Positions 1 through 64,000 of a stretch of DNA of 64,000 bases are shown in pieces. Origin of the DNA: Heterodontus francisci (lineage: Eukaryota). The DNA is taken from assembly GCF_036365525.1 (NCBI RefSeq), contig NC_090379.1:19254792-19318791 (forward strand). The letters are read 5' to 3'. The position numbers were made by a program, and so were the translations under genes. Position 1 is the stretch's first letter; each line of letters opens with the position of its first letter. The notes beneath the pieces were generated by a model. That model searched no databases. It was not told the DNA's origin and saw nothing but the letters and a program-made list of their open reading frames with translations.

Positions 1-390
1 AAAACAAAGTCCAGGATTTTCCAGACAGGGATGGAAGGGTAGGAGGGGAATGGTTTGGGTGAGGGGAAAGTTAATGGTTGAGTCACCTTGTCTCTTTAGT
101 GGGTAGCTCAGGAATGACATTTGTAGGAACCTGGGTGTTTCAATCTATTGGTTTGGGAGCAGTGCATGCTGCAAGAAGAATATAAAACAAAGAGGAGAAT
201 ATAAAATGTAACAAAATTAAATAGAAAGATAATACTAAAGAACTTAATGATTCCTTTATGGGCTTTAAACAAGGATTACTGACTTGGAAAAGCTACTGAG
301 CCTTACAGTGCAAAGGAGTTGAAATAACACACGTACCATTGAAACCAGTTGATCACTGAAGATTTTCAAAAAATGTTAAATCATGGGAAC

Positions 391-580
391 AAAATGAGAA
401 AATGCTGGGAATACACAGCAGGTCTGTCAGCATCAGAAAGGGCTGAAACAGGTTGAATTTTAGGGTTAGGTCATTATACCAGAGTGGTTGGACAAAGGGT
501 CTTGATCCTAAACATTAATCTGTCTTCTCTTTTCAGATGCTGACAGCCTAATTGTGTATTTCTGGCATCTTCTGGTTTTG
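391..580. repeat. Old degenerate inverted pair of PLE pseudo-LTR ends
   Basis: gaaaatgctgggaatacacagcaggtctgtcagcatc has an inverted counterpart gatgctgacagcct...gtgtatttctggcatcttc. Similar to the younger copy at 11856-12509. Confidence 0.55.
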
Positions 581-995
581 ATACCTAGGATATTGGCTGT
601 AGCTCTATTGATGATGCCTCACACTGTTGGGCTCAACTGACTTGCCCAAAGAAGTTTCCTTGTTGATACTATTGGCCATTAAAGAAAAATATTCATACAA
701 TCAAGGAATGTTGCAGCACAGAAGCTGACCCATTCAATCTGTGCCTGTGATTTTTTTCCCCCATATAAACTACCTAGTCTAATCCCACTCTCCTGTTTAT
801 AATCTTCCTTTACAAGCAACTTTCTAATGCCCTTTTAAAAAGAAGTAATGCACTCTGTTGTAAAAATAGCAGAGAATTCTACATTCAATAAAGTCAACAG
901 AAAGAGACACAAGAGTTATTACTTTATCACAGTATGTTATAACTGATTGTTAAAAACCAACTAAGGGCAAGCTTTAAGCTTAAATGAGTTGTTCG

Positions 996-2432
996 TGTTA
1001 CGATCAGGTGAGGAGGGGTCACAAGGCTCCCCTCTTGTCCTTCCTCTTATTTGAATGCAACAGGGTTTATTCCTTTTTTAAAACAGTGGATGTGTTTATC
1101 ACTTCAGTGAGTGCTTTACCTTTTACCTTTGTTGTGATCGGAAAAGAACCAATCGGACAAGTTTTCTTGAGTTTAAACAAGAAAGATTAGATTTTAGATT
1201 AGAGATACAGCACTGAAACAGGCCCTTCGGCCCACCGAGTCTGTGCCGAACATCAACCACCCATTTATACTAATCCTATATTCCTACCAAACATCCCCAC
1301 CTGTCCCTATATTTCCCTACCACCTACCTATACTAGTGACAATTTATAATGGCCAATTTACCTGTCAACCTGCAAGTCTTTTGGCTTGTGGGAGGAAACC
1401 GGAGCACCCGGAGAAAACCCACGCAGACACAGGGAGAACTTGCAAACTCCACACAGGCAGTACCCGGAATCGAACCCGGGTCCCTGGAGCTGTGAGGCTG
1501 CAGTGCTAACCACTGCGCCACTGTGCCGCCCTGAGTTTATTATACTTAACACTCTAAACCCGATGTAAAAAAAAAAAATATGCTACACATACACTCACAC
1601 GAGCATCACAAACACAAATAGATTACCGAGTCATAAGGGGTAAATTTGTGGTTGGATTAGAGTCCAGAACAAATAAAAATTAATGCACAGTCTGCAGGGT
1701 TGGATGATTCCATTGTCTTCCAACTGAAGTTGTGCTCTTGAAGTCCTTGGCTGGTAAATGTGCAGTTTGTGGCTGTCCCACCTGCCACCTGGTTCAGGCT
1801 TTTCTTGTAGGCACAATTGTAGGTGGCTTTCTTCCCTTGGTGTCTTTGTCTTGGATCCAGCAACTAGGCTTCGCACGCCCTTTCGCGAGGTCTTCTGGAG
1901 AGAAAGAGAGAGAGAGGGACACACAGCCCTTCTGGCTTTTGCCCCAAATTAGTCACTGGCTTGTCTGCCTTGTCCAAGGGAAAATTTCCAGCTTTCACAG
2001 AGATGGACAGATGGTCACATGACTGCCTCAGTGTATTCCCTGGAACCTTCTAATGATATTCAAGTTTAGGAATTTCGGTGTCTCAGGCCTCAGGATGTTA
2101 ATGTTTATACTTGGAAGGGTTGGTTCTTTCAAGGTTAATAGGCCACAATGGCTTTGAATATCCTGCTAATGAACACAATTTGCTGTGGTTCACTCAACCA
2201 AGAAAGCCATTGTCTTGGGTACAGGCTGATCAGACATGTGTCTCCTCTCAAAGGCCTTGGAATGTGTAAGGTGTTCAAATGCAATTTGCAGTGGCCATCT
2301 GGGCTGCCAGCTTTTTAAAAAAAAATGTTAGCTGTAGAATTTCAGCTCTTTCTGTTTCATTAAAAGTTTAATGTAGGTTTCCACTCGATGCATTAAAAAA
2401 AACTTCCTTTGGAATAGCACATTTTCTCGACA
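996..2432 (-). mobile_element. Putative solo-LTR-like element interrupted by a V-SINE
   Basis: TGT...ACA termini (tgttacg at 996, tcgaca at 2432) and a minus-strand AATAAA near 1537-1542. No clear TSD. Confidence 0.35.
1184..1531 (-). mobile_element. HE1-type V-SINE
   Basis: tRNA-like head GGGCGGCACAGTGGCGCAGTGGTTAGC...GGTTCGATTCC, V-domain GTGTGGAGTTTGCAAGTTCTCCCTGTGTCTGCGTGGG, and CR1-type tail GGGCCGAAGGGCCTGTTTCAGTGCTGTATCTCTA. Confidence 0.9.
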
Positions 2433-2460
2433 ATGTGACTATAATTTTTTTTCTTTTTAG

Positions 2461-2531
2461 ATGCGTCTGGAGAGGGAAGCAGAGCAGAGACTAATTCAGC
2501 TGACTGAGCAGGCTCACACTGAAGCTATTAT
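2461..2531 (+). CDS. BBOF1: BBOF1 (basal body orientation factor 1, CCDC176) internal coding exon; earlier exons lie outside the window
   Basis: Acceptor ttttttctttttag, donor gtaagt. Translates MRLEREAEQRLIQLTEQAHTEAI, resembling human RLEQEAEKKIIMLAERAHHEAI. Its phase-2 end matches the next exon. Confidence 0.9.
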
Positions 2532-2832
2532 GTAAGTTTTTGGCCACAATACTCCCAGATCTTAAATTTTCTGTATAAATGCATAGATGAAGTTTCATTT
2601 AGTAAGCAATAAATAGTTGTAGAATTTTGCTAAGCAATGAGTAAGTGTAATCTGTTAGATGTGATAAAAAGGCTTAATCAGGCCATGACATCATTCTAGT
2701 CACGTATGCATTTTAAGGCACCATCTTGGATTCTGGAAACACAAGAGAGTTCTGAAACTAACGAGAAAACAAAAGCAGCACTGAACCCACTGATAAGGGG
2801 CTTTCGCCATTCTTATTCCTGGTACAAGGAAA

Positions 2833-3160
2833 AACTTGCAGTTTTATAGCGCCTTTAGGAGTTTCAAAGCACTTTACAGCTAATTAAGCACTTTTGAAGT
2901 GCAGTCATTATTGCAATGTGGAAATTGCAGCAGCCAAAATTGCAGCAGCCACACAGCAAGATCCCACAAACATCAGTGAGGTAGTGAGCAGATAATCTGT
3001 TTTAAGGCATTGGTTGAGATATAAGTATTGGCCAGGATACCAGAGAGAACTCCCCTGTTCTTCTCCAAATAGTGTGCCATGGGATCTTTTACATCCATCT
3101 GCGAGAGCAGACAGGGCCTTGGTTTAACATCTCATCTGAATGACGGCACCTCTGACAGCA
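2833..3160 (-). mobile_element. Deu-domain SINE (SacSINE1-like), 5' truncated
   Basis: Minus strand reads TGCTGTCAGAGGTGCCGTCATTCAGATGAGATGTTAAACC...GATGTAAAAGATCCCATGGCAC and ends AAAGGCGCTATAAAACTGCAAGTT (L2-like tail). Confidence 0.7.
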
Positions 3161-3859
3161 CTTCTGTAAATGTTCCAAATAGTTTCTTGGTAACCTTGAG
3201 AGAGCATCAGCCTTTGCATGTTAGCTGATGTAAGATATTCAATTCTGTGCTGACAGAATTAAAGCCTGCGTTATATTCTCAAGGCAGGAAAGCTAGGGAC
3301 AATTTACTTTGGGTCCCAACATTTGGTTTGTGATCAACTTATTCACTCCAAATATGATGACAAGAACCAAGGTAGTGGAGAGTCAAGACAAAGTCACCAA
3401 TAATAATTTAAGACCACCAGGAAAGATCTCAATTCAAGATTCATTTTTATGTTTGGATGCCTTTTAATTTGTAGGTTATTCCTTCCCGAAGTACTGACAA
3501 ATCTATAATTCTTTAAAGAAATCTACATTAAAAAAATGTCTGTTCTATGTAACAGACCTCTAACATCTTTTCACTTAAACATGTATTTTAATACGGTGCA
3601 TTCTCAGCACCCATCAAATCATCCAAACTCGTGCATAAATTAGCTTCACACAAATTCCATAATGCTCTAATCCAATAGGTACTTCACCTAAATTTTTAGT
3701 GTTCCTCTTGTGAACTACCAGTCTGGTCCGTGACGGCTTAACCAATTGCCAGAGACTCTCTACAAGAGCCAACTGAATTGATAGAGGCCTTAATTCATGT
3801 TAATAACTAAACATTGCTTCCATCCAGCTCTAGCTGTAGATAAAGATTTAACAACGCTT

Positions 3860-4208
3860 GGGGCAGCACAGTGGCGCAGTGGTTAGCACCACGGCCTCAC
3901 AGCTCCAACAACCTGGGTTCGGTTCTGGGTACTGCCTGTGCGGAGTTTGCAAGTTCTTCCTGTGACCCTGTGGGTTTCCGCTGGGGGCTCCGGTTTCCTC
4001 CCACAGCCAAAGACTTGCAAGTTGATAGGTAAATTGGCCATTGTAAATTGCCCCTAGTGTAGGTAGGCGGTAGGAGAATTGCGAGAAGGTGGGGATGCGT
4101 TAGGGAATATGGGATTAATGTAGGATTAGTATAAATGGGTGGTTGATGGTTGGCACAGACTCAGTGGGCCGAAGGGCCTGTTTCAGTGCTGTATCTCTCT
4201 ATGACTCT
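3860..4208 (+). mobile_element. HE1-type V-SINE
   Basis: Same head, V-domain and tail as the copy at 1184. Flanked by aacgct at 3853-3858 and 4209-4214 (TSD). Confidence 0.9.
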
Positions 4209-4506
4209 AACGCTATTGTTGAAAAGGAGTCCATAATTTTTTTAAAAGATTGTTGATAAAAAGGAATATGATAGGGTATGGGCAACGAGCAGAAGAATGG
4301 AATTCGACTAAGGGGGTCATGTGTAGAAAGTCACTGATACAGACTTGATGGGCCTGTTGCCAATGACCAGCAGTTTTAAAGGCATTGAGATACTGATAAG
4401 CATGAAATATTTTGTTTACTGTGATAATGCAGTCATAGCAAACCAAGACCTTGTAAGTATGGATTAATTCTGTAGTTATTCAAAGCCGGCTCCCTTTATC
4501 CCACAG

Positions 4507-4651
4507 GAATCTTAATGAAAGAACAAGTTGTGTCTTTAAAGAAAATATAAGACTAAATGAGATGGTGAAGATCCATAAGAGAGTAGAAGAAGATTTGCAG
4601 AAGAGTCACAAGGCTCTAGAAGAGAAAAGCACACAGCTTGCCAGTGAAAAG
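4507..4651 (+). CDS. BBOF1: BBOF1 internal coding exon
   Basis: Acceptor ccctttatcccacag, donor gtgttg. 145 nt, translating NLNERTSCVFKENIRLNEMVKIHKRVEEDLQKSHKALEEKSTQLASEK (VFKEN motif). In phase with both neighbours. Confidence 0.9.
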
Positions 4652-5082
4652 GTGTTGCATACATTGATGACTAAGTGAAGTTTCTTCTTTTTGTAAAACT
4701 CAATTCTGCAAAACAGAACAATGGGAACCTTGCAATTGAGAAAGGGTCATAGCTGCAAGATTGGAAATCTAGACTGAAACCAGATGATTGAGTTTGATCA
4801 TGCAATGCTTCTCTGTATTATCTTTTTAATTTCAGTCTCAGCCAAAATATACATTCTGGAAGTAGGAATAGGATTTTTCATAGGCCTTCATCTCAAAGGG
4901 AAGCTAATTTGGGGAGAGGGTAGCTCCCACTGTATGGCTTCCTGGTGGTTTGATCCAGGAATGGTATTTTTAAAGATCAATTATTATTGTTGAATTCTCA
5001 TGTTTATTAATATGACAAATATCAGTGCTAGGGAGTGCAACAATTTTCCATGTTGGTATCTCAATGTCCATGTCAATCATTA

Positions 5083-6100
5083 GGAGCTAAATTTTCCCAG
5101 TCCATATACAGGCGGCACAGTGGTTAGCACTGCAGCCTCACAGCTCCAGCGACCCGGGTTCGGTTCTGTGTACTGCCTGTGCGAGGTTTGCAAGTTCTCC
5201 CTGTGACCGTGTGGGTTTCCACTGGGTGCTCCGGTTTCCCCCCCCAGCCAAAGACTTGCAGGTTGATAGGTAAATTGGCCATTGTAAATTGCCTCTAGTA
5301 TAGGTAGGTGGTAGGAGAATTGAAGGTGGGGATGTGGTAGGGAATGTGGGATTAATGTAGGATTAGTATAAATGGGTGGTTGATGGTCAGCACAGACTCG
5401 GTGGGCCGAAAGGATTGTTTCAGTGCTGCATCTCTCTATGACTCTATTGGTGGGAGGTGGGAGGGCAGGCAATTTGGGAGGGGAGTCTGATGTCTTCCAG
5501 AGGCAGGCACCTCAGCGGCTTGGCCACCTGCTGGGTGGCCAATTGAGCCACTTAAGAGCCCAATTAAGGGCCACTTTGTGTCCCCACAGGCATTTTGTCC
5601 ATGTCAGGTGTGCCTGCTGCCACTGGTGAGACCACCAAGGTAAACCCTGGCCTTTCAGTGGGTTCCTGAGAGGGGCCTCCTTGATGGGTACTACTCGGCC
5701 CACGGAAGGGACCCCCAGCCCAGCACTGGCACTGCCGGTTCACCATGATCAGTCCCCCACTGATCGGTGGGGCATGACTGCCTGGCCCACTTTCCCCACA
5801 AAAACCTACCTGCTGTTTGAGAGTGCCTTGCCATTAAGATGCCCTCTCTCTTGTGTTGCAGCCTCAGCAGTGGCCACCACTAGCAGTGGCGCTGCTGAGC
5901 TGCTGGCCCTGTGATTGGGCCGGCAGCTCTAGGGGGTGGGCTGCTGTTCTCAATTGGACTGCAGCCCCGGCAGCGGCCAGTTAACAGGTCGCTGCTGGCA
6001 AAATGCCACCCCGGGGCTCCACTCCCCACTGGACTGGGGTCGGCTCATGCTTTCGACCCTGGCAGCGGGACTTCAGCCTCCACCAAAACATTTAGCTCTC
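5083..6100. mobile_element. GC-rich MITE (Harbinger-like TIRs) containing a V-SINE
   Basis: Starts ggagctaaatttt after tta and ends aacatttagctc. GC-rich body in AT-rich flanks. Confidence 0.5.
5110..5447 (+). mobile_element. HE1-type V-SINE
   Basis: Head, V-domain and tail present. Ends tctctctatgactctat. Confidence 0.9.
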
Positions 6101-9100
6101 TGAGTGTGGTTACCTGATCATCCTTAGCACAAATGAAAAAGCCCTGTTTTGGAACTAAGCCATACAGACCAAAAGGCCTCCATTTTTAGTGGGGCAAGGT
6201 AGAGGTAGTGCAATTACTTTCAGCACCTCTAAGCTAGACAGGGGAGAAAGTCAGCAAGGATTTCTGCTCCGATCTACATCACTAACCATTGTCATTTAGG
6301 ACAAGATTATGCCAATTGGCATGGGGTCAAGCAGATTAGGGAAATAAATGTGTGGCTGAAAGAGTGGTTTGGAAGGAAGGGGTTTCGATTCATGGAGCAC
6401 TGGCACAGTATTCGGGAAAGAAGGAGCTCTTCCTTTGGGATAGGGTGCACATAAACCAGGCTGGGATTATCATCCTGGTGAATTGTATAACCAGGGCTGT
6501 GGATAGGACTTTAAGCTAAAAGGGGGATGGTGGAGGGGGTTCAGGTGAGGGAAGATTTGGAAATCTAAGGAGAAAAGTCGAGGCAATAGAACGATATAAT
6601 GATTTGGGTAAAGACAAGCAGAGTGGGACAAGTAAGGACAGAGAGATTAACGGTAATAGTGCATCAACAAATAAGGTCCATGCAAAGAATAGTAGTTTAA
6701 AAAAAAAAAGAATTAAAGGCTCTTTCTCTGATTGTGCAAAGCATTTGTAATATGATAGATGAACTAGTGGCACAAATAGAGATAAATGGTTTGGATCTAA
6801 TTGCCATTACAGAGACATGGTTACAAGATGACCAAGGTTGGGAAATAAATATTCCATGGTACACGACATTTTGAAAAGACAGGCAGAATGGAAAAGGAGG
6901 AGGAATAGCCCTGATAGTAAAGGATGACATAAGGACATTAGTGAGAAAGGATCTTGGCTCAGAAGATCAGGAAACAGAATCAGTGAGGATGGAGATTAGG
7001 AATAGCAAGGGTCAGAAAACTCTGGTGGAAATAATTTGTAGGCTCCCTAACAATAGTTATACTGTTGGAGAGAGCATTAAGCAAGAAATAATTGGATCTT
7101 GTAGCAAAGGCAATATAATAATTGTTGTGGACTTTAATCTTCATATAGATTGGACCAATTAAATTGGCAAAGGTGGTCTGGAAGATGAGTTTGTAGAATG
7201 CTTTCATGACTGTTTCCTGGAACAATACATTGTGGAACCAACTAGAGATAAAGCTATTTTAGATCTAATATTGTGCAATGAGGCAGGGTTAATTAGTAAT
7301 CTCATAGATCTGCTGAGGAAAAAGTGATCATAATTCCATATTAAGTTTGAAAGCAACATACTCCAGTCCCAAACAAGAATCTCAAACTTAAACAAAGCCA
7401 ATTACCATAGGTATGAGGGGAGAGCTGGCTAAGGTTGATTGGGTAAATAGACTAAAAGGTATGGTGGTAAATAATGTGGGAAACCTTTAAAGAAACAGTT
7501 CAAAATGTTCAACCAAAAATACATTCATTAAAAACAAAAGCGCAGCAAGAAAATCCATCCATGGCTTACTAGGGAAGTTAAGGATAGTATTAGATTAAAA
7601 GAAGAGGTTTATAATGTTGCGAAGAATAGTAGTAAGCCTGAGGATTGGAAGCGTTTTCAAAACCAGCAAAAGGTGACCAAAAGTTGATAGAAAGGAAAAA
7701 ATAGAATGAGAGTAAATTAGCCAGGAATATAAAAACAGATTGTAAGAGCTTTTAGAAGGATATGAAAGGAGAGTAGCTAAAGTAAACATTGGTCTCTTAG
7801 AGGTAGACAGGAGAAATTATCTTGGGGAATGAGGAAATGGCAGAGACATTGAACAAATATTTTGTGTCTGTCTTCACAGGAGAAGACACAAATTACATAC
7901 CAAAAATAAAAGGTAACCAAGGGGCTAATAAGAGTGAGGAACTTAAGGTAATTAACATTAGAAGAGAAAAGGTTTTGGAGAAACTTAAGGGGCTAAAATC
8001 CGACAAATTCCCAGGACCCGATGGCCTGGATCCTAGGGTTCTAAAAGAGGTAGCTGCAGAGAAAGTGGTTGCGCTGGTTATGATTTTACAAAATTCCCTA
8101 GATTCTGGAATGGTCCCAGCGAATTTGTATTTAGCAAGTACAATAATGCTATTCAGGAAAGGAGGGAGAGAGAAAGCAGGGAACTACAGACCAGTTAGCC
8201 TTATATCAGTCATCAGGAAAATGCTGGAATCTATTGTTAAGGAAGTCTTAATGCACTTAAAAAAAATCATAGCATGATCAGACAAAGTCAACACGGTTTT
8301 ACGAAAGGGAAATAGTGTTTGACAAATTTTAGTTTTTTTTGAGGATGTACCTAAAGATAAAGGGGAACCAGTAGATGTAGTATACTTGGATTTCCAAAAG
8401 ACATTCGTTAAGGTGCCACACAAATGGTTAATATGCAAGATAAGGACTTATGGAGTTGGGGGTTATATAGTAACATGGATAGAGGATTAGTTAATGGACA
8501 GGAAGTGAAGAGTAGGGATAAATGGGGCATTTTCAAGTTGGTACGCTGTGACTAGTGGAGTGTTGCAAGGATTGGTGCTGGGGCCTCAGATATTTACAAT
8601 CTATATTAATGACCTAGACAAAGAGACTGAGGGTAATGTATCTAAGTTTGTTGATGATATAAAGCTAGGTGAGAATGTAAGCTGTGAGGAATGCACAAAG
8701 AGGCTACAAAGAGATATTGACAGGTTGAGTGAGTGGGCAACAAAGTGGCAGATGGAGTATAATGTGGGGAAGTGTGAGGTTATTCATTCATGTTGGTAGT
8801 GAGAATAGAAAAGCAGAATTTTTTATGAAAGGTGTGAAACTTGTTAATGTTGATATTCAAAGGGACTTGGGTTTACTTGTCCAAGGAACACAGAAAGTTA
8901 GCATGTAGGTACAGCAAGTAATTAGGAAGATGAATGGCATATTGGCCTTTATTGCAAGAGGACTGGAGTACAAAAATAAATAAGTCTTGCTACAACTGTA
9001 CAGGGCTTGAGTGAGACCACATCTGGAGTACTGTGCACCGTTTTGGTTTCCCATATCTAAGGAAGAATATAATTGCCTTGGAGGCAGTACAACAAAGGTT

Positions 9101-9113
9101 CACTAGATTGGTT

Positions 9114-11197
9114 CATAAGAGCATAAGAAATAGGAGCAGGAGTAGGCCATTCAGCCCTTCGAGCCCACTCTGCCATTCATTGAAATCATGGCTGATCTTC
9201 TACTTCAACACCATTTTCCTGCACTATGGCATCCCATGATTTTATTATGTAGAAATCTATCGATCTCAATCTTGAACATAATGACTGAGCCTCCACAGCC
9301 TTCTAACCCAGAGAATTCCAAAGATTCACCACCCTCTGAGTGAAGAAATTCCTCCTCATCTCAGTCTTAAATGGCCTACCCCTTATTTTGAGACTGTGTC
9401 CCTTGGTTCTAGTCTCCCCAGCCAGGGGAAACATCCTTCCTGCATCAAACCTGTCAAGCCCTGTAAGAATTTTGTGTGTTTGAATGAGATCACCTAATTC
9501 TTCTAAACTCCAGAGAATAAAGGCCCAGTCTTTTAAATCTTTCCTCATAAGACAATCCCTTCATCCCAGGAATTAGTTTGGTGAACCTTCATTGCATTCC
9601 CTCTATGGCAAGTATATCTTTCCTTAGGTAAGGAAACCAAAACGGCACACGACACCTGAGGTACAGTCTCACCAAAGCTCTATATAATTGCAGTAAGTCA
9701 TCTTTACTCCTATACTCAAATCTTCTTGGAATAAAGGCCAGCATACCATTTGCCTTTTTAATTGCTTTCTGTACCTACATGTTATCAAGATCGGCGCAGG
9801 CTTGGAGGGCCGAATGGCCTGTTCCTGTGCTGTTCTTTGTTCTTTGTTAGCTTTCAGTGACTCATGAACAAGGACACCCAAGTCCCTTTGAAGTTCAACA
9901 CTACTCAGCCTCTCACCATTTAAGAAATAATCTGTATTTCTGTTTTTCCTACCATTTAACCTCATTTCTCGACATTGTATTCCATCTGCCAAATTTTTGC
10001 CCACTCGCTTAGCATCTCCAAATTCCCTTGAAGGGTCTTTGCACCCTCCTCACAACTCACATTTCCACCTAATTTTGTGTCATCTGTAAACTTGAAAATA
10101 TTACATTTAACCCCCACAACCAAATCATTGATATATTGTGAATAGCTGGGGCTCAAGCATTGATCCTTGTGGTACCCCACTAGTCACAGCCTGCCAGCCT
10201 GAAAATGACCCATTTATTCCCACTTTCTGTTTTCTGTCTGTTAACCAGTTCTCAATCCATGCCAGTATATTCCCCCAATCCCATGTGCTCTAATTTTGTA
10301 TACTAACCTCTTGTGTGGGACCTTATCAAAAGCTTTCTGAAAATTTAAATATACCACATCCACCTTATCTGTTCTGCTAGTTACATCCCCAAAAATCTCC
10401 ACCAGGTTTGTGAAACATGATTTCCGTTTCATAAATCCATGTTGACTCTGCCCAGTTCTATCCTTATATGCCCTTTTATCATATCCTTAATTATAGATTC
10501 TAGCATTTTCCCTATGATTGATGTTAGACTAACAGGTCTGTAGTTCCCTGTTTTCTTTCTCCCTCCTTTCTTAAATAGTGGGGTTACATTTTCCACCTTC
10601 CAATCTGCAGGAACCATTCCAGAGTCTATAGAATTTTGAAAGATGACCACCAATGCATCTACTATCTTTACAGCCACTTTTTTCAACACTCTGGGATGTA
10701 GATCATCAGGTCCAGGCTACTTTAAGCCCCATTAATTTCTCTAGTGCTTTTTTTTTAACTAGTATTAATATCTTGCTGTTCCTTGTTTACACTCGTCCCT
10801 TGATTCTCCATTATTTCTGAGAAGTTTCTAGTATTTTCCTCTCTGAAGACAGACACAAAGTATTTGTTTAGTTTGTCTGCCATTTCCTTTATCCGACTGT
10901 AAATTCTCCTGACTTTGCTTGTAATGGACCCACATTTGTTTCTGCTAATCTTTTCCTTTTTACATACCTATAGAAGCTTTTACAGTCTGTTTTTATGTTT
11001 CTTGCTAGTTTACTCTCATATTCTATCTTCCCTTTCTTAATCTTTTTCTTGGTCCTCTTTTGCAGCATTCTAAAATGCTCCCAATCGTCAGGCTTATAAT
11101 TTTTTGGCAACTTTACACGTTTCTTCCATTGATCTAATACAATCCTTGATTTCTTTTGTTAGCCACAGTTGGAACACTTTCCATGCTGGGGTTTGAT
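9114..11197 (-). mobile_element. 5'-truncated CR1 LINE nested in a CR1
   Basis: Minus-strand RT fragments ([29 protein letters not shown]) and tail cataagagcataagaaatagg at 9114. Confidence 0.9.
9785..9844 (+). mobile_element. 60-bp CR1/SINE 3' tail insertion
   Basis: ggagggccgaatggcctgttcctgtgctgttctttgttctt, flanked by TSD tgtta at 9780-9784 and 9845-9849. Confidence 0.75.
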
Positions 11198-11855
11198 GCA
11201 TGGGATGAGGGTTGTCCTATGAAGAGAGGCTGAGTAAATTGGGCCTATACTCTCTGGAGTTTAAAAGAATGAGAGGTGATCTCATTGAAACATACAAGAT
11301 TCTGAAGGGGCTGGACAGGGTAGACACTGAGAGGTTGTTTCCCCTGCCTGGGGAATCTAGAACACAGGGGCACAATATCAGGATAAGGGGCTGATCATTT
11401 AGGACTGAGATGAGGAGACATTTCTTCACTCAAAGGGTTGTGAATCTTTGGAATTCTCTACCTTAGAGGGTTGTGGATGCTCCATCATTGAGTATATTTA
11501 AGGCTGAGATAAACAGATTTTTGGTCATTTGGGAAATCAAGGAATATAGGGAGTGGGCGGGAAAATGGAGTTGAGGCAGAAGATCAGCTTTGATTGTATT
11601 GAAGGTTTAAGGGGCTCTTTGGACTACTCCTGCACCTATTTCTTATGTTCTTTTGTTCTGATGACCTCCTTACTCTCCAGCGAATTTGTCTGTGGACCTG
11701 TTTGTTTGTGCTGCCATATTCTGACATTGTCAACATCTTCAGGAGAGTAGGTGTGAAGACTGATTGGAACAAAAAAGTTGTGAACCATAGTGGGACTATA
11801 ATTTTAGCAGTACATAGTGACCTAATATGACAGTGTCAGGCAGCACCAGTGAATG

Positions 11856-12509
11856 TAATAAAAACAGAAAGTGGTGGAAATACTCAGCAGGTCTGGCAGC
11901 ATCTGTGGAGAGAGAAGCAAAGTTAACATTTCAGGTCTGTGACCTTTCATCAGTACTGGCAAAGGTTAGAAATGTAATAGGTTTTAAGCAAATGAAGCGG
12001 AGGGGGTAAGAGGACACAAGGGAAGGTGTGTGATAGGGCAGAGGGCAGGAGAGATTTAATAACAAAGATGTCATGGGACAAAGGCAAAGGGAATGCTCAT
12101 GGTTGTGGTGAAAGACAAAGCATTAGTCCAGAGAGAGTGTTAATAGCAGAATAATGAACAGCTTTGTCCAAAAGAACAAACATGGAAAAAACAGTTTAGT
12201 TTGTGCTTTTGGACAGAGCTGTTCATTATTCTGCTATTAACACTCTCTCTGGACTAATGCTTTGTCTTTCACCATAACCATTAGCACTCCCTTTGCCTTT
12301 GTCCCATGACATCTTTGTCATTTAATCTCTCCTGCCCTCTGCCCTATCGCTTGCTTTTCCCTTTGTCGTCTTCCCCTGCCACTTCACTTGCTTAAAACCT
12401 ATTAACTCTGCTTCTCTCTCAACAGATGCTGCCAGACCTGCTGAGTATTTCCAGCACTTTCTGTTTTTATTTCAAATTTCCAGCATCTGCAGTATTTCGT
12501 TTTTATTAT
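11856..12509. mobile_element. Fold-back (inverted pseudo-LTR pair) PLE derivative
   Basis: Arms 11856-12181 and 12199-~12470 are reverse complements around a 17-nt spacer. TSD agcaccagtgaatg (11842-11855) and agcaccaatgaacg (12510-12523). Confidence 0.85.
11921..11957 (-). ncRNA. Minimal type I hammerhead ribozyme motif (PLE type)
   Basis: Minus strand: AGTA-CTGATGA-A-AGGTC-ACA-GACCT-GAAA-TGTT-AACT. Confidence 0.6.
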
Positions 12510-13175
12510 AGCACCAATGAACGGTTATGTGCAAGGCCACTGGTTGTCAATGTTCACAGAATGGATGGAATTAATACTGATAAAAATCCTGGAATCCAAC
12601 GTTTTACTCTGAAGTCACCATAAAGCAGTAGCCATGGTTCTACACAATGAGCTCACTGGTGAAGCAAGCATAAGAATGTGGGAAACGACAAGGATTCATG
12701 CAAGCTCAGTGATTCCCTGAATTTCTTATGTCAGCTTAATATCTTAAACATTCCAAATTTTTGCCACTACTATCCTCCCTGGAAGACTGTTCCCTACATT
12801 TATCATTCTAAGAATAAAAACATTTTTTCCTAATACCTGTTTTAAAACTATTTCTTACTAATTTAAAGTTGTGTCCCTCCGGCCATGTTTCTTGGCTGAA
12901 TTTTAAGTAATCTTTTGAGTTAATTTTTTTCTGCACCATTTAATATTTTATCTACCTCAATTAAGTCACCCTGAACTGACTTCTTCTAGACTGTGGAACT
13001 TAAATTTCTCTAATCTTCCTCATAACTTACTGCCTTTACTCTTGCACCCTCTCTAGTGCTTGTTTATATCTGTGTATGTATATAATATATATATTGATAG
13101 ATATAATGTTTATTTTTATTAGAGTATATGATTCATAATCAATTGACATTAAAACCAGCTTGCTTTTTGTTCCAG

Positions 13176-13669
13176 GAAACTAATGAGCTATTAGTGAAAG
13201 AAAAAGTGTCACACTCGAGGCAGCAGAGAAAAAAGATCAATGAGCTTCAAAGGAAAGTGGAGAACCTAGAGAAAGCACTGGGATACATGGCATCTGAGTT
13301 TGAGGCAGAAAAACAGGAGATCAAACGAGAAACTGAAAGAAAAATGGCAACCCACCAGGTAGAGATTGCTAGGCTGCAGGCAGTGATTAACTTGAAAGAC
13401 AAAGAGATGAACCGGGTGAAGAAGCTGGCCAAAAATATCCTGGACCAGCGCACTGAAGTGGAACTGTTCTTCCTGCAAGCCTTAGATGAAGTGAGGCAGC
13501 AGATCTTCCATAGTCAGGCTCACTACAAGCAGGCGGCCCGAATCGCATATCAGAGATTAATGCTGAAGGCACATGCTGGCAAGGAGGATTATCCCAAAAT
13601 CAGGACCTTCAACAAAAGCGAGCATAGCACAAACTGTGTGTACCAAGATATGGAAGAAGCTGATAGATG
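13176..13669 (+). CDS. BBOF1: BBOF1 large internal coding exon
   Basis: Acceptor tttttgttccag, donor gtatgt. Encodes ETNELLVKEK...KDKEMNRVKKLAKNILDQRTEVELFFL...YPKIRTF...HSTN, diagnostic of BBOF1. Confidence 0.96.
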
Positions 13670-15167
13670 GTATGTCAATGTTTTTAAGCCTACTTTACTT
13701 TGCATGACGACACATATAAGGTGATATTGACTATAATCTCAGATTTCCGAGCTATCACTTGAATCTTTTGAAATTCCTGTTGCCATCAGTGATAGAATGG
13801 TAACGTGCACGTGCAATTCCCAACCTTGATTAGATTCAGAAATGCACGCCCTTAATCATGTACAAATCAGCCAGTAAATTTAGGGGATTAAGAAATACAG
13901 TATAAATTGCAAAGCTTCAGAACTTGCTGGTCAATTTACGTCACTTTGTTGTTTGCTTCTCACAAATGGCATCTTGTCCTCAACCTTGTTGGATTTTCAC
14001 ATTAATTCTCTGTTAAACTCACCATGGTAAGTTAAGTCTGGTATTTAACAATGCAAGTTCTTTTTTTAACGATGCAGTAATTGTTTATACAATACCAATC
14101 AACCTGTGGCCCAATTTAAACTGTGGAATATTATTCCTTCAGGTGGTAATGGTTGTCAGATTTTAAAAATGTAAATCTTTAAAAAAAAAGTAATTTTCCT
14201 TTCTGTCTTTATATTTCCTCTTTCAATCTTTCCTTCTGCTTTATTTTTCGTTCTGCACCTGATTTAACTCTAATTCACCTTTCTTCTCCGTCACTCTGCT
14301 GAATCTTTCTCAATTCTTAAAACTCATTGGTTAAGGAGGGACACTGATGATCCCATTGTTCACTGAGTTCCCAGATGCCCTGTTGCCATCGCTATCTCCG
14401 TGTCGGTTTGCACTTCCAGCATGTTAGAGCAGAAACATTTGGAGGTGAAGGGTGCCAAAAAGGGTCGAACTAATAGTATGAGACACACCACTCCAGAAAG
14501 TTCCAGCCCATGATGCTTCTCTAACATAATAAGGAAAGTGTTTTGTTCAAATGAGTCACTGTGGAACATCAGAGAGAATGAGAGTTTCCTGGAGTTCAGT
14601 ATAGTGGATAGGTGGCAATCTGGAAGAGTAGGGAGAGGCAGGAAGTGCAGGAGTCTTCAGATGTGTGCCTCTTTCAAACCGGTACTCAGCATTGGAGATT
14701 GCTGGGAGTGACGACACCTTGAAGGAGTGTAATCCTGACCATGGCAGCAATGGGCAAGGGACTGCACAGGAGGGAACAGCAAAGTACAGAAATGCAATCA
14801 TTGAAGGAGATTTCATTGTTAGAGGGACAGTTAGATGTTTCTGTAACTGTCATTGTGAGTCCCACATGGTGTGTTGCCTCTCTGGTGTCAGGGTAAAGGA
14901 TATCACCGTGAGAGCACAGAATATTCTGCAGAGAGAAGGAGATGAGCCAGAAGTTGTGGTACACATTGGTACTAAAGATATAGCAAGGGCAGGTATTGAG
15001 GTCCTACGGTCAGATTTTCAGGAGCTAGGGAGGATGTTGAAAAGTAGGACCTCGAAGGCAAGCTCTTGATTACTCCCAGTGCATTGTGCTCGTGAGAGTA
15101 GAAATAGGAAAATAGGGAGGATCAATGTGTGGTTTGAGACATGGTGTAGGAGTGAGGGCATCAGATT

Positions 15168-17644
15168 TTCTTTTTTATTCATTCATGGGATGTGGGCGTC
15201 ACTGGCTAGGCCAGCATTTATTGCGCATTGTCCTTGAGAAGGTGGTGGTGAGCTGCCTTCTTGAACTGCTGCAGTCCATTTGGGGTAGGTACACCCACAG
15301 TGCTGTTAGGAAGGGAGTTCCAGGATTTTGACCCAGCGACAGTGAAGGAATGGTGATATAATTCCAAGTTAGGATGGTGTGTGACTTGGAGGGGAACTTG
15401 CAGGTGGTGGTGTTCCTACGCATCTGCTGCCTTGTCCTTCTAGTTGGTAAAAGTTGTGGGTTTGGAAGGTGCTGTCTAAGAAGCCTTGGTGCATTGCTGC
15501 AGTGCATCTTGTAGATGGTACCCACTGCTGCCATTGTGCGCAGTGGTGGAGGGAGTGAATGTTTGTAGATGGGGTGCCAATCAAGCGGGCTGCTTTGTCC
15601 TGGATGTTGTCGAGTTCTTTGAGTGTTGTTGGAGCTGCACCCATCCAGGCAAGTGGAGAGTATTCCATCACACTCCTGACTTGTGCCTTGTAGATGGTGG
15701 GCAGGCTTTAGGGAGTCAGGAGGTGAGTTACTTGCCACAGGATTCCTCTGATGTGCTCTTGTAGCCATGGTATTTATATGGCTATTCCCAGTTTCTGGTC
15801 AATGGTAGCCCCTAGGATGTTGATAGTGGGGGATTCAGTGATGGTAATGCCATTGAATTTCAAGGGGAGATGGTTAGATTCTTTCTTGTTGGAGATGGTC
15901 ATTGCCTGGCATTTGTGTTGCTCAAATGTTATTTTCCACTTATCAGCCCAAGCCTGGATATTGTCCAGATCTTGCTCATTTCTACACGGATTGCTTCAGT
16001 ATCTGAGGAGTCACGAATGATGCTGAATATTGTGCAATCATCAGCAAACATCCCCACTTCTGACCTTATGATTGAAGGAAAGTCATTGATGAAGCAGCTG
16101 AAGATGGTTGGGCCTAGGATACTACCCTGAGGAACTCCTGCAGTGATGTCCTGGAGCTGAGATGATTGACCTCCAACAACCACAGTCATCTTCCTTTGTG
16201 CTAGGTATGACTCTAACTAGTGGAGAGGTTTCCCCTTGATTCCTATTGACTTCAGTTTTGCTAGGGCTCCTTGATGCGATACTAAGTCAAATGCTGCCTT
16301 CATGTCAAGGGCAGTCACTCTCACCTCATGTCTTGAGTTCAGCACTTTTGTCCATGTTTGAACCAAGGCTGTAATGAGGTCAGGTGCTGAGTGGCCCTGG
16401 CAGACCCAAACTGAGCATCACTATGCAGGTTATTGCGAAGCAAGTGCCACTTGATAACACCTTCCATCACTTTACTGATGATTGAGAGTAGACTGATGGA
16501 GCGGTAATTGGCCGGGTTGGACTCATCCTGCTTTTTGTGTACAGGACTTAGATCTGATCCATTGCTTATGGGATCGCTTAGCTCTGTCTATCGCATGCTG
16601 CTTATGCAGTTTGGCAAGTAGTCCTGGGTTGTAGCTTCACCAGGTTGATGCCTCATTTTGAGGTATGCCTGGTGCTGCTTCTGGCATGCCCTCCTGCACT
16701 CTTCATTGAACCAGGATTGGTCTCCCAGCTTGATAGTAATGGTAGAGTGGGGGATATGCCGTGCCATGAGGTTACAGATTGTAGTTGAGTACAATTCTGC
16801 TGCTGATGACCCACAGTGCCTCATGGATGCCCAGTTTTGCATTGCTAGATGTGTTCGAAATCTATCCCATTTAGCACAGTGGTATTGCCACATGACACGA
16901 TGGAGGGTATCCTCAATGTGAAGGCGGGACTTCATCTCCACAAGGACTGTGCGGTGTCATTCCTACCGATACTGTCATGGACAGATGCATCTGCGACAGG
17001 CAGATTGGTGAGAACGAGGTCAAGTAGGTTTGTCCCTCTTGTTGGTTCCGTCACCACCTGCCGCAGACCCAGTCTAGCAGCTATGTCCTTTAGTACTCAG
17101 CCAGTTCGGTCAGTAGTGGTGCTACAGAGCCACTCTTGGTGATGGACATTGAAGTCCCCCACCCAGAGTACATTCTGTGTTTTTGCCATTCTCAGTACTT
17201 CCTCCAAATGGTGTTCAACATGGAGGAGTACTGATTCATCAGCTGAGGGAGGACAGTAGGTGGTAATCAGCAGGAGGTTACGTTGCCCATGTTTGACCTG
17301 ATGCAATGAAACATCATGGGGTCTGGAGTCAACGCTGAGGATTTCCAGGGCAACTCCCTCCCGACTGTATACCACTGTGCCGCTGCCTCTGGTGGGTCTG
17401 TCCTGCATGAGGGACAGGACATACCCGGGGATGGTGATGGCGGTGTCTTGGGACATTATCTGTAAGGTATGATTCAATGAGTATGGCTATGAGTCAGGCT
17501 GTTGCTTGACTAGTCTGTGGGACAGCTCTCTCAAATTTGGCACAAGCCCCTAGATGTTAGTCAGGAGGACTTTGCAGGGTCAACAGGGCTGGTTTTGCTG
17601 TTGTCATTTCCGGTGCCTAGGTCGATGCCAGATGGTCCATCTGG
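15168..17644 (-). mobile_element. LINE family B (APE+RT, CR1/L2-group), decayed
   Basis: Motifs WVGDFNVHH, GVPQGSILGP, MFADDCT and MEYSPLAWMGAAPTTLKELDNIQDKAARLIG. Tail GACGCCCACATCCCATGAATGAATAAAAAA. Confidence 0.88.
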
Positions 17645-18087
17645 TTCTTGGGGCATTGGGTCCAGTTCTGGTGCAGAAGGCATTTATTCAAAAGGGACAG
17701 GTTGCACCTCAACAGGACTGGGACCAAAGTCCTTGCCAGGAGGCTCATTAATGTACTTCGGGACAGTTTAAACTAAATTGGCAGAGGGAGAGGCACCAGC
17801 ATATAGAAATAGAAAAGAGGAATAAGGTGCTAGAGAAGGACATTCTCCATATTAGCTAGGAGCAGACCAAGAGGGACTATGAGGAATACAAGGACAGATT
17901 TAGAATACAAGTACGTTAATGCACAAAGTGTGGTGAATACGGTTGGTGAGCTACAAGCACAAATAGCCATATGCAAATACGATGCAATGGCAATAACGGG
18001 AATGTGGCTTAAGAATGTTGAGGACTGGGCCCTTAATATTCAAGGGTACAAAGTGTTCAGAAAAGATAGGGAAGGAGAAAAGCGATG

Positions 18088-20448
18088 CAGACAAGGGGAA
18101 CCCTGTCGCTGTTCTGGGAGGGAGGGAAAGGGGTGAGGGCAGAAGTGCGGGAAATGGGTCGGACACAGTCGAAGGCCACATCAACCACAATGCGGGAGAA
18201 TCCTTAGTTGAGGAAAAAGGAAGACATATCAGAGGTGCTGTTGTGGAAGGATGCATCAGAACAGATGTGTCGGAGACGGAGAAACTGGTAGAATGGAATG
18301 GAATCCTTACAGGAGGCTGGGTGCGAGGAAATGTAATCAAGGTAGCCTTGGGAGTCAGTGGGCTTATAATAAATATTAGTGGACAGCCTATCCTCAGAGA
18401 TGGAGACAGAGAAGTCTTGGAAGGGAAGGAAAATGTCAGAGATAGAACCTGTGAAGGTGAGACAAGGGTGGAAATTGGAAGCAAAGTTGATGAAATTTTC
18501 CAGTTTGGGACGAGAGCTGGAAGCGGCACCAATACAATCATAAGTGTAACAGAAAAAGTGTTGGGGAAGGGGGCCTGAGTAGGACTGGAACAAGGAATGT
18601 CCAACATACCCCACAAAAAGACAGGCATAACTAGGACCCATACGGGTACCCGTAGCAACCCGTATCTGGAGGAAGTGAGTGGAGTTGAAGGAGAAGTTGT
18701 TCAATGTGAGAACAAGTTCAGCCAGGCGGTGGAGGGTGGTGGTGGATGGGGACTGGTTGGGCCTCTGTTCAAGAAAGTAGTGGAGAGCCCTCAGTCCATC
18801 TTAGTGGCGGGCGGAGGTGTAGAGAGATTGCATGTCCATAGTAAAGAGGAGGAGGTTTGGGCCAGGAAACTGGAAACTGTGGAAATCACGGATGTAGGTA
18901 GGAAGGGACTAGACAAGGGGAGATGAAATAGAATCAGGATAGGAGGAAATAATTTCAGTGGTGCAGGAACAGGCTGAAATGATGGGTCTACCAGGACAGT
19001 CCTGTTTGTGGATTTTGGGAATAAGATAGAAGCGGGCTCTTTGGGGTTGCGGCACAATGAGGTGGGAAGATCTCCAGAGGGGATGAGGTCAGTGACAGTC
19101 CTGGAGACAATGGCAATGTTCGGTGCTGGGGTCATGGTCCAGGGGGAGGTAGGAAGAAGTGTCTGAGAGTTGGCACTCAGCCTCTGCAAGGTAGAGGTCG
19201 GTGCGCCAGACAACAGCACCGCCCTTGCCAGTGGGTTTGATCACAATGTCAGGGTTAGACCTGAGAGAACGGAGTGCAGCAAGTTCAGAGGGAGAAAGGT
19301 TCAAATGAGTGAAGGGGGCAGAGAAATTAAGACAGCTGATGTCATGCCGACAGTTTTCAATGAAAAGATCAAGAGCGGGTAAGAGGCCAGAGGAATGGGT
19401 CCAAGTGGAGGGAGAGAACTGGAGGTGGATGAATGGGTCTGCTAGTTTGGTGGAGGACTCCTGGCCAAAGGAGTGAGCCTCGGGGCGAAGGTGACGGAGG
19501 AAAAGCTCAACATCATGTCGAGCACGAAATTCATTGAGGTGGGGGTGTAAGGGGATAAAATGAGTCCTTTGCTAAGTACATATCGTTCAGTGTCAGAGAG
19601 GGGAAGGTCAGAGGTATTGTGATACACACCAAGGGATGAGATTAGGAGAAGGGCTGGGGTCAGAGGGAAGGGAAGGGGAAGAAAGATCTGGAGGGGCGGT
19701 TGATACCCATGAGTTGCTGGAGCTTGCGTTCCTTGACATTTGAAAGAAAAAGAAAAAGTTTTTTGTTAATGCATCGGATAAGGCAAAGGATGAAATGAAA
19801 TTGTGGTGCAGGACAGCTTTGAGTTAGGGTGAGTCGGTGCTGCTGGAGAGAGAGGTCAAGTGTGTACAGGTGCCGGTGCATGGCACTGAGTGTGGATCAC
19901 AGGATGCGGTGAGAACAGCAGTCTGAGGAACATCGTATGTCTCAAAGATACCTGTAATCCTGGGTGGATTCGAAATGTGAAGGAAACTTCAGTTGGAATC
20001 CACGTGGAATAAGTCGGAGTCGGAGACAGTCGCTGAGGAAAGAAATGTGGCTGTGAAAACTAGTTTTGGCAGAAACCTTATCGAACACCAGGAAGGAAAT
20101 GGAAAGCAATGAAGGTGAGCAAGGTTTTGCTTTCGTACAGAACTGTTCATTATTCTACCATTAGCACTCTCTCTGGACTCATGCTTTGTCTTTCACTGCA
20201 ACTATTTAGTACTCCATTTGCATTCTGCTCCATGACACCTCGTTATTTAATCTCTTTTCCCCCCTCTGTCCTATCACAGTCCTTCCTGGCTTGTTCTTCT
20301 TCCCTCCCCCCTTTCACTTGCTCAAAGATTGTTACAATTTTAAAGTTAACTCTGTTTCTTTCTACATAGATTTTGCCAGACCTGTTTAGTATTTCCGGCA
20401 CTTTCTATTCTCATTTCAGAGTTCCAGCATCCGCAGTATTTTCCTCTT
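18088..20448 (-). mobile_element. Penelope-like element (RT ORF decayed, 3' part missing) with inverted pseudo-LTR at about 20140-20448
   Basis: LSPSELAALRSLRSNPDIVIKPTGKGGAVVW (IKPADKG-like), NNFSFNSTHFLQ..TGTRMGPSYACLFVGY, IYYKPTDS..YLDY.SSHP.SCK.SIP..QFLRLR.ICS. Confidence 0.88.
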
Positions 20449-20511
20449 AGTAAAGAGAAAAGAGAGATGGGATGGCAATACTGATTAGGGAAGACATTGT
20501 AGTGTTGGAAA

Positions 20512-23500
20512 TCATAAGGCTGAATTTTGTGCCCAAGGTGGGGCTCCCGGTGCCAGGCCAAAAAGGCAGGGGGATTCCCACCTCGGCCAGCTGGAACCCC
20601 CCTCCAGCTTGATTCTACGGCACTGGACCAATTAACAGCCCAGCGTCTGGATCCCCATCCCTTTAAAGATGGGGATCCTGCCTCCAAGAGCTGCCCGTCA
20701 ATCACAGGGCTGATGGCCACTGTTGGTACTGCAGAGGCCTTGGACCCAGGCACAGTGCTGGAGACCCAGACCTCAGGTTGGTGAGGCAGGGTCGCCGGGG
20801 CCAGTCCAGAAGGTCCTGGTGATGGGGGTTTGGGGGAGGGTGGGCATTGTGTATGGGAGTTGGGGGTACAGGAAGGTGTTTTATTTGCTGGTTTACTGGG
20901 GGGTCCTCCAGGGGCTGCAGATTAATGCCAGCAGTGGCAGGGGTGGGGGGCGGGACGACGCGGAGGGTGGCAGAGACCCTTAAGTGGCTGTTAATAGGCG
21001 TCTTAAGGGCCTCAATTGGCCTCTGGACAGGAAGGCCGTCTTCGGCCAATACCGACCCCGACAAAATTGCATTGCGATGGAAAGGTGACGGGCCCTCCGT
21101 CCCCGCCTCCCGTCGCAGTTCTGAGACAGGTTTGGAGGTGGGGGCAGGGCAGGGCGGGGCCTCATAGAATTCAGCCCATGGAATCAGGAGGCCATTCTGC
21201 CCATCGTGTCTGTGCCAACTGTCTACAAGAGCAACTCAGCTAGTCCCACTCCCCTGCCTTTACTAGTAGTCCTGCAAATCCTTTGTCTACTGATACTTAC
21301 CCAGTTCCCTTTTTAAAGCCACAATTGAATCTGCCTCCACCAGACTCTCAGGCAGTGCATTCCAGATCCTAACCACTTGCTACATTTAAAAAAAAAAGCT
21401 ATTCCTCATGTTGCCTCTGGTTCTTTTGTCAATCACCTTAAATCAGTGCCCTCTGCTTCCAGACACTTCTACCATTGGGAACAGTTTCTCCCTATCTTCT
21501 CTGTCCAGACCTCTCATGATTTTGAGCACATCTATCAAATCACCTCTCAACATTCTCTTTCAGGAGAACAACCCATCTTCTCCAATCTATCCCTCATCCC
21601 CCGAAACATTTTCGTAAATTGTTTCTGCATTCTCTCCAGTGCCCTCACATCCTACCATATGTGTGGTGCCAAGAATTGGACACAATACTCCAGCTGAGGC
21701 TGAACCACTGTTTTATAAAGTTTCACCATAATTTCCTTGCTTTTGTGCTCCATGCCTCTATTTATAAAGCCCAGGATCTCGTGTGCCTTATTAACTGCTT
21801 TCTCATACTGCCCTGCCAGCTTCGATGATTTGTGCACATATACCCCCAGGTCTCTCTGTTCCTATACCCCCTTTTAGAATTTTATCCTCTATTTTATATT
21901 GCCCTTCCTCATTCATCCTTCCAAAATGTATCACTTCATACTTTTCTGCATTAAACTTCATCTGTCACTTGTCTGCCCATTCCACCAGCCATCTATGTCC
22001 TCTCTTTGCCCCTCTAATTTCCCCTTTATATAAGTTAATACACACAGAATATATGTATAATATAAATACACACCCTTTTTCTGCTTCATCTTACTCTCTA
22101 TCTCTTTCGTCATCCAGGGAGCTCCGACTTTGTTTTCCTACCTTTCCCCGTCCGGAAATGTACCTCAACCAGACTCAAACTATCTCCTCTTTAAAGACAG
22201 CGCATTGTTCAATTATAGTTTTGCCTGCTAATCTTTGATTCCAATTTATCTGGGCCAGATTCATTCTCACCCCACTGATATTGGCCCTTCTCCAGTCAAT
22301 GATTTTTACTCTGGATTGCTCCTTGTTTTTTTCCATAGCTAACCTAAACCTTATGGTACTATGATCACTGTCCCCTAAATGTTCCCCTACTGACAGTTGA
22401 TCCACTTCCACCTTAATCCCCAGAACATTGGGCCGGAAAAATATTGATCTAAAAAATTCTCCTGAACGCACTTCAGAAATGCTTTCCCCCTTTATACTAA
22501 TTATCTTAATTTAGACTGGGATAGTAATAAAGTCCCCCATTATAACTACTCTATAGTTTTTGCACCTCTCTAATTGCCTTGCAAATTTGTTCCTCTACAC
22601 CTTTCCCGTTAGTTGCTGGCCTACAGAATACACCCAGTAGTGTCATGGTACCTCTGTTGTTTCTTAGCTCTAACCAAATAGATTCTGTCCTTGACCCCTG
22701 TAGGATATCATCTCTCTCCAGCACTGTAATATTGTCCTTAATCTATACTGCTACCTCTCCTCATTTCTTTCCTTCCCTACTTTTCCTGAGCACCTTGTAT
22801 CCAGGAATATTTAGTACCCAGTCCCATCCTTTAGCGAGCCAGGTATCCATCATCACCACAACATCGTATTCCCACGTGGCTACTTGTGCCTGCAGCTCAC
22901 CAAAATTATTTACCCCCACTCAGTGTGTTCACATACATGCATAGTAAACCCAATTTAGGCCTTATTGCATTTCCTCTTATTCTGAATTCACCTAATTCAT
23001 ACTCTAGTGCTATCTGTCTCTCCCAATTCTTTGTGCACCTTGTTTTTCCTCTCTAATGTTACCTCCTAGTTCCCAACCCCTGCCAAGTTAGTTTAAATCC
23101 TGCCTAATAGTACGAGTAAACCACCCTGCTGGGACATTGGTCCTCACTCTGTTCAGATGCAACCTATCTGGCCTGTACAGGTCCCATCTCCCACCAGAAC
23201 CGATATCAATGTCACAGGAATTTAAAGCCCTCCGTCCTGCACCATCTTTCCAGTCACACATTCACCTGCTGTATCCTATTTCTATACTCACTGGTGCTTG
23301 GCACCATGAGTAATCTGGAGATTACTACCTTTGAGGTCTTACTTGTTAGTTTCTTTCCTAGCTCACCAAAATCTGCCTGCAAGACCTCATTCCTCTTTCT
23401 ACCTATGCCGTTGGTATCGATATGGACCGGACTGCTGGTTGTTCACCCTCCCTCCATTAAGATGCTCTGCAACTGCTCAGTGACATCCCTGACCCTGGCA

Positions 23501-23962
23501 CCAGGGAGGCAATGTACCATCCTGGATTCACGTTTGCAGCTACAGAAATGCCTGTCTGTTCCCCTAACTACAGAATCCCCAATCACTATTGCTTTCCTAA
23601 CATTTTTCCTGCCCCCCGGAACTGCTCAGCGAGCCATGGCGCCATGGACGTGACTCTGACTGCACTTCCCAGAGGAGCCATCACTCTCACCACTATTCAG
23701 AACTGAATACTGGTTGGAGAGTAAGATGCACTCAGGGAACTCCTGCGCTACCTCCCTGGTCCTTGTTGATTGTCTGTTGGTCATCCATTTTCTCTCTGCC
23801 TGAGAGTTGACCATATCCAAAAGTATGCTTTCCACGAAACTCTCAGCCTCGCAGGTGCACTGCTGTGAAACTAGCTGCTGCTCAATCTTCAAAACCAGGA
23901 GCTTCACCTGCTCCAGCTGATGACAGTTCCTGCACATGTGGTTGTCCAGGACCTGAGAAGTA
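20512..23962 (-). mobile_element. CR1 LINE with internal deletion, nested in a CR1
   Basis: ORF1 CxxC region (MCRNCHQLEQVKLLV), esterase region, APE (EHLGDSDH) and RT C-terminus (LEYCVQF). TSD tggaaa at 20506-20511 and 23963-23968. Confidence 0.85.
20517..21177. mobile_element. GC-rich MITE, Harbinger-like
   Basis: TIRs aggctgaatttt (20517) and agaattcagccc (21166-21177), similar to the Harbinger terminus at 35324. Confidence 0.65.
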
Positions 23963-24352
23963 TGGAAAGAGAGAATGTCCTTGGGGGTGGGGTGGGGGGT
24001 GTGGAGTAAGGACAGAATCCATTTGGTTAGGGTTGAGAAGCAAAAAGGGTATGATCATGCTACTGGGGGTATTCCAGAGGCCTCCAAATAGTGAGAGAGA
24101 TATAGAGGAGCAAATCTGCAGGAAAATGACAGATGTACAGGAAATATAGAATGGTGATATTGGGGGACTTTAGCACTATCCCAATTGATATTTGGGTAAT
24201 TAAAGGGTGAGGAGGAGAGGAATTTCTGAAATGTGTTCAGGAGAACCTTGACCAGTATGTAGTTGGTCTAACTAGGAAGGAGGCACTGCTGGATCTCATG
24301 CTGGGGAATGAGGTGGACCAAGTGTCTGTAGAGGAGCACTTGGGTAAGAGTG

Positions 24353-24592
24353 TGTCATGAGTTTCTTTGTGTTATCTTAAGCAACACAATGAGATATGTG
24401 GATTCCAGTTCCTTGAAGATCTCTAAAAGGTTTATGAACAGTTAAACTAATACACACAATATAAAGCAAACTATATACAGAAAATTTGTCCAGGATGTTA
24501 CCGTGCAGAGTGACTATGGCTTCTAGTCACATGACTACACCCTGGTACTGAGTTCTTAAAGGGACATCACTCTTAAAAGTGATCATACAACA
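24353..24592. mobile_element. 240-bp solo LTR
   Basis: TGTCATG...CATACAACA termini. 5-bp TSD gagtg/gaatg. Removing it restores the CR1 sequence GGTAAGAGTGATCAT. Confidence 0.75.
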
Positions 24593-27351
24593 GAATGATC
24601 ATCGTATAAGGTTTAGATTAGTAATGGAGAAGAGCAAGGAACAATCTAAAGTAAAACTTCTAAATCGGAAGAGGGCTAACTTCAACGGGATGAGTAGGGA
24701 TCTAGCCAGGGTAAAACAGAACCAAAGTTTGATAGAAAAAGCTGTAATGGAATAGTGGGTGATCTTTAAGGAGGGGGTATTTCATGTACAGGCTAGGTAT
24801 ATTCCAACAAGGGAGAAAGGTAAAGAAACCAAAGCCAGGGCTCCTTAGATGACAATGGATATAGAGAATATGATGAAACAAAAAAAAGCGTGTATTACCA
24901 ATGTCGGGTCAATTCTTGAAGTGAGAACCAGACCAAATACATTAAGTTTAGAGGGGAAGTGAAGAGAAAAATATGAATGGCAAAGTGTGAATATGAGAAT
25001 AGAATGGCAGTTAACGTTCAAGGGAACCCAAAAGTTTTCTCCCGGCATGTGGGTAGTAAGAGGTGGAATGGATCCTATTAGGGAATGCTTAGAAGCACAG
25101 GGCAAGGCTAGAATACTTAATGAGTACTTCGTATCTATGTTTACTAAGGAAGATGCTGACAAAATATCACAGAAGCTAAGATGGTAGAGGTAAAGGATGG
25201 AGTGAAAATTGATAGGCAGGATGTACTTGAAAGGTCGGCTATGCTTAGAGTGGATAAGTTGCCTGGTCCGGATGACTTGCATCCCAGGTTGCTAAAGGAA
25301 GTGGGAGTGGAGATAGTGGAAGCGCTTGCCATAATCTTTCAATATTCTTTTAGATAGGGGGAGATGCCAGAGGATTGGAGAGTGGCAAATGTGACACCCT
25401 TATTCAAGAAAGGGTGTAAGGACATTCCTAGCAACTACAGGCAGTTAGGTTAACATCAGTGGTGGGTAAGGTTTTAGAAACAATAATCAGGGAAAAAAAC
25501 AAAAGACACTTGGAGAGGTTTGAGTGAATTAAGGATAGCCAGCGTGGATTTGTAAAAGGTAGACTGTGCTTGACTAATTCAATTGAATGTTTTGATGAAG
25601 TAACAGAGAAGGCTGATGAAGGGAAAACAATGGATGTTGTCTATATGGATTTTAAGAAAATGTTTGACAAGTACCACATAAAAGGCTGGTTAACAAAATT
25701 GAGGCTCATGGAATAGGAGAGTCAGTTTCAGCTTGAATAAATAATTGGCTTAAGGACAGAAAACAACAAGTCATGGTAAATGGTTGCTTTTCAGACTGGA
25801 GGATAGTAGATACTGATGTTTACCAAGGTCAGTGCTAGGACCATTTCTTTTTTTGATATATATAAATGACTTGGATATTGGAATACAGAGTAATATTGCA
25901 AAATTTGCCAATGATACCAAACTTGGAGGTGTGGTAAACAGTGAGGATGTTATCAATCAACTGTAACAGGGTATAGATAGGCTAGCAGAATGGGCAGACA
26001 AGTGGCAAATGGAATTCAATACTGACAAGTGCGAGGTGATACATTTTGGCAGAAGGGATAGGGAGAGGCAGTATAGACTTAATGGCACAGTTCTATAAAG
26101 TGTGCAGCGACAGAGGGACCCGGTGGTTTATGTGCACAGATCTTTGAAGTTGGTAGGACACCTTGAGAGAGTGGTTAGTAAAGCATATGGGATCTTGGGC
26201 TTCACAAATAGAGGCATTGAGTACCAAAGCAGTGAAGTTATGCTAAACCTTTATAAACCTCTGTTTAGGCCCCAACTAGTATACTGCGTCCAGTTCTGGT
26301 CACCACACTTCAGGGAGGATGTGAGGGCCCTTGAGAGGGTGCAGAGGAGATTTACTAGAATGGTTCCAGGGTGAGGGATTTTAGCTGCTAGGTTAGGTTG
26401 GAGAAGCTGAGGCTGTTCTCCTTGGAGCAAAGGAGTTTGAGGGGAGATTTAACAGAGCTGTGCAAGATTATGACAGGTTTAGATAAGGTAGACAAAGAAA
26501 AGCTGTTCCTATTAGCTGATGGTACAAGGACTAGGGACATAGATTTAAAGTTTTGGGCAAGAGATGCAGGGGGAATGTGAGGAAGAACTTTTTCATGCCA
26601 TGAGTGGTAATGACCTGGAACACGCTGCCTATGAGGGTAGTGAAAGCAGAGATGATCAATGATTTCAAAAGGAAATTGGATGGGCACTTGAGGAAAATAA
26701 ACTTGCAGGACTATTGGGATCAAGTGGGGGAATAGGACTGACTGGATTGCTCTACAGAGAGCCGACATGGACTTTTGGGGTGACCAGCACCCGGAGAATA
26801 TCTAAGGTCTATTGGAGCACTCTACCAGAAGAGTGAGATGTAAGTGGGTGGCTCGGTGGAACTTCGCCCCGCCATTCTTTCTGCAACAGAATCTAAGTCC
26901 TCTGCCACCCCCTTGCAAAGGGGCTGCTCTTACTATTAAAGATAACTCTTCAGGGATATTGGTCTACACTCTCCCTCCTCACCAGTTAATATATGCTCAG
27001 TGTACAGGGCCTCCAGTATTATGCTGGATGCCCTGTAGGCTGAGGGTGTGTGTACTCTCAGGATTGGGGTTACTTGCCCTCCACCCCACTCCTTCTGATA
27101 GGAGTGCCTAGGTAATGGGCAGATGGATGCTCGCTCCTTCATGTGGGGACTCCAGAAATGGATGAGACCTGTCGCAAACAAGAATGTGTCCTTTTCCAGA
27201 AAGTTCTGCCACCAGACTGCACGAGACTGGCAGAATCCTCATGGAATTTCAGCTCTTATGCATTTTCTCAGAGGAAGAAGGAGAAATAACAAAGTAAAAT
27301 GCTCCACACTACTGTCAATTGGTACAGGACAGCACCAGTACAGGACAAGGT

Positions 27352-27475
27352 GCAAGAGGAAAGTACTGCAGATGCTGGAAATAAAAACAAAATGCTAGAA
27401 ATACTCAGTAGGTCTGGCAGCATCCCTGGAGGTAGAAAGAGTGAACGTTTCAGGTCAGTGACCCTTCATCAGAAG
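27352..27475 (-). mobile_element. Short PLE pseudo-LTR insertion with hammerhead motif
   Basis: TSD aggacaaggt (27342-27351, 27476-27485). Minus strand starts CTT-CTGATGA-A-GGGTC-ACT-GACCT-GAAAC-GTT. Confidence 0.8.
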
Positions 27476-27663
27476 AGGACAAGGTAGCTCAGTTGGTTGA
27501 ATGCTGGTCTAAATTCAAACATCAACAGTTCAGTCTTTCATCATTTCCAAGCTGAGGTGTAGTATAAGGTCACTTGCTTGCTTTCCTGCCAGGAGAGGAG
27601 AATAAAAACTGCAAAATAACATTTATATCAGCTGTCCTAAATAAAACTGTGGTTTTTTTTTAG

Positions 27664-27765
27664 CATTCATGTCGGAAAAGTGAATATCTCTGACTTAACT
27701 TGGGAGCAGAAAGAGAAAGTCTTACGTCTACTCTTTGCAAAGATGAATGGATTGAAAACAAATAG
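27664..27765 (+). CDS. BBOF1: BBOF1 internal coding exon
   Basis: Acceptor tttttttttag, donor gtatgt. Encodes IHVGKVNISDLTWEQKEKVLRLLFAKMNGLKTN, with the conserved DLTWEQKEKVLRLLFAKMNG. Confidence 0.96.
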
Positions 27766-28493
27766 GTATGTTGAACTGAAAGGTGATACCTTGATCATGA
27801 ACTCCAGATCAGATTGAGCTACAAAATTCCGAAATGGTGGCCTATACAGTAACCATCAGATTGTACACTGTGGCATATGTATAGTCCACTTCAAATTGTA
27901 CCTGTCTTCACTTCCCCGATCTATTTCATTTTTCTTGTCATTTTGCTCAGTTTTTACTAGGATCATAACTTATTCTTTCATCGACAAAATACCTAATACA
28001 GCCCACTCTTAAAGTTGGGTATTCAATCTGATAATTCCATTTTTTTAGTGCTAAATTCCCATTTTACTTTGTTACTCATAGTGCTTACTTCCAACTATTG
28101 GATAATTCAAATGTTCAGTACAAATAATTTTTCTGATTTATCAGGCGTACACTCTATGCTTACGTGTTCACTATGGACATCTCTTTAAAACTGTCAATAT
28201 ATAAATATGTCCTGATGATGGCAGTGTTCTGCTCTGTTCCTAATCTGTCAAAGAATGAAGCAGTCCATGCCCATACATTGCAAGACTTGGACAACATCCA
28301 GGCTTGGGCTGCTAAGTGGTAAGAAACACTGAGCAATGTGCCAGGCAATTACCACCTCCAACAAGAGAGAGTCTCTTGAGGGGGCATGACCATTACAGAG
28401 ATCCCACCATCAGTGTTGTGTAGAAACTTTACAGCATCAGCCATGTAAAGGTTGAGGCTAATAGAGGTCAGAAGCTGGGTATTTGTGGGGAAG

Positions 28494-28848
28494 ATGGTGG
28501 CATCATGGTAATGTCACTGGGCTAGTAATCCAGAGGCCCAGGCTAATGCCCTGGGGACATGGGTTTGAATCCCACCATGGCAGCTGAAATCAATAAAAAA
28601 AATCTGGAATTAAAAAGCTAGTCTAATGGTGTGAATGAAACCACTGTCAATTGTTGTAAAAACCCATCTGGTTCACTAAGGTTCTTTAGGGAAGGAAATC
28701 GGCCATCCTTACCTGGTCTGGCCTACATGTGACTTCAGACCCACAGCAACTGGTTGACTCTTAAATGTCCTAGCATGCCACTCAGTTTCTCAAGGGCAAT
28801 TAGGGATGGGCAATAAATGTTGGCTTTGCCTCGAATGAGTAAACAAAA
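28494..28848 (+). mobile_element. tRNA-derived SINE (SlmI/MetaSINE-like core) with LINE-B tail
   Basis: A/B-box-like head (tggcatcatgg...ggtttgaatccc), core AAAACCCATCTGGTTCACTAA..CTTTAGGGAAGGAAATC, tail caagggcaattagggatgggcaataaatg. Confidence 0.7.
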
Positions 28849-29390
28849 AATCTGTAGTGAGTGGCTCACCTGACTCCCCCGACCCTTTCCACTACATACA
28901 AGGTTCAAGTCAGATGTGTGATGGTCTATGCTCCACTGACCTGAATTGGTGCAGATGCAACAATACTCAAGAAACTCAACATCATACAGGACAAAGCAGT
29001 CCTTTTTTAAAAAATTCGTTCTTGGGATGTGAGCGTCACTGGCAAAGCCAGTATTTATTGCCCATCCCCAATTGCCCTTGAGCAGGTGAGGGTGAGCTGT
29101 TTTCTTGAACTGCTTCAGTCCATTTTGTGTAGGTGCAGCCACAGTGCTCAATCAGCATTTCATCCACCAGCTTAAACAACCACCCTTCTATCAGTGGTGT
29201 ACCAAGGCTGCAATGTCTACTTCCACAGATCAAAGGAGTCATCACAACAATACTCTCCACTACTCCTGATACAATTATCTGACATAACCACCTGAATGTA
29301 AAATTATATTTGTTGCTCCACATTTCATCTGGTGTAAGAAAGGAGGAATATCTACTATATCTACAAGATGTACTGCAGCCACTCCCAAAC

Positions 29391-29922
29391 CTGTGCACAG
29401 TTTTGGTCTCCCTATCTAAGGAAAGATACACTTGAATTGCAGGTGGTACAGCAAATGTTCACTAGATTCATTCCTGGGATGAGAGGCTTGTCCTATGCTG
29501 AGAGGCTGAGTAAGTTGGACGTATACTGTCTGCAATTTAGAAGAATGAGAGGTGATCTCATTGAAAGATACAAGATTCTGAAGGAGCTGGACAGGGTAGA
29601 CAGAGGGTGTTTCACCTGGCTGGGGAATCTAGAACATTGCGGGCACAGTCTTGGGATAAGGGGTCGATCATTTAGGACTGAGATGAGGAGAAATTTCTTC
29701 ACTCACAGGGTTATGAATCTTTGGAATTCTCTACCCCAGAGGATTGTGGATGCTCCATTATTGAGTATATTCAAGGCTTTTTGATCTCTCATGGAGTTAA
29801 GGGATATGGGGAGTGGGCAGGAAACTGGAGTTGAGGCAAAAGATCTGCCATGATCGTATTGATTAGTGGAGCAGGCTCGAGGGGCCAAGTGATCTACTCA
29901 TGCTCCTATTTCTTATGTTCTT
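29391..29922 (+). mobile_element. 5'-truncated CR1 3' end
   Basis: CAQFWSPYLRKD...RRMRGDLIE...RRNFFTHRV. Tail ttcttatgttctt. Confidence 0.88.
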
Positions 29923-31354
29923 AAAACCCTTAAATGACTTTTACCACCTAAAAGAAGGGTAACAGTGCGTGGGAACACCATCACCTCTAAGTTATCCTCC
30001 AAGTCGCACATCATCCAGACTTAGACATATATCGCAGCCGTTCCTTCATAGTCAGTGGGATAAAATCCAGTAACTCCCTACCTAACCCCATTTTAAGAGC
30101 ACCTTTCCCACAAAGGCTGCAGTAGATCAAGAGCGACCCAAACCATCTTCCCTTGACATTCAACGGTATTACCATTGCTGAACCCTCCATCATCAACATC
30201 CTGGGACTCAAAGCCCTTCCATCATCTATAAGGCACAAGTCAGGAGTGTGATGGATTATTCCCCACTTGCCTGGATGAGTGCAGTTCCAACAACTCTCAA
30301 GGAGCTCAATAACATCCAGGACAAAGCAATCTGCTTTATTGGCACCTCATCCACCAGCTTAAACATTCACTCCCTCCACCACAGGTGCACTGTGGCTGGA
30401 GTATGTACCATTTATAAGATACACTGCAGCAACTTGTAGGCTCCTTAGACAGCACCTTCCAAATGTGTGTCCCAGAAGAACAAGGGCAGCAGGCACATAG
30501 GAACACCATCACCTGCAAATTCCCCTCCAAGTCACACACCATCCTGATTTGGAAGTGTATCACTGTTCTTTCACTGTTGCTGGGTCAAAATCCCAGAACT
30601 CCCTAACAGCACTGAGTGCACCTACACCAGATGAACTTCAGCAGCTCAAGAGTTGGCCCACCATCAGCTTATTAAAGGCAATTGGGGATGGGCAATAAAT
30701 GCTGGCCTCACCAGTGACATCCCTTGAATGAATAAAAAAGGCGACAGCTCACCATCTTCTCAAGGGCAACTAGGATGGGCAGTAAATGTTGGCCTTCCCA
30801 GAAATGAACACATTTAAATTTAAAAACAAAGTCACATAAGTTTATAAGTTGACAGCTTTAAAGAGCTAATCTTACTTTCTTAAAACTCCAGCAGACGGAA
30901 ATTTGTAATGGTAAAATAGATCATTTTAAACCAATCCACTAATTCCTCAGATTAAAATATATAATGATAAAATTTCACATATTGATGGTAGACAAATGCA
31001 TTGCTCACTAAACTTAAAGTTTCGATTAGATTTGGGCATATTTTGCCACAGGCGATGTTCAATTGGTGGGAAAATTACTGATCCCAAACAGGAAATTCAT
31101 TGTAATATTACAATGAAGTTGTAATGTGTTGATGCGTACAAAATGCCCCTATGTCTGTAGGTGTAGGTGGCCTTTACTTTGAAAAGAGCCAGAGATAGGG
31201 AATTTACAGTTATATATGGAGCTGGTGACCCAACTATCACTTGTTGTGGTGAGGAGTATACCATTATTGACGAACAAAAGAGAAATCCAAGTAGCACGCT
31301 ATTATAGATTCAGGCAGTGATTTTCAGAACAACCCGAGCTATATCATGTTTAAT

Positions 31355-31980
31355 CAATTTATTGGAGTTCTTTGAAGAGTAACGGGCGCTGTGGATAAAG
31401 GGGAGCCGGTTGACGTACTGTACTTGGATTTCCAGAAGGCATTTGACAAGGTGCCACATAAATGGTTATTGTGCAAGTTAGGAACTCCTGGTACAGTGGG
31501 TAACATATTAGCATGGATAGAAGATTGGCTGGCTGGCAGAAAACAAGAGAGTATGCATAAACGGGTCCTTTTCTGATTGGCAGAATGTTACGAGTGGAGT
31601 CCCGCAGGAGCCTCAACTTTTTACATTTTACATCAATGACTTAGATGAGGGGAGCGATGGCATGGTAGCTAAATTTGCAGATGACACAAAGATAGGTAGG
31701 AAAGTATGTGGTGAAGAGGACATAAGGAGGTTGCAGACCGATATAGATAGATTGAATGAGTGGGCAAAAATCTGGCAGATGAAGTAATATGTGTGAAAAT
31801 GTGAAGTTGTTCACTTTGGCAGGAAGAATAAAAAAGCAGAGTATTTCTTAAATGGGGAACGACTGCAGAATTCCGAGGTACAAAGGGATCTAGGTGTTCT
31901 AGTGCACGAGTCACAAAAGGTTAGTATGCAGTTACAGCAAGTAATAAAGAAGGCTAATGGAATGCTATCCTTTATTACGA
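31355..31980 (+). mobile_element. CR1 RT fragment
   Basis: [17 protein letters not shown] and KFADDTK. Confidence 0.88.
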
Positions 31981-32206
31981 GGGTTAGCCCTTAGCCCCAA
32001 GAATCCACCCCTGAAGGTGACTGGGGCCAGTGTGGTGGGGGGAGTGAAAAGCAGTGGCACCTGGGACTGGCAATATATGTATGAGCCGGCACACACTTGT
32101 AGGAAGCGCTTTCTGTGGTTGCGTACTAGTTGGACATTGCATTAAATGAAACCCTATTCTGTTTATGAAGGCAATTGGATGGTCCATGGGAGCCTTGATG
32201 ACCACA

Positions 32207-34084
32207 TTTTTAAAAAATTCATTTGAGGGATGTGGGCATTGCTGGCTATGCCAGCATTTATTGCCCATCCCTAATGGCCCTTGAGAAGGTGGTGATGAGC
32301 CACCTTCTTGAACCGCTGCAGTCCATATGGGCAAGTGCACCCACAGTGCTGCTATGGAGTTCCAGGATTTTGATCCAGCGACAGTCAAGGAACAGCGGTA
32401 CAGTTCCAAGTCAGGATGGTATGTGGCTTGGAGGTGAACTTACAGATGGTGACGTTCCCATGAAACTGCTGCCCTTGTCCTTCTAGGAGGTAGAGGTCAC
32501 AGGTTTGGAAGGTGCTGTCGATGGAGCCTTGCTGCAGTGTATCTTGTAGATGGTACACATTGCTGCCACTGTGTATTGGTGGTGGAGGGACTGAATGTTT
32601 GTGGATGGGGTGCCAATCAAGCAGACTGCTTTGTCCTGGATAGTGTCGAGCTTCTTGAATGTTGTTCGAGCTGCACCCATCCAAGCAACTGGAGAGTATT
32701 CCATCACACCCCTGACTTGTGCCTTGTAGATGAACAGGCTTTGGGGAGTCAGGAGGTGAGTTACTTGCCGCAGGATTCCAAGCCTGTAACCTGCTCTTGT
32801 AGCCACGGTATTTATATGGCTACTCCAGTTCAGTTTCTGATCAATGGTAGCCCCTAGGATGTTGATGGTGGGGGATTCAGCGATGGTAATGCCATTGAAC
32901 GTCAAGGGGAGATGGATAGATTCTGTCTTGTTTGAGATAATCATTGCCTGGCACTTGTGTGGCGTGAATGTTACTTGCCACTTATCAGCCCAAGCCTGGA
33001 TATTGTGCAGGTCTTGCTGCATTTCTACACTGACTACTTCAATAACTGAGGAGTCGTGAATGGTGCTGAACATTGTGCAATCATCAGCAAACATCTGATC
33101 CTCATGATTGAAGGAAGGTCATTGATGAAGCAGCTGAAGATGGTTGGGCCTAGGACACTACCCTGAGGAACTCCTGCAGTGATGTCCTGGAGCTGAGATG
33201 ATTGATCTCCACAACCATCTTCCTTTGCACTTGGTATGACTCCAACCAGCAGAGTGTTTTTCCCCGATTCCCATTGATTCCAGTTTTGCTAGGGCTCCTT
33301 GATGCCATACTCGGTCAAATGCTACCTTGATGTCAAAGGCAGTCACTCTCACCTCACCTCTTGAGTTCAGCTCTTTTGTCCATGTTTGAACCAAGGCTGT
33401 AACGAGGTCAGGAGTTGAGTGGCCCTAGCCGAACCCAAACTGAGTGTCACTGAGCAGGTAATTGCTAAGCATGTACTGCTTGATAGCACTGTCAATGACA
33501 CCTTCCATCACTTGACTGATGATCAAAAGTAGACTGATGGGACGGTAATTGGCTGGGTTGGATTTGTCCTGCTTTTTGTGTACAGGACATACCTGGGCAA
33601 TTTTTCACATTGCTGGGTGGATGCCAGTGTTGTAGCTGTACTGAAACTGAAGGCCTGCTACCCAATCCGAACCAGACAACGTGTCGCTTTCGGGTCGGGT
33701 TGGGCCCCTCTTCCAGGTCCGGCTTTTGTGTCCAGGTTGGGTCGGGCGGAGTCCAGGTCGGGCTGGACACACATGCTAAGTGCTCTGCTTGTAAGTATCG
33801 AAATTTTAAAAAAAACTTACCTGAGCTGGGAGTCCGGGACATAACAGACTGTGCAATGAGCAAGTGACATCATTATGACATCATCACGCATGCACTGCAG
33901 CTTCCTGCAGGTTCGGTGTCAGGAAGGTAAATAAAGGGATGGTTGGGTTGGGCTCGGGTCCGAGTTCTGGTCAGGTTCTTTTTCTCGACCAGAGCAGGCC
34001 TTTAACTGGAACAGCTTGGCTAGGACAGCCGCAAGTTCTGGAACATAGGTCTTCAGTACTATTGCCAGAATGTTGTCAGGGCCG
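32207..34084 (-). mobile_element. LINE family B, 5' truncated
   Basis: GPDNILAIVLK, FDIKVAFDRVWH, MFADDCT and YKAQVRGVMEYSP. Poly-A-like tail at 32207. Confidence 0.9.
33648..34004. mobile_element. hAT-type MITE
   Basis: TIRs tgaaggcctgct and agcaggccttta. 8-bp TSD actgaaac (33640-33647) and actggaac (34005-34012). TCGGG subterminal repeats. Confidence 0.85.
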
Positions 34085-35768
34085 ACATGCGTGCGGTCAA
34101 TCACACCTTTGACCTGTAGAAATCCCGCAATGGCCCCAAATCCAATGGCCTTCTCTGCCTGACTCTCAAGGTCTTTCCTTTAGTGTACATCGTCACCGAT
34201 CATCCTAAACAGAATATTAGTCGCCTCCTTGATGCAGCGTTGCACTGTGGATTGAGAGACCCCACACATGTTGCCGGTGGATCCCTGGAATGATTCAGAG
34301 GCATAAAAGTTTTGCACCATAGTAATTTTGAGGGCCACAAGCATAGGGTGACCTCCAAAACCCATTGGTTGCAAATTATCATTCAGCAGTGTGCAGAGGT
34401 GACGGCTTCTCTGGACATCCACTGTCGTCTCTGGCAGTTGCACTCAGACATCTGCAAGTATATTATCCGAGTCCTATAGACTCGCTGGTGTATCTGGGCT
34501 CTTCTTGAGCCATAGCTGCCTCTGGGGCCTACATCTGCCGGAGATGCCTCAGCATAGCAAGGGATCTAGCAAAACGGGGTGAATCATACCCATCTCTATC
34601 CTCCTCGTAATTTTGGCTTCGTTCAAAAGGTCAATTACGCCTATCTGGGCAAAGATTTGTGTTAATTTGGTTCTGCAGGATTCCGATACGAGCTCTATGG
34701 TATGGTTTGATGTTGCTTTCTCAACCTTTCAGTAAGTGTGAGCCATCATGACCATACCAATACCATTTGAATTGCCTGCACTCGACCCATCTCCTAAAAA
34801 ACCTATGTAGTTGCTGAGTTCTGCCCCCCCACCCCCAACAGTGTTCACTTTCAGAGTTCTCCCCTTCCCCCCCCCCCACCACCATAACAGTATCCACTTG
34901 CAGAGTTCCAACTTTCCTTCACATCTGCAGATTGAGTTTAGTGGCAATGTCCGATCCTTAAAAAAAAATTCACAGGATAACGCCTAACCTACGCAGGCAC
35001 CAAGGACTCTTGCCATGGTGGTGCCAGCTTTTCAAAGATGGGAAAGTGAAGGCACGAAGGTGCCGCACATCATGCAGAAGATTGCAAACACCTGGTAGGA
35101 TCGCAGCCAATTAGATACAAATGCATGCAAAACAGTAAACTACTATGATCTAAACTATGATCCCGTTGCAACATGGCAGAGATGCTGCCATGGAACCTCA
35201 CTGCCTCAGAGAAAATCGGAAACCAGCAATACAGCGTCAGGTTCCGTGGCGGATAAGTCTATGCCGATTCTCTGGTCCACCTGGCCAACAAACCCGCCTT
35301 CCAAAGGAGCATAAAATCCAGCCCTAACCTAATCAACTGCTTGCTGTGGTAACCTAATCAACTGTCTTGGCACCAACAATACTTTAGCAAATTCGGCATA
35401 ATTCTCCTGCAGCTTCTAGCTTGACACCTCTCATAAGAAATAGGAGGAGTGGGCCATTCAGCCCCTCAAGCCTGCCCCACCATTCAATAAGATCATGGCT
35501 GATCTGCCCCAGACCTTAACTCCTCTTTCGTGCCAGCTCCTCATAACCCTCAACTCCCCAATATTTCAAAAATCTATCTACCTCCTCTTTAAATACTTTC
35601 AGTGATCTAGCCTCCACAACTTTGAGGGTAGAGAATTCCAGACATTCACTACCCTCCGAGAGAAGAAATTTCTTCGCATCTCAGTTTTAAATGAGTGTCC
35701 CCTTATTCTGTAACTGTGTCCCTTAGTTCAGGATTCCCCCACTAGTGGAAACATCTTCTCAACATCTA

Positions 35769-35871
35769 GTTCTGAAAAAGGGTCACTGACCTGAAACGTT
35801 AACTCTGCTTCTCTCTCCACAGATGCTGCCAGACCTGCTGAGTATTTCCAGCATTTCTTGTTTTTATTTCT
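35769..35871 (+). mobile_element. Short PLE pseudo-LTR insertion with mutated hammerhead motif
   Basis: TSD tcaacatcta (35759-35768, 35872-35881). Reads AGTT-CTGAAAA-A-GGGTC-ACT-GACCT-GAAAC-GTT-AACT. Confidence 0.85.
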
Positions 35872-38269
35872 TCAACATCTACCCTGTCAAGCCTCCTCGG
35901 AATCTTGTACATTTCAATAAGATCATCCCTCATTCTTCTAAACTCTAATGAGTAAAGGCCTAACCAGTTTAGCATTTCTTGAAAAGTCAACTCTTTCATC
36001 CCAGGAATCAGCCTAGTGAATCTCTTTTGAACTGCCTCCAATGCCAGTATATCCTTTCTTAAATACGGGGACCAAAACTCTACAGTCCTCCAGGTGCAGT
36101 TTTACCAACACTCTGTGCAGTTGTAACAAGACTTCCCTATTTTTAAACTCCAACCCCCTAGCAATAAAGGCCAAAATTCCATTTGCCTTCTTAATTACTT
36201 GCTGTACCTGCATGTTAACTTTGTGTTTCATGCCCAAGAACACCCAGATCCCTCTGTGCTGCACATTTTTGAAGTCTCTCTCCATTTAAATAATAGTCTG
36301 CCTTTTGATTCTTCCTACCAAAGCGCATGACCTCACACTTTGCTACATTAAACTCCACCTGCCAAGTTTTTGCCCACTCACTCAACCTATCTATATCCCA
36401 TTTGCAGATTCCTCATGTACTCATGACAACATGCCCTTCCACCTATTTTTGTACCGTCAGCAAATTTGGATATATTGCACTCTACCCTTCCTTCAAATCA
36501 TTAATATAGATAGTAAACGATTGAGGCCCTAGGACTGATCCTTGTGGCACTCCACTAGTTACATCCTTCCAACCTGAAAAAGACCCATTAATCCCGATTC
36601 TCTGTCTGCTGTGAGTCAACCAATGCTCAAGCCGTGCTAATACATTACCCCCAATACCGTGAACTCCTATCTTGTGCAATAATCTTTTATGTGGCACCTT
36701 ATCGAATGCCTTCTGGAAATCCAAATACACTACATCTACCGGTTCCTCTTTTATAAACTCTGCTTGTTATATCCTCAAACAACTCTAGCAAATTTGTCAA
36801 ACATGATTTCCCTTTTACAAAACCATGTTGACTCTGATTGATTACGTTAAGCTTTTCTAAATGTCCTGCTATTTCTTCCTTAATAATGGACTCTAGCATT
36901 TTCCCAACGACCGATGTTAGGCTGACAGGCCTATAGTTTCCTGCTTTTTGTCTCCCTCCCTTCTTGAACAGGGAGGTCACATTAGCGGTTTTCCAATCCA
37001 GTGAGTTCTGGAATATTTCGACCCTTGCCTCCACTATCTCTGCAGCCACTTCCTTTAAAACCCTTGGATGTAGGCCATCAGGTCCTGGCGACATGTCTGC
37101 CTTTAGTCCCATTAGTTTGTCAAATACTTTGTCCCTCGTGATAGAGACCAAGATCTTACCTCCCATTAGCTCCTTGCTTATCTAATATCTGTGGGATGTT
37201 TATAGTATCCTCCACCATGAAATATTGGTTTAAATTATCTGCCATTTCCCTGTTCCCTGATATAAGTTCCCCAGTCACATCCTCCAAGGGTTGCACGCTC
37301 ACTTTAGCTATACCTATAGAAGCTCTTGCTGTTTGTTTTTATATTTCTTGCCAATTTACTTTCATAATCAATTTTCTCTTAGTTTTTTAGTCATCTGCTG
37401 CTGGTTCCTAAAAAATTCCTAATTCTCTGGCCTACCACTGGCTTTTGCTTCTTTGTATGTCTTAGTTTTTGATTGGATACTCTCCTTGACTGCCTTTGTT
37501 ATCCACGGTTGGTTCATCCCTCTCATCGAGTCCTTCTTTTTGACCAGCATAAATTTTTGCTGAGTGTTATGAAATATCTGCCTAAATGTCTGCCACTGCT
37601 CATCCACTGACCTTCCCATTAGTCTATTTTCCCAGTCCATTTTAGACAACTCTTTCTTCATATCTCTAATTGCCCTTGTTTAAGTTGAGGACACTGGTTT
37701 GACACCTGAGTTGCTCACCCTCAAACTGAATTTGAAATTCTACCATGTTGTGATTATTACCCCCTAGAGGATCCTTAACTACGATATCTGTTATTAATCC
37801 TACCTCATTACACATTACTAGATCTAAAATAGACTGTTTCCTGGTAGGTTCCAAGTAACAATCCCTGATGCACTCTACAAATTCATCTTCCATGTTACCT
37901 CTGCCAATCTGATTTGTCCGCTCAATATGCAGATTAAAATCACCCATGACAATTGTAGCGCCCTTCTTACATGCCTCCGTTATTTCCCAATTTATACTTT
38001 GTCCTACAGTGACAACTCTTCGGAGGCCTATAGATGGCTCCCACCCGTGACTTCTTCCCCTTGCTATTCCTTATTTCCACCCAAACTGATTCCACATCAC
38101 TGTCTATTGCACCTGTATCACTACTCACCACCGCACTGATACCTTCCTTTATTAATAAAGTTACCCCACCTCCTTTTCATTTTTGCTTATTTTTCCGGAA
38201 CGTCGAATCCCGTTGAATATTGAGTTCCCAGTCTTGGTCACCCTGCAACCACGTCTCTGTAATAGCTAT

Positions 38270-38403
38270 AATAAAAGCAAAATACTGCGGATGCTGGAAA
38301 TCTGAAATAAAAACAAGAAATGCTGGAACCACTCAGCAGGTCTGGCATCTGTGGAAAGAGAAGCAGAGTTAACGTTTCGGGTCAGTGACCCTTCTTCGGA
38401 ACC
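38270..38403 (-). mobile_element. Short PLE pseudo-LTR insertion with hammerhead motif
   Basis: Perfect 15-bp TSD ctctgtaatagctat (38255-38269, 38404-38418). Minus strand GGTT-CCGAAGA-A-GGGTC-ACT-GACCC-GAAAC-GTT-AACT. Confidence 0.88.
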
Positions 38404-39449
38404 CTCTGTAATAGCTATCAAGTCATAATCATTAATTTCTATTTGTGCCGTCAACTCATCTATCTTGTTACAAATGCTGCTGCATTCAGATAAAGAGCCT
38501 TAAGCTTTGACTTTTTGTCATTATTACTCATTCTGGTTCTAATTTCTGCTGCACTCTTCTGCTTATATTTTCTGCCTCTTCCTGCCAAACTTTGATTACC
38601 GTTCGCCTCTTCACTACCCTGCACCTCTGTTCTCGTTTCTTTTTGATTTTTTAAAACTTCCCTTCAATTGAATCCTCGCCCCCCCACTAATTAGTTTAAA
38701 GTCCTATCTACAACCCTAGTTGTACGATTTACCAGGACACTGGTCCCTGCTCGGTTCAAATGGACCCAGTCCCAACGAAATAGCTCTCTCCTTCCCCAGT
38801 ACTGGTGCCAGTGCCCCATGAATTGGAACCCATTTCTTCCACACTAATCTTTGAGCCATGAGTTTATCTCTCTAATCTTATTTGCCCTACGCCAATTTGC
38901 ACGTGGCTCAGGTAATAATCCAGAGATTATTACCTTTGTGGTTCTGCTTTTTAATTTAGCCCCGAGCTGCTCATAGTCCCTCAGCAGAACCTCTTTCCTA
39001 GTCCTACCTATGTCGTTGGTACCTACATGGACCACAACAACTGGATCCTTCCCTTCCCACTCCAAGTTCCTCTCCAGCCAGAAGAGATGTCCTTAACCTT
39101 GGCACCAGGTAGGCAGACAGCCTTCGGGACTCCGTCTTTGCTGCAGAGAGCAGTATCTATTCCCCTAACTATGCTATCCCCTATTACTACTACATTTCTC
39201 TTTTCTCCCCCCACTTGAATGGTGCTCTGAACCACGGTGCTGTGGTCAGTTCGCACATCCTCCCTGCAGCCTGTGCCCCCGTCCACACCGGGAGCAAGAA
39301 CCTGATAACCATTGGATAAGGGCACTGGCTGAGGCTCCTCCAAAGCTAAATTCTGGATCCCCATACCTGCCTCTCCCATAATTCTGTTACTTAGTATTTT
39401 TAAGCAGATAGCATGTTATACATAATTCAATATTCTTGCACACTGTATT

Positions 39450-40465
39450 CTCCACATTTCCACCTACCCCCAATAACCTTCCACCTCCTTGCTTAACAAG
39501 AATGTATCTACGTTTGTCTTAAAAATATTCAAAGACTCTGCTTCCACTGCCTTTTGAGGAAGAGAATTCCAAAGACTCACAACCCTCAAAGAAACAATTT
39601 CTCCTCAACTCCGTCTTAAATGGGTGACCCCTTATTTTTAAACAGTGACCCCTAGTTCTAGATTCTCCCACAAGGGGAAACACCTTTCCACATCCACCCT
39701 GTCAAGACCCCTCAGGATCTTATGTTTCAATCAAGTTGCCTCTTATTCTTCTAAATTCCAGCAGATACAAGCCTAGCCTGTCCAATCTTTCCTCGTAAAA
39801 CAGCCTGCCCATTCCAGGTATTAGTCTAGTAAACCTTCCATGTATTGCCTCCAACGCATTTACATCCTTCCTTAAATAAGGAGACCAGTACTGTACACAA
39901 TACTCCAGATGTGGTCTCACCAATGCCCTGTATAGCTGAAGCATAACCTCCCTACTTTTGTATTCAATTCCCCTCGCGATAAACGATAACATTCTATTAG
40001 CTTTCCTAATTATGTGCTGTACCTGCATACTAACCTTTTGCGATTCATGCACTAGGACACACAGATCCCTCTGCATCTCAGAGCTCTGCAATCTTTCACC
40101 ATTTAGTTAATATGCTTTTTTATTCTTCCTGCCAAAATGGACAATTTCCCACATTATACTCCATTTGCCAGGTCTTTGCCCACTCACTTAACCTATCTAT
40201 ATCCCTTTGTAGCCCCCTATGTCCTCTCTTTCCTACCTATCTTTGTGTCATCAGCAAATTTAGCAACCATACCTTCAGTCCCTTCATCCAAGTCATTTAT
40301 ATAAATTGTAAAAAAGATGAGGCCCCAGCACAGATCCCTGTGGCACGCCACTGGTTACATCTTGCCAACTAGAAAATGACCCATTTATGCATATTCTGTT
40401 TCCTGTTAGCTAGCCAATCTTCCATCCATGCCAACATGTTACCCCCGACATCATGAGCTTTTATT
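39450..40465 (-). mobile_element. CR1 RT/3' fragment
   Basis: [24 protein letters not shown] and LEFRRIRGNLIET. Confidence 0.88.
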
Positions 40466-42050
40466 ATTGCTTTTCTGATCTCAAGTACTGTTTCCTCCAA
40501 TTTTAAAACACCCAGTTCAAACCTCTGCAACAGCCTGTTAGTCATGTGACTAAAACTGGCCCGACCACTTCGGTGTTTTGGGGAAGCAACTACTGGGTCC
40601 CCATTGTTTCAACATTGTCTGTTACTGTGCAAAAATGTCTTCCTAGTCAGGGGCTTGCACTTTTTATGTTTTAATGTGTGCCTCAGTATTGGCAGGTGGG
40701 GGCTTGCCTGACACACACTATTGCGCTAATACCATCATTAATTAACAGAACTACCCCTCCACCTTTTCCTAGCTTCCTGTCCTTCCGAAATGCTATGTAC
40801 CCTTCAATATTCAGGTCCAAATCTATCTATTTATGCAGCTATGTCTCTGTAATGGCTATCAGATCGTACTCATTTATTTCTATTTGTGCTATTTGCTATT
40901 TACGGCAGCCAATCTTTACAGTCTCACTTTTATTTAAAGTGAAACATTATAAGCAGACACCTGCTAACTCAACTACATGCTGGTGTCTCTTTTTATCTCT
41001 TTAAAACTTAACTTTTCAGTTGGCCCAAAAAGGAGGGACCTAAGTGCCCCTAATGGAGGGGGATCACTAATATCTAGTATCAAAAACCAAAAACTTTAAA
41101 AGGAGACTGAATTCAAATTAAAATAACATTCCCAGGGTGATACACTCCAGTCCCCCCTGTGCCCACTGGTCATGGAAGAGTGTCTCTTTATATCTGCTCC
41201 CATGAAACCCAATTAGTGCCCTCCAACTGCATATAACCTAAACACAATTGATATATAATTAACAACAGGAGCGGAAAAGGTAGCAAATTAAAACATAAAA
41301 CATTTCTCACATCTGCCCAAAATGCCTTTTCTAGTGAGGTTAAATCTTTTATTGCTCAGAAATTAAGATATTGCTTCTCTGCCCTTTTCACCAAAAGGTC
41401 ACACATCCTTGTAAAGACCAGGGCAGTATTGGGTGGAATAGTATTAACTGATTGTGAAAGGGGAGTGCACACCGTTATCATCCAGCTCACGGTGAATGGC
41501 AGCCGAAGCTCAAAACTAAAGAAATCTATAAGCATCATTTGATTTCTGTAAGGTAGTCTTGTATGCATAAAATAGACTCCACTTTAATGTGCTTTCTACT
41601 GTATGTATAGGTATGCTGCATAAGGCACAATATAGGTTATGGTTATCTTGGCTATCTTTTGAAACACCATCATTACTCCAGCATAGTCTCTGTAACCACT
41701 CCACTAGTTTAGCAAGCGATACATTTTGTATTGGGACAGAAAAGAAAGAGCGAAGCTGGTGTGGGAAATGGGGGAAAAAAAATCTTCAGTTGGCAGGGGT
41801 GGGATTTTTTTGTGGATTAGGCAGAACATAACCTTTACTCTGCATCCTAACTGCACCTGATACTGAAAGGACTCACACTGAGTTAATTTTCTCAGTAATG
41901 CATTACCAAAAAAAACTTTACTGTTTTAATAAATGATTTTACATTTGCTTTGTAAAGTTCGTATTCAGTAGGATAGCATTTGAAGTTCTGCAGCTAACAA
42001 GTGCATAATCCACAAGTGCTGAATCTCTCCTTTACTTGTATTCCAAATAG

Positions 42051-42128
42051 GAAACAAACTCATCAAATTTTGGTCTCCACAACTCCTTCTGAGAATGTTA
42101 TTACCATAAATGAGCCAGAAGAAGCTAG
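42051..42128 (+). CDS. BBOF1: BBOF1 penultimate coding exon
   Basis: Acceptor tttacttgtattccaaatag, donor gtaaga. 78 nt, phase 2/2, open frame KQTHQILVSTTPSENVITINEPEEA. Protein similarity is weak, so the call rests on phase, size and position. Confidence 0.75.
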
Positions 42129-43661
42129 GTAAGAATCTAAAACATAATAGTGCCTTGCAAGTTATTGTTGGGGATTAAAATTCAGCCATGATGTAATTTA
42201 ATTCTGTATTTTCATGAGCATAGCAATTAAGAGTTACCACACATTATGGGGGATGCAGCAGCACAAATGATTGAAGCTATCCACATGTAGGAGATGGTGG
42301 TGGCCTCAAGATGGTGATTTGCCCAAGCCTGTGTTTCCATCTTTCCCGCACCCAGATGGCCTATTACTTGTACTGGCACCAACAATACTTTAGCAAGTTC
42401 GGCATAATTCTCTTGCAGCTTCTAGCTTGACACTTCTCCCATAATTCTGTTACTTAGTATATCTTAGCAGATAGCAAAGCAGCTGTTCATCTTGAAGGTT
42501 GTTGGGTGCATTACTGGGGACAGGACAGGGGGGAGGGGGTCAGAGAAACCTCCAACTTCCATTTTTTTTTTAAATTGCAAGTATTTCCTCTTTGGTGGTT
42601 TTCCCAAGCTGCAGGGCATTTGTGGTTGAAAGCAGTCCAGATCTGCCAGTACTGCGCAGAAACTAGTATAGGGAGTGGGAAAGGGGAAGAAACTCCTCAT
42701 CTGATTTTATTCTCACCTCACCCCCACTACTGAAGTCGGGAATCAGACGCAGTGTAAATAATAGAAACAAACCCAGAATCCCACCACTCCCTGTCCGTTC
42801 TCCAATATTTATTGCTGGGGAAATTTTAAAGACTGAAAATCAAAAGAACTGGCCAGCATATAAATACAGAAAATGCTGGAGCTTCACAGTAGGCCAGTCA
42901 ACACCCAAGAGAAAAATGTTGGCAACTATTCCTGTGGGGCCCTTTATCAGAACCACTGAGTGACTTGTGTATTCCCAACATTTTTCTTTTTATCTCTATT
43001 TATGCAGTCATAGGGGAGTAGAGGGGTAGTTTAATACATTGTAACTCACTAAAAGATTAGAAATGCATCACATAGAATGTGTGTTGGGTAAATGCTATTT
43101 CCTACTGACTAACCCACATTTTTGATTATTTTCCGATGTACATTACAGTGGGGAATGGACTTCCATGGTGGGAGTGAATCACAACACATGGAAGGTGAAC
43201 CAATACTCCCTACTGGAGTGGAAACATCATGGGTGGCCAGTATAGTACTTTCCTAAAACTATAAGAAATGTTCCTCCCATTTTTAAAACTCTTCCTGCAA
43301 CATCTCAATCCCTCAACCAAAGGTACTCTAAAACCTAGGTCGTAGACAAGAGTTGATCTCCGCTCAGTGCCACTATTGAGAACAAAAGTTCAGCATACAA
43401 AAATGAATGCATTTGCAAATCAAACGAGTAATATATGAACGGAGAACATTTCACCACATTGATAAGCTCTATATATTAGTCTCAAGAAGTTAATGAACAG
43501 ATTCTAGGCAGGGCAGCTGGACAGAAACTTAGCAATTTAGGAAGTTGAGGACTAGGTCTGTTCAGGGTTTCTGCACAATTCTAATGGCTTATTTTTGTTT
43601 CTACTGTTTTGTGTTTCCATCTCATTTCAAAAGTCTGACTTAAACATTATTTTCTTCACAG

Positions 43662-43788
43662 CACTCAAGACGAGAACCACAGTTCCACCTTTATCACCCA
43701 GGCTCCTGTTGAGTCCGAATCAAACCGCATCAGTTTATCAAGTTTTCAGCTGTCAAAAGAAATATTACCAAATATTTTGTTAAAATAA
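43662..43788 (+). CDS. BBOF1: BBOF1 terminal coding exon (to TAA)
   Basis: Acceptor ttttcttcacag. Encodes TQDENHSSTFITQAPVES...EILPNILLK*, with the FITQ and LPxI motifs of the BBOF1 C-terminus. Phase matches the preceding exon. Confidence 0.82.
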
Positions 43789-43859
43789 ATTATATAAGTG
43801 AGCAGCAGTTTAACATTGCATTAGTATCCCAAAATGTGCATTTGGAAAAAGTCATTAAA
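43784..43859 (+). promoter_or_regulatory. Candidate BBOF1 polyadenylation signals
   Basis: AATAAA at 43784-43789 overlaps the stop codon. ATTAAA at 43854-43859 is followed by a T-rich tract near 43885-43910. Confidence 0.45.
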
Positions 43860-44279
43860 AATGCAATTTAAAATGAGCATAAAATTTTATTTCCTGTTTA
43901 TTTAATTTTTATACCTCAAGTGTTAGGGCTTCAAAAAGCATGTAATTTAAATAGACAGGACAGAATATGTTAGAGCACTGATAAGCAAAGGCAGGGGAGT
44001 GGGGAATCTCTTTCATTTTATCACTCCACTGAGTTGGAATCTCTGCTGCACTACTCCAGGAAGAAGCCAAGTAGATGTCTGGTGTATACACTGAAGGGTG
44101 TGAAAAAAAACCACATAGGACAGTGGTGGTGGTCTCCAGTCAGTTTTTAGCAGTCAATTAAGACTGTGAGCAGGCTGTTCACTCCAAAGACACAGGATAT
44201 GAATGGCAATGGAAGAAACCTTGGTGGGAATGCATCAACACTGGAATAGATCCATTCTGTCATGTACTCTTGTTGCCTA

Positions 44280-44760
44280 CTATTTAGAACTCCAGCATCT
44301 TCACTGAAGCCAATGATTATGCGAAATCAGCTCCTCTGGTCTGGACACTGCATCCACATGCCAAATAATAGGCTTTTGAAGCAGATCCTCTTCTCACAAC
44401 TTAAGGACCCGATCTCATGGAGGACAGAGAAAATGTTTTAAGGACACTCTGAAGACCTCACTGAAAGGGGACAAATTGATATCAGGGCGTAGGAGGAACT
44501 TGCCACAAACCCCATCATGTGGCACTGCCTCATCTAACAAGCTGCAGCAGTCAGAAACTGACCACATAAACTCTGCTGTGGAGAAGAGATGCAAGTGGAA
44601 GGAGAGCAGAACCCTGGCTTGAGAACCCCCCACTTGCTCAAGGCAACTATTGCCCTCTCTGTCCAAAGACCTGTAGCTCTAGCATTGGCCTGTTGAGTCC
44701 CTGAGGACACACAAATCACAAATGCCTGGCAGATAGCATCCTCATTTTGAGGGACTGACA
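44280..44760 (+). mobile_element. Old RTE-clade LINE 3' fragment
   Basis: QILFSQLK..HGGQRKCFKDTLKTSLK, typical of an RTE C-terminus. Confidence 0.6.
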
Positions 44761-45179
44761 ACAACCACATAGATGCTACAACTTGAAAGCCTTTTCCATT
44801 GAAGTCCTGCACCTATGTCTGCTAGTAATGTCAGCAAAAGGGAGCTGAGCCAAAAAATCTCAGCACTACATGTCTTAAATGTTTAATTTGTGTTCTAAGC
44901 TCTTTGAAGAAACAAAGATTGACTCATCTACCAGTTCCAGTTCAGTGCTACTCGGGCTAGAGGAAAAAATAAATTTAAACAAATCTACGAGCATTAAAAA
45001 AAACCTATTAAACCTCATGTCAAGGTAGATCGTCTTAGATACTAACTCTTAAACAGTTCATAATTAGCAGATCCCAGAAACATTATAGTCTATATCTCAA
45101 AACTCATGTTAATTCTCTTATAGGTGTAGAATACAGTTTGACTGAGGTGGGGAGAAAGAGGGGAGCGTATTAAGCTACA

Positions 45180-45347
45180 AAAAACAGATTAACATTTCAG
45201 GTCAATGACCCTTCATCAGATCAATTCTGAAGGGGCATTGACCTGAAATGTTTTTCTCTCTCCACTCAGCTGTCAGACCTGCTGAGTATTTCTGGCATTT
45301 TCTACTTTTATTTCATATTTCCAGTATCTGTAGTATTTTGCTTCCCA
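45180..45347. mobile_element. Short fold-back PLE derivative with two head-to-head hammerhead-like motifs
   Basis: aacatttcaggtcaatgacccttcatcag-atcaatt-ctgaaggggcattgacctgaaatgtt. Approximate TSD tattaagctaca / tattaagattaca. Confidence 0.7.
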
Positions 45348-45917
45348 TATTAAGATTACAGGATGGCTCTTGGGGTGATATGGAAACCTTTGAAGAGAGC
45401 CCCAGATTATGCAAGTGAGGGAAGATACATGAATAGCAGTCTTGGCTGATCATAACTGGAGTTTTAATTTATTTTTAATAAACAGCCAGCAATACTGGCG
45501 AGCTTTGGATGAGTAGTAGTGCATTGCACCGGAGATTCCCTCAAGTGGTTAGAGGCAGCACTAACTAGGATGGTGATGGGACCAACAGATGCTACTTGGA
45601 GTGGGTGCTTATTGGTGATATTGATCTTGTTCTATGCTCCTGCTCCCTACTAAGAAACCTGGCAGAACCAGAGATATGGGGTTTTAAGAATGAGAAATAA
45701 TTCAGAGAGTTTAAGTTAAAGTTGGCTTTTAAGAAAAATACAGATATAGTTGACTAGCCAAGGAATGAGGTCTTCTGTTAGAAATGATGGGCAAAATTTA
45801 ATTTAATTGATTAATTAGCACAGTTAACCTGTTATCTGAGTTACTCGGAAAAGAGTGACATTTTTCATGGTGTATACACATTCAAAGGTGCAACGGATAA
45901 GAAAGACTTAGATAATA

Positions 45918-46260
45918 GGGCGGCACAGTGGTTAGCACCGCAGCCTCACAGCTCCAGCGACCCGGGTTCGATTCTGGGTACTGCCAGTGTGGAGTTTGCA
46001 AGTTCTCCCTGTGTCTGCGTGGGTTTCCTCTGGGTGCTCCGGTTTCCTCCCACATGCCAAAGACTTGCAGGTTGATAGGTAAATTGGCCATTAGCAATTG
46101 CCCCTAGTATAGGTAGGTGGTAGGGAAATTTAGGGACAGATGGGGATGTGGTAGGAATATGGAATTAGTGTAGGATTAGTATAAATGGGTGGTTGATGGT
46201 CGGCACAGACTCTGTGGGCTGAAGGGCCTGTTTCAGTGCTGTATCTCTAAACTAAACTAA
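45918..46260 (+). mobile_element. HE1-type V-SINE
   Basis: Head, V-domain and tail present. Ends (ctaaa)n. Confidence 0.9.
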
Positions 46261-46894
46261 TAGACCAGTCAATCAGTTGTGGCATTTCCCATGTAGCCTT
46301 CAGGTGAAGTGGTGTTAGAAGGTGGGGGCTATTCAGATCAAGACATACAGGCATAATTTAGCTCCCATTTCAAGTCATCCATTGATTTTACATTATACTT
46401 TGATTTTATATTGTATCTAATAATCAAAACTCAATCCAATTTGAGGACAGCAGTTTCTCTGTAGTACAGGCTGAGGAACTAAGGCACACTACACTGAACT
46501 GCTGCAGTAATTACAGCATAACAAGTTTACATAGAAAGTTTCCATTATAAGTGTGGACATGAGAATTTATAATGAAAAAAGCTGACAAAAAATTGTAACA
46601 AAAATAACAGGAAGTAAAGGTTTTGAGAACAGTACGTACCTAAAGACTAGATTATTAATAGATAGGATAAAAGCCAGATGACCCATGATTGTCATGTAGT
46701 TTGTACTAAAATGAAGTTCCACAACTTAATCTTCCAAAGAATCAAAATGTATTAACACAAAAACTAAAATAGCACAAAAACACCTGGATATCATTCAACT
46801 CATTAAAATGTAAACAGAGGGATTAAATATAAATGTACATGGTTTCTTAATTTAAAGACCATGCTTTTTTGTACCACGATAAAGCAATGGCATG

Positions 46895-47710
46895 AGACCA
46901 CAACCCTTACTTGGAACATACACTGTTTTTCCTTCATTGTCACACTGGAGATCAAAATCCTGAAATTCCCTGCTTAACACCATTGCAGGAGCACCATAAG
47001 GACTGTAGCAGCTCAAGGTAGCCCGCCCATTTCAGGACGAATTGGGATAGGCAATAAACACAGATGTGCCAGCAGTTCCCCATATCCAGAGAGCAAAAAA
47101 AAACATTCTGCAGATTACACCAGTCCAAAGCCTTGCTGCACAAGGAGTGCTATATAATTATAAATTCTTGCCAATTCTGTGGCGAGTAACTCACCTCCTG
47201 ACTCCCAAAGCCTTTCCACAATCTACAAAGCACAAGTCAGGAGTGTGATGGAATACTCTTCACTTGCCTGGTTGAGTGCATCTCCATCAACACAAGAAGC
47301 TCAACACCATCCAGGGCAAAGCAGCCGTTTGATTGGCACCCCATCCATCCCCTTAAATGTTCACTCCCTTCATGACTGCTATCCTGTGGCTGCAGTGTGT
47401 ACTATTTACAAAATGCACTGCAGCAACAAACCAAGGCTTCTTCTATAGCACCTTCCAAACCTGCGACCACTACCACCTAGAAGAAGGGCAGCAGGCGCGT
47501 GAGAATACCACCGCCAAGCCGTACACTATCCTGACTTGGAAATATATCACTGCTCCTTCATCGTTGCTGGGTCAAAAACCTGAAACTCCCTACCTACATC
47601 TCAGATTTCAGTGGTGGCTCATGACTACCTTCAAAAGGGCAATTAGGGATGAGTAAAAAATGCTGGCCTTGCCAGCAACACCCCACATCCCAAAAAATTA
47701 ATAAAAAAAT
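46895..47710 (+). mobile_element. Two LINE family B 3' fragments
   Basis: IYKAQVRSVMEYSSLAWLSAS. Tails at about 47100 and 47705. Confidence 0.8.
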
Positions 47711-49489
47711 CATTGATGCATTGTTACTGCAATTTTATTAACCCTTTTGAATTAATGTTTATAAAATATTCATATTAAAATTCTAGAACCTCTTTTGCAT
47801 GAAAACTCCTTCCCGTTCCAGGTCTGTATTCCTTCACATTTTTCTTTCATCACCCTTCATTTCCCTAGAAAGGCCAGAAAGCAACTCACTTCCTGACCTC
47901 TGCAACTATCGTACTGTAACCAAACACCAGCAGTTGCAAGTAGAAGTAGTTACTGATACTGCCTCTCACTGGGGAAAGAGGAATGATTGGTGCCAGGTAA
48001 AGATGGTTCGGCAAATGGCAACTCTCAAGTTTAAATGCAGATAGCAAACAAGAGTATTGCCAAAAAGAGAGCTAAAAGGCCATGAACGTTAGCACAAGTT
48101 GAGTTTTGAAATGTTTCCTTCCCTTTAGGTCTTAGACTGGACTGCCAAAATGTAACTTTAAACTGTAGTAAATGACTGCTAACTTAAGTTTTTAATGTTA
48201 AAACAGTTCTTGTCCACGAGAGTTAGGTGAAGAACCTAACCTAGAACCTATCACAAACAAGCACCTATACTGATGGGATGACCAAGCTTGGAAATTAACA
48301 GGGCAGAAGAAAAAATATGGGCCTGTTCTTTTAAAAGCACAAGATGCCCACCACTTGCGGTTTTTAATTTTGCATTCATAAACTTAAGAACTGTGTGGCA
48401 ATACATGTTCATGACCTCAGATTTGAGCATTTTGGTTGTATTTTTTTTTAAAATTGAGACTGCATACACACATACTCCCCCTTTCCTTGAACTTGCTGTT
48501 ATTTGTCCAACCCTAACCAGTAAGGAAATGTCAAAAGTTGAATAACTGAGTAGCAATCCTGCACCTTTTTTTAAAAATACAAACATGTGAAAACATTGAA
48601 AAACAAACTCTACACAAGATCTCACATCTCACTGGACATTACTCTAGATTACAGGTGGTGTTTGCTTTTTGTTTTATTTAAAAAAGTACGCTAGTTTCCT
48701 CCCCTCCTCATCTCTTCAAGGCCCTAACTCTTGATGGGATATGGTGTCACTGGCAACACTCCCAAAACCTTATCCAAGTAGCCATTCTTCATGTGTGGGC
48801 CCAGACAGTGAGTGTTATTGTGTTTTTCCTGATTGTATTATTGGAGACAGGGGAAGGAGGAGAAAACTTAACCTCACCCATCCTGTTCCTTCCCACCATT
48901 CACTCCCACATGCTTTCCAGCAGGGATTTCTGGTTAGAGAGGAGGTAGAACTCCAACAGCATCCCTCATTGAGATTAGTTAAACCAGGATGAAGCAGGAA
49001 ACAGACTTGGGACCTTTTGGTCTGCACAGCTCTATTACACATAACCTTTACCAAATGAAACATGGGGAGAGCTGCAGGAGGAATTTTAAATGCCAACCCC
49101 TGTGATTTTTGTCCATGTATCCAACAGTAAGTTGTGAGCAAGCTCATACATTTCAGACGACTCCAGAAAACACTGATCTTAAGTTCTTATTGAAAAATGT
49201 TTTGATATCCACAAAAGTCACAAAAAGCATTTATAGGAAGTTTAATGTCAACATGCAACAAGTGTGTTCTACATGATTAGTCATAGGTACATTATTCCCA
49301 AACGTACACAGGAACATGTAGCTTCATGTATAACCAAGTGATCTTTGTCGTCCCCCCTAATTTGAAGGGGGAAAAACTCAACCAGATAATCCAGGGTTAT
49401 ATACTGCACACTTCAACCCAGATTTAACTGCATAGCATATTTTCCACATGAATTAGCAACTTTCTTTAAGTACAAAATCACACTGACTG

Positions 49490-51235
49490 CTCAAAGATAG
49501 CAGCATTGGTTTTGATCTTTCAGAGTTCCCTAGATTTTAGAATGGTCCACACAGATTGGAAGGTAGCAAACGTAAACCCACTATTCAAGAAAAAGAGAAA
49601 AAATAGGGAACCATAGGCCAGTTAGCCTGATGCCAGTAGTAGAGAAACTGCTAGAATCTATTATTTAGGCACATGATAACAGGGCACTTAGAAATCACAA
49701 TATAATTGGGTAGCGTCAACACGGATTTATGAAAGGGAAATCATGCTCGACAAATCAGTTGGGTTTTTTGAGGATCTAACGAACAGGGTAGATTAGGGGG
49801 GAAACTAACGAATTTCAGATTTACATTTTCCCGATGCTCTTGGAGAACGGAACATTCAAGACATTCTGGAATTCTTGGCTGGCACTAAACATGAACGAAC
49901 ATGTATTTGGAGTTTTAAAAAGCAATTGACAAGGTGCCACACAAGAGGTTATTATACAAAATTAGGGCTCAGAGGATTGGGGATAATATATTAGCATGGA
50001 TTCAGGATTGGTTAAAAGGCAGGAAACAGAGTAGGAATAAACTGGTGGGGTACTGCAAGAATCAGTGTGTGGGGGCTCAGCTAGTTACAATCTGAATCAA
50101 TGACCTAGATATGGGCGGGGAAAGTGTAATATATTCAGGTTTGCTGATAATACAAAGCTAGGTGGGAAAGTAAGCTGCGAGGAGAATGCAAACAGGCCAC
50201 AAAGGGATATAGACAGGTAATGTGAGTGCGCAAGAATGTGGTGGATGGAGTATGATGGAGAAATGTGAAGTTATCCATTTAGCAGGAAATAAAAATAGAA
50301 AAGCAGATTATTAAATGGTTAAAGGTATTCAGAGGCACCTAGGTGTCCTTGTACAAGAAAGCTGACATGCAAATTCGAGCAATTAAGGCAGCAAATAGTA
50401 TGTTAGTCACCTTGACTTGGATCTACATCACCGTTTCTTCACTGTCACTGAATCAAAAACCTGGAACTCCCTTCCTGATAGCACTGTGTACCTACACCAT
50501 GGGGACTGCAGCGGTTCAAGAAGGCATTTCACCACCATCTTCTCAAGGGCAATTAGAGATGGACAACAAATGCTGGCCTTGCCAGGGATGCTCACATCCC
50601 ATAAAATAAAATTTAAAAAATGAGCCTTTATTACAAAAGGAGACTGAAGAACAAGAGTACAGAAGTAGTACTGCAATTATATAGGGCCTTGGTGAGACCA
50701 TATTTTGAGTACTGTACAACAATTTTGGTCTCCATTCCTAAGGAAGGATTTATTTTTCTTAGGGGGAGTGCAAAGGTTCATGAGACTGATTCCTAGATTG
50801 GGAGATTGTCCTACAAGGAGGGAATAAGTAGACTAGGTCTATAATCCCTTGAGTCTAGAAAAATTAGGGGTGTTCTTATTGAAATATATAAAATTCTTAA
50901 GGCGGTTGACAGGGTAGATGCTGAGAAGATGTTTTTCTCGATAAGGAGTCTAGAACTAGGGTCATAATCTCAGATTAAGGGGTCAGCCATTTACAAACTG
51001 TGATGACAAATATTTTCACTCAAAGGTGGAGTGTGTTAGGTACACTCTACCTCATATGGCACAGGATGCTCAGTTGCCAAGTATATTTACGAAATAAATC
51101 AATAATTTTTGGATACTAAGGGAATCCAAAAGATATGGGATAGTAGAGGTAGGAGAAGTTGAGGTAGATCAGTCATGATCTTACTGAACGGTGCAGCAGG
51201 CTCTAAGGGCCAAATGGCCTACTCCTATTTATGTT
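49490..51235 (+). mobile_element. Decayed CR1 RT/3' fragment with a LINE-B tail inserted at about 50407-50620
   Basis: CR1 RT motifs (gacaaggtgccacac, tttgctgataatacaaagcta) and 3' UTR. Confidence 0.8.
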
Positions 51236-52486
51236 GTCACATCAGTTATATAAAGAGCAGAAATTGCCATCCATCAAATAATCCAGCCATGCATAATATT
51301 GTCACCACCATCTCATTACGCACAACAAAAGCTAGCTTGCTGTTCCTTTTTTGAGAGCATGTTTGAAACAGATTGTGAATAGGGATGTAAATAAAAACCA
51401 ACATTAAAAATCCCAGTGGTAAATTAGTGCCTTCTACTACTTTACCATTTCATGGCTTCTTTGCTATGAAGGAATATTATCCATTTATTTTTGTTTGTCC
51501 TGAAGGCATCGACTCCTTGCTACAGTGTGATTTGATGGGCTCCACTTGCCTTGTATTATCACAAGAATCTCAATAGTGAGCAATGGCAGCTATTTGACTG
51601 GGTTGTAAAATTAACAGCCAAGTCCAATGTTGAAAAAAGTAAACTGAGCTGTTCAAACTGAGAGGGGTAGAAATTAAACTTTTGGTTACAACATTTTGCA
51701 GTTTATATCTAGATGTCCACTACATGATCAAAGACTTGCTACCCAAACCTTAGGCAGGAATTGCTGCAAACTGCTCAACAGCTGGAACCTTACCAACTTC
51801 TCTCTTCCTAATACAAGTGCAATGACCCTACTGCTGTCCTAGGTGGGATCTGCCAAATCACCAGAGAACAAAGTCCCAATCTGGGTCCTTTCTGGTGCGC
51901 ATGACTGAGTGTCTCACTGGATAAGTAATGGAACCATTGCCAGAGCCCATTTCTACCCCATTTTGTCAAAGCACTAGGCTGAAGCAATGGATTCAAGATC
52001 CTTTTCTTTCTAAAAAGGATTATGTAGGTAAAGCACTTCAGACTTCTAAACCTAATCACAATCTTTCAGGACTAAAACGGTGCACTTTATACAGAAGAAT
52101 TGCAGTTAATTTGTCTTTGATCAACCCAGTAACTGTGCACTGAATCTTTCAATTAAAGTAAAAATCAGCTCAGAAATATTGCCAATAACTATGATTTTCT
52201 TTCTATCCAGTGAATTCATATATTGGTTTAAAGCTAATTTATAGGATTGCATATCAAAGCAACCCATAAACAGTTAATTCTGGGATGCATACTTTAAGCT
52301 ACATTCTTAAGCTACAAAGATAAGTCAGATTACTTTCTCCTGTGGAAATCATTTTGAGGGAAAAAGTGTAAACTGGGCAAGCAGTAGTTCAAATTTAGAG
52401 GGGGAAAACAGAACTTATTTTTTCTGTTTATATCTAGATGTGAGCTACATGATCAGAATTTTAGGATTTCTGAGCTATTAACTATT

Positions 52487-52776
52487 AGGGTGGCACAGTG
52501 GTTAGCACCGCAGCCTCACAGCTCCAGCGACCCGGGTTCAATTCTGGGTACTGCCTGTGTGGAGTTTGCAAGTTCTCCCTGTGTCTGCGTGGGTTTTCTC
52601 CGGGTGCTCCGGTTTCCTCCCACAAGCCAAAAGACTTGCAGCTTGGTAGGTAAATATAGGGACAGGTGGGGATGTGGTAGGAATATGGGATTAGTATAAA
52701 TGGGTGGTTGATGGTCGGCTCAGACTCGGTGGGCCGAAGGGCCTGTTTCAGTGCTGTATCTCTAAAACTAAAAAAC
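52487..52776 (+). mobile_element. HE1-type V-SINE (internal deletions), about 270 bp downstream of the ALDH6A1 stop
   Basis: Head, V-domain and tail present. Confidence 0.9.
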
Positions 52777-53047
52777 TAGGAACGGCATCCAGCAATTTGA
52801 AGTCGATGTTCAAAATTGCCAAAAAGGGTCAAAGTGAAAAAATGTTAACCATAATTTCCTTTCAATTCCCTCTTACCACATCCACGTCACTGCTGTATAT
52901 GCCTCTCCCAGGTCAGGTGGAAGGGCCACACAGGATTATGTTGATTCCACCCACCCGCTCCTGCCCAAATTCTCAGTGTGTCAGATCCAAAGAGTCAGTA
53001 CTGAGGAGCATGTTGAACACGCAGCTTGCCATTACAGTGGAATGAAA

Positions 53048-53152
53048 TTAGCGCCCTATCGTTGGCATGGCAACAGATGGGCTGGTTAAGGTCGAATCTT
53101 CTTCCTTCCACTGGGATGTGACAGTCTTTATTTGAGTGTAGAACTGGATACC
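53048..53152 (-). CDS. ALDH6A1: ALDH6A1 terminal coding exon (to TAA)
   Basis: Acceptor tttatcccag. 105 nt encoding GIQFYTQIKTVTSQWKEEDSTLTSPSVAMPTIGR*. Confidence 0.97.
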   Translation of the reverse strand, partial: GIQFYTQIKTVTSQWKEEDSTLTSPSVAMPTIGR

Positions 53153-53310
53153 CTGGGATAAATTCGAAAAGCAAATAGGTTAAAGATTGCATACATGACC
53201 CTTGGTCTCAGTGTTAGGCTCAGTATTATTTCAGACGTTGAGCTTATTGAAATCTATGCACCAGCCTGGGCACCCATGTTTTCATTCAAATTGCTTGACC
53301 TGGTTCTGAC

Positions 53311-53667
53311 TAGGATTACCAACTTTCCATGGAGTCTCCAGAAATTGAAGACGAATCTCCAGGACACTGCTGTGAGCAAACCCATCAGAAAAATCTGACC
53401 AATAAAGTGTTTCCCCTCCCCCCCCATTTTCCTTGAATACCTTTATTAATTATAAACGTATCAGACATGGGAATAAAGGCTGTTAACCGACAGTGAAGAT
53501 CATCCAATTGGGTAATTAGAAGTCTATTAACTTTCCAATTGGTGCAGAAAGGGATGCACCATGATGACGGACATGTCGAGCAACCAATGGCGGAGTGTGG
53601 GATTGGAGCATTTGGAGGCACGTGATGAAACCTCCAGGAATATATTCAACCAGAGTTGGCAACCCTA
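53311..53667. mobile_element. hAT (Tip100-like) MITE
   Basis: TIRs taggattaccaact and agttggcaacccta (12/14 match). Degenerate 8-bp TSD gttctgac/cctccgac. Confidence 0.65.
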
Positions 53668-54092
53668 CCTCCGACCAGCTCCATGACCACCGTTAAGTAT
53701 GTCTGTAGTATACATAATGCAGGCATTCTTGTCAGCTAGGACCAGATCCCGGTACAAGTGGGGCACAAATGCAGCTATAGCTTCACACTAAAAAAAAAAA
53801 TCATTGAAGGCTCTCCAACAAGAATGGCTAGGCATGAAATCTACTGCTAAGATGCCACTACTAAATTGCTGGCCCTTCACCACGGTGGACGCCCTAGTAA
53901 TACCCCGAAAGTCGTGAGGGCGCCTGCACTGCCATAGACCTCAGGGTCTGGGAGGGACTCAGAACTGCAGCGGACTGGGAGTTGGGAGTCCCTACCCAAC
54001 TCCACCAAAGAGCAGTTGGTTAAACATTTCATGTTGTGAACCTTACATTACTGCTGCCTAATTTGTTCTGGCTTAGGGACCAACATACACAC

Positions 54093-54191
54093 CTGTTTGC
54101 CGTAGAAGTTGGTATCACCTCTGAATGAGCCTCTTGATCCAGTAAACGAGAACATGGGCAGTGGAACTGGGATAGGCACGTTCACACCAAT
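54093..54191 (-). CDS. ALDH6A1: ALDH6A1 penultimate coding exon
   Basis: Acceptor ccttctgttcag, donor gtgtgt. 99 nt encoding [33 protein letters not shown]. Confidence 0.97.
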
Positions 54192-54999
54192 CTGAACAGA
54201 AGGATTAGAAAAAGCCACAATTTACCAAACTGGGCAAAGCACAGGCAGCAGCCATTTCTAAGCTGGGTGTGGATTCGCGCCTGAGGTTCCCTTGTGGCAA
54301 GCTGCTATTTTAAGTTGAGGGCAGATGCTTATCTGAGAGAGATTAGGTGGAGGGTAAGAAGAGAAAGGAAAAAGCTTTGACATTTCTAGGTGTAAGCCTA
54401 ACTTCAGGTTAGTCTGTCCTTTCAGCTTGGGAATTAAACTGTCATTTCACTTATGGGATAGACATCATTTAACAATGCCGTACCAAATAGTGATTTTGGA
54501 TATTACATATTTCATTATAAAAACAGCAACTAAAATAGTACTGATTAAATGAAAGCACAGCAGCTTACACAACAAAACCAGAGGAGCTTTAGACCTCAAA
54601 TTATAATTTAAAGAGCCTAGAACAGATAATTAATCCCTTAGTTTAATACTCTCTTCCATATAGAAAAACCAATGAAGTTCTCACAAGTTCTGTTAGAATA
54701 ACTTGGCCAGTCTAAATGAAACATGCTATCCAGGAAGGTCATGCTGGTCATACATAATCATTGCTCTAGTTTCCTCTCTAATGCAGGACTACTATATATT
54801 CATGCTGGTAGACGAAAGAGAGAAAACTGCCATGCATTGGCCTCTCAAGAGGCTCCCAGAAACCAACTCAAACAGTACAGGTAGAGGCAGGACATGTAGA
54901 ACAAGAAACACTGCAATAGGATAACACCGCTTGATCAACAGACAACGATAGACAGTTCTCTGCAACCAAAAGCGAGAATCCAAAAGGCTGCATTGCACT

Positions 55000-55338
55000 G
55001 CACAGTGGCGCAGTGGTTAGCACCGCAGCCTCACAGCTCCAGGGACCCGGGTTCAATTCTGGGTACTGCCTGTGTGGAGTTTGCAAGTTCTCCCTGTGCC
55101 TGCGTGGGTTTCCTCCAGGTGCTCCGGTTTCCTCCCATAATCCAAAAGACTTGCAGGTTGATAGGTAAATTGGCCATTATAAATTGCCCCTAGTACAGGT
55201 AGGTGGTAGGGGAATATAGGGACAGGTGAGGATGTGGTAGAAATATGGGATTAGTGTAGGATTAGTATAAATGGGTGGTTAATGGTCAGCACAGACTCGG
55301 TGGGCCGAAGGGCCTGTTTCAGTGCTGTATATCTAAAT
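55000..55338 (+). mobile_element. HE1-type V-SINE
   Basis: Head, V-domain and tail present. Confidence 0.9.
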
Positions 55339-55364
55339 ATCCAGTGCCAAGATTTGGGACATTT

Positions 55365-58300
55365 GCTCTGGGTTGAAGAGGAACTTGCAATGGGAGGGGG
55401 AAGGATCCAACTGTCGTGGCCCACGTGGGTATCAATGACATAGACAGGACTAGGAAAGTGGTTCTGCATAGGGAGTCTGAGCAGCTTGGAGCTAAATTAA
55501 AAGTAGAACCTCAAAAGGGAATAATCTCTGGGTTATTACCTGAGCCTGAGAAAATTGGTAGAGGGCAAATAAAATTACAGTTTTAAATGCACAGTTCAAA
55601 GATTGGTGTGGGAGAAATTGGTTTCGATTCATGAGAAACTGATACCAGTACTGTTGAAAGTGGGAGTTGTATTGTTGGGATGGCCTTCAACTGAACCGTG
55701 CTGGGATCAGTGTTCTGTCGAGTTGTATAACTAGGGTGGTACAAAGGGCTTTAAACTAAGTAGAGAGATCAATTAAAGAGAGAGAAGGCAAAAGAGTAAG
55801 ATAGCAGTAAGGGTAATGAGAATCAGTGCAGCGGGAAGGGACAGAGCATACAAACTTAAGAGTGCACTAGCAGATAAGGTTGGAGATTGTGAACTAAGAG
55901 TGTGGAGGGAAAAGAGAGGGTTCGGATGAAGGGGGATTTAGAAATCCAAAAAGAGAAAGGCTGAGGCATCTGAAAAGTGTAGTGTTGTGGGTAAAGACAA
56001 GCAGAATAAGAGAGGAAGGGACAGATAGTTTAACAAAAATTGTACATCAGAGAATAAGGTAATTGCAGGGACTAGAAGTATAAAAATGGAACTAAAGGTT
56101 CTTTATCTGGAATTGCTGAAGCATCTGCAACAAGATAGATGAACTAATGGCACAAATAGAGGTAAATGATTGAGATCTAATTGCCATTACAGAGACATGG
56201 TTACAACGTGATCAAGGTAAGGAAATAAATATTCCAGGGCACACAATATTTCGGGAAGACAGACAGAATGGCAAAAGAGGAGGAATAGCCCTGATAGTAA
56301 AGGATGACATAAGGACAATAGTGAGAAAGGATCTGGCCTCAGAAGATCATGAAGTAGAATCAGTTGGGTGGAAATTAAGAATAGCAAGAATCAGAAAACA
56401 TTGGTGGGAGTAGTTGATAGGCCCCTTAACAGTAGTTATACTGTTGATCAGAGCATTAAACAAGAAATTATTGGAGCTTGTTAAAAAGGCAATGTAATAA
56501 TTATGGGGGACTTTAATCTTCAAGAATATTGGGAGAATGAAATTGGCAAGAGTGGTCTAGAAGGTGAGTTTGTAGAATGTTTTCGGGACAGTTTCCTGGA
56601 GCAATATGTCGTGGAACTGACGAGGGATAAAGCTATCTTAGATCTGTATTGTGTAATGAAGCAAAGTTAATTAGTAATGTCATAGTAAAAGATCCACTGG
56701 GAAATAGTGATCATATCATTGAATTCCATGTTAAGTTTGAAAGTGACATACTCCAATCACAAAATTGAATCTTAAACTTTCACAAAGCCAATTACATTGG
56801 TATGAGGGAGAACAGCCTAACGTAAATTGGATAAATAGACCAAAAGGTATGGTAGTCAATGAATAGTGGGAAACCTTTGAAGAAACAATTCAAAATGTTC
56901 ACCAAAAATACATTCCAGTGAAAAATAAAAACTCAGCAAGAAAGACCCATCCATGGCTCACTCAGGAAGTTAAGGATTCTTTGGCCTCCTTGTCTCGACA
57001 ATGGGCAAGCGCCTCAAGGTGGTCAGTGGTTTGTGGAGCAGCACCTGGAGTGGCTATAAAGGCCAATTCTAGAGTGACAGACTCTTCCACAGGCGCTGCA
57101 GATAAAATTGGTTGTCGGGGCTGTTACACAGTTGACTCTCCCCCTGCGCTTCTGTCTTTTTTCCTGACAGCTGCCAAGTCTCTTCGACTCGCCTCTTTAG
57201 CCCCGCCTTTATAGCTGTCCGCCAGCTCTGGTGATTGCTGGTAACGGACTCCCACGACTTGTCGTCAATGTCACAGGACTTCATGTCACGTTTGCAGACA
57301 TCTTTAAAGCAGAGACATGGACAGCCGGTGGGTCTGATAGCAGTGACGAGCTTGCTGTACAATGTGTCCTTGAGGATCCTGCCATCTACTATGCGGCTCA
57401 CATGGCCAAGGCATCTCAAGCGCCGCTGGCTCAGCAGGGTGTATATGCTGGGGATGTTAGCCACCTCGAGGACTTCCGCGTTGGGAGATACGGTCCTGCC
57501 ACCTGATGCCAAGGATTCTCCGGAGACAGCGAAGATGGAATGCATTGAGACATTGCTCTTGGCTGACATACATTGTCCAGGCTTTGCTGCTGTAGAGCAA
57601 GGTACTGAGGGCATTCGTTATAGTATTACATTAAAAGAGGCTTACAATGTTGCAAAAAAAAGTAGCAAGTCTGAGGATTGGGAGTGTTTTAGAAATCAAA
57701 GGTCCACCAAAAAGTTGATTAAACAAAAGGAAAAAACAGAATGAGAGTAAACTAGCCAGAAATATAAAAACAGATTGTAAGAGCTTTTATAGGTATATAA
57801 AAAAAAAGAGTAGCTAAAGTAAGCATTGGTCCCTTAGAAGCAGAGGCAGGAGAAATCATTAGGGGGAATGAGGACATGACAAAGGCATTGAACAAATATT
57901 TTGTGTCTGTCTTCACAGTTGAAGGCATAGGTTTCATACCAGAAATAGATGGTAACCTAGGGGTTAATAAGTGAGTAAATTAAGAAAATGAATATCAGCA
58001 GAGAAAAAGTATTGGAGAAACTTAAGGGACTAAATTCAGAAGAATCCCCAGGACCTGATGGCTTACACCCTAGGGTTCTAAAAGAGATAGCTGCAGAAAT
58101 AGTGGATGTGCTAGCAATGATTTTCCAAAATTCCTTAGATTTGGGAACAGTCCCACCAGATTGGAAGTTGGAAAATGTTACAACAAGGCTTTTCAAGAAA
58201 GGAGGGGGAGAGAGAGAAAACAGTGACTTACAGGCCAGTTAGCCTAATATCAGTCATTGGGAAAATGTTGGAATCGATCATTAAGTCTTAACAGTGCACT

Positions 58301-59538
58301 TAGAAAAGCACAGTATGATTAGAGCAAGTCAACATGGTTTTATTAAAGGTAAATCCTGTTTGATAAATTTATTAGAATTTTTGAAGATGTAACTAGTAGG
58401 GTAGATAAAGGGGAACCAGTAGATGTAGTATACCTGGATTTCCTAAAGGCATTCGATAAAGGTGCCACACAAAAGGTTAATAGGCAAGATAGGGGCTCAT
58501 GGAGTCAGGGTAATATATTAGCGTGGTTAGAGGATTGGTTAATGGACAACAAGCAAAGAGTAGGCAGGCAGTGAATAGTGGAGTGCTGCAAGGATCAGTG
58601 CTGGGACCTCAGCTATTTAAAATCTATATTAATCACTTAAATAAAGAGACAGAGTAATGGTACACAGATGATATAAATGTGGGTGGAGGACACAGAGGGC
58701 TGCAAAGAGAGATAGACAGGTTAAGTGAGTGGGCAGCAAGACGGCAGGTGGAGTACAACATCAGGAAGTGTGAAGTTATTCACTTTGGCCTTAAGAATAG
58801 AAAAGCAGAATTATTTTTTTAAAAACAGATGTGAAACTTGTATATGTCGATGCTCAAAGAGACTTTGGTCTGCTTGTACAAGGAATGCAGGAAGTTACCA
58901 TGCAGTTACAGCAAGCAATTAGGAAGGCAAATGACATGCTGGGCTTTATTGCAAGGAGATTGGAGTACAGGAATAAACAAGTCTTGCTACTATTGTACAA
59001 GGTTTTGGTGAGACCGTATCTGGAGCAGTGTGTGCAGTTTTGGTTTCCACATTTAAGGAAAGATGGACATGCATTGGAGGCGGCACAGCGAAGGTTCAGT
59101 AAACTGGTCCCTGGGATGAGCGGGTTGTCCCAAGATGAGAGGCCAAGTAAACTGAGCCTATATTCTCTGAAGCTTAGAAGAACGAGAGGCGATCTCATCG
59201 AAACAATGGGCTGGACTGGGTAGAGAAAGAGATTGTTTCCTCTGGTCAAGGGATCTAAAATATGGGGGCACAGTCTCAGGATAAGGAGCCGATTGTTTAG
59301 GACTGAGAGCAGAAATTAGTTCACTCAAAGGGTGGAGTGTCTTTGGAATTCTCTACCCCAGAGGATTCTGGATGCTCCATCGTTGAGTACATTTAAGGCT
59401 GGGGTAGACAGATTTTTGGTCCCTCAGGGAATCAAGGGATATGGCAATGAAGCTTAAGATCAGCCATTATCATACTGAATAGCAGAGCAGGCTCGATGGG
59501 CCACATGGTCTACTCTTGCTCCTATTTCTTGTGTTCTT
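55365..59538 (+). mobile_element. CR1 LINE (ORF1 end to 3' UTR), antisense in an ALDH6A1 intron, interrupted by an RTE
   Basis: Esterase VAHVGINDI, APE, SPGPDGLHPRVLKE and LVRPYLEQCVQFW. Tail ttcttgtgttctt. Confidence 0.9.
56976..57619 (-). mobile_element. 5'-truncated RTE-clade LINE
   Basis: LSQRRLRCLGHVSRIVDGRILKDTLYSKL...RPTG.P.LCFKDVCKRDMK. Host CR1 gaagttaagga|tagtatta is restored on removal. Confidence 0.85.
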
Positions 59539-59677
59539 GAGTTCTAAAATTAAATCACGTGTTCATCCATCAACAGACGTAACCAACTGTCAGCCAAATC
59601 AGCTGCATGGAAAGCAATTCAAATAAACCTGGGTACGCCCGTTCTGAAAACCTGTGGAGCCATGTTTGAAAACTCAC

Positions 59678-59857
59678 CTGTCCCACGTCAACTTGGTGTG
59701 TGAATTTACGAGCTGTGGCACCGTTATTGGTGAAGATGGCAGTGCCATTTCCATATGGGTTCTGGTTGATGATATCAACAGCTTCGTCTAGTGTATCTGC
59801 TTCAAGGATGACCAGGACTGGGCCAAAGATCTCCTCAGTATAGCACTTCATTTGAGG
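59678..59857 (-). CDS. ALDH6A1: ALDH6A1 coding exon
   Basis: Acceptor ttttctccatag, donor gtgagt. 180 nt encoding [60 protein letters not shown] (EEIFGPV motif). Confidence 0.97.
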
Positions 59858-61102
59858 CTATGGAGAAAACAAACAAAATATATACATCTTAATAAAAGTC
59901 TTGTGCACACTTATGAGCTACCTGGTCTGCATACATACTTTTCTAGATCACTGTTTAAAGAATTTATGAACTCTGCTCCAACAAAGACAGGTGGAAAAGA
60001 ACTTCACGTTCTCTTTACATTTAAAGATGCTTTTTCTATTGCCTCCTTGTGATCATCTTAAATCTGTGCCCTTTTGTTACTGTTTTGCCAGCCTGTGAAA
60101 ACAATCCAGCACTATTTACCTCATCATAACCCTTCACAATCTCAAATATTTATCAGATATTATTAAACATTATCCACCTTAGCTCTGGTGAAGAAAGCCC
60201 CAACGTGTTACCTTTCTCTTAATAATTCTGACCCCTCATCTCCAGTAACACCCAAGTGAATCTATACTGCACATATTGGAAAAGAAAAACAATCAGGTGC
60301 TCAGATTGTACATAAATGCCATCCAACAGCCTAACTGAAGATTCTACAAGTTCTGTTAATGCTGTTTTTACTTCTAAGATGTATTATTGTCTTTCTTCTG
60401 TATTTAGCTGCACTGCCACTTTTGTGTCCATCCTATTGCTTATTAATGTCCTGCAGTCTTTTACAATCCTCAGAACAATTTGCCGCAACTCCCATTGTGA
60501 CGTCATCAAACTGAAATTTTTTCCTCCATTCAGGTAATTCATGAAAATAAAGATATACATAAAGAACACTGACAAACATACCCTCCTTCAGCCCTCCAAC
60601 TGTCTCTATCCATCTGATCACATTCCTCCTAATCCTGTCTTTTTATTTAAAAAAGCACAAGTCCCTCAGATCTTACACTATCAAATATTTTTTCAAAATT
60701 TATATGTCACATCTGTACTTTTCCTTTATTTATCCTGTTATTTCTCTAAAATAATTCTATATAAAGGTTGATCAAGCATGAACTTCACTTTCCTTTAGTT
60801 ATTCATACTAACTAGCCTTGATATACTAGTTTCCTGCAAGTGCTTCATTTAAATCCAGACAACAGGCTCTGCGACAACTTAAATAAGATCAACTGGCCTA
60901 CAATTAACTGGCTTATCCAAGACTCCTTTTTTGACAACTGGCATCACAATTTCTTTTTCCAAAGAGTTTTGGCAAACCCTCCAGCACTCCTTCCCTAGCT
61001 TCCCTCAGAATCTCAAATTTAAATCATCATATCTGGTTATTTGACCATTCAAGGAATTCATTAAGTACAAGGACTGCCACTTCCACCACTAACGGTGCCC
61101 CC

Positions 61103-61230
61103 GCCTCAGCCATCTGCTGCCATAACCTTCAGCCATGCCTTTGTTACCTCCAGACTTGTTTATTCCAATGCTCTCCTGGCCAGCCTCCAAAAACTTCAGC
61201 TCATCCAACCCTGTACTAAGTCCTGCTCAC
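61103..61230 (+). mobile_element. L2 LINE fragment abutting an ALDH6A1 exon
   Basis: LSHLLP..SHAFVTSRLVYSNALLASL, matching the L2 motif HAFVTSRLDYSNALL. Confidence 0.7.
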
Positions 61231-61412
61231 CTTTACTGCTGCAAGGATGGTAGGCCCCACAAAGTTGCCGTTTTCATATCCTTTCACCTGGATCTTCCGG
61301 CCATCCAGTAGCAGCTTGGCGCCCTCATCCACTCCGCTCTGGACCAGGTCACACACACGAGCCTTTGCCTGAGGGGAGACGAGAGGGCCAAGGTCAGAGC
61401 CCGGCTGGTCAC
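61231..61412 (-). CDS. ALDH6A1: ALDH6A1 coding exon
   Basis: Acceptor ctccctaatcccag, donor gtgagc. 182 nt encoding GDQPGSDLGPLVSPQAKARVCDLVQSGVDEGAKLLLDGRKIQVKGYENGNFVGPTILAAVK. Confidence 0.97.
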
Positions 61413-61954
61413 CTGGGATTAGGGAGAAAAAAATTTTACACACACACGGTCAACTAAGCAAACCCCCTTTCCCTTTAAAACGTGGGAGGAATTTAGAGCA
61501 GCCCATCAGACAGGGCTGTAATCAGAGCACATAAACAGCAAGTTCCTCTTCTGTATTCCTCCATCACAAACTCAAATAGAAAGCACTGCTAACACCCCAG
61601 TTAGATCAATAAATAAAAGTTTAATCACCTTAAGTGTGCACAGAAATAATGGATTTAGCCAGCTTGCATACATTTAATAAAATTGCTTCACACAAAAAGA
61701 TCATTTAGTCACACAAGAGAACTTAAACAGCCATTTTGGTTATTCCTGCAATGAGACCAAAAAGGTCAAATGTAGTCTCTTTCAGAGAAAAAAAAATCTC
61801 TGACCAATCATAATAACGGGAGTCACCTTCTGGTGTTCCTTCATTGTCATTGGGTTAAAACCAAGGAACTCCCTACCTAACAGCACTATGGGAGTACCTT
61901 CACCATATGGACTGTGGCGATTCAAGAAAGCCTACTACTTCCTTCTCAAGAACA

Positions 61955-62560
61955 CAACACAAGAACACAAAAAATAGCAGACGACCATATGGCCCAACGA
62001 GCCTCCTCCGCCAGTCAATACAATCATGGCTGATCTTAGGCTTCAATTATCTGCCATATCCCTTGATGCCCTGAGTGACCAAAAATCTGTCTATCCCAGC
62101 CTTAAAATGTATTCTACGATGGAGAATCCACAACCCTCTGAAAGAGAGAATTCCAAAGCTTCACAACCCTTTGAGCAAAGTAATTTATCCTCATCTCAGT
62201 CCTAAATGATCAGCCCCTTATCCTGAGACTATGCCCCATGTTTTAGATTCCCCGACCAGAGGAAACAATCTCTCAATGTCTACCTTATCCAGCCCCTTCA
62301 GAATCTTGTATGTTTCAATGAGATTCTCTTTCATTCTTCTAAACTCGAAAGAATATAGGCCCAAATTACTCAGCCTCTCATCCCAGGGATCAATTTAGTG
62401 AACCTTTTCTCCAATGCAATATATCCTTTCTTAAATGTGGAGACCAAAACTACACACAGTACTCCAGATGTGGTCTCACCAAAGCCCTGTACAATTGTAG
62501 CAAGACTTCTTTATTCCTGTACTCCAATCCCCTTGCAATAAAGGCCAACATGCCATTTGC
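61955..62560 (-). mobile_element. CR1 3' fragment inserted into a LINE-B tail (61820-61950 and 62560-62615)
   Basis: [14 protein letters not shown]. The LINE-B tail ccttctcaag|...|aaggactactcgggatgggcaataaatg is split around it. Confidence 0.8.
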
Positions 62561-62826
62561 AAGGACTACTCGGGATGGGCAATAAATGCCAGCTATGCCC
62601 ATATCCCCACATTCTGGATGGCAGGGGAAGCATGCTTTATAGATAGTCTGAAAAGTCTGTTTCACATGGTTGCTATGCAACTATGCAGGGCAAAAATGAG
62701 GCAGCCAGAACAGCCCACACAGTCCATCCAACTGCCCCTGTATTCCACATCTTGTCTCCAGGGCCACATAGGGTAACTTTTCATCACTTACCTCTTACTT
62801 CCATTGCAATGAAAGTATAATCGCAC

Positions 62827-63016
62827 CTGCACTGACTCTCAGTTTCCTTGCCCTCTCCACCAATTCAGGCAGCCAATTTTTAGCTTCCCCCACTAGGACA
62901 GCGGTAGACAGGGCCATACAACGCTGTCCAGCTGCACCAAAAGCTGCGCCGATGAGCTGATTCAGAGTGTTCTCCTTGTTAGCATCAGGCATCACGACTC
63001 CGTGGTTCTTTGCACC
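62827..63016 (-). CDS. ALDH6A1: ALDH6A1 (methylmalonate-semialdehyde dehydrogenase) coding exon containing the catalytic Cys
   Basis: Acceptor ttccttatag, donor gtgcga. 190 nt encoding [63 protein letters not shown]. Confidence 0.97.
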
Positions 63017-63905
63017 CTATAAGGAATTTACAGATAAAGGAAAAGGTGAAATACAAGTACCTTCCTGTACTCTCCAAATGGCTACATGGCAAACGTCAGG
63101 TTTAAACCACTCCATACTATTGGAGGCAAGAATCTCTATGCTCTTTTTCTGCCCTTCACAGCACTGGCAGAAACTAGCGGGATTAAACGCCAAGTGCACT
63201 AATTAATATTAGAACTAGGAGAAACAGGACTTTCATGCAAAAAACTTCTTCTATACTATCATACGGCGATGGTAAAGGGTTGGTCTCTTGCCATCTGTGG
63301 TTTGGAGTAGGCTTTGCACGTTTTATTAGGAGAAAATTGTTATGTCCTTCCCCAAGCCAAGAGGTGCTGGATCACTTACGCTCAAACAATCACCCATGCT
63401 GCTCGAGTTCGATGCTTGCACAGTTTCTTACGATTCACTCTTCTCTCTCCTTCTCTCCCTCCCTACCCCGCAGGTCCAAATGAACTCTCCAATCATCAGC
63501 CTGAACTCCACTGAAACTCACTCACTGAGGCTAGATTTGATTCAACAGTCTATAGATTAGGGGCATGCGAAGGCATCATGACTACCAGGCCCATTAACAG
63601 CTTTCAATTTAAACAATAACATTTAAAAAAAAAGAAATGAAATAACCCCTCAGCCTCGCAGCTTTCATCTCAAACTAGATACTATGCCAAATAAGGCAGT
63701 GAGATCAGCATCCTTGGCACAAAATTCATAAGAAATGGGTCACATTGGTTGAATAAGGGATGGGCGATTGGTAAAATGTCCAGACTGCACAAATTAAAAA
63801 AAAACACAATCCTATGAAAGGAAAGTTACAACTATTGGGTGGAGGGGTAGGGGAAGAAAAGACAATGACATTAATTTCTATACAATGGGGGTGGAAGGAG
63901 GTGGG

Positions 63906-64000
63906 TAAAGCCTGCTATCCGACCCGAACTTGACGACATGTGTGGGGTGCCGGTGGGGTCGGGTCTATATTCTGTGTCCAGCATTCGGGCTCGGGTTGGG
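63906..64000 (+). mobile_element. Start of a second copy of the hAT-type MITE
   Basis: taaagcctgctatccgacccgaac resembles the left end of 33648-34004. TCGGG repeats present. Confidence 0.7.

Follow-up and report, generated by a model that had tools for sequence, protein, structure and literature searches.

The five hammerhead motifs dispersed through the 64-kb window, by which we mean the whole stretch of Heterodontus francisci DNA analysed, are very probably mutated minimal type I hammerheads (min-HHR) from the pLTR of a high-copy, Neptune-type Penelope-like element (PLE) of the shark; they are likely end-fragments inserted by reverse transcription and probably inactive. Our analysis confirmed that the motifs are real and more than chance. 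They head one repeat of 100-135 bp with 11 fragments in the window (Table 1), six of which were overlooked in the initial annotation. The family is very abundant in the shark genome: 0.5% of the reads of one run fell on it, and in one capture run a tail copy turned up approximately once per 39 kb sequenced. In public metagenome and viral contigs, the tail pattern occurred at 0 loci, and its single locus in public genome contigs was discarded as an unrelated bacterial sequence in which the motif is absent.

Sequence and pairing of the five motifs

When we re-read the sequence, the coordinates and strands of all five motifs were correct as initially annotated, and so were the details of stem II: the basal pair is A-U at 11921, G-U at 27440, 35768 and 45187, and G-C at 38367, and the loops are ACA/ACU/ACU/ACU/AUU over the five motifs. 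The CUGANGA and GAAA boxes, in type I order, are intact in copies A, B and E, and copies C and D each carry a core change (Table 1). An unpaired A lies between 9 and 10.1 in 5/5 motifs. The ACGU palindrome held only in part, being whole in three motifs, where 15.2-16.2 is a palindromic CG without stem III, and AUGU at 11921 and 45187; C15.2 is carried by 76% of 30,726 family reads. Stem I has 4-6 bp in C and D and is broken in A, B and E. Positions 10.1-11.1 stay paired but with changing letters, G-C in D alone and G-U or A-U in A, B, C and E. Family-majority letters mend the defects of copy A, with 97% of reads carrying the pairing letter at 11954 and 76% at 11928.

The strict minimal-hammerhead descriptor matched none of the five, which bears out the earlier remark that each copy has at least one deviation. 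The descriptor search proposed there gave 0 matches in the 64-kb window and 0 in 100 shuffles in this strict form, and two window matches once one core mismatch was tolerated. Stem II pairing, claimed to be kept across copies, is seen in the window copies; however, considering that the five motifs are copies of one repeat and not independent, the shared pairing is partly a result of common descent. The dispersed copies are probably inactive where they now sit, and the motif in the parent family is likely self-cutting.

Table 1. Features of the window (positions in the 64-kb stretch).
Feature	Position	Strand	Remarks
Old inverted pair I/J	I 386-461, J 490-586	I -, J +	degenerate hammerheads
BBOF1-like exon matches	2428-2532, 4508-4675, ~13200-13670, 27668-27763 (other isoform), 42052-42126, 43660-43785	+	
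Inverted head-to-head insertion, left arm	11854..12190	-	~230 nt pyrimidine-rich 3' UTR, hammerhead, 3'-shortened tail
Copy A hammerhead	11921..11957	-	intact core (CUGAUGA...GAAA); first pair of stem I lost through U2.1>A; C15.2>U
A/G fold-back centre	12140..12241	.	origin of below-threshold Rfam microRNA matches
Copy G, right arm of A/G insertion	12190..12500	+	hammerhead deleted; UTR and tail retained
Broken Neptune-type (by homologues) Penelope-like ORF	18090..20121	-	N-terminal region and reverse transcriptase; stops, frameshifts; ends before GIY-YIG
Copy H, inverted terminal repeat at ORF 5' end	20122..20447	+	hammerhead deleted
Copy B	27354..27474	-	~121-bp insertion; 10-12-bp target-site duplication
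Copy B hammerhead	27440-27474	-	intact core; A1.1>C and a shortened 5' strand disrupt stem I
Copy C	35768..35871	+	~103-bp insertion; 10-bp target-site duplication
Copy C hammerhead	35768-35804	+	G8>A in core
Copy D	38270..38403	-	134-bp insertion; 15-bp exact target-site duplication
Copy D hammerhead	38367-38403	-	U4>C (subfamily letter); G10.1-C11.1
Copy K	42859..42953	-	old, degenerate; begins at hammerhead edge too
Copy E, short inverted arm	45182..45222	-	hammerhead and ~10 nt; intact core with the second pair of stem I broken; C15.2>U
Copy F, partner of E with full tail	45223..45343	+	3-nt core deletion

Repeat copies and the Penelope-like ORF

Copies A-D matched one another in blastn with E 1e-21 to 1e-35, and the UTR of copy G is 89.7% identical to that of A over 204 nt. 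When one mismatch was allowed, the target-site duplications abutting B, C and D were 12, 10 and 17 nt, whereas the best scores at A and E were 9 and 8 nt. Inversions are present at A/G, E/F, I/J and between H and the ORF. As such, the window displays the insertion traits of endonuclease-bearing PLEs, namely inverted pLTR partners, a 5'-truncated inverted partner and target-site duplications. No solo copy has a same-strand partner nearby (6.8-15.5 kb apart), and blastn found no head-to-tail tandem copies in the window. A candidate microRNA at 12139-12241 was rejected, as its Rfam matches were under the gathering score and coincide with the A/G fold-back centre.

The window ORF is 58.8% identical to shark protein P0005 over 505 aligned residues (E 4e-176), and the proteins that it matches carry RVT_1 and GIY-YIG. 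The CX2-5CxxC linker, which is tied to Neptune in the available part of PMC8557442, was present in 77/77 YIGxT-bearing homologues (of 120 homologues). The reverse transcriptase portion of the window ORF is present and the ORF stops short of this linker; it would be of Neptune type as judged by the linker of its homologues. Pfam gave an RVT_1 match on neither PLE piece of the window ORF; weak RVT_1 matches fell on two other, LINE-like window fragments. Copy H joins the ORF start and is 77% identical to the UTR of A. Because this ORF-joined copy is without a hammerhead, the link between repeat and ORF runs via the common UTR and tail sequence, and an intact full element of the family (ORF with 3' hammerhead) was not found within the 64-kb window. 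In shark PLE protein P0114, sense read-through leads into a peptide compatible with the hammerhead motif. With a partner copy fused to a Penelope-like ORF and relatives that carry the motif after the ORF, the initial reading as PLE-type minimal type I hammerheads is supported.

Motif and covariation in related elements

A core-only search in which pairing was not required, run on the 33 related loci that extend 150 nt or more beyond the ORF, found 18 sense matches, 0 antisense and 1 within the ORF. The motif of these relatives (18/33) is placed 63-128 nt downstream of the ORF, and the other 15 loci gave no core match. Stem I pairs 1-3 were paired in 51/54 cells compared with a shuffled mean of 29, although this shuffle test is inflated because the sequences are kin and several are near-duplicates. 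For 16 of the relatives' motifs, two-sided changes occurred at 6/8 pairs, and the covariation score was 0.615, compared with 0.240 after shuffling and no more than 0.127 after sliding. The stem covariation that the earlier proposal had called for is present across these non-shark lineages, and it supports the predicted fold, notably in stem I, among sequences that are kin. G10.1-C11.1 is kept in 14/16 relatives, and position 11.1 is U in the majority of window copies; the A between 9 and 10.1 is found in 16/18.

At the stem I edge of copy A there is branch-point-like and CAG-like sequence. A 3' splice site of such a type is described for Drosophila virilis Penelope in the available part of PMC4209133. 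As a feature of the present family it is not supported, with AG at that place in 0/18 relatives and a matching joint absent among the joints listed.

Proposed mechanism

We infer from the literature both initial proposals, namely a cut after GUU and action as dimers. A tandem transcript of the parent element would carry two hammerheads, whose ACGU palindromes would pair as a common stem III (alternatively, one hammerhead would be aided by the element's protein), and cutting after GUU would free unit-length RNA. After an endonuclease nick, reverse transcription starting from the 3' tail would mostly yield short stubs, sometimes together with an inverted partner, and solo copies without a near same-strand partner would decay neutrally. 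In ViennaRNA, the double-hammerhead homodimer lay 1.9-3.3 kcal/mol above two monomers and 11-12 kcal/mol above the strand-swapped duplex; for isolated pairs, the model does not favour the double hammerhead. According to the available part of PMC11167929, insertion of the anole element in vitro was independent of hammerhead cleavage, and RNA-seq ends at the cut site were not found.

Comparison with known systems

The comparisons here draw on the accessible portions of the cited papers. The min-HHR of metazoan PLEs (PMC4209133) have in common with the window motifs the type I order, the CUGANGA/GAAA boxes, one unpaired base between 9 and 10.1, a palindromic 15.2-16.2 with no stem III, a short stem I, the pLTR location, mainly dispersed single copies of truncated elements, and opposite-strand pairs. 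This architecture and the dispersed single copies were already described in 2014 (Cervera and de la Pena, PMC4209133). In those portions, min-HHR are reported from Neptune, Poseidon and Xena elements of fishes and no cartilaginous fish is named, whereas the present family is from a shark. It further differs in that 10.1-11.1 is mostly G-U/A-U rather than the G-C pair highly conserved in min-HHR (Cervera and de la Pena 2014, PMC4209133), in the triplet GUU and in the U4>C subfamily.

With the Neptune clade (PMC8557442, PMC3846280), the window ORF's closest homologues share a reverse transcriptase with C-terminal GIY-YIG and the linker, and the window shares an inverted 5'-truncated copy by the ORF start and head-to-head inverted junctions. 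Target-site duplications are 8-10 bp in rotifer Neptune-clade elements and 10-15 bp here; in contrast to that clade, the window ORF is broken before the linker, and the shark copy number is far above that of rotifers. Poseidon PAc of the green anole (PMC11167929) is likewise a vertebrate PLE with a minimal hammerhead in its pLTR. PAc cleaves only with protein, and a G8 change, which copy C has, abolishes its cleavage. The PAc ORF begins at stem II, whereas the relatives of the window family have the motif past the ORF end. Non-LTR retrozymes (PMC7229834, bioRxiv 10.64898/2026.07.22.740005) are similar in being PLE-related, non-coding and of high copy with type I hammerheads, but they form tandem arrays, their hammerheads are mostly canonical and their RNA is circular, while the window copies are scattered and bear target-site duplications or inverted partners.

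The present analysis adds a shark Neptune-type family to the 2014 class and shows the density of its relics in the window. Within partial literature coverage outside Repbase and Dfam, no published link of the Heterodontus genome to Penelope was found; the sole match for a Penelope hammerhead ribozyme in sharks, again under partial coverage, uses 'shark' for a fold shape, and matches for truncation at the hammerhead cleavage site in the same partial coverage concerned plant retrozymes only. The role of the PLE hammerhead is called unclear in the accessible part of PMC8557442, and its cleavage is dispensable in vitro in that of PMC11167929. Considering that the family is this large, genome-wide tests are feasible for copy starts relative to the ribozyme and for depletion of intact cores on the intron sense strand.

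Alternative origins of the copies

Most short copies begin at the outer 5' edge of the ribozyme rather than at its cut site. Copies B, C, D, E, F and K start within a few nt of the stem I 5' strand, J starts near it, and sequence upstream of the hammerhead is common only to A, G and H. This clustering would fit a discrete, SINE-like non-autonomous element in place of random truncations, whose RNA would begin at the hammerhead 5' edge (an internal start or processing site) and be mobilised in trans by the Neptune protein, which we regard as possible if somewhat doubtful. Loose read ends at 11953 (four of four runs) and 11948 (both raw-read runs), where a few family letters are followed by unrelated sequence, are among the most numerous, inverted joints converge on 11953, and the X22 depth drops 45% from 11945 to 11960 (23,790 to 12,994), with 23% over 11928-11945 and 24% over 11960-11978. 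However, over half of the reads that cover 11945 run on upstream, private mismatches of copy A at 11954 and 11948 draw neighbouring ends together at a single position, the copies differ at their 3' ends (103-134 bp), and the same pattern would be expected if the reverse transcriptase stopped, or folded back, at stem I. As to copies that would start at the cut site, loose ends occur at 11916 (in 725 contigs of X1 and 61 of X5) and track the family only to ~11924, the predicted 3' product start; owing to copy A's private mismatches at 11917 and 11920, approximately 10 positions are collapsed onto 11916. Inverted joints near the cut site are staggered over 11902-11916, and 11916 is not among the six loose-end sites listed for either raw-read run. 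One contig of X5, a run only presumed to be RNA, ends at 11925, the base before the predicted cut, although contigs cannot show RNA ends. That the 100-135-bp copies are a mini-retroelement with RNA starting on the hammerhead's first bases, together with an active ribozyme that purges intact copies from the intron sense strand, seems unlikely. It is very unlikely that the family is a non-LTR retrozyme, whose tandem units would be cleaved into monomers and re-inserted after circularisation. Hammerhead and tail are joined head-to-tail in a few cases (from 11953 back to 11857 in 6 X1 contigs), and the available part of a 2026 preprint has retrozymes derived from PLE pLTRs in one chondrichthyan genome (bioRxiv 10.64898/2026.07.22.740005), but tandem copies are absent from the window, copies start neither at the cut site nor at permuted positions, the repeat is joined to an ORF, and the motif is minimal and shows no trace of the canonical loop 1-loop 2 type as given in the accessible part of PMC7229834.

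In the case of the hammerhead likeness itself, an independently built covariance model of the 16 non-shark motifs singled out exactly the five loci as the top of the window (rough E 1e-4 to 9e-3; next-best match E 0.82). A chance hairpin spread by a repeat would agree with a bare core pattern that is not above chance (8 window matches versus 5.4 expected, 18/100 shuffles reaching 8), with an Rfam search of the window that gave no hammerhead match up to E 5 and with the absence of an intact copy among the window motifs. Such an origin is largely refuted by this model ranking together with the position- and strand-specific motif after the ORF in 18/33 relatives and its compensatory stem I changes, and we consider it extremely improbable. 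The mutated PLE hammerheads are located in introns of the shark BBOF1-like gene or just past it, and the A/G inverted repeat could give long double-stranded RNA in the pre-mRNA, as would be compatible with one or more copies having been domesticated to process the BBOF1 transcript. There is hardly any likelihood of this, as the core is dead or deleted in C, F, G and H, all four recent sense-strand copies, while the intact-core copies are antisense and each copy bears private damage.

The motifs as Penelope-like hammerheads

The five motifs of copies A–E were found in the window as the initial annotation had stated. Stem II is paired in every copy, the basal pair being A-U, G-U or G-C, and each copy carries at least one deviation, as had also been noted (Table; hammerhead numbering scheme). 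GUU is a weak cleavage triplet. A minimal-hammerhead descriptor, which had been proposed as a check, matched nothing in the window or in 100 shuffles in its strict form; the form allowing one core mismatch picked C and D. The bare core pattern occurred in the window at chance level, and an Rfam search of the window returned no hammerhead match.

From metagenome contigs we retrieved 80 sequences out of 301 confirmed to be related to the window's Penelope-like ORF; the ORF end was mappable in 35, with at least 150 nt downstream in 33. A core-only search requiring no pairing gave a sense-strand match 63–128 nt past the ORF in 18 of 33, against 0/33 on the antisense strand and 1/33 inside the ORF. 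Stem I pairs 1–3 were paired in 51 of 54 cells (5,000 permutations: mean 29, maximum 42). When 16 of the 18 motifs were aligned, leaving out duplicate L003 and deletion-bearing L042, 87.5% of cells were paired, six of eight pairs showed two-sided changes, and covariation was 0.615 versus 0.240 shuffled and at most 0.127 slid; the shuffle figures are not probabilities, because the related sequences are partly kin. Since the covariance model of these 16 non-shark motifs ranks A–E above everything else in the window (E 1e-4 to 9e-3; next match 0.82), the motif is, judged by sequence, the minimal hammerhead of Penelope-like elements (PLEs) that had been suggested, an identification based on evidence external to the shark family. 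Two related metagenome elements hold an inverted second hammerhead, upstream of the ORF (L002:1087, -) or downstream (L037:4593, -).

Features of the window and their coordinates
Feature	Position	Strand	Remark
Copy A motif	11921-11957	-	U2.1>A, C15.2>U
Copy B motif	27440-27474	-	A1.1>C, clipped stem I
Copy C motif	35768-35804	+	G8>A
Copy D motif	38367-38403	-	U4>C
Copy E motif	45187-45222	-	second stem I pair broken, C15.2>U
Penelope-like ORF remnant	20121-18090	-	
Host exon	13236-13667	+	BBOF1-like
Repeat family, ~330 bp	1186-1531, 3861-4209, 5111-5446, 45913-46261, 52483-52773, 55000-55337		
LINE-like repeats	6300-11660, 29390-33600, 35430-40900, 47170-51230, 55340-62560		dense, fragmented

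PMC4209133 describes hammerheads of this architecture, with an unpaired base ahead of stem II and a palindromic junction, dispersed as single motifs and also occurring in opposite-strand pairs. The window differs in its mostly G-U or A-U pair 10.1-11.1, GUU triplet and U4>C subfamily, which are minor differences; GUU also occurs in 3 of 18 related elements. The U4>C core (CCGA) of copy D (38399-38393, -) is a subfamily trait, with 2,331 and 398 reads having that loose end, and recurs in two non-shark relatives (L031:2386-2429, L034:2729-2772). A retrozyme reading was also considered and fails on tandem structure. Our literature search, which did not extend to repeat databases, found no paper on this shark repeat family; it appears to be a further example of a kind whose architecture is already in PMC4209133, the supplements of which may list sharks.

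The repeat and its copy starts

All five motifs constitute the 5' head of a single ~100–135-bp repeat, with A–D pairwise identical at 81–92 of ~100 letters, and a profile built from five window copies located 11 fragments in the window (A–E and F–K). B, C and D each stand alone as an insertion with a target-site duplication; the best duplications abutting the motif, one mismatch allowed, are 12, 10 and 17 nt, respectively, versus 9 for A and 8 for E. Head-to-head inversions pair A with G, E with F and I with J, and A, G and H have a further 200–230 nt of pyrimidine-rich upstream sequence in common. Deletions have removed the hammerhead from the long sense-strand arms G and H (12402, 20342). 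On the 3' side they stop no more than a few bases from the predicted cut site; microhomology accounts for these deletions equally well.

Four sequencing runs were aligned to one arm of copy A at 80% likeness, giving matches in 83,766 (X1) and 6,798 (X5) contigs and in 60,162 of 11.99 million (X22) and 10,601 (X23) raw reads. Tail depth in X22 amounts to one copy for every 39 kb sequenced, a rough figure because this is a capture library. Among the variant positions listed, majority letters restore the initially proposed consensus at sites where A departs from it (97% at 11954, 76% at 11928, 65% at 11938), and G stands at 10.1 in 55%. In X22, 1,688 reads with ~251 starts carry a tandem joint that links the tail head to tail over 68 bp (11856-11923) and leaves out the hammerhead; only two X1 contigs and no X23 reads contain it, and the repeat may here have given rise to a satellite. 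At 11927, 51 reads in X22 and six in X23 fold back around the AACGTT palindrome, which reflects either a genomic inversion or a library artefact.

The 5' starts of B, C, D, E, F and K lie within a few bases of the stem I 5' strand, with J near. In the reads, loose ends are concentrated at 11953 and 11948, the first of which is also where inverted joints come together, and depth drops by 45% across 11945-11960 compared with 23–24% over similar flanking spans. Because private mismatches of copy A sharpen these piles and more than half of the reads run on upstream past the edge, the stem I 5' edge is a hot spot of copy starts, not a fixed end, and a lead worth keeping. A second loose-end pile lies near the predicted cut, where mapping is likewise affected by A's private mismatches.

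Activity of the copies

A tandem RNA of the parent element would hold two hammerheads whose ACGU palindromes would pair with each other to give one common stem III, and such dimers would cut after GUU. Insertion of short 3' stubs, with target-site duplications or inverted partners, would be the work of the element's own endonuclease and reverse transcriptase. In PMC4209133, Cervera and de la Pena found low activity for the dimer and none for the monomer. For the anole element, PMC11167929 reports that its protein is needed and that cleavage was not required for in vitro insertion; the role of G8 in the core is treated there and in PMC6155905. Our energy model for C and D did not favour the double hammerhead, which would fit weak or assisted activity.

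The window copies themselves are most likely inert, to judge from their sequences, because they are damaged, lack a near same-strand partner (nearest at 6.8–15.5 kb) and have no intact core on the sense strand relative to the host BBOF1-like gene. Among recent copies, the core is intact in none of four sense copies (C, F, G, H) versus three of four antisense copies (A, B, D, E). The one-sided Fisher test gave p 0.071, or p 0.014 at 4/4 with U4>C counted as intact; it is post hoc, on a tiny sample and with E/F beyond the last coding exon. Sense-strand depletion of intact cores is possible and a lead worth keeping. Splice-acceptor-like pyrimidine tracts followed by CAG occur in the tail 3' of each hammerhead (e.g. 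35800-35820, 38270-38366), and those of sense copies could serve as cryptic acceptors within the introns of BBOF1.

The Penelope-like ORF and the host gene

Copy H is fused in inverted orientation to the ORF remnant at the latter's 5' end; the remnant aligns to full-length homologues from near the N-terminus through the reverse transcriptase. The search yielded 806 candidates and 180 proteins past E 0.001, of which 120 were listed; among those listed, the named proteins that match best come from sharks and rays (60–68% identity), and all 77 having the YIGxT motif carry the CX2-5CxxC linker. A GIY-YIG domain was present in two of five homologous proteins tested. The linker is tied to Neptune, a PLE clade, in PMC8557442, and both an inverted 5'-truncated copy beside the ORF and head-to-head junctions are standard PLE anatomy (PMC8557442, PMC3846280).

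The host exon is 100% identical to a BBOF1-like protein from the horn shark Heterodontus francisci. Copies A, B, C, D, G, H and K are intronic in this gene, and E/F lies 1.4 kb beyond its last coding exon. Another family of six ~330-bp copies, 74–92% identical, is likely a SINE. Two pieces of the LINE-like repeats gave weak RVT_1 matches, and copies C and D sit within repeats of this kind.

Follow-up and report, generated by a model that had tools for sequence, protein, structure and literature searches.

Why should short, hammerhead-like inserts at separate sites in a shark genome all begin at the same point? The question is raised by a 64,000-nucleotide stretch of the Heterodontus francisci genome (NC_090379.1, positions 19,254,792 to 19,318,791; henceforth the window), in which an earlier note described three independent mini inserts, each with its own TSD of 10-15 bp, all starting 3-4 nt upstream of a CUGANGA core. 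Insert A (27352..27475, minus strand) carries a CUGAUGA core with C3 at 27472, has the minimal hammerhead pattern and runs to a tailed 3' end between exact 10-bp TSDs (27342-27351/27476-27485). Insert B (35769..35871, plus strand) has the core CUGAAAA, in which G8 is lost, a 3' end without the tail and an exact 10-bp TSD (35759-35768/35872-35881). Insert C (38270..38403, minus strand) is a tailed CCGAAGA variant with an exact 15-bp TSD (38255-38269/38404-38418) and, outside the TSD, a single G in place of an A of the long copy. When positions were placed at random 20,000 times, a flanking repeat of at least 10 bp (within ±3 nt) turned up 4 times. The distance from the first element base to C3 is 3, 3 and 4 nt in A, B and C, respectively. 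The insert coordinates, TSDs and starting point thus stand as described; of the three inserts, A alone has the literal CUGANGA motif. The claim of two 3' end positions about 35 nt apart was likewise borne out, B having the short end and A and C ending ~33 nt further on.

The same boundary recurs elsewhere in the window. Insert D (45180..45347) is a head-to-head insert composed of a 40-nt minus arm (45182-45221) and a tailed plus arm (45225-45347), both beginning at the shared boundary, with cores facing apart over a 7-nt spacer (45220-45226). This leaves 3-4 nt per arm and places the fold-back point where the earlier note had put it; the TSD of D is just 7 bp, exact (45168-45174/45348-45354). 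An old, diverged mini copy (H, 42860..42954, minus strand, profile E 0.007) also starts at the boundary, and no clear TSD was found around it. An old head-to-head mini pair at 384..585 is centred approximately there, is too diverged for base-level placement and yielded no TSD. Longer copies, absent from the earlier note, lie at 11854-12509 and 20120-20452. Arm E (11854..12194, minus strand) is tail-less, with a hammerhead pattern whose C3 is at 11953 and ~240 nt of upstream sequence. It is head-to-head with the tailed arm F (12199..12509, plus strand), whose hammerhead core is deleted and whose sequence picks up again at the predicted cleavage site; a 12-bp TSD with one mismatch (11842-11853/12510-12521) flanks the pair. 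Four weak Rfam microRNA matches sit on the E+F inversion centre. Arm G (20120..20452, plus strand), tailed and also core-deleted, is head-to-head with the start of an ORF. The window therefore holds inverted arrangements at E+F, G+ORF and D, with TSDs of 7-15 bp, and the tail is optional, being missing from B and E and present in A, C, D, F and G.

To what family do these copies belong? One profile built from the window copies recovers the minis together with three arms ~230 nt longer. The decayed ORF beside arm G (18090..20124, minus strand) matches residues ~8-700 of ~890-residue homologues with RT and GIY-YIG domains, with E values down to 1e-176 against RT-bearing homologues and with sharks and rays as the best named matches. 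Pfam assigned no family to three ORF pieces from the window; GIY-YIG is missing from this ORF, which ends near residue 700, and was found in two of four homologues scanned. The ORF adjoins the inverted arm G, and the window holds no same-orientation ORF-pLTR junction. Sequence identity with the longer copies and adjacency to this ORF argue that A, B and C belong to a Penelope-like element (PLE) of the shark, being pieces of its terminal repeat (pLTR), in which the ribozyme motif lies, and not a separate mobile family. We take the element, from resemblance in a protein motif, to belong probably to the Neptune clade and thus to differ from the anole Poseidon. The family is very abundant (84,044 contigs aligned in one run); scans with the copy pattern gave no match in viral or metagenome contigs, and a single match in genome contigs was a bacterial locus, taken as chance. 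An ATG within the core opens a reading frame that runs through the long copy E, a point of likeness to the anole element. Short peptides of arm E, compared against 120 homologues, produced no significant match, and a peptide search with copy C gave two matches among five candidates. The match of the Heterodontus model P0121 begins at the same 'GSEEGS' and was not counted as evidence, because a mini insert and a splice junction are indistinguishable there. The 'LMKG.RP' end of P0114 is a lead by eye only.

We probed the boundary beyond the window in read data, using arm E, which ends at about -230 from the boundary, as the reference; 16 runs with a small share were left out of the evidence. In a capture library (X21; 60,178 raw reads aligned), ~18-19% of the DNA reads that reach the ribozyme stop at the boundary and ~55% continue past it. 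The two largest listed piles of loose ends on the 5' side lie at 11948 (2,331 reads) and 11953 (2,128 reads), with unrelated flank beyond, and depth falls by 4.2% per nt across 11945-11954 as against 1.5-2.0% per nt on both sides. Contigs from a separate sample (X1) contribute 762 ends at 11953. Base precision is limited, since reference mismatches stack ends of 11953-11956 on one position. Seven of the opposite-strand joints listed end in 11947-11957. The boundary edge takes part in six of them (21, 9, 4, 2, 2 and 2 X1 contigs), and the other, 11953-12040, comes from one X18 contig. The 5' boundary is thus a real mode on a broad background, with most copies ending elsewhere: the non-random start proposed for the three inserts holds genome-wide in this form, and read ends are not spread uniformly. 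The boundary is common to two sequence variants, of CUGA and CCGA type, and hence does not derive from one master copy. We did not find it in the literature searched on PLE and hammerhead elements. A fold-back at 11927-11927 (51 X21 reads, no contigs) may be a library artefact.

These data bear on the suggestion that the minis form a discrete unit in their own right, SINE-like or retrozyme-like and non-autonomous, with mini copies giving rise to further mini copies. Six of the eight family insertions in the window do begin at the boundary, and non-autonomous PLE derivatives exist (bioRxiv 10.64898/2026.07.22.740005). However, we consider such a unit highly improbable. None of the 21 window matches to the B box GWTCRANNC falls in A, B or C (one lies at the centre of D, and the total is at chance level), Rfam gave no match to a tRNA-, 5S- or 7SL-derived head in the window at E<=1, and no tandem array of hammerhead units is among the three TRF rows for the window. 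The minis are several variants of 76-91% identity, the unit end is not the cleavage site, and the anole protein needs RNA past the tail (PMC11167929), which the minis lack. A self-amplifying SINE is further contradicted by the longer copies, by the reads that overrun the boundary and by its presence in two variants. A retrozyme delimited by self-cleavage was rejected on position. Non-LTR retrozymes are likewise non-coding and pLTR-related with a type I hammerhead (PMC7229834; bioRxiv 10.64898/2026.07.22.740005), but they are tandem, mostly larger and form circular RNA with canonical ribozymes, whereas the shark minis are single, minimal and often core-mutated. Nor do two 3' ends signal a new unit: an optional 30-40 nt tail is a known PLE feature (PMC11167929).

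Does the ribozyme itself set the boundary? Rfam returned no hammerhead in the whole window at E<=1, and the label rests on the minimal-hammerhead pattern of PMC4209133. The accessible part of that report (Cervera & De la Pena 2014) describes solo minimal hammerheads of truncated PLEs, the minimal type I having a 4-bp helix I, an extra base before helix II and a palindromic ACGU replacing helix III. By this pattern the shark pLTR carries a putative minimal hammerhead, and the minis resemble those solo copies, as described there, in being minimal type I, mostly single, dispersed and in pLTRs; that part gives no start point for solo copies, whereas the shark copies have a mode at the base of helix I. 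Pairing over six rows is 96.7% for helix II and 70% for helix I, with no covariation signal, six rows being uninformative. Position led us to reject self-cleavage as the cause: from the boundary it is ~28-31 nt downstream to GUU|AAC, where cleavage is predicted. A second possibility is that RT, while copying a long RNA, comes off or changes template on arriving at the ribozyme, through a protein-bound fold or a cDNA helix I snap-back. Helix I has its 5' edge at the boundary. Of the inversion joints listed, the commonest (11916-11953, 21 X1 contigs) has the geometry that the AGTT/AACT repeat would give, and the anole ribozyme requires bound protein (PMC11167929). Yet RT, which copies 3' to 5', would approach the fold from its opposite side, and it arrives at this edge only once the whole motif is copied. 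The MFE fold of insert B yields helices I and II, RNA fold stability is no better than that of shuffles (z 0.18-1.0), and helix I is absent from the predicted cDNA folds of A, B and C, so that fold predictions do not support naked RNA or cDNA as the block. Moreover, the anole reactions, as described there, passed through the ribozyme, and the RNA end set product length. We therefore regard release or switching at the fold as unlikely: the earlier proposal of a PLE integration mechanism was right in kind, but its termination at the fold fits poorly.

The explanation we prefer, to which we give an even chance, is that RT runs off the 5' end of its template RNA, probably at the transcription start. 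It borrows from the anole Poseidon element PAc (Frangieh et al. 2024), for which PMC11167929 reports that RT initiates at two internal sites, defining a 30-40 bp tail, that an RNA truncated at its 5' end gives a shorter product, and that both strands are extended with ribozyme cleavage dispensable. In the shark copies, as in PAc, 3' ends fall at two points that lie 30-40 nt from each other and ~100-140 nt behind the ribozyme, and the extension of both strands fits the head-to-head inserts; the text consulted on PAc covers the 3' ends and describes no 5'-end mode. By analogy, the PLE's own enzyme would nick the target, copying would start at one of two internal sites ~33 nt apart (12,020 X21 reads extend into the tail), and RT would run off the 5' end of its RNA at a point 3-4 nt ahead of the core, with product length set by that end. 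The free cDNA end could then join the target to give a mini insert, a second cDNA to give head-to-head insert D, or its own complement via the 4-nt helix I repeat.

The RNA end that we infer at the boundary would be discrete and capped. Initiators follow the pattern YYANWYY. The boundary sequence CCAGTT(C), read from the window with the majority A at 11954, conforms to it and would put +1 four nt ahead of the core, but in so pyrimidine-rich a sequence motifs that resemble initiators or acceptors occur often (eight in E, seven in C). At -4, C, H and the old plus arm have G where the template has A, and the CCGA pile has a plurality G at -5; an extra 5' G has been ascribed to cap copying in L1/SVA (PMC3287187). 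The CUGA-type pile has no plurality extra G in four of four runs, which counts against a capped start. Boundary ratios were 0.39 and 0.37 in contigs of two RNA-labelled runs, whose RNA status is guessed, on a par with the 0.34 of DNA, and no RNA 5' end was seen at the boundary in the contigs of these two runs.

Could the boundary instead be a 3' splice site? The minis would then derive from PLE transcripts that had been spliced and whose first exon was just a few bases long, or from an end produced at that site. A branch-like CTAAC, pyrimidines and CAG immediately precede it, and D. virilis Penelope transcripts are mostly spliced (PMC2377424), with an intron that ends at the 5' end of helix I (PMC4209133), structurally the point where the shark boundary lies. 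That element has, as proposed for the shark, a start site inside its pLTR (PMC2377424, PMC4209133), ~120 nt upstream of the helix I point and with a 45-nt first exon, but no such exon precedes the shark minis. The TSDs abut within 0-1 nt, loose ends share no exon (agreement 0.37-0.41), inspection by eye of the 230 nt upstream revealed no canonical donor, the 15 joints listed include no CT..AC skip, and further acceptor-like sites lie downstream, making splicing quite improbable. No promoter would be needed if the pile came from ordinary 5' truncation and joining at microhomologies, or if RNA or cDNA were trimmed 5' to 3' as far as a protected edge. In register, 7 of the 10 TSD bases of A agree with the sequence upstream in the element itself (p ~0.006, uncorrected for several looks), a sign of microhomology joining that counts against run-off; background loss of 1.5-2% per nt runs throughout, and PLE microhomology junctions are on record (PMC3846280). 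But such homology appears in B only with gaps and is missing in C and H, and pure random truncation yields neither the 2.5-fold local jump in loss nor the two arm ends of D, so we hold this reading improbable.

Run-off at an RNA 5' end, our preferred reading, bears on the origin of the solo and inverted terminal repeats of PLEs and on the role of the ribozyme; the anole work explains PLE 3' ends and not 5' ends. For annotation, the inserts belong under PLE fragments, not under a new SINE. An abundant shark family with a preferred 5' end offers a cheap test of RNA-end run-off versus a fold-induced stop. A 68-bp tandem joint in reads leaves out the hammerhead core; a tandem unit of that length, if it extends between the predicted cleavage site and the first RT start, would be a further indication, from in vivo copies, that RT copies RNA cut by the ribozyme as well. 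Tentatively, the minis may not be truncated at all but full run-off copies, from an internal RT start to a capped mRNA start overlapping helix I, the 230-nt-longer arms representing a second start. If so, PLE promoters would be preserved in shark genomes as a fossil map, and the predominance of solo terminal repeats among PLE copies would follow from internal initiation.

Three short insertions lie where the earlier note placed them, at 27352-27475 (A, minus strand), 35769-35871 (B, plus strand) and 38270-38403 (C, minus strand), each within an exact target-site duplication (TSD; 10, 10 and 15 bp); of 20,000 randomly placed intervals, 4 showed flanking repeats of this kind. As claimed, they begin 3, 3 and 4 nt ahead of C3 in a hammerhead-like core, and the head-to-head insert D (45180-45347) carries two cores pointing apart with 7 nt between them. 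The CUGANGA core ascribed to all of them is literal in A only; B is missing G8, and the corresponding sequence of C is CCGAAGA. Rfam gave no hammerhead match in the window at E<=1. The motif, composed of a 4-bp helix I, one extra base, a 5-bp helix II, GAAA and a loopless palindromic ACGU that could pair only in a dimer, agrees with the minimal hammerhead described in PMC4209133; activity is a prediction from this pattern, with the predicted cut between GUU and AAC, ~28 nt behind C3. In the long arm E (11854-12194, minus strand), the ATG inside CUGAUGA starts a frame running through the repeat (11854-11950), and an ATG-in-core frame is likewise present in the anole element; the corresponding frame in A, B and C either stops early or lacks its ATG.

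Searching the window with a profile made from seven of its copies gave 14 rows at E<=10. Eleven of them (E<=0.007) represent eight insertions, the three weakest (E 0.097-6.5) being left out of this count. Six of the eight start at the shared boundary or close to it: A, B, C, D, the old mini copy H (42860-42954, minus strand; imprecise start) and an old head-to-head pair (384-585; imprecise boundary), the last two without a clear TSD. The others are a TSD-flanked inverted pair of long arms (11854-12509), E and F (12199-12509, plus strand), and long arm G (20120-20452, plus strand), which forms a head-to-head junction with a decayed ORF (18090-20124). These three arms start within ~16 nt of one another (12194, 12199 and 20120-20126), 225-241 nt before the core, possibly a second preferred 5' end or the main start site. 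The ORF matches residues ~8-700 of ~890-aa RT plus GIY-YIG proteins, its best named matches being shark and ray proteins, and is linked to the terminal repeat (pLTR) inside the window via this inverted junction only. Penelope-like elements (PLEs) typically show inverted and solo pLTRs, TSDs and a tail of 30-40 bp that may be absent (PMC8557442, PMC3846280); PMC11167929 attributes the tail to two internal RT start sites. Given the ORF-joined long arm and these standard features, the minis are pLTR pieces, and we have little doubt that the inserts are PLE fragments. The minis behave like, and are classed as, PLE pLTR debris, and their two 3' ends are the optional tail; tests for the SINE-like and retrozyme-like units proposed earlier were negative.

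Four of the 24 sequencing runs listed were mapped against the long arm (11790-12195), with 80% likeness required: X1, X5 and X18 represent a single sample, and X21 is a capture library from a different one. Among the rows listed (another 1,527 loose-end and 188 joint rows exist), the top two 5'-side loose-end piles of X21 (60,178 reads mapped) lie at 11948 (2,331 reads, CCGA variant) and 11953 (2,128 reads, CUGA variant), a reference mismatch at 11954 pooling the ends of 11953-11956; in both, the loose letters are element-like to about -3/-4, with mixed flank beyond. Depth, which divergence also reduces, fell by 4.2% per base over 11945-11954 versus 1.5-2.0% on both flanks. The excess loss equals 18% of the 23,790 reads at 11945, the two piles hold 18.7%, and 55% of reads continue beyond about 11965. 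In X1 (84,044 contigs mapped, 16,896 partly), 762 contigs end at 11953; neighbouring mismatches at 11928, 11938 and 11945, expected to collect ends likewise and thus serving as a control, are absent among the six pile rows listed (smallest 389), presuming that these are the largest. A second X1 pile, at 11916 (745 contigs), collects ends from a stretch of ~10 nt that brackets the predicted cleavage site. The boundary is very probably a true mode, of about one read in five, over a broad background: the shared 5' end extends to reads beyond the window, but the six of eight seen in the window overstates it.

Self-cleavage as the cause of the boundary is ruled out by position. We see an even chance that it arises by run-off, in which RT would run off a template RNA whose 5' end sits there, a reading preferred because the boundary is common to both variants, both arms of D end there and the listed inversion joints converge there. 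That RNA end may be a capped transcription start. The boundary sequence CCAGTT(C) agrees with an initiator pattern, with +1 at -4, a position at which C, H and the plus arm of the old pair have G instead of A. Such a G is the expected result of cap copying (PMC3287187). Two points weigh against a capped start: the CUGA pile shows no plurality of G in any of the four runs, and initiator-like and acceptor-like motifs occur often in this sequence. RNA-labelled contigs, which cannot reveal starts, give boundary ratios equal to those of DNA. In the anole system, the product reaches from the internal start as far as the 5' end of the RNA, and no ribozyme is required (PMC11167929). That the ribozyme fold halts RT is unlikely, since RT travelling 3' to 5' has copied both helices before reaching the boundary, computed RNA folds do no better than shuffles (z 0.18-1.0) and helix I is absent from the predicted cDNA folds; run-off at an RNA end fits the data better. 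The boundary could also be a 3' splice site: the same bases make a good acceptor, and the D. virilis intron terminates at the equivalent structural point (PMC4209133, PMC2377424), but no upstream exon common to the copies was seen. At the 5' end of A, microhomology joining is supported by the TSD (27476-27485), which equals the element's upstream sequence, in register, at 7 of 10 positions.

Two observations bear on the predicted cut site. Both F and G, independent arms, lack the core, their sequence restarting <=3 nt from that site (12397-12402 and about 20340). A joint of 11923 to 11856, found in 1,688 X21 reads and 3 X1 contigs, a wide contrast that may come from capture, corresponds to a 68-bp tandem unit that begins near the cut site and extends to the tail-less end (the tail-less RT start), possibly a PLE-derived minisatellite without a ribozyme core. 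Both hint, without proving it, that cut RNA sometimes serves as template; such use was not detectable in the RNA reads of the anole study (PMC11167929).

Weak Rfam microRNA matches at 12140-12241 merely reflect the middle of the inverted pLTR pair, which might give rise to hairpin RNA. The open frame at 13107-13724 (plus strand) contains a coiled-coil-like host exon, presumably BBOF1/CCDC176-like, with no Pfam family assigned. P0121, an H. francisci peroxidase gene model, opens with the translation of a nearly identical mini insert; this is probably a PLE end that was mis-annotated or exonised.

In the literature searched, which covers neither most subscription papers nor Repbase, we found no description of 5' ends preferentially located at helix I. 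The element class is already known, and one feature of it, the preferred 5' end, is apparently undescribed and testable.
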